DNA of 64,000 nt from Haliotis cracherodii (taxonomy: Eukaryota), in NCBI RefSeq assembly GCF_022045235.1, contig NW_027266264.1, positions 76,136,001 through 76,200,000 on the forward strand. Reading direction: 5' to 3'. Position 1 is the first letter of the stretch. The number at the start of each line of letters is the position of its first letter. Below, piece after piece: positions 1-64,000 of this stretch. A program made the translations under genes and the position numbers. A model generated the notes under the pieces. The model was not told the origin of the DNA, searched no databases, and saw nothing but the letters and a program-made list of their open reading frames with translations.

Positions 1-25083: not shown

Positions 25084-27659
25084 ATTGGCCTCGACGCTCG
25101 TCTTCACTTGCCAATAGACGGCACTGGAAAATAGCCACGTGTACACGCGTTCCAGAATGTCATGAGTTGTCACGTATTCTTGGCAATTGATAGTTTGTCC
25201 TTGCATTTTCACACTTGCAGTGAAGACCCAAAGTTTAGTATGTACAATGTTAACTTTACAATGGTGCATTGAGCGGTCTCAAGAGTGGTTGTCTGGTAGG
25301 GATGGGGGAGAAGAAAGAGACGATGAAGGTGGGTTTGCTGTCCTTCAAAGTGAAGACCATGAGCTTAATTCTTACCGGTTTTATTGCACTTCACTAAATA
25401 TGTAGGCTTCCAATATGTTCCATTTGGTATGTTCTACGCCAGCTATGTCCATGGTTCGTTTATTACTATTAAAGTCATATGTCAGTGAGGTCACATTAGG
25501 GTCATCATTTGAAAATTCGTCAGGCGGGGATGGCCTACGTGACATGAGGCGCCGCAAGTCTCTGTGCGGAGTTGTTTCCCTTAGCGATGCCCGGAATGTT
25601 GTGTTAAGCCGCAGATATATGCAGCAATGCAGAGCTGCGTCCCTTAGGCGTGCCAGAAACCTATGATAGGGGGTTCAAATCCCAAACTAGTAGTAGTAGT
25701 AGTTAAGGGGGGGGGGGGGCATGACAAGAGTCGTAAACAGTTCATGTGTTCAACATCTGTGTTGATTTAGAAACATACAGCAAGTTTGTAACTGCTCTTG
25801 TGTAATGTTAGGTTATATAATATGAAGTAATCTTTCAATTTCTGACATCTGAAAGCCAACAGAGTTCATCCGTACAGGAAGATCAAAGTTGAAGTATTTC
25901 CTGCGACCAAGCCTTCACGTCGCTAACTCAAACCACACATCAGTGTACCAACGGGAATACCAGTTGAAGGACGAGTCTCCATTTGTTAGTTTTGCCAAGA
26001 TACAATGTACACTTTGTCAATACACAGCACTTCATCCGAAAATAAGAGGAATCGAGGTGATAAAACTGACACGCCGCGATATAACTGGAATACTGTTAAA
26101 AGCGGCGTTAAACCCAACTCAGTCACTCACTCACTCTTAAACCTGCATCGCTTCGGGCTTTCCACCCACATTAAGCTGACACGCCGCGATATAACTGGAA
26201 TACTGTTAAAAGTGGCGTTAAATCCAACTCACTCACCCTTTGAAAGGGTCTTGACGGTCTACCAATCCATTTAACTTATGCTGAGCACAAGAGGCGACCA
26301 AATGGATCGAGTGGTCAGGCTTGGCTGATTTCGTGTCATCGTACTCCGACGGTATGGATCGTTTCTCACACTATCGATCACTGGATTCTCTGGTCGTGAC
26401 TCGACTATTTACCAGCTTCCGTGTTATAGCTGAATATTGCTGAGAGCTGCGTTAAGAAGGCAAAAGCCAAATCAATATGTTTGGAAATTCAACAAATATA
26501 CACCTGTCTGTATTATCTCCAACTCAACTCAGGGTAAAATAATGATCACGTTTTCGAGGCTCAGACATTAAGAGCCTCAAGATCAGCTTGACACGATACA
26601 CGTACCAGTGATTGTTGGCAGATTGCGAGCCCAGGGCCTTCCATTTGTTATCGGTATGTATTCGTATGCATATGTCGCAGTAGGCTTATCAACATACGCT
26701 TTCAACCTAACATTTGTGCCATGTGTGCATGTATCTTGGTTGGACGTGGACTTACATGCACTATATCCTCGTCATCTGACCCATTTGTGATCGGCCAAGC
26801 TCGTCGGTTTCCGCGAGAATTCGATTACATGTCACTCTCCCCGAAATGAGTCATTTTCGCTGATCTTGTATCTGTTGCCTGGTGATTATAAATATTTACG
26901 TTGCTCGGATTTCCCCGATGAGGTCACGCCCATATCGGAATGAGTGAGTGAGTTGGGTTTAACACCGCTTTTAACAGTATTCCAGTTATATCACGGCGTG
27001 TCAGCTTAATGTAGGAGGAAAGCCCGAAGTGATGCAGGTCCCGCTATCATAGCTTTCCGGCGTGCAAGTCTGCACAGCGAATCGACGACTGGGCCACCCA
27101 CTTTTACTGGATTACAGTTTTTTTACGAACTGAAAGACGGAGTGCATCAAGTTTGAGTTTCTTCCCACATCTTTTTCTGTCACTGCTTCATGACATGCAT
27201 TTTAGTTCACCTGACAGAATGTACGAGCTCATGCTTCATCTGTCGTCCCTCGTAAACATCGCCTCCTCAGAAAACTCAGGACCAATGTAGCTGAAACTTC
27301 ACACGCTTGTTTCCACATATGATGACACCCCAAAAAGGTTAGAATCCGATTTTCAATATGGCCGCCACAGTTAGAAAATGTGTAGATAGTTATGGGGCTT
27401 AACGCATTTGTTCCGTCTTTTGCGATATTTTAGTTTGCTCTAGCTGAAACTTCTTATGGATTTTAGTCAGCAGTCAGTGGTTCGATCCCCAGGCGCGCAA
27501 TACCAAAAGATGGTACTTGTTGTTACCATGCATGGGGCTCGGCATTACGTCAAACGTTCAACTCCGTATCAAACAAGGAATTGTCGGTCTGGATTCAGTA
27601 TGTTGTGTCTGTGTGATGTATCCAGGTAAAACTGCGGTATGGTATCTCAGTGGTCATCA

Positions 27660-27923
27660 TTGTTTGTTTGTTTGTTTGTAATTTAACGCCGCACTCAGCA
27701 ATATTCCAGCTATATGACGGCGGTCTGTAAATAATCGAGTCTGGACCAGACAATCCAGTGACTGACGTTTTGAGCATCGATCCACGCAATTGGGATACGA
27801 TGACATGCATCAACCAAGTCAGCGAGCCTGAACACCCGATCCCGTTAGTCGCCTTTTACGACAAGCAAAGTCGCCTTTTACTGAAGTTGCTGAAGACCTA
27901 TTCTACCCCGGATCTTCACGGGT
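27660..27923 (-). mobile_element. SINE-type repeat, family 1; its duplicate at 56227-56447 forms the inversion junction
   Basis: Full copy here; the duplicate is truncated at GGAATAT. Confidence 0.8.
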
Positions 27924-30900
27924 TTCAGTGGTCATTAAACAAATCAGCATAATTTCGAACTTGTACAAGCAGCAATGCACAAACATAACATACACGCATG
28001 CGCATGCACGTTGCTATACAATTATCTTCAACGCGATATAAACTCCATTCCATCTTGCCTCACCTCAAATTGTGATTAAATGTGATAAATCTGTAGTCAG
28101 AGTTGTGTGCCATTTTAAACTCTGACCCTTTTTTGAGCTTCACACTTCGGCCATGCTCCAAAATTGCCAGAAAATACATGTCATCACACTGTTAACGTTA
28201 TCTCGTCAGAAACTTGAGACGAATTTCCTGAAATTTGACATACTTGTTCCCACCAATGATGACATCCCAATTTGTCAGCCATATTGAAAAACCTATACTT
28301 GGCCGTTACTGAATGTTGCGTCAATCTCGGTATCACGTCACAGGCTACCGTGACTGGGTAGAAAGGTTCAGAACAGTTAAACATTCCAAACATTGTTTGG
28401 AAAAGATTTATCTGCTCACGAAATGTGCATTTGGTGTTTTTTACCAAAGTATAATTTATTCAATGTAAAAAACTCCTCCTTCCTGAGACAAGTATATGTT
28501 TTGAAGCGTTGACTAAAATTATTCTGTCTCAAACATAAATTATGTTTGTTTGTTTGTTTCTTTGCACTCAGCAATATCCCAGCTAAATGACGGCGGTCTG
28601 TAAATAATCGAATTCGGACCAGACAATCGAGTCATTGGCATTATGAGTTAACGACATTATCATTTGATCCATGAAGGCTTGGACACGCCGTGGGGGGCAA
28701 CTACTTGGTACCTTACAAAGACCACTGTGATCGACAATACTTGGATTGGGCACCGTCTGGAAGAATCTCAGCTGTGACGGACTGACTGTGTACCATCCTC
28801 TAATGCACCCGAACGTCATGCCAAACTTACAACCTCTGTGGATTCAGTGTACTTAACGCTTTGTATTAGGTGGTCACAATTTCACATTTTTGAGGCTGCT
28901 GTATTAACAAACAATAACGTAAAACTTTACACTGTATCATTCTCAATTTAATACAAGCATGAAAAACTAACCGACATTGTTTTCCATCGTAGCTCATCAG
29001 TCAGTGTTGTTACGTGTCGATTCCCAAATTGAAACAATATGTTAACCCAGAAATCTGTACGTAAAAGAGTTTGGCATGAAACCAACAAACAACCAACAAG
29101 TGGTATACACTCAACAAATGTATCACACAATTCACTAGGTACTGCAACTATACTCAACAACAAAAGTTCCTGTGACACCAATATTTTAGTGTATTTTTCA
29201 TACAAGTGAAGTTTGGTTTTCAATATTGTAGTACACTATTGGAATCAAGTCACAAAAACGCAACTGCTACAGAAAAGCATGCATTCTATGCAAAAGTTGA
29301 CTTTTATGCAAGCCCTACGCATTTCACTACCCAAGAATTGGTATAAAAACATGTGCGTTAACGGGATTCCATATGCATTGTTTCAAGAAGCATCCCTGGC
29401 CTTCGACGAATATCTTCACAAACCGTACGTCGTCGCCTCAAATGTGCAGGAATTGTCGCCAGAAGACCCGCCAGGTGTCCCATTTTGTCAGGAAACCACC
29501 GTCAAGCACGTCTACAGAGGTGCAGACAGAGTCTACGCTGCACGGCCATGCAGTGGGGACAAGTTCTATTCACTGACGAGTCTCGTTTTCACCTCAGCCA
29601 CAGCGATGGATTGATTCGGGTGTACCGACGTCCAGGTGAACGTTACGTCAATCATTGTGTCGTGGAAGAAGATCGGTTCGGGGGCGGCAGCATAATGGCA
29701 TGGGGTGGAATTACAGCAAGACAGAGGACCCGTTTGATAGTGGAAGAGGGGAGCTGGTCTCGATGTAACGAAATGTGAGAGGAAATGTGTGAAAAATGCG
29801 AGAGGCACGTTCTTGTCCCCTTATAGATGGTCTTATAGATGGTCTAACTAGCTCCATCTCAGTCACACTAGCATCTAAATATAGTAACTTCCCCCCACTG
29901 CTTTCATAAAAGAGTACTACATTCCCGACACCTAATCATTGTCCAAATGCAAAACAATGAGCTTCCAGCGCATCTCTACAGAAACAATATAATACACTTA
30001 CAATCGTTATTTGACAATAACATACACTACCATGTAACAATGTATGAAATGACTGTCTGTCGTCCGCCATTCAATAACATTTTCTCTCATTACTAATGGA
30101 TTCATTTAACATAGATACAGATGTTAAAACACATGTACAGATGCAGATTTGTTCATATAAAGTGACTGCTGGTGATATTTCTGAAATAAATGATACAATA
30201 CTGCCGAAACTGTCCAAACATGCCTTTAATGGTCAAGACGTCTGTATTACTATGGTTGCTGTAAAAAAAACTTATAAAAACAATTTCCATAATCCTAATT
30301 ATGAAATCTCTTCAAGGTTGTTGGAAGTAAGTAATGATCAAGACGTCAGTTTTTCGTGCGAACTAATTGCAGAACAATGTGATAACTTAAAGATACAAAG
30401 ATAGATTCACTACGAAACGAGTGTTACAAGTCATATTACTTTCCGAATGCAATGACACACACGTTTCCTTGATTCAAGTCAACACGTGCAGGTCCTGTCT
30501 CCAGTGGGAAATGACAGGGCGTTATATACACAAAAGTCGTTATATATGACACATAGTCCTAACAGTGAAGGGTCAGTCCAGTATCCGCCAGCCCCACATC
30601 CTGCTAACAGTGTACAGCGAGCTCAGTACGCTGGTCCAACATACCACTGTACAGACAGTGTGCGACTACAGACGTTCTTCTTATTTCCTCGAAACAACAG
30701 CACTCTTCAAGATGACATGCCAGAACAGATCAATTACTCTCACAACCACGGAACGGTTTATATTCGACGCTCCGACGATGGTGTTCATGCTCCTCATTCT
30801 GGTGGTTGGAATATTTGGAAACATATTGGTGTTGTATATATACACTCGGAAAATACGAATACATATTTTTGGATTCTTTGTTAAACTTTTGGCTGTTTTT

Positions 30901-31150
30901 GACCTGGTTTCTACAGTGGTTGCTGTCCCAACTACGCTGATTTTCCGACTTACCTCCCCTGATTATAATGATGCCGGACATTTGTGCCAAGTGATGTCAT
31001 TCGTGAAGCACTTTAACACTCTTAATTCGGGATTAATGTTCATCATCATTGCAGTTCAAAGATACAAGAAAGTATGCCAACCAAACAAATCGCAGATGTC
31101 AGAAATACTTGCGAAAAAATTGTGCCTAACTTCTGTCTGTGTTTCTGCAA
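27701..31150 (+). repeat. Segmental duplication arm A (inverted copy at ~53050-56447)
   Basis: ORF-track peptides at 27758, 28184, 28583, 28948, 29373 and 29485 recur almost identically on the opposite strand at 56196, 55701, 55329, 54913, 54560 and 54358. Confidence 0.92.
29380..29780 (+). pseudogene. Tc1/mariner transposase fragment
   Basis: HRQARLQRC...WGQVLFTDESRF...RVYRRPGERY...FGGGSIMAWGGI. Confidence 0.85.
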
Positions 31151-31740
31151 TGGCGAGCATGCCAATCATTTTTGTCACAAGTGAAACGATGACGTGTATT
31201 GAGAGGGGAAACGACTTTGTTCTCGTGCCCATTTGTGATTTTACCTCTGATACGAAACGGAGCCTTCCGTCGATCATGTATGCAACCTGGGTTGGAGTTG
31301 AACTTGTAGGAATCACTACAACTCTTACTGTCTTGTATCGTGCTATTGTCAAAGCACTTAGAGCTCACATCAGGGATACTGCCGCCAGTATTCGCCCCAC
31401 ACCGAATTCTAGCAGAGATGTAGCCAGGACAGCTACTATCACCTTCTTTGTTCTTACTTTGGTGTTTCTAATCTCGTCAGCGCCAGTGGTTGTTCTGACT
31501 ATATATTTCAGTTTGGTTAAATTCGACATTCATTGGTCCCATGCACAGTTCGGAGCCTGTGATCTGGCTGAGAACTTGCTATTCCTCAACTGTGCCATCA
31601 ATCCATTCGTATACAGCTCCACTTCATCTGTGTTCAGAAGGGAACTTAAGCATGTTCTCTGTCTCTTGAAATCTGGAGAGCAAACGTCCTCAACTCAGGA
31701 ATCTCAGCTTCAAAGTCGACACATCATTCCAGCAACATAA
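30712..31740 (+). CDS. GPCR-2: intronless rhodopsin-class orphan GPCR, 342 aa (5' type A, 3' type X)
   Basis: MTCQNRS start, GIFGN, LAVFD, QRY, PICDF, NPFVY; reading frame intact. Confidence 0.93.
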   Translation: MTCQNRSITLTTTERFIFDAPTMVFMLLILVVGIFGNILVLYIYTRKIRIHIFGFFVKLLAVFDLVSTVVAVPTTLIFRLTSPDYNDAGHLCQVMSFVKHFNTLNSGLMFIIIAVQRYKKVCQPNKSQMSEILAKKLCLTSVCVSAMASMPIIFVTSETMTCIERGNDFVLVPICDFTSDTKRSLPSIMYATWVGVELVGITTTLTVLYRAIVKALRAHIRDTAASIRPTPNSSRDVARTATITFFVLTLVFLISSAPVVVLTIYFSLVKFDIHWSHAQFGACDLAENLLFLNCAINPFVYSSTSSVFRRELKHVLCLLKSGEQTSSTQESQLQSRHIIPAT

Positions 31741-32955
31741 ATAACATTCATCGCCCTTTATTGACTTGTACCATCTGTTCCCGTGTTCAGGTGAACACTT
31801 GTATGTGTTCGTGGCGGTTGCCACAGGATACGGGTTGACAGGATACGCTCAACTTTTCGCGAACACCTGGTATCGTCAAGAATTCATGATGATATGTTAA
31901 CACATGTCTTGGAGATTTCTTACAAACATGGAAATTGTATGGCTGCTTTTATACAATCTCATTAAAATCAGACCTTAGTTCTCGCTTCCGCTAAACAAAG
32001 ATCTGAATACATGCCATTAGAGGTCACGTCAGAACGACCTTTCATCCGACTAATCAGAGCGTCGCTTACCAGATTATGAAAGCGACAGTCGGGATGTGAT
32101 TTCTAATCAAGCAGCCTCGAAAACTTTAACACGGAGCATTCCGAACGATACTTACGGGTTTAACGACTGAATCCATACAATCTAGACCATCTATTAGCCA
32201 TTCCAGAATGTTCTTTTGTTCAGGTTTTAAATTTGTAATCGAGAATTTGTCAAAATACGTTTCGAAGCGTAGTCGCCTATTTGAAATTAGTGCCGTAAAG
32301 CACGAGAAAGCTCTCTTCTGATTGGTCAATCCATTGGTCGGTCAAAGTTCGCGCAAGGTCAGTCTGACGTGACCCGTAATGGGATGTCCTCAGATCTTTG
32401 TTTAGCGGTAGCGAGAACTAAGATCTGATTTTAATGAGATTGGCTTTTATCGGACGTCCTGTAAATGTTAGATAAGATGACGACCCTGTTCCACAAAGCA
32501 ATCTCAACAGAACGACGATCGTAAGCCTATGTGAAAGTAGTTCGTTGTCATGCTTTGCAATAAACGTTTATTTTCTTTGTTGGCAAGTGCTTAGCATGTT
32601 GTATTTTGTTTTGTTTATCTTTTTGTATCAGTGCTTAAGGTACTATTTCAACTGCAATATTTGTTTTGGTTAGTAACGTCGTGTGTAGTCATCTGTAATG
32701 CGAGGTTTTGGTACCTAGGGTGTGAAATGGGGTCGTACTATACTTGCGGTCAACCCGGCACTGACGTTGGACATTGCAACTTCACATTTCGTCCTATATA
32801 ACTATTACCAAAACAAGTTTTGCAAATGTGTACCAACGTTATCTGATTTTCTTATTTTATGATATATATTACCTGCAACTGAAGTTTAACTGAGCCTCGC
32901 CTCGCCTCGATCTCGGTAGCCTAGCCAGCTAAAACGTGACTAAATGTCACTAATC
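31030..32955 (+). repeat. Segmental duplication arm C (inverted copy ~38656-40225; direct copy ~62900-64000)
   Basis: The 3' half of GPCR-2 plus flank is the reverse complement of the GPCR-3 3' half plus flank. Similarity ends at GTCACTAATC (32955) / GATTAGTGA (38656). Confidence 0.9.
31954..32442. mobile_element. Non-autonomous AcademH-like TIR element with RecQ-like remnant
   Basis: ~90-bp TIRs CAATCTCATTAAAATCAGA...; 9-bp TSD GCTTTTATA/GCTTTTATC; empty site present in the inverted arm (~39270-39290). Internal minus-strand FSITNLKPEQKNILEWLIDGLDCM resembles the RecQ Q-motif region. Confidence 0.7.
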
Positions 32956-33241
32956 TTAAAACAAAGTTACGTGAACTTTCATGACAGTTGGGTGGACGCA
33001 GTCATTTTGCTTACACTCCAATAGTTTGAGTATGGGTACTAAATCGTCCCATAGTCTTCCTTGAAAGGTTCCCCTCCCATAGTTAAACAAGAGCGGTCGC
33101 CCTCCCATAGTACAGCATGATTTTTGCAAAATTATTTTGTGATACATGCTCGGGAGAAGATACAGGAAATGTGTCTTATACTCTTCACTAACTTCAACAA
33201 AATATAACAAGATTATGTCACTGTTGACCCAACGTTTATTC

Positions 33242-36016
33242 TCAGAATGTTAGGGACAAAACAACGCCATCCCTAAGAACCAATTTAAGATCACGTTCAT
33301 TCCTCGAAGCTGTGTCATCATTTGTCTCTTTGGTACTGGTCAAAGTTGATGCAGTTGATGCCGTTGACGTAGATCTGATTACTGTCGACTCAGTTGGGAA
33401 TGCAGGTTTACTTGATTTCCTCTGAATGATGTTGTCAACACGGGCTTCCATCTCCGCAGATGTCCTCTACGTTTAAATAATAAATTAATGCATTTCGGTT
33501 ATGGAAATGGCCTGGTTTGTTTAATCCGTGTAATGAACGATATTCATCCATATTTGGCCCCATCCAAAACATTTTCCTTTCATTAACGACCATCCCTTAT
33601 ACTTAAGTGAGTGAGTGCGTATGGTTTTACGCCGCTTTTAGCAATATTCCAGCAATATCACGGCGGGAGACACCAGAAATGGGCTTCACACATTGTACCC
33701 ATGTCGGGAATCGAACCCGGGCCTTCGGCGTGACGAGCGAACGATTTAACCACTAGACTATCCGACCGCCCCCCTTATACTTATACTAAATACTAGATTT
33801 TTCATTGTCATGTTTTAGATGTCACACATATACGAAAAAGTTGTTTTTTTCAAAGTGACCCCCACACAACTGAGCTTTCCGTTCGATCACTTGAGAGCGT
33901 ATTAGTAACATTAGTAGTATTTTGCGGACAAGCATATACTACAAACCAGCGCAAATGTATCAACAAACCATACCTTGTAGCTTCGTATTGCCACAGACTT
34001 GTGCCCTGTCCTCTCAGCGATAAGCTGTTCGTCTAGGCCAGAGTCATACAGACGTGTTGCAGTGGTGGCCCTTAAGGAGTGGTTGGAATAAAAACCACTA
34101 AAACCTGCCACTTTACACAGTCTTCCGATAGTGCCTCTTAAAGGATGTAATCCAATCGGAATGTCAGCATACCATGTATTTTCTCTCACAAATTTCAAGG
34201 GCCTCAAGTAAAATGTCAGCATACCATGTATTTTCTCTCACAAATTTCAAGGGCCTCAAGTAAAATGCGGTGCATTTTCCGTCTTTAGGTCTGAAAATAA
34301 CATAAATAAATAATTTATATACACACATGTAGTTTCAATGTCTAAACACGATCGAGTAAAAGTCAGTAATGACAATGCCCCGCGCACGGGGGCGTGAAGT
34401 TCATTTTGTTAACGTCATTAAACTTAATGACGTCCCAATATAGTATGACATCATAGTGAAATATTGTTCACGTTTACCATCGATGCTGAAATATGTATTG
34501 CTTCAACTTTGTTAAGTCACATGTACACCATTGGGATCAAATATAATTGGTTGGTCATGCCACTTTCAGCTATATTTCAGTTATATCGTGGCGGCCTATT
34601 AATAAATGTAAACGGGAAAAAATATAGAGCAGTTCTCTACCAGACAGCCATGGGCTGACGACATGAGCAACGATCTACGAAGGCTCGATCGACAACAACC
34701 AGAACACATTACATGACCACTTCCCCCACTCCTATTATGTAGCCTTTTAGGACAGTCAGGGTATACCGAGGACCCATTCTACCCCGGAAATTGCGTCACA
34801 AAATGGTAATGAAGTCATAATAATAGGTGACGTGTTATGAACACTTGAGTTGAAAATTCCAAGACAGTTAAATCAACTTCCAATATACTCTTAAAAATTA
34901 CTTCACTGATATCACTGATATACTGTCAAGTTCATTGATAACTTACCTGAGTGACATGTACTTTTCATAAAGCCGAACAAGGCACCTCTCTGGACGCATT
35001 TCGTTCATACTGTCGATGTTTTAAGCCACCTCTGTTTGTTTTGGACACATCTTCCATGTATTTTAGACCTTTCAACCCATCAGCACCTACTGTTATTTCG
35101 AACTGTGAATTCGGGCCCGTTCTAAGATATCGGTGCTCATCACCAGCCCTCAGAGCACAATTGAGGCCAATTAAATACACCATTGTATCTAATAGCTGTT
35201 GGGGGGTACCCTCCCCCAGCATCCCCTTCTCCCACAACATGTCTTCCTGGTCCACACTGATCACTTCAGCCTGACTTTTCACTATCCCGATTCCCTGTCT
35301 TGCCAAATATTTCATTCTCGCATCTAGCACGGACCTTAATCCTTGAAACATCGGAGATTCGAAAAAATTCAGTTGACTGCCGTTTCTTCTGATATAATAT
35401 TGTAGGGACGAGACAATTTCATAAAGAGTATTTCCGCGATATTCCTCGCCCTTCTGATTTCTGACCTCAATCATAAAAAACATCAATGTTTTATTTAACT
35501 CCCTTTCCTCCTGAGCCAGTGACACAATGTCAGGGCTCAATACCATGTCCTCTGTTCTGCCCCTCTTACGCCGTTCCTTCACCCACCCTTGATACAAGCG
35601 AACTCCCCACATACTCTTGTTTTCAGTATTTGATGAGTATGCTGAATCACACAACTTCTTAATGTCAATATCAGATGTTGGCTTGGCAAACCTTGCTGAA
35701 CTTGAATCTACGCTTTGTTCAGAAGCGCCAGTGATTGGGGTATTTCCGATGAAGTTAATAGCGAGCGAGTGTTACAAGGTAGCATATCAAGAAGGTTAGA
35801 TTCAATTGCTTGGCTTGCTTTGTACAGATCAGTGTCGGAACCTGAGGAAAACCCTTCGAGATCAATCAACTCACATTTACCAACATCAAAGTTTAGAAGT
35901 TCATATGAATCCAAATTTAGTAAAGTTTCAAAATCTGAAATAACGCCCACCTCAAAAGTGTTCGTGAAACTATTTTGTGTGACAAATACATCGTTGTCGG
36001 AATCATTCGCACTCAT
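33242..36016 (-). pseudogene. Three-exon tyrosine recombinase (DUF3504/ZMYM-KCTD1-QRICH1-like Crypton YR)
   Basis: Exons 36016-34947, 34290-33974 and 33466-33242 with GT..AG introns. Joins read YMSLR|PKDG and IRSYK|RTS. Motifs ALRAGDEH, SKTNRGG, NHSLRAT, TGHKS and RSYK are present. Frameshifts near 35700-35760, near 35000, and from a 52-bp tandem duplication at ~34161-34265. Confidence 0.88.
33606..33771 (-). mobile_element. tRNA-derived SINE, family 2, inside Crypton intron 2
   Basis: TSD CCCTTATACTTA at 33594-33605 and 33772-33783. Confidence 0.9.
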
Positions 36017-36363
36017 GCTGACAACCCTGCCGAGTCGAACGTCGTTCATCGAAAATCGAAAAATATCATGTTGCATGTGCAGTTATACAGACCACACTCC
36101 CATAGTTTTGCACGTTTATTGGTGTGTTTTAGCGACTTGGTTTGTCATGACCATGTACAACTAGAACACACCTCCGTTAGTTTGGCACATGAATATCACT
36201 TGAAGATTAGTTTGAGGCATCAACTTGATCGAACTTTGTTTTAAGTAGGAGAAAGTCCTCAATCTCGCCATTGTTTTCGCACGTGAAACTTGTTCTCGGC
36301 CTAACGGCCTCGAACAAGCTTCACGTGCGAAAATAATGGCGAGATTGAGGACATTCTCCTATA

Positions 36364-49300: not shown

Positions 49301-50060
49301 AGAATAAATACGCAAATAGAAATAGCTTGCAATAGGATTATCTAAATGTGTAGAGTTAAAAAAGGAAAAGATGAAAAACACACATAATTTGTTGGATGGA
49401 CTGGGAAAGATGTGATGAATCGTCACATCTCACTGGCCTGTAGCAGAGACTGACGGCAAGAACTAGGGGTACTTTGAGTTTCTTTTTGTTATTAATGTGT
49501 TTAATGCCCAGTTCAAAGGAACTGGATACTTTTGTATTTGTTTTCCCCTCGATCTTTCAATTACCCCCTTCTTACTTTTGATTTCCCTCTAACTGTATAG
49601 AAACAAATCAAAATATCAATATAATTAAATAATGTATATGATAAATTAGTGGAAATGTTTATCACAAAGGGTAATTACATTAAAGGAAATATTTCCCTTC
49701 TCTCTTATTTCCTCGAAACACGTCTCGACAACTGAAGTCTGACGTTAAATATATATTATGAGAACGTGCGGTCGGTATTAATAGTACTGTAATGTTTGGA
49801 ATAATGAGGAATAAATGCCTTTTAGGAAACCACGTGATAAATCACATACGTGTACAGTGATGAAAATATCTTGCTGGGTCATAAATATGCATACCTTTTG
49901 GTGAGGACAGCACCTGTTCTTGCATAAGGTCGTGTGTGAACTTTGTTTAAGGAAGTCAGCAATAGTCCCGCTTTTGCACGCCTGTAAATAACCAGGCATG
50001 TCCCAATCAAGCCAACCAGCAATTGCCTCCATGAGCAACGACCCTGGTAAATATGATGTA

Positions 50061-51585
50061 TACTCACACGCAAAACGCAAGTGGTTTTAAGCAAATAGGT
50101 AACAAACACGGAACCATAAATTGATACGAGTTTTAGCATGTAGTGAAGCCTGATGGTGTTATCAATATTTTTGGTTGCATTTTGGAAGCCCCGAGTAAAA
50201 ACGCAACATAAAAAACGAATCGCCAAAACGCACCATTTCAATGAATCTGTGGGTATCATGCACCCATTTCTCGCGAAATCGAAAATGCACGAACTGTCAC
50301 GAACTGTCGTGGGTATAAAACTGTGGCCGATTCTTGGACCTACCACTCCTTGATCAACAATGCCACGCCTAACTCAAATTCAGAGAAACCAGGCTATCGG
50401 ACGTTTAGAAGCTTGAGAGTCTGTCCAAGTTGCCCGCCATTTCAACGTTAACATAACCACAATTTACCGTCTCCTGCATCGATACAATGCTACACAGACC
50501 ACAGATGACCTTCCTCGGAGCGGTCGTCCGAGAGTCACCACAGCTCGACAAGATCGGCAGATTACCTGTCAACGCCAGCGACATCCGTTCCTAACTGCAA
50601 GCGAAAGTGTTCGACAGGCCATAGGAACACACAATCGAAACATTAGCCGGGACACTGTGATCCGTCGTCTCCGTTCCAACAACCACAGATGTCGCCGACC
50701 AGCACGTCGTCCTGTTCTCCAAACACGGCATCGACAAGCACAACTTCAGTGGGCACAGAGTCATCGCTATTGGCGTCATCGTGAGTGGAGGCGTGTCATC
50801 TTCTCTGATGTAAGTCGCTTTTGTGTCTCACATGCAGACGGAAGAGTCAGAATTTGGCGGCGTCGAGGTGATCGTTTCGCTGACAGAAACGTTGTGGAAA
50901 GGGATCCATTGGGTGGACCTAGCGTCATGATATGGGCAGGGATTGGACTTAATGCGAGACTTGGACCCATGTGCTTTCTGAATGTTGGTCAAGGTCGGGG
51001 ACACGGCGTCACTGCTCAGCAGTATATCGACCAAGTGATCATACCCCACGTTGTTCCATTTTTTGCACAACATCAACAACACATTTTCCAGGACAACGCC
51101 CGTCCCCATGTTGCCTGAGCTACCATGGCCTTTCTGCAACAACACAACATCCGTGTTCTACCGTGGCCAGCCCTCAGCTCTGATCTGAGCCCCATCGAAC
51201 ACTTGTGGGATGAGGTTCAAAGGCATCTGCACAATGTGCGCCCAGTCCCTACAACTGCCGATGAACTTCGCACAGCTGCTCTGAATGTGTGCAGGAGGAT
51301 CCCTAGGGCCTTCACAAATCGTCTGATCCACTCCATGTACAGGAGATGTGTGGCAGTGATCAATGCTAATGGTGGTCACACCAGGTATTGACTGACATTT
51401 TGGGTATTGACCCGAAACTGTGTAAGCCCTTAACATTTAAAAAACCCAATTATGTCATCTGCGTTTTAATCCATTAAACTGTCTTCAGTCAAATTTTTGT
51501 CAATCTTGCCCTATTAGTATTTCTTGTGTTCACTGTTGAAAATAAATACTGCATACTCGACTTGCGTTTCTTTTGCGTGTGAGTA
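50061..51585 (+). mobile_element. Near full-length Tc1 (DD34E) element with inactivated transposase (~50360-51391)
   Basis: TIRs TACTCACACGCAAAA / TTTTGCGTGTGAGTA. Motifs FSDVSRF, QDNARPH and SDLSPIEHLW, with 34 residues between the second D and E. In-frame stops, e.g. 51116. Confidence 0.9.
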
Positions 51586-52438
51586 TCTGATTTTAATTTA
51601 AACCCTTATGAGGAAGTCGCTGGCATCATGAATCATATACCCATGTCCGTACTACACATCTTCATGTACTGTGGACATGTTCTGTACAGCCTGCTGGAAC
51701 ACATGCCCTCAGGTACACATTGTTGTACATGTTATTTAATCAAGTGAAAGAAAAGGGATAAATCACATTTGTATCATGTTTACAATCTGAGCATCTGTGT
51801 CAAATGATAAATAGAGATAATTAATATCCGAGCACGTGTGTCATGCTGATTTTACGTCACAATAAGATTCAAATGACGTCAACAATGCACTGGTTGAACT
51901 GGTTGAACAAAATAATAATGCATAACACTGCCAATGTCTTGCCCAGTATTATCATCTTCAACTCAACCAAACAAGTAACAGACATCTTCATTACGTTCCA
52001 TCGGTGCTTAGATGATGCAGCAACGCGAAATACGCTTTGCTACCACCGAGTCAATATGGCACATGATTTCAGATTGGCCCTACAAACATCGCACAGCCAT
52101 TTCCTTAATCATGAGTCCATTGTGCGATTCCGACCACATCGGATCACCATCAACTAATGATGATACCGGCTGTTCCGAAATGGTGAGCGGATCCTGCCTC
52201 ACCGGTGGCACAGGTCACAAACACATGCAAAGTCAAGTGTAAGTAAGTGAGCGAGCGAGTAGGGTTATACACCACTTTCAGTAACATATATATCCCGGCA
52301 GGGAACATCAGAAATGGGCTTCACATATTGTACTCATGCATATATCAAAACCGGGCTTCGGCGTGACACAAGGCTTCCCCACCGCCCCCACCTCAACAAA
52401 CACGGAAACATAGGGTATACGGAAGGAACATGTGTTAT

Positions 52439-53662
52439 TTATGTTGTGTTAGAGATGCGCGTTTCTGGAAGCTGGTGCTGACTTTGAAGCTGTGAGTCCT
52501 GAGTTTCAGATGTTTGCTCCCCAGAATTCCAGGCACAGAGAACACGTTTAAAATGTCTCCTGAACATAGATGAAGTGAAGCTGTATACAAATTGATTGAT
52601 GGCACAGTTGAGAAACATCAAGTTCACAGCAAGGTCAAAGGTTTCAATCTGTGCATGGGACAAATTATACATGTCGAATTTAACCAAACTGAAATATACA
52701 GTAAGGACAACACTTGGCGCCGACGAGAGTAGAAACACCACAGTAAGAACAAAGAAGGTTATAGTTGCTGTCCTGGTTTTATCCCTGCTAGAATTCTGTG
52801 TGGAGCGAAGACTGGCAGCTCTATCCCTGTTGTGAGTTCTAAGTGCTTTGACAATAGCACTATACAACACAGTCAGAGTTGCAGTTATTCCTATTAGCTC
52901 AACGCAAACCCAGGTTGCAAGCATGATCGACTGAACTGTTAGTTTTGTATATGAGCTAAACTCACAGATGGGCACGAGAACAAAGTCGCTTCCCCTTTCA
53001 ATACACATCAACGTGTCTCTTACGAAAAATATGTGTGGCGTGCTCGCTATTGCAGAAACACAGATTGAAATTAGGCAAAGTTTTTTCGCAAGCATTTCTG
53101 ACATCTGCGAGTTGTATGGTTGGCATACTTTCTTGTATCTTTGAACTGCAATGATGATGAATATTAATCCAGAATTAAGAGTGTTAAAGTGCTTCACGAA
53201 TGTCATCACTTGGCACAAATGTCCGGCATCAACATCATCAGGGGAGGTAAGTCGGGAAATCAGCGTAGTTGGGACAGCAACCACTGTAGAAACCAGGTCA
53301 AAAACAGCCAAAAGTTTAACAAAGAATCCAAAAATATGTATTCGTATTTTCCGAGTGTATATATACAACACCAATATGTTTCCAAATATTCCAACCACCA
53401 GAATGAGGAGCATGAACATCATCGTCGGAGCATGGAATATAAACCGTTCCCTGGTTGTAAGAGTAATTGATCTGTTCTGGCATGTAATCTTGAAGAGTGC
53501 TGTTGTTTCGAGGAAAGAAGAAGAACGTCTGTAGTCGCACACTGTATGTACTCTGTTAGTAGTATGCTGGACCAGCGTATACTGAGCTCGCTGTACACTG
53601 TTAGCAGGATGTGGGGCTGGTGGATACTGGACTGACCCTTCACTGTTAGGACTATGTGTCAT
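52439..53662 (-). CDS. GPCR-5: rhodopsin-class orphan GPCR with ancestral ATG mutated to ATT and NPxxY>NQxxY; possibly an incipient pseudogene
   Basis: Open 7TM frame. The homologous start at 53488-53486 is ATT. In-frame ATGs exist upstream at 53662 and downstream at the start of TM1 (PTMMFML). Confidence 0.75.
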   Translation of the reverse strand: MTHSPNSEGSVQYPPAPHPANSVQRAQYTLVQHTTNRVHTVCDYRRSSSFLETTALFKITCQNRSITLTTRERFIFHAPTMMFMLLILVVGIFGNILVLYIYTRKIRIHIFGFFVKLLAVFDLVSTVVAVPTTLISRLTSPDDVDAGHLCQVMTFVKHFNTLNSGLIFIIIAVQRYKKVCQPYNSQMSEMLAKKLCLISICVSAIASTPHIFFVRDTLMCIERGSDFVLVPICEFSSYTKLTVQSIMLATWVCVELIGITATLTVLYSAIVKALRTHNRDRAASLRSTQNSSRDKTRTATITFFVLTVVFLLSSAPSVVLTVYFSLVKFDMYNLSHAQIETFDLAVNLMFLNCAINQFVYSFTSSMFRRHFKRVLCAWNSGEQTSETQDSQLQSQHQLPETRISNTT

Positions 53663-54354
53663 ATATAACGACTATTTGTGTATATAACGCCCTGTCATTT
53701 CCCACTGGAGACAGGACCTGCACATGTTGACTTGAATCAAGGAAACGTGTGTGTCATTGCATTCGGGAAGTAATATGACTTGTAACACTCGTTTCGTAGT
53801 GAATCTATCTTTGTATCTTTAAGTTATCACATTGTTCTGCAATTAGTTTGCACGAAAAACTGACGTCTTGATCATTACTTACTTCCAACAATCTTGAAGA
53901 GATTTCATAATTAGGATTATGGAAATTGTTTTTATAAGTTTTTTTACAGCAACCATAGTAATACAGACGTCTTGACCATTAAAGGCATGTTGGGACAGTT
54001 TCGGCAGTATTGTATCATTTATTTAAAAAATATCACCAGCAGTCACTTTATATGAACAAATCTGCATCTGTACATGTGTTTTAACATCTGTATCTATGGT
54101 AAATGAATCCATTAGTAATGAGAGAAAATGTTATTAAATGGCGGACGACAGACAGTCATTTCATACACTGTTACATGGTAGCGTATTTTATTGTCAAATA
54201 ACGATTGTAGTAAATGTAGTACTCTTTTATGAAAGCAGTGGGGGGAAGTTACTATATTTAGATGCTAGTGTGACTGAGATGGATCTAGTTAGACCATCTA
54301 TAAGACCATCTATAAGGGGACAAGAGCGTGCCTCTCGCATTTTTCACACATTTC

Positions 54355-54760
54355 CTCTCACATTTCGTTACATCGAGACCAGCCTCCCTCTTCCACTATC
54401 AAACGGGTCCTCTGTCTTGCTGTAATCCAACCCAATGCCATAACGCTGCCGCCCCCGAACCGATCTTCTTCCACGACACAATGATTGACGTAACGTTCAC
54501 CTGGACGTCGGTACACACGAATCCGTCCATCGCTGTGGCTGAGGTGAAAACGAGACTCGTCAGTGAATAGAACTTGTCCCCACTGCATGGCCGTCCAGCG
54601 TAGACGCTGTCTGCACCTCTGTAGACGTGCCTGACGGTGGTTTCCTGACAAAATCGGACACCTGGCGGGTCTTCTGGCGACAATTCCTGCACATTTGAGG
54701 CGACGACGTACGGTTTGTAAAGATATTCGTCGAAGGCCAGGGATGCTTCTTGAAACAATG
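54355..54760 (-). pseudogene. Tc1 transposase fragment (duplicate of 29380-29780)
   Basis: Near-identical peptide on the opposite strand. Confidence 0.85.
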
Positions 54761-56445
54761 CATATGGAATCCCGTTAACGCACATGTTTTTATATCAATT
54801 CTTGGGTAGTGAAATGCATGGGGCTTGCATAAAAGTCAACTTTTGCAAAGAATGCATGCTTTTCTGTAGCAGTTGCGTTTCTATGATTTGATTCCAATAG
54901 TGTACTATAATATTGAAAACCAAACTTCACTTGTTTGAAAAATACACGAGAATATTGGTGTCACAGGAACTTTTGTTGTTGAGTATAGTTGCAGTTATTT
55001 TATGTGTACCTAGTGAATTGTGTGATACATTTGTTGAGTGTATACCACTTGTTGGTTGTTTGTTGGTTTCATTCCAAACTCTTTTACGTACAGATTTCTG
55101 GGTTAACATATTGTTTCAATTTGGGAATCGACACGTAACAACACTGACTGATGAGCTACGATGGAAAACAATGTCGGTTAGTTTTTCATGCTTGTATTAA
55201 ATTGAGAATGATACAGTGTAAAGTTTTACGTTATTGTTTGTTAATACAGCAGCCTCAAAAATGTGAAATTGTGACCACCTAATACAAAGCATTAAGTACA
55301 CTGAATCCACAGAGGTTGTAAGTTTGGCATGACATTCGGGTGCATTAGAGGATGGTACACAGTCAGTCCGTCACAGCTGAGATTCTTCCAGACGGTGCCC
55401 AATCCAAGTATTGTCCATCACAGTGGTCTTTGTAAGGTACCAAGTAGTTGCCCCCGACGGCGTGTCCAAGCCTTCATGGATCAAATGATAATGTCGTTAA
55501 CTCATAATGCCAATGACTCGATTGTCTGGTCCGAATTCGATTATTTACAGACCGCCGTCATTTAGCTGGGATATTGCAGAGTGCAAAGAAACAAACAAAC
55601 AAACATAATTTATGTTTGAGACAGAATAATTTTAGTCAACGCTTCAAAACATATACTTGTCTCAGGAAGGAGGAGTTTTTTACATTGAATAAATTATACT
55701 TTGGTAAAAAACACCAAATGCACATTTCGTGAGCAGATAAATCTTTTTCAAACAATGTTTGGAATGTTTAACTGTTCTGAACCTTTCTACCCAGTCACGG
55801 TAGCCTGTGACGTGATACCGAGATTGACGCAACATTCAGTAATGGCCAAATATAGGTTTTTCAATATGGCTGACAAATTGGGATGTCATCATTGGTGGGA
55901 ACAAGTATGTCAAATTTCAGGAAATTCGTCTCAAGTTTCTGACGAGATAACGTTAACAGTGTGATGACATGTATTTTCTGGCAATTTTGGAGCATGGCCG
56001 AAGTGTGAAGCTCAAAAAAGGGTCAGAGTTTAAAATGGCACACAACTCTGACTACAGATTTATCACATTTAATTACAATTTGAGGTGAGGCAAGATGGAA
56101 TGGAGTTTATATCGCGTTGAAGATAATTGTATAGCAACGTGCATGCGCATGCGTGTATGTTATGTTTGTGCATTGCTGCTTGTACAAGTTCGAAATTATG
56201 CTGATTTGTTTAATGACCACTGAAACCCGTGAAGATCCGGGGTAGAATAGGTCTTCAGCAACTTCAGTAAAAGGCGACTTTGCTTGTCGTAAAAGGCGAC
56301 TAACGGGATCGGGTGTTCAGGCTCGCTGACTTGGTTGATGCATGTCATCGTATCCCAATGGCGTGGATCGATGCTCAAAACGTCAGTCACTGGATTGTCT
56401 GGTCCAGACTCGATTATTTACAGACCGCCGTCACATAGCTGGAAT

Positions 56446-56631
56446 ATCAATCCATTTGTATACAGCTTCACTTCATCTGTGTTCAGGAGACATTTTAAAC
56501 GTGTTCTCTGTGCTTGGAATTCTGGAGAGCAAACATCCGCAACTCAGGACTCACAGCTTCAAAGTCATCACAGCATTCCAGAAACAAGCTTCTCTAACAC
56601 AACAAAAAGAACATCCATGCTTGTCCCTTGA
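56446..56631 (+). pseudogene. GPCR-6: 5'-truncated fragment (TM7 INPFVY to stop) duplicated from GPCR-4
   Basis: INPFVYSFTSSVFRRHFKRVLCAWNSGEQ...SMLVP* fused to a SINE at 56446. Confidence 0.9.
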
Positions 56632-59600
56632 CTTGAACATAAATCATGTTTCCGTGTTTGTTCAGGTGATCAAGTGGTAGTGACGGCTGCCACAGGTGGG
56701 GCAGGACACACTCACCTTTTCGCGAACGCCTAGTATCATCACAGACTGAAGGTCATTCGTAAACATATTCTTGTGATGTGGTTGGAATCGTGCAATGATT
56801 ATGGAAAAGGTTGTGCCATGTTTGTAGGATGAATCTAACATCATGTGAACACGTGCAGCATCGTACAATGGATTCTGCTTTAGTCAGAGATTTCTGCGGC
56901 GTAAGGCAACAAATAAACACTTACATTGTATGAACATTGTGAAAAGGACGCATGTTACCTGGTAGTGGAAGACATGCTTACCCTTTTAGCGAGCGAACAC
57001 CTCGTGTGATCTGTCATCCATTCATGTAACTTTCAGTCCACTGGAACCTATTTCGGCAAATATTTGGGACTGATTATTCTCTGGCGTTGGTGTTTTATAG
57101 ATCATGATTAAGAAAATGGTTTTGTTGCTTTTATTGAAGGTCCTGGAATTGTATAATGAGATGACGACCATGTCGATATTGCGGTAGATTTCTTACTCAT
57201 ACTTTACTTTACTCATACTTTATAATTATTGTTTATTCTTTTTGAGAGCAAGCTTAATATTTTGTGCTTTTTTGGATTTGTTAACGTGTGCTTTATTGTA
57301 ATGTCAACTGATTATATTTTTACTTGAATATAATTGTTCCCTTTAGTTGATAACAATATTTGTAGTGTTCACCGGTGACATTCAAAATGAAAATGGAGAT
57401 ATATGTTATTATACACAATGTGAAGAGAGGTATGAAATAAAAACAGATTTTCGTACAAATTAAGGTATTAAAAAAGCTGTTTTGAAATGCATAAAGTTTG
57501 GGGTAAAATATCGAGCCAGATTAATGGAATGCCCATTCACACCATTTAATATAAGAGTGCTAAATAATAAACAAAAAGGAAGTATAATGGTTTAGCGAGC
57601 TCTACTGGACTCAAGCTTTTCTAAAACAGATAGCCAAGAAAGCTGGGGGAAAGTGTTCAGTAAACAGTATAAAATTGCTGTTCAAGAAACTATTGACCTA
57701 ATGACCTACAGATGTACAAATAGTGTTGACATGAAATGTGTCATGATGCCAATATCTGGATTGATGTGACTGATTGGCTTGGTAATATTTCAGAGAGAAG
57801 AATACATTTTCAAATGAAAACATTATATTTGGATTCACGGGCACAAGTAATCATCCCCGAAATGCTATCTTGTGAATCGAGGAACAAACCATATACACAG
57901 CAAGTCGTAATTAAGGTAAACCTCATTTCAAACAAATCAAAAGAGAAATACTCAAATATGATCAGATAACCATGCTTACTGTCATCGCGAACAGTAACCA
58001 GGTTTTTTTATGCATTTTGGTCATCCAGACGTTGTTCTCATATACTACTCGCAAAAACAAAGCGTTACAGTGAATACTGAATAATAACCTCCTTTCAATA
58101 AGTAATATATGTATAAGTACATGTTTTGTCTATCGTGTGTACCTGCGTCTCTGAGTGTGTGGGTATGCAAGTAACATTTACGTATGAAGTAAACCTAAAA
58201 TGTACCAAAGCCTCTCCGATGTTTTAGATGATCTGAAGCATGTTGTTAACCTGAAGAGCACAGGAATATCCACCCCATATCTGTATCCTGATGTAACATC
58301 GGGGATCCGGAAATATTTTTTGGCCAATCAGACATTTGCATTTGGCCACGCCCACGTCATATCTATTGTTGAATGTTCATGCATGAATAAAAGAATAAAC
58401 TATTCTCTTCTAACATGGCAATAAGTGCCGGCAACGATTTCGCACATTTGTCGATAGCTTTTTGTCATTGAAAGCCATCTAAACTTGCGGACGGACCTCT
58501 GAAGGGCGCACATGGGGTTCATCTAGTAAGTCCTGCCACATTTGCAAATTAGATAGATTCTTGGGCGAGCGACTAAAATATGCCAACAAAGTGTTCAATA
58601 TTGATTTATATTAACTGACCTCTTTTACAGTCTTCGCAACATCTACACATGCTAATGCTAATCGGTGAGCAACACAATGCATCTCTACTAGACGTGGGCA
58701 AAAGTCTTTCATGCTTGCGGCCACCCCAGCACTTCTACCTTCTACCTAACATGACAGCGGCACCATCGGACCCCATTCCATATACTCTCCCCAAAGAAAG
58801 TCTAACATTCTTAAAATAAGCTAACAATGACGCAGTAATCGGCTGTATATCTGCAGCATCCGTTACAGTAAAATGCATGTGCAACGTCGTATTTGGTCCT
58901 AAATAACTATTACTACAACATGTGTTGTAAATAAATCCCAACTATTCTGATTTTTTCTTATTTTGTCATATATTACCTGCAAATAAAGTTTAAATGCGCC
59001 TGGCCTCGATATTGATTGTATGGAAGTCCATTAGGGCCATGCCATTTTGTTAATGATCTCTTATATGCCGTTACACACATGTACAGATTTCATAATCCAG
59101 TAATCTTATTATAATGGTTTTCATATAACTCCATTTTAACAATAAATTACGAAGTATTTGCATATTTGTATTGTAAAAAACAACAAAGTCACGAAATTGT
59201 ATTTTCATAACAGGAGATGTCCCCGCAATGTTGCACAAGTGATCTATCCTGTTATACCTAATCAGTTTAGATCAAATCAATTCCCTTTGTTTAAAGGGGT
59301 AGAATAGGTCTTCAGCAACCCATGCTTGCCGTAAAAGGCGACTATGCTTGTCGTAAGAGGTAACTAACGGGATCGGGTGGTCAGGCTCGCTGACTTGGTA
59401 TGTCATCGTCTCCCAATTGCATGGATTGATGCGCATGGTGTCAATCACTGGATAGTCTGATCCAGACTCGATTATTTTCAGACCGGCGTCATATAGCTGG
59501 AATATTGCTGAGTGCGGCGTTAAAGAACCAACAAACCAATTTTTACAGCTACTTGCAGGTGTTGGAAAAGGCGTATATCGGAGATTGCTGAATGTGAAAC

Positions 59601-62581
59601 AAAACGAACTCTCCCAGCAGGCACAACTATGTGCTTCAACCTTGAAATGATTACAACGTAATGTGATTTTTGGATGGATTTGGAAGTTGTGACGGTGTTG
59701 AAATGTCGACGTTGAATCAACATCAGATATCAATGTTGAAATAATGTCGTGCATCAAAGTGGATGGTTTGTTGCATTGATACATTCATCTTGCACTACAT
59801 AATCAGGTCAAATGGACTCCCAAACTCTACTCCTACTCCTAGTCCGGGTTGCACCTTCCAAGGCACTAGAGGGCACTGACTGAGGTAAAGGGTTCATATC
59901 GTGTCGTGGGCATGCTGATTTCTCCACATTGGAGACCAAGTCGTGGTTCAATTCGGGTGAAATGATGCATGTTGCGAGAGTCCAATGTCACTTATGGACG
60001 GTCAGATAACCACTGGGTTATCGCCAGACAAACACAAGACAACAAACGACAATATTTTCATTGAAAAGAAAATACAACCTTTGAGTGACACCATAACATG
60101 AAAGAATTCAATATAAAACTGGTAAAACCCAAACTGTCCCGCAGATAAGTTCGTGCACTCCATAGCAAAGTCATATTAGGGAAAACATCTGTAAGAGCCA
60201 TCCTAAAAGTCTATAGCCTTTCGCACATCTGTGATTTGGCCCAATTCAGTATTTTAGCACATCCCACGAGCGTCTCCTGATGTCGAGTATCTTACGTCAG
60301 TTCGGAACACATCCAACTAGGAATACTGCACAATGTACTTTTCAGCATAAAAGATGCATCATCTCCGTTAGTCCGTCACAGACATCTGCTCTCCTCGTCC
60401 GGTCGACACACTGGAGAGAAAAAGCAAAACTCTTATTAATATATAAAGATAACCATGATGAATAAACCAAACTTAAAGAATAAAATTATTATCCACATAT
60501 ATCGACAGTATTGTGGCAAATACAGCTAGATTACGGAACTCAACGAAACAACAGTTATCAAGCACATGAAGTCAACGTTAGCGTGTACTGCATAATATAT
60601 TCGTAAAGAAGAAAAAAAACACCCATCTGTGCATATAGACAAGTGGTGACACTCGCCATTTTGGTTCATATTCAAGATTTCGCACTCGGTTTGCATTACA
60701 CCTCGATATCACTTATTTTAGCCTATCGACACTTGGTTGGTTGGTTGGTTGGTTGGTTGGTTGGTTGGTTGTTTAACGCCGCACTCAGCAATATTCCTAC
60801 ATAATCTGTGATCACCTTACCTCGTATTTATTTTAAGAACGATTGGTTCAAAATATAAAAATGGTGGATCCTAATATTAGCCTTCTTGCAAAATGTTGGG
60901 TTTGACAAGGAAACCTATGTCGTATAATTAAACATGGTAAGGTGAGAGATTGCTTTGCCCAAATATGCGACAGGAATGTTCAGGTTAAATTAAATGTAAG
61001 ATGTTCTGGCAGTTTCGGTAATAAAATTTTCTCATGTCAGTATTTTTTTTCGTAGTTAAGTAAGTTTAATACAAATATTTAATTATCATCGTTAAACCAA
61101 ATGTATGGATAGGGAAATAGGAAGTAAATGTTTGAAACATTATCATTTGGTACAAAACAGAGTTTAGAGTCCTTAAATATATTGATTCCAACAAACGACA
61201 AAAAATAATATGCAGAATATATCGTTGAATTTGCAACATTGAAAAATGTCATATGCCTGCTGGGTTATAAAATAAAAGACAGTTATTTAATTGCAGTAAA
61301 TAGACTGCCATTGTCGCACGAAAGATAAAACCATTGCCTCTTTTCATTGTCAGTGAGAAGCCGTGTAGTAGTTTGGAGGTTCGTTCACGTCTCATACCTC
61401 ATGAGTTCGAAGAGGAAACAATTCCATATGACGCTGCTTTCAAGCTCAAGGTGGTTCCTTTGCTGAAAGTTGGAGTTAGAGGAAACTGAATGGCACTCAC
61501 ACTTGCACCAAGAGCAACATAAGAGCGACATATATAAAAGAACGTCCCTACCAGCTGTTGCCGAGTTGGTCCAGACAGCCTGGAAACAAGTACCAGAAGA
61601 CATGGCGCTGCAAAGTTTTCTCAATAGCAGGATATCAAACTCGATGGATGGACCCCAGGACCATTTTTCGATATAGTAATATATGAAGAGATGTTCAATG
61701 TTACCAGGAAGACATAGTTCCCTGAACTAACTAAACTGACATGTCCATCTCTTCCATATGTCACATTGGGACAGATGGTGCAAGATTTGGGCTAGGCTCA
61801 AGCATAATGAGTAAGAAAAGCGTTCACTTATTTGACACATTGTATTTTTTTTTGCCATTTCTGTCTGCACCCCATGAAGATCCAGCAACCCATGCTTGTC
61901 GTAAGAGGCGACAAACGGGATCGATATGGTTTGGCTCGCTGACTTGGTTGATGCATGTTATCATATCCCATTTGAGTAGATCAATGTTCATGATGTCAAT
62001 CCCCAGATGGACTCCATTATTTACAAACCACCGTCATATAGCTGGAATAGTGCTGAGTATCTAGAGTTCAATACAATAGAGGACCATGTCTGTCTTGTCA
62101 AAGGAGCAACAAAGGGTGAAAAATAATCACAGTACCATTGTTGAAGTCATTCAGTTTCTTAAATACCAAGGTGCTATTTCAAAAGTAAATGATTAGCCTT
62201 TTCCCGTTTGGAGAACAAGATGACTCTAATATAATGTAAATTAGTCAAATTGGCGTTGATGATTCCTGGAATAAACAATCTGAAAATTTTGCTTTCGAAA
62301 TGATACAGCTTCGTTCATGGTATCACTCACTCAATCACTCACTCACTCACTCACTCACTCACTCGTGTGATATCGTGTTGATATGAACCAAGTCATTAAG
62401 TTTCCTGCATTATGTCAAAAGGAAGTACCCACCATTTCCTCGTTTCACATGAATATTTACCTGTAATCTGTTGTTATCTGCTAACCTGCTGATACCCACA
62501 ATGCCCTCAATACTTGCTGTACACGATCAGATCGAGAGGTATACGGTCCTTCTGCCCTGTAGAGAAAAGTTTCCCGTCACC

Positions 62582-63610
62582 ATGGCGTGCCTGAACAGCA
62601 CAATACTTGCTTCAACAAGAGAACTGTTTGTATTCCATATGCCAACCGTGATATTCCTTCTTCTGGTTTTGATGTTTGGAATATTTGGAAACCTCTTGGT
62701 GCTGTACATTTACACTCAGAAAATAAGGGTAGTCATTTTCGGATTTTTTGTTAGGGTTTTGGCTATATTTGACATAGTCACAACATGTGTAGCTGTGCCG
62801 GCCTTGATGATATTCCGGCTTACCTCCCCTGGATATATCGACGCTGAACGTATGTGCCAAATGATGATATTCGTGAACCACATCAATGCTCTTAATTCTG
62901 GATTAATGTTCATCATCATTGCAGTTCAAAGATACAAGAAAGTATGCCAACCACACAAATTGCAGATGTCAGAAATGCTTGCGAAAAAACTTTGCCTAAC
63001 TTCTGTCTGTGTTTCTGCAGTAGCGAGCATGCCAATCATATTTGTGGTAAGTGAAACGATGATGTGTATTGAAAGAGGAAGGGACTTTGTTCTTGTGCTC
63101 ATTTGTGATTTTACCTCTGATACGAAACGGAGCCTTCCGTCGATCATGTATGCAACCTGGGTTGGAGTTGAACTGGTAGGAATCACTACAACTCTTACTG
63201 TCTTGTATCGTGCTATTGTCAAAGCACTTAGAGCTCACATCAGGGATACTGCCGCCAGTATTCACCCCACACCCAATTCTAGCAGAGATGTAGCCAGGAC
63301 AGCTACTATCACCTTCTTTGTTCTTACTTTGGTGTTTCTAATCTCGTCAGCGCCAGTGGTTGTTCTGACTATATATTTCAGTTTGGTTAAATTCGACATT
63401 CATTGGTCCCATGCACAGTTCGGAGCCTATGATCTGGCTGTGAACTTGCAATTCCTCAACTGTGCCATCAATCCATTCGTATACAGCTCCACTTCATCTG
63501 TGTTCAGAAGGGAACTTAAGCATGTTCTCTGTCCCTTGAAATCTGGAGAGCAAACGTCCTCAACTCAGGAATCTCAGCTTCAAAGTCGACACATCATTCC
63601 AGCAACATAA
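62582..63610 (+). CDS. GPCR-7: intronless rhodopsin-class orphan GPCR, 342 aa (5' type B, 3' type X as in GPCR-2)
   Basis: MACLNST start; all 7TM motifs present; reading frame intact. Confidence 0.93.
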   Translation: MACLNSTILASTRELFVFHMPTVIFLLLVLMFGIFGNLLVLYIYTQKIRVVIFGFFVRVLAIFDIVTTCVAVPALMIFRLTSPGYIDAERMCQMMIFVNHINALNSGLMFIIIAVQRYKKVCQPHKLQMSEMLAKKLCLTSVCVSAVASMPIIFVVSETMMCIERGRDFVLVLICDFTSDTKRSLPSIMYATWVGVELVGITTTLTVLYRAIVKALRAHIRDTAASIHPTPNSSRDVARTATITFFVLTLVFLISSAPVVVLTIYFSLVKFDIHWSHAQFGAYDLAVNLQFLNCAINPFVYSSTSSVFRRELKHVLCPLKSGEQTSSTQESQLQSRHIIPAT

Positions 63611-63823
63611 ATAACATTCATCGTCCTTTATTGACTTGTACCATCTGTTCTCGTGTTCTGGTGAACGCTTGTATGTGTTTGTGGCGGTTGCCACAGGATA
63701 CGGGTTGACAGGATACGCTCAACTTTTCGCGAACACCTTGTATCGTCAAGAATTCATGATGATATGTTAACACATGTCTTGGAGATTTCTTACAAACATG
63801 GGAATTGTATGGCTGCTTTTATA

Positions 63824-64000
63824 CAATCTCATTAAAATCAGACCTTAGTTCTCGCTTCCGCTAAACAAAGATCTGAATACATTCCATTAGAGGTCACGTC
63901 AGAACGACCTTTCATCCGACTAATCAGAGCGTCGCTTACCAGATTATGAAAGTGACAGTCGGGATGTGATTTCTAATCAAGCAGCCTCGAAAACTTTAAC
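63824..64000. mobile_element. AcademH-like MITE at the same insertion site as 31954; runs off the window
   Basis: Identical junction GGCTGCTTTTATA|CAATCTCATT. Confidence 0.8.

What the first reader, a model, noticed from the sequence alone, without database searches (positions are those of the whole stretch)
27701..64000. Modular, recombination-shuffled GPCR array built from interlocking inverted repeats
Seen: 5' modules come in two types, A (MTCQNRSITL; GPCR-2/4/5) and B (MACLNxTILAS; GPCR-3/7). 3' modules also come in two types, X (RRELKHVL plus flank; GPCR-2/3/7) and Y (RRHFKRVL; GPCR-4/5/6). The combinations A-X, B-X and A-Y all occur as open frames. They join across a near-invariant core NSGL(M/I)FIIIAVQRYKKVCQP (TM3-ICL2), which could act as the crossover hub. 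Three inverted duplications (27.7-31.1/53.1-56.4, 31.0-33.0/38.7-40.2 and 39.3-46.7/56.4-63.8 kb) align these cores. Inference: exchange between inverted paralogs would swap the promoter/N-terminal half against the C-terminal half without losing DNA. That would be a combinatorial route to receptor (possibly chemoreceptor) diversity, and the block may be inversion-polymorphic.
Basis: partly seen in the sequence, partly recalled or inferred. Interest (0 to 1): 0.85.

Follow-up and report, generated by a model that had tools for sequence, protein, structure and literature searches.

The report
Young mosaic GPCR gene array, abalone
A 70-kb cluster of eleven closely related receptor genes in the black abalone was built by a few recent cut-and-paste duplications, one of them inverted, and later patched by exchange between copies; this is an ordinary way for receptor families to grow, not a dedicated shuffling device.

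Summary
The window (Haliotis cracherodii, scaffold 1, 76.136-76.200 Mb) carries intronless class-A GPCR genes with two 5' types (A, B) and two 3' types (X, Y). It also holds the three inverted duplications, and the coding sequences are true mosaics (PHI z=-11.6; incongruent segment trees; AU p=0.001-0.004).

The proposed mechanism is not supported.
- The array runs past the window: 11 genes or fragments in about 70 kb. It reads as four overlapping copies of one ancestral unit (G5-G4-G3-G12 types), joined at three blunt, non-homologous junctions. Two of these junctions killed genes (G6, G9).
- The one new combination, A-X (G2), is G5-type upstream, G4-type in the middle and G7-type at the 3' end. 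That order matches the gene order in the unit, which points to unequal exchange between direct paralogs with loss of DNA.
- The reciprocal B-Y product is absent.
- The G2 switches lie at nt 36-55 and 518-537, not in the core (nt 313-372).
- The neighbouring Crypton recombinase copies are broken members of a dispersed transposon family.
- An all-direct GPCR array elsewhere in the genome is mosaic too.

Read-based tests of the assembly and of inversion polymorphism could not be run. Interest is low to moderate.

The parts
20907..21905 (+). G1, the divergent outgroup paralog at the edge of the array (about 58% aa identity to G4). It is intact.
   Evidence: It has a 97% identical ortholog named from H. 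rufescens (P0005).
27701..30711 (+). upA: the 3-kb upstream region of G2. Its inverted copy lies upstream of G5 (56447-53489).
   Evidence: Non-coding divergence is 1.95%. The left end lies in a roughly 135-bp interspersed repeat.
30712..31740 (+). G2, an open chimeric gene (A-X) made of three parts: G5-type from the upstream region to nt 36, G4-type from nt 55 to 518, and G7-type from nt 537 to the stop and onward.
   Evidence: MaxChi 136.6, p<=0.0005, with informative sites 97:4 on the left and 2:58 on the right. Site table. Segment trees and AU tests.
30747..30766 (+). First switch in G2, from G5-type to G4-type (nt 36-55).
   Evidence: All upstream sites and nt 32 and 36 side with G5. From nt 55 to 327, 5 of 6 informative sites side with G4, and all later ones do.
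31229..31248 (+). Second switch in G2, from G4-type to G7-type (nt 518-537, TM4). It lies 146 nt 3' of the core.
31024..31083 (+). Core motif (TM3 end / QRY / ICL2) in G2. The same motif lies at 40172-40231 (G3), 47204-47263 (G4), 53117-53176 (G5) and 62894-62953 (G7).
   Evidence: dS within columns 280-402 is 0-0.14 among array genes, against 0.6 to G1.
31741..38503 (+). Long downstream flank of G2, a direct copy of the flank of G7 (63611-69880). It ends at junction J2.
   Evidence: Non-coding divergence is 1.80%.
32956..36363 (-). Crypton-like (tyrosine-recombinase transposon) insertion, present only in the G2 and G7 flanks. The local reading frame is fragmentary.
   Evidence: Pfam QRICH1 and DUF3504. 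ORFs. At least 62 dispersed genomic matches; the second local copy carries a stop codon. The insertion is absent from the G11 flank.
38503..38504 (.). J2: a blunt junction between the direct copy T4 and the inverted copy T1.
   Evidence: homology to 69880 stops and homology to the reverse complement of 86573 starts, with no shared bases.
39554..40543 (-). G3 (B-X), intact. Sister of G11 and G7.
40544..46504 (-). Intergenic spacer between G4 and G3. It is present in three copies; the other two are at 56632-62581 and 78557-84531.
46505..47575 (-). G4 (A-Y), intact. Sister of G10.
   Evidence: Of 45 differences from G10, 27 have both states present in other paralogs.
47576..52438 (-). Spacer between G5 and G4, containing a Tc/mariner-like transposase remnant (50657-51118). 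It is copied in inverted orientation at 72362-77485.
52439..53488 (-). G5 (A-Z-Y). Nt 412-850 are only 80-85% identical to every other copy. The canonical start codon is ATT and TM7 reads NQFVY. The frame stays open upstream to an ATG at 53662.
   Evidence: The Z segment is found nowhere else in the genome except in G9.
53489..56447 (-). upA': the inverted copy of upA. It ends at junction J1.
56446..56447 (.). J1: a junction with 1-2 nt of microhomology between the distal end of upA' and nt 886 of a G4-type gene.
56446..56631 (+). G6: a dead 61-codon 3' fragment of a G4-type gene, cut by J1.
62582..63610 (+). G7 (B-X), intact. It is the nearest relative (98-100% identity) of the G2 3' half.

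Best explanation
This is a young, lineage-specific cluster of intronless class-A (peptide-receptor-like, orphan) GPCR genes in the black abalone.

The ancestral unit was about 20 kb, in one orientation: upA-G5type, G4type, G3type(B-X), downstream flank, up12-G12type. It was multiplied into four overlapping partial copies:
- T4: 27701-38503, plus strand.
- T1: 38504-56447, minus strand.
- T3: 56446-71931, plus strand.
- T2: 71932 onward, plus strand.

The copies are joined at three blunt or microhomology junctions (J2, J1, J3). This is the pattern left by non-homologous or replication-based template switching (FoSTeS/MMBIR-like, DUP-TRP/INV-DUP-like). Two junctions fell inside genes and left dead pieces (G6, G9).

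On top of this, homology-dependent exchange between paralogs (unequal crossing-over, gene conversion) acts. In T4 it collapsed the three-gene series into one open chimera, G2, a Lepore-type fusion with loss of the intervening DNA. Earlier, it homogenised the gene body 3' of nt ~271 between old lineages whose 5' modules remain deeply diverged. It also makes both coding and non-coding identity patchy.

Shown here: the anatomy, the junctions, the mosaicism and the switch points. Inferred: the molecular mechanism and the order of events. Unknown: expression and ligand.
For: Identity of the region. The genome is xgHalCrac1: the scaffold length 89,134,964 matches the paper. All genes are PF00001 members. 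The nearest solved relatives are NPFF1, BRS3 and PrRP receptors, at only E~1e-13.

Block map.

Junctions. All three are sharp. J1 shares 1-2 nt; J2 and J3 share none. G6 is truncated and G9 is frameshifted.

Age of the copies. Non-coding divergence is 1.7-2.5% for all pairs of copies.

Mosaic coding sequences:
- PHI z=-11.6.
- Segment trees place G2 with the A clade for nt 1-280 (support 100/99) and with G7 for nt 600-1000 (support 99/100). AU tests reject the alternatives at p=0.004 and p=0.001.
- dS between A and B modules is 0.75-0.95 for nt 1-279 and 0.05-0.16 further 3', so differing constraint does not explain the pattern.

G2 structure. It is G5-type / G4-type / G7-type, and its flanks match accordingly: 3 kb upstream with G5 and about 7 kb downstream with G7.

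No B-Y gene occurs among the 11 copies, and no other copy of these modules exists elsewhere in the genome.

Sister genes differ 1.4-2.3 times more in coding than in flanking DNA. Most of those differences are states shared with other paralogs.

Non-coding mismatches between copies are over-dispersed, with an index of dispersion of 2.0-3.3.

Control array. The array at 60.34-60.38 Mb, with all genes on one strand, is also mosaic (PHI z=-5.3).

Comparable chimeric fusions by unequal crossing-over are documented for beta-globins (PMC4041002).
Against: - No reads could be laid on the region, so the assembly path and the fixation of the junctions are unverified. Genome-wide heterozygosity is 1.56%, close to the 1.7-2.5% divergence between copies.
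- Markers for the order of events conflict. The Crypton insertion groups T3 with T4. The lowest divergence groups T1 with T2. T1 nevertheless carries upA and the G5 5' part, which T2 lacks.
- G2 could have formed by homologous template switches during the same replicative event, rather than by later unequal crossing-over.
- Clusters of private substitutions in G7 and G10 have no donor in the genome.
- No orthologous locus from another Haliotis species could be fetched to root the copies.
Confidence: 0.75

Rival explanations
1. Reciprocal homologous exchange between inverted paralogs, crossing over in the conserved TM3-ICL2 core, swaps the promoter and N-terminal half against the C-terminal half without DNA loss. 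The block is inversion-polymorphic and acts as a combinatorial generator of receptor diversity.
For: Large, highly similar inverted arms exist: 14.4 kb at 1.68% non-coding divergence, around a 19-kb spacer. Such arms are known substrates for inversion by non-allelic homologous recombination (established knowledge). The core lies in the one block shared by all copies. The mismatch pattern between inverted copies is patchy.
Against: - The reciprocal B-Y chimera is absent from all 11 copies.
- G2's segment order equals the direct gene order, and the intervening DNA is missing.
- The G2 switches lie at nt 36-55 and 518-537, outside the core.
- The inverted architecture is bounded by blunt, non-homologous junctions.
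- An all-direct array is equally mosaic.
Confidence: 0.07
2. A site-specific recombinase system (shufflon- or FLP-like). The adjacent Crypton tyrosine recombinase would invert segments at a short conserved site, the core.
For: A Crypton-like gene with QRICH1/DUF3504 domains and a tyrosine-recombinase C-terminal motif lies between G2 and G3, and again downstream of G7.
Against: - The local copies are fragmentary. The ORF here is 229 aa, against 427-aa open frames elsewhere, and the second local copy carries a stop.
- The family is dispersed, with at least 62 matches on many scaffolds.
- The element is an insertion that is absent from the T1 and T2 copies.
- Breakpoints are scattered and the junctions share no common site.
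Confidence: 0.01
3. Assembly artefact. Some arms are alternative haplotypes, or haplotype-specific structural variants, falsely placed in series in the unphased primary assembly.
For: [quoted passage not shown] Divergence between copies, at 1.7-2.5%, is of similar size. No read test was possible.
Against: - Some regions are present three or four times: the G4-G3 spacer three times and the X 3' module four times. Two haplotypes cannot account for that.
- The copies differ in context at both ends and are joined by unique, sharp junctions inside a gap-free HiFi contig. The only N run is at 23721-23895, outside the array.
- The assembly pipeline included purge_dups.
Confidence: 0.05
4. A single replicative event. 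All four copies and the chimeric G2 arose at once by serial template switching: three non-homologous jumps plus two homology-guided jumps between paralogs. No later unequal crossing-over was needed.
For: All pairs of copies are similarly diverged, at 1.7-2.5%. The path through the ancestral unit is one continuous walk with three jumps. G2's divergence from its three parent types is also about 2%.
Against: The Crypton insertion is shared by only two copies. Divergence between copies is patchy. Both fit several steps or later exchange better. Sequence from one genome cannot separate the two versions.
Confidence: 0.2

Closest known systems
Lepore-type chimeric fusion genes from unequal crossing-over between tandem paralogs (delta/beta-globin; red/green opsin hybrids); see PMC4041002
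   Same: G2 carries the upstream flank and 5' part of the upstream parent type, and the 3' part and downstream flank of the downstream parent type. It is joined in frame within homologous sequence, and the DNA in between is missing.
   Different: There are three parent types and two switch points instead of one. The event sits inside a duplicated copy, so the parental genes persist elsewhere in the array. A replicative origin cannot be excluded.
Complex duplication with an inverted middle copy (DUP-TRP/INV-DUP; FoSTeS/MMBIR template switching), known from human genomic disorders (own knowledge)
   Same: The order is direct copy, inverted copy, direct copy, with blunt or 1-2 nt microhomology junctions. 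Part of the unit is present three or four times.
   Different: In the human cases one junction usually uses a pre-existing inverted repeat; none was identified here. The events here are evolutionary and about 2% diverged, and gene conversion has since overlaid them.
Clustered, single-exon, fast-evolving candidate chemoreceptor GPCR families of molluscs (Aplysia AcCR families, PMC2700072) and vertebrate olfactory receptor clusters with gene conversion (own knowledge)
   Same: Intronless rhodopsin-type genes in tight clusters, with pseudogenes, transposons between the genes, and lineage-specific expansion.
   Different: No expression data tie these genes to chemosensory tissue. Their nearest characterised relatives are peptide receptors. 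Sequence relationship to the AcCR families was not tested.
Bacterial shufflons and invertible DNA switches (R64 Rci, Hin/Gin)
   Same: Only the outward look is shared: inverted repeats flanking gene halves, with a tyrosine-recombinase gene nearby.
   Different: There is no intact recombinase, no common crossover site and no reciprocal products, and the junctions are non-homologous.

Membership tests
Class A (rhodopsin-family) GPCR, Pfam PF00001 | Full-length 7tm_1 match above the gathering score | tested here: met
   Scores are 71-85 bits against a cut-off of 30.5, over profile positions 1-260, for G1-G5 and G7.
Class A (rhodopsin-family) GPCR, Pfam PF00001 | E/DRY motif at the end of TM3 and NPxxY in TM7 | tested here: met
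   All copies, G1 included, carry the variant QRY. NPFVY is present in every copy except G5, which reads NQFVY.
Molluscan chemosensory GPCR families (Aplysia AcCR type) | Single-exon genes clustered in the genome | tested here: met
   The ORFs are uninterrupted, and 11 copies lie within about 70 kb.
Molluscan chemosensory GPCR families (Aplysia AcCR type) | Expression in chemosensory organs | not testable with these tools
Molluscan chemosensory GPCR families (Aplysia AcCR type) | Sequence membership in an AcCR subfamily | not tested
   No AcCR sequences were fetched. The best named relatives are peptide receptors.
Lepore-type fusion by unequal homologous exchange | 5' flank from one parent and 3' flank from another, with an in-frame switch inside homologous sequence | tested here: met
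Lepore-type fusion by unequal homologous exchange | Parents in direct orientation, with segment order equal to gene order | tested here: met
   The unit order G5type-G4type-G3type is seen in T1 and T2. The G2 segment order is given.
Inversion by exchange between inverted paralogs | The reciprocal chimera (B-Y) present on the same chromosome | tested here: not met
   All three B-type genes (G3, G7, G11) carry an X 3' end.
Inversion by exchange between inverted paralogs | Alternative orientations in reads or in different individuals | not testable with these tools
Site-specific invertible DNA (shufflon-like) | An intact recombinase and one conserved crossover site at all junctions | tested here: not met
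   The Crypton copies are broken. Breakpoints lie at 36-55, 274, 411, 521-540, 630, 767 and 942 (alignment columns, apart from G2 nt 36-55), and J1-J3 are blunt.
Template-switch complex duplication (DUP-TRP/INV-DUP-like) | An inverted copy between direct copies, with junctions showing 0-few nt of microhomology | tested here: met

The most novel reading that the evidence does not exclude
The 14-kb inverted arms and the many near-identical gene bodies keep recombining in the germ line. On this reading, black abalone populations segregate alternative orientations and further 5'/3' receptor combinations, and the locus is a standing hotspot that supplies new, possibly chemosensory, receptor variants to selection.
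Probability: 0.1. Interest if true: 0.6.

Novelty: new member of a known kind. Interest (0 to 1): 0.3.

Why it matters
The region is a clean, datable example of how a receptor family expands in a mollusc. A few non-homologous duplication junctions were followed by homologous exchange. That exchange made one new open chimeric receptor and two dead gene fragments.

For annotators of the black abalone genome, it flags one probably decaying gene (G5), two gene fragments (G6, G9) and a region prone to structural variation. Structural variation there could confound short-read population genomics in this critically endangered species.

It does not reveal a new mechanism of diversity generation.

Tried and rejected
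Tools that could not be used:
No test of read support, depth, inversion polymorphism or expression was possible.

Searches that found nothing:
- A protein search restricted to the B-type N-terminal module found only G11.
- DNA searches of the whole genome for donors of the B module and of the G5 'Z' segment found copies only inside this array.
- Findings searches by words added nothing beyond notes on this same window.

Ideas rejected:
- The mosaic pattern reflects only differing protein constraint. Rejected because synonymous divergence drops about 8-fold 3' of nt 279.
- A Crypton recombinase drives inversions. Rejected because the local copies are broken, the family is dispersed, and the element is an insertion missing from two of the four copies.
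- The core is the crossover point of the recent exchange. Rejected by the switch positions.

Unresolved:
- A unique order of the duplication events could not be derived, because the markers conflict.

The N run at 23721-23895 was left as it is.

Full report
**Where the window lies.** The window is G000:C1:76136001-76200000 of a 1.18-Gb genome. A protein from the same 89,134,964-bp scaffold is named Haliotis cracherodii. That scaffold length is the largest scaffold of the published black abalone assembly xgHalCrac1. The assembly used PacBio HiFi at 37x, hifiasm, purge_dups and Omni-C scaffolding; it reports 1.56% heterozygosity and is not fully phased (PMC9709981). The only N run, 23721-23895, lies outside the array and was left untouched.

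**The observation.** Six long ORFs are full-length PF00001 receptors:

| Gene | Window coordinates | Strand |
|---|---|---|
| G1 | 20907-21905 | + |
| G2 | 30712-31740 | + |
| G3 | 39554-40543 | - |
| G4 | 46505-47575 | - |
| G5 | 52439-53488 | - |
| G7 | 62582-63610 | + |

- G6 is only a 61-codon 3' fragment at 56446-56631.
- G5 has ATT in place of the start ATG, and NQFVY instead of NPFVY.
- The three inverted duplications are recovered by self-BLAST.

**The array is larger than the window.** A six-frame search of the genome and 40 kb of fetched flank show further copies:
- G9 (~71560-72352), a broken gene.
- G10 (77486-78556), type A-Y.
- G11 (84532-85521), type B-X. This is the NCBI model P0004.
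- G12 (90193-91191), A-type with a fourth 3' type, W.

The subfamily occurs nowhere else in the genome. The next relatives are about 37% identical, in other clusters. The nearest solved structures are NPFF1, BRS3 and PrRP receptors at about E 1e-13. The receptors are therefore orphans, and a chemoreceptor role is a guess.

**The coding sequences are true mosaics.**
- Sliding-window identity shows A and B at about 72% for nt 1-271, then 91-95% further 3'. G5 drops to 80-85% against every other copy from nt ~409 to ~850. The X and Y types part at about alignment column 767.
- The PHI statistic is 11.6 SD below its permutation mean, with 0 of 2000 permutations as low.
- Segment trees disagree. 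G2 sits in the A clade for nt 1-280 (support 100/99) and is sister to G7 for nt 600-1000 (support 99/100). AU tests reject the opposite groupings at p=0.004 and p=0.001.
- Differing protein constraint is not the cause. Synonymous divergence between A and B modules is 0.75-0.95 in nt 1-279, as deep as the divergence to G1. It is only 0.05-0.16 further 3'.
- A gene model from H. rubra has an A-type N-terminal module (75-78% identity against 54-57% for B). The A/B split therefore predates that species split.

**Anatomy of the block.** The region reads as four overlapping partial copies of one unit. The unit is: upA-G5type, spacer, G4type, spacer, G3type (B-X), downstream flank, up12-G12type.

| Copy | Window coordinates | Strand | Content |
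|---|---|---|---|
| T4 | 27701-38503 | + | upA, G2, downstream flank |
| T1 | 38504-56447 | - | G3, G4, G5, upA' |
| T3 | 56446-71931 | + | G6 fragment, G7, flank, up12', 5' part of G9 |
| T2 | 71932 onward | + | 3' part of G9, G10, G11, flank, up12, G12 |

The three joins are sharp.
- J2 (38503|38504) and J3 (71931|71932) share no bases.
- J1 (56446|56447) shares 1-2 bases.
- J1 joins the far end of upA' to nt 886 of a G4-type gene, which creates the G6 fragment.
- J3 joins nt 369 of a G12-type gene to nt 630 of a G5-type gene, which creates the frameshifted G9.

Each copy is cut at a junction on one side, and on the other side its homology runs past the point where its partner copy is cut. 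This is the trace of a walk through the ancestral unit with three jumps, two of which change strand. The pattern fits non-homologous or replication-based template switching, with an inverted copy between direct ones. That mechanism is inference; the junctions themselves are shown.

Non-coding divergence between copies is 1.7-2.5% for every pair. The events are therefore young and of similar age. For scale, G1 differs at 10 of 332 residues from its H. rufescens ortholog.

**G2, the one new combination.**
- Against G4 and G7, informative sites run 97:4 up to alignment column 521 and 2:58 from column 540 onward (max chi-square 136.6, p<=0.0005).
- Upstream, G2 is homologous over 3 kb only to the G5 upstream region. 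G4 homology starts at -8.
- Within the gene, nt 32 and 36 still side with G5. From nt 55 to 327, 5 of 6 informative sites side with G4, and all later ones do.
- Downstream, G2 stays collinear with G7 for about 7 kb.

G2 is thus G5-type / G4-type / G7-type, which is the order of these gene types in the unit. It lacks the roughly 12 kb that separates them. This is what unequal homologous exchange between direct-oriented paralogs gives: a Lepore-type fusion (compare PMC4041002). Homology-guided template switches during replication would give the same result.

- Exchange between inverted paralogs conserves DNA and must leave the reciprocal chimera on the same chromosome. All three B-type genes carry X, and no B-Y gene exists.
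- The G2 switches lie at nt 36-55 and 518-537. The core is at nt 313-372.
- The core does lie in the one block shared by all copies (columns 275-411), bounded by the A|B boundary and the G5 boundary. That fits exchange stopping where homology ends. It does not indicate a preferred crossover site.
- Other boundaries lie at columns 630, 767 and 942.
- The neighbouring Crypton-like gene is a fragmentary insertion, found only in T4 and T3. It belongs to a dispersed family with at least 62 genomic matches, and its second local copy carries a stop.
- A control array at 60.34-60.38 Mb, with all genes on one strand, is mosaic as well (PHI z=-5.3, with clear window-wise switches).

**Exchange is not confined to gene 'modules'.**
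- Non-coding mismatches between copies are over-dispersed (index of dispersion 2.0-3.3, p from 9e-3 to 2.5e-10) for both inverted and direct pairs.
- Coding DNA differs 1.4-2.3 times more than flanking DNA between sister copies.
- 27 of 45 G4/G10 differences and 31 of 44 G3/G7 differences have both states present in other paralogs, as gene conversion predicts.
- Two clusters of private changes remain unexplained: G7 nt 223-304 and G10 nt 501-568.

**Limits.**
- Read-based tests could not be run, and loci from other species could not be fetched.
- Heterozygosity is close to the divergence between copies, so an assembly artefact cannot be formally excluded. Regions present three or four times, different contexts at both ends of each copy, and unique junctions inside a gap-free HiFi contig all argue against it.
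- The order of events is unresolved. The Crypton insertion groups T3 with T4, whereas the lowest divergence groups T1 with T2.
- Inversion polymorphism across the 14.4-kb arms is plausible in general but untested.

**Verdict.** The region is a real, young, mosaic GPCR array formed by known processes. It is a new member of a known kind, of low to moderate interest.

Noticed in passing
window 62804-62885 (G7 nt 223-304); also L002, about window-equivalent 77986-78053 (G10 nt 501-568): Each site holds a cluster of 7 substitutions that are private to one young sister gene, where about 1 would be expected. The G7 changes are mostly non-synonymous. No donor exists in any paralog or elsewhere in the genome.
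   Followed up: partly
window 32956-36363, and window 64940 to about 68200 (the latter runs into L001): A Crypton-like tyrosine-recombinase transposon is inserted in the downstream flanks of G2 and G7 only. The two copies are about 99% identical, which is closer than the adjoining downstream flank (dn2, 96-97%). This suggests later arrival or conversion. The ORFs are fragmentary.
   Followed up: partly
window 4215-5244, 5915-6547 and 14179-16094: Three satellite arrays, with periods of 35, 43 and 31 bp and 29, 15 and 62 copies respectively. The long ORFs listed across them are artefacts of the repeats.
   Followed up: partly
window 23338-24162, including the N run 23721-23895: A low-complexity Thr/Pro-codon-rich repeat flanks the only assembly gap in the window. 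The gap was left as it is.
   Followed up: no
window 27657-27800, with at least 15 further copies in the 114 kb examined (for example 48217-48351, 43636-43769, 59406-59536): A roughly 135-bp interspersed repeat (SINE- or MITE-like). The left end of the upA duplication, and therefore junction J1, lies inside one copy.
   Followed up: partly
window 50657-51118: A Tc3/mariner-type transposase remnant (a weak HTH_Tnp_Tc3_2 match) lies in the G5-G4 spacer. It is duplicated with the block at about 73800-74300.
   Followed up: no
window 43391-43903 (+) and 59272-59784 (-): A duplicated 170-aa ORF in the G4-G3 spacer has no Pfam match. It shares a short peptide with an ORF at 48354-48818, so it is probably repeat-derived.
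   Followed up: no
G000:C1:60335001-60385000 (L006-L010): A second tandem array of at least 7 related GPCR genes, all on the minus strand. Its paralogs are strongly mosaic. For example, one gene is 52-65% identical to its neighbours in nt 421-600 but 97-100% identical in nt 661-1000.
   Followed up: partly
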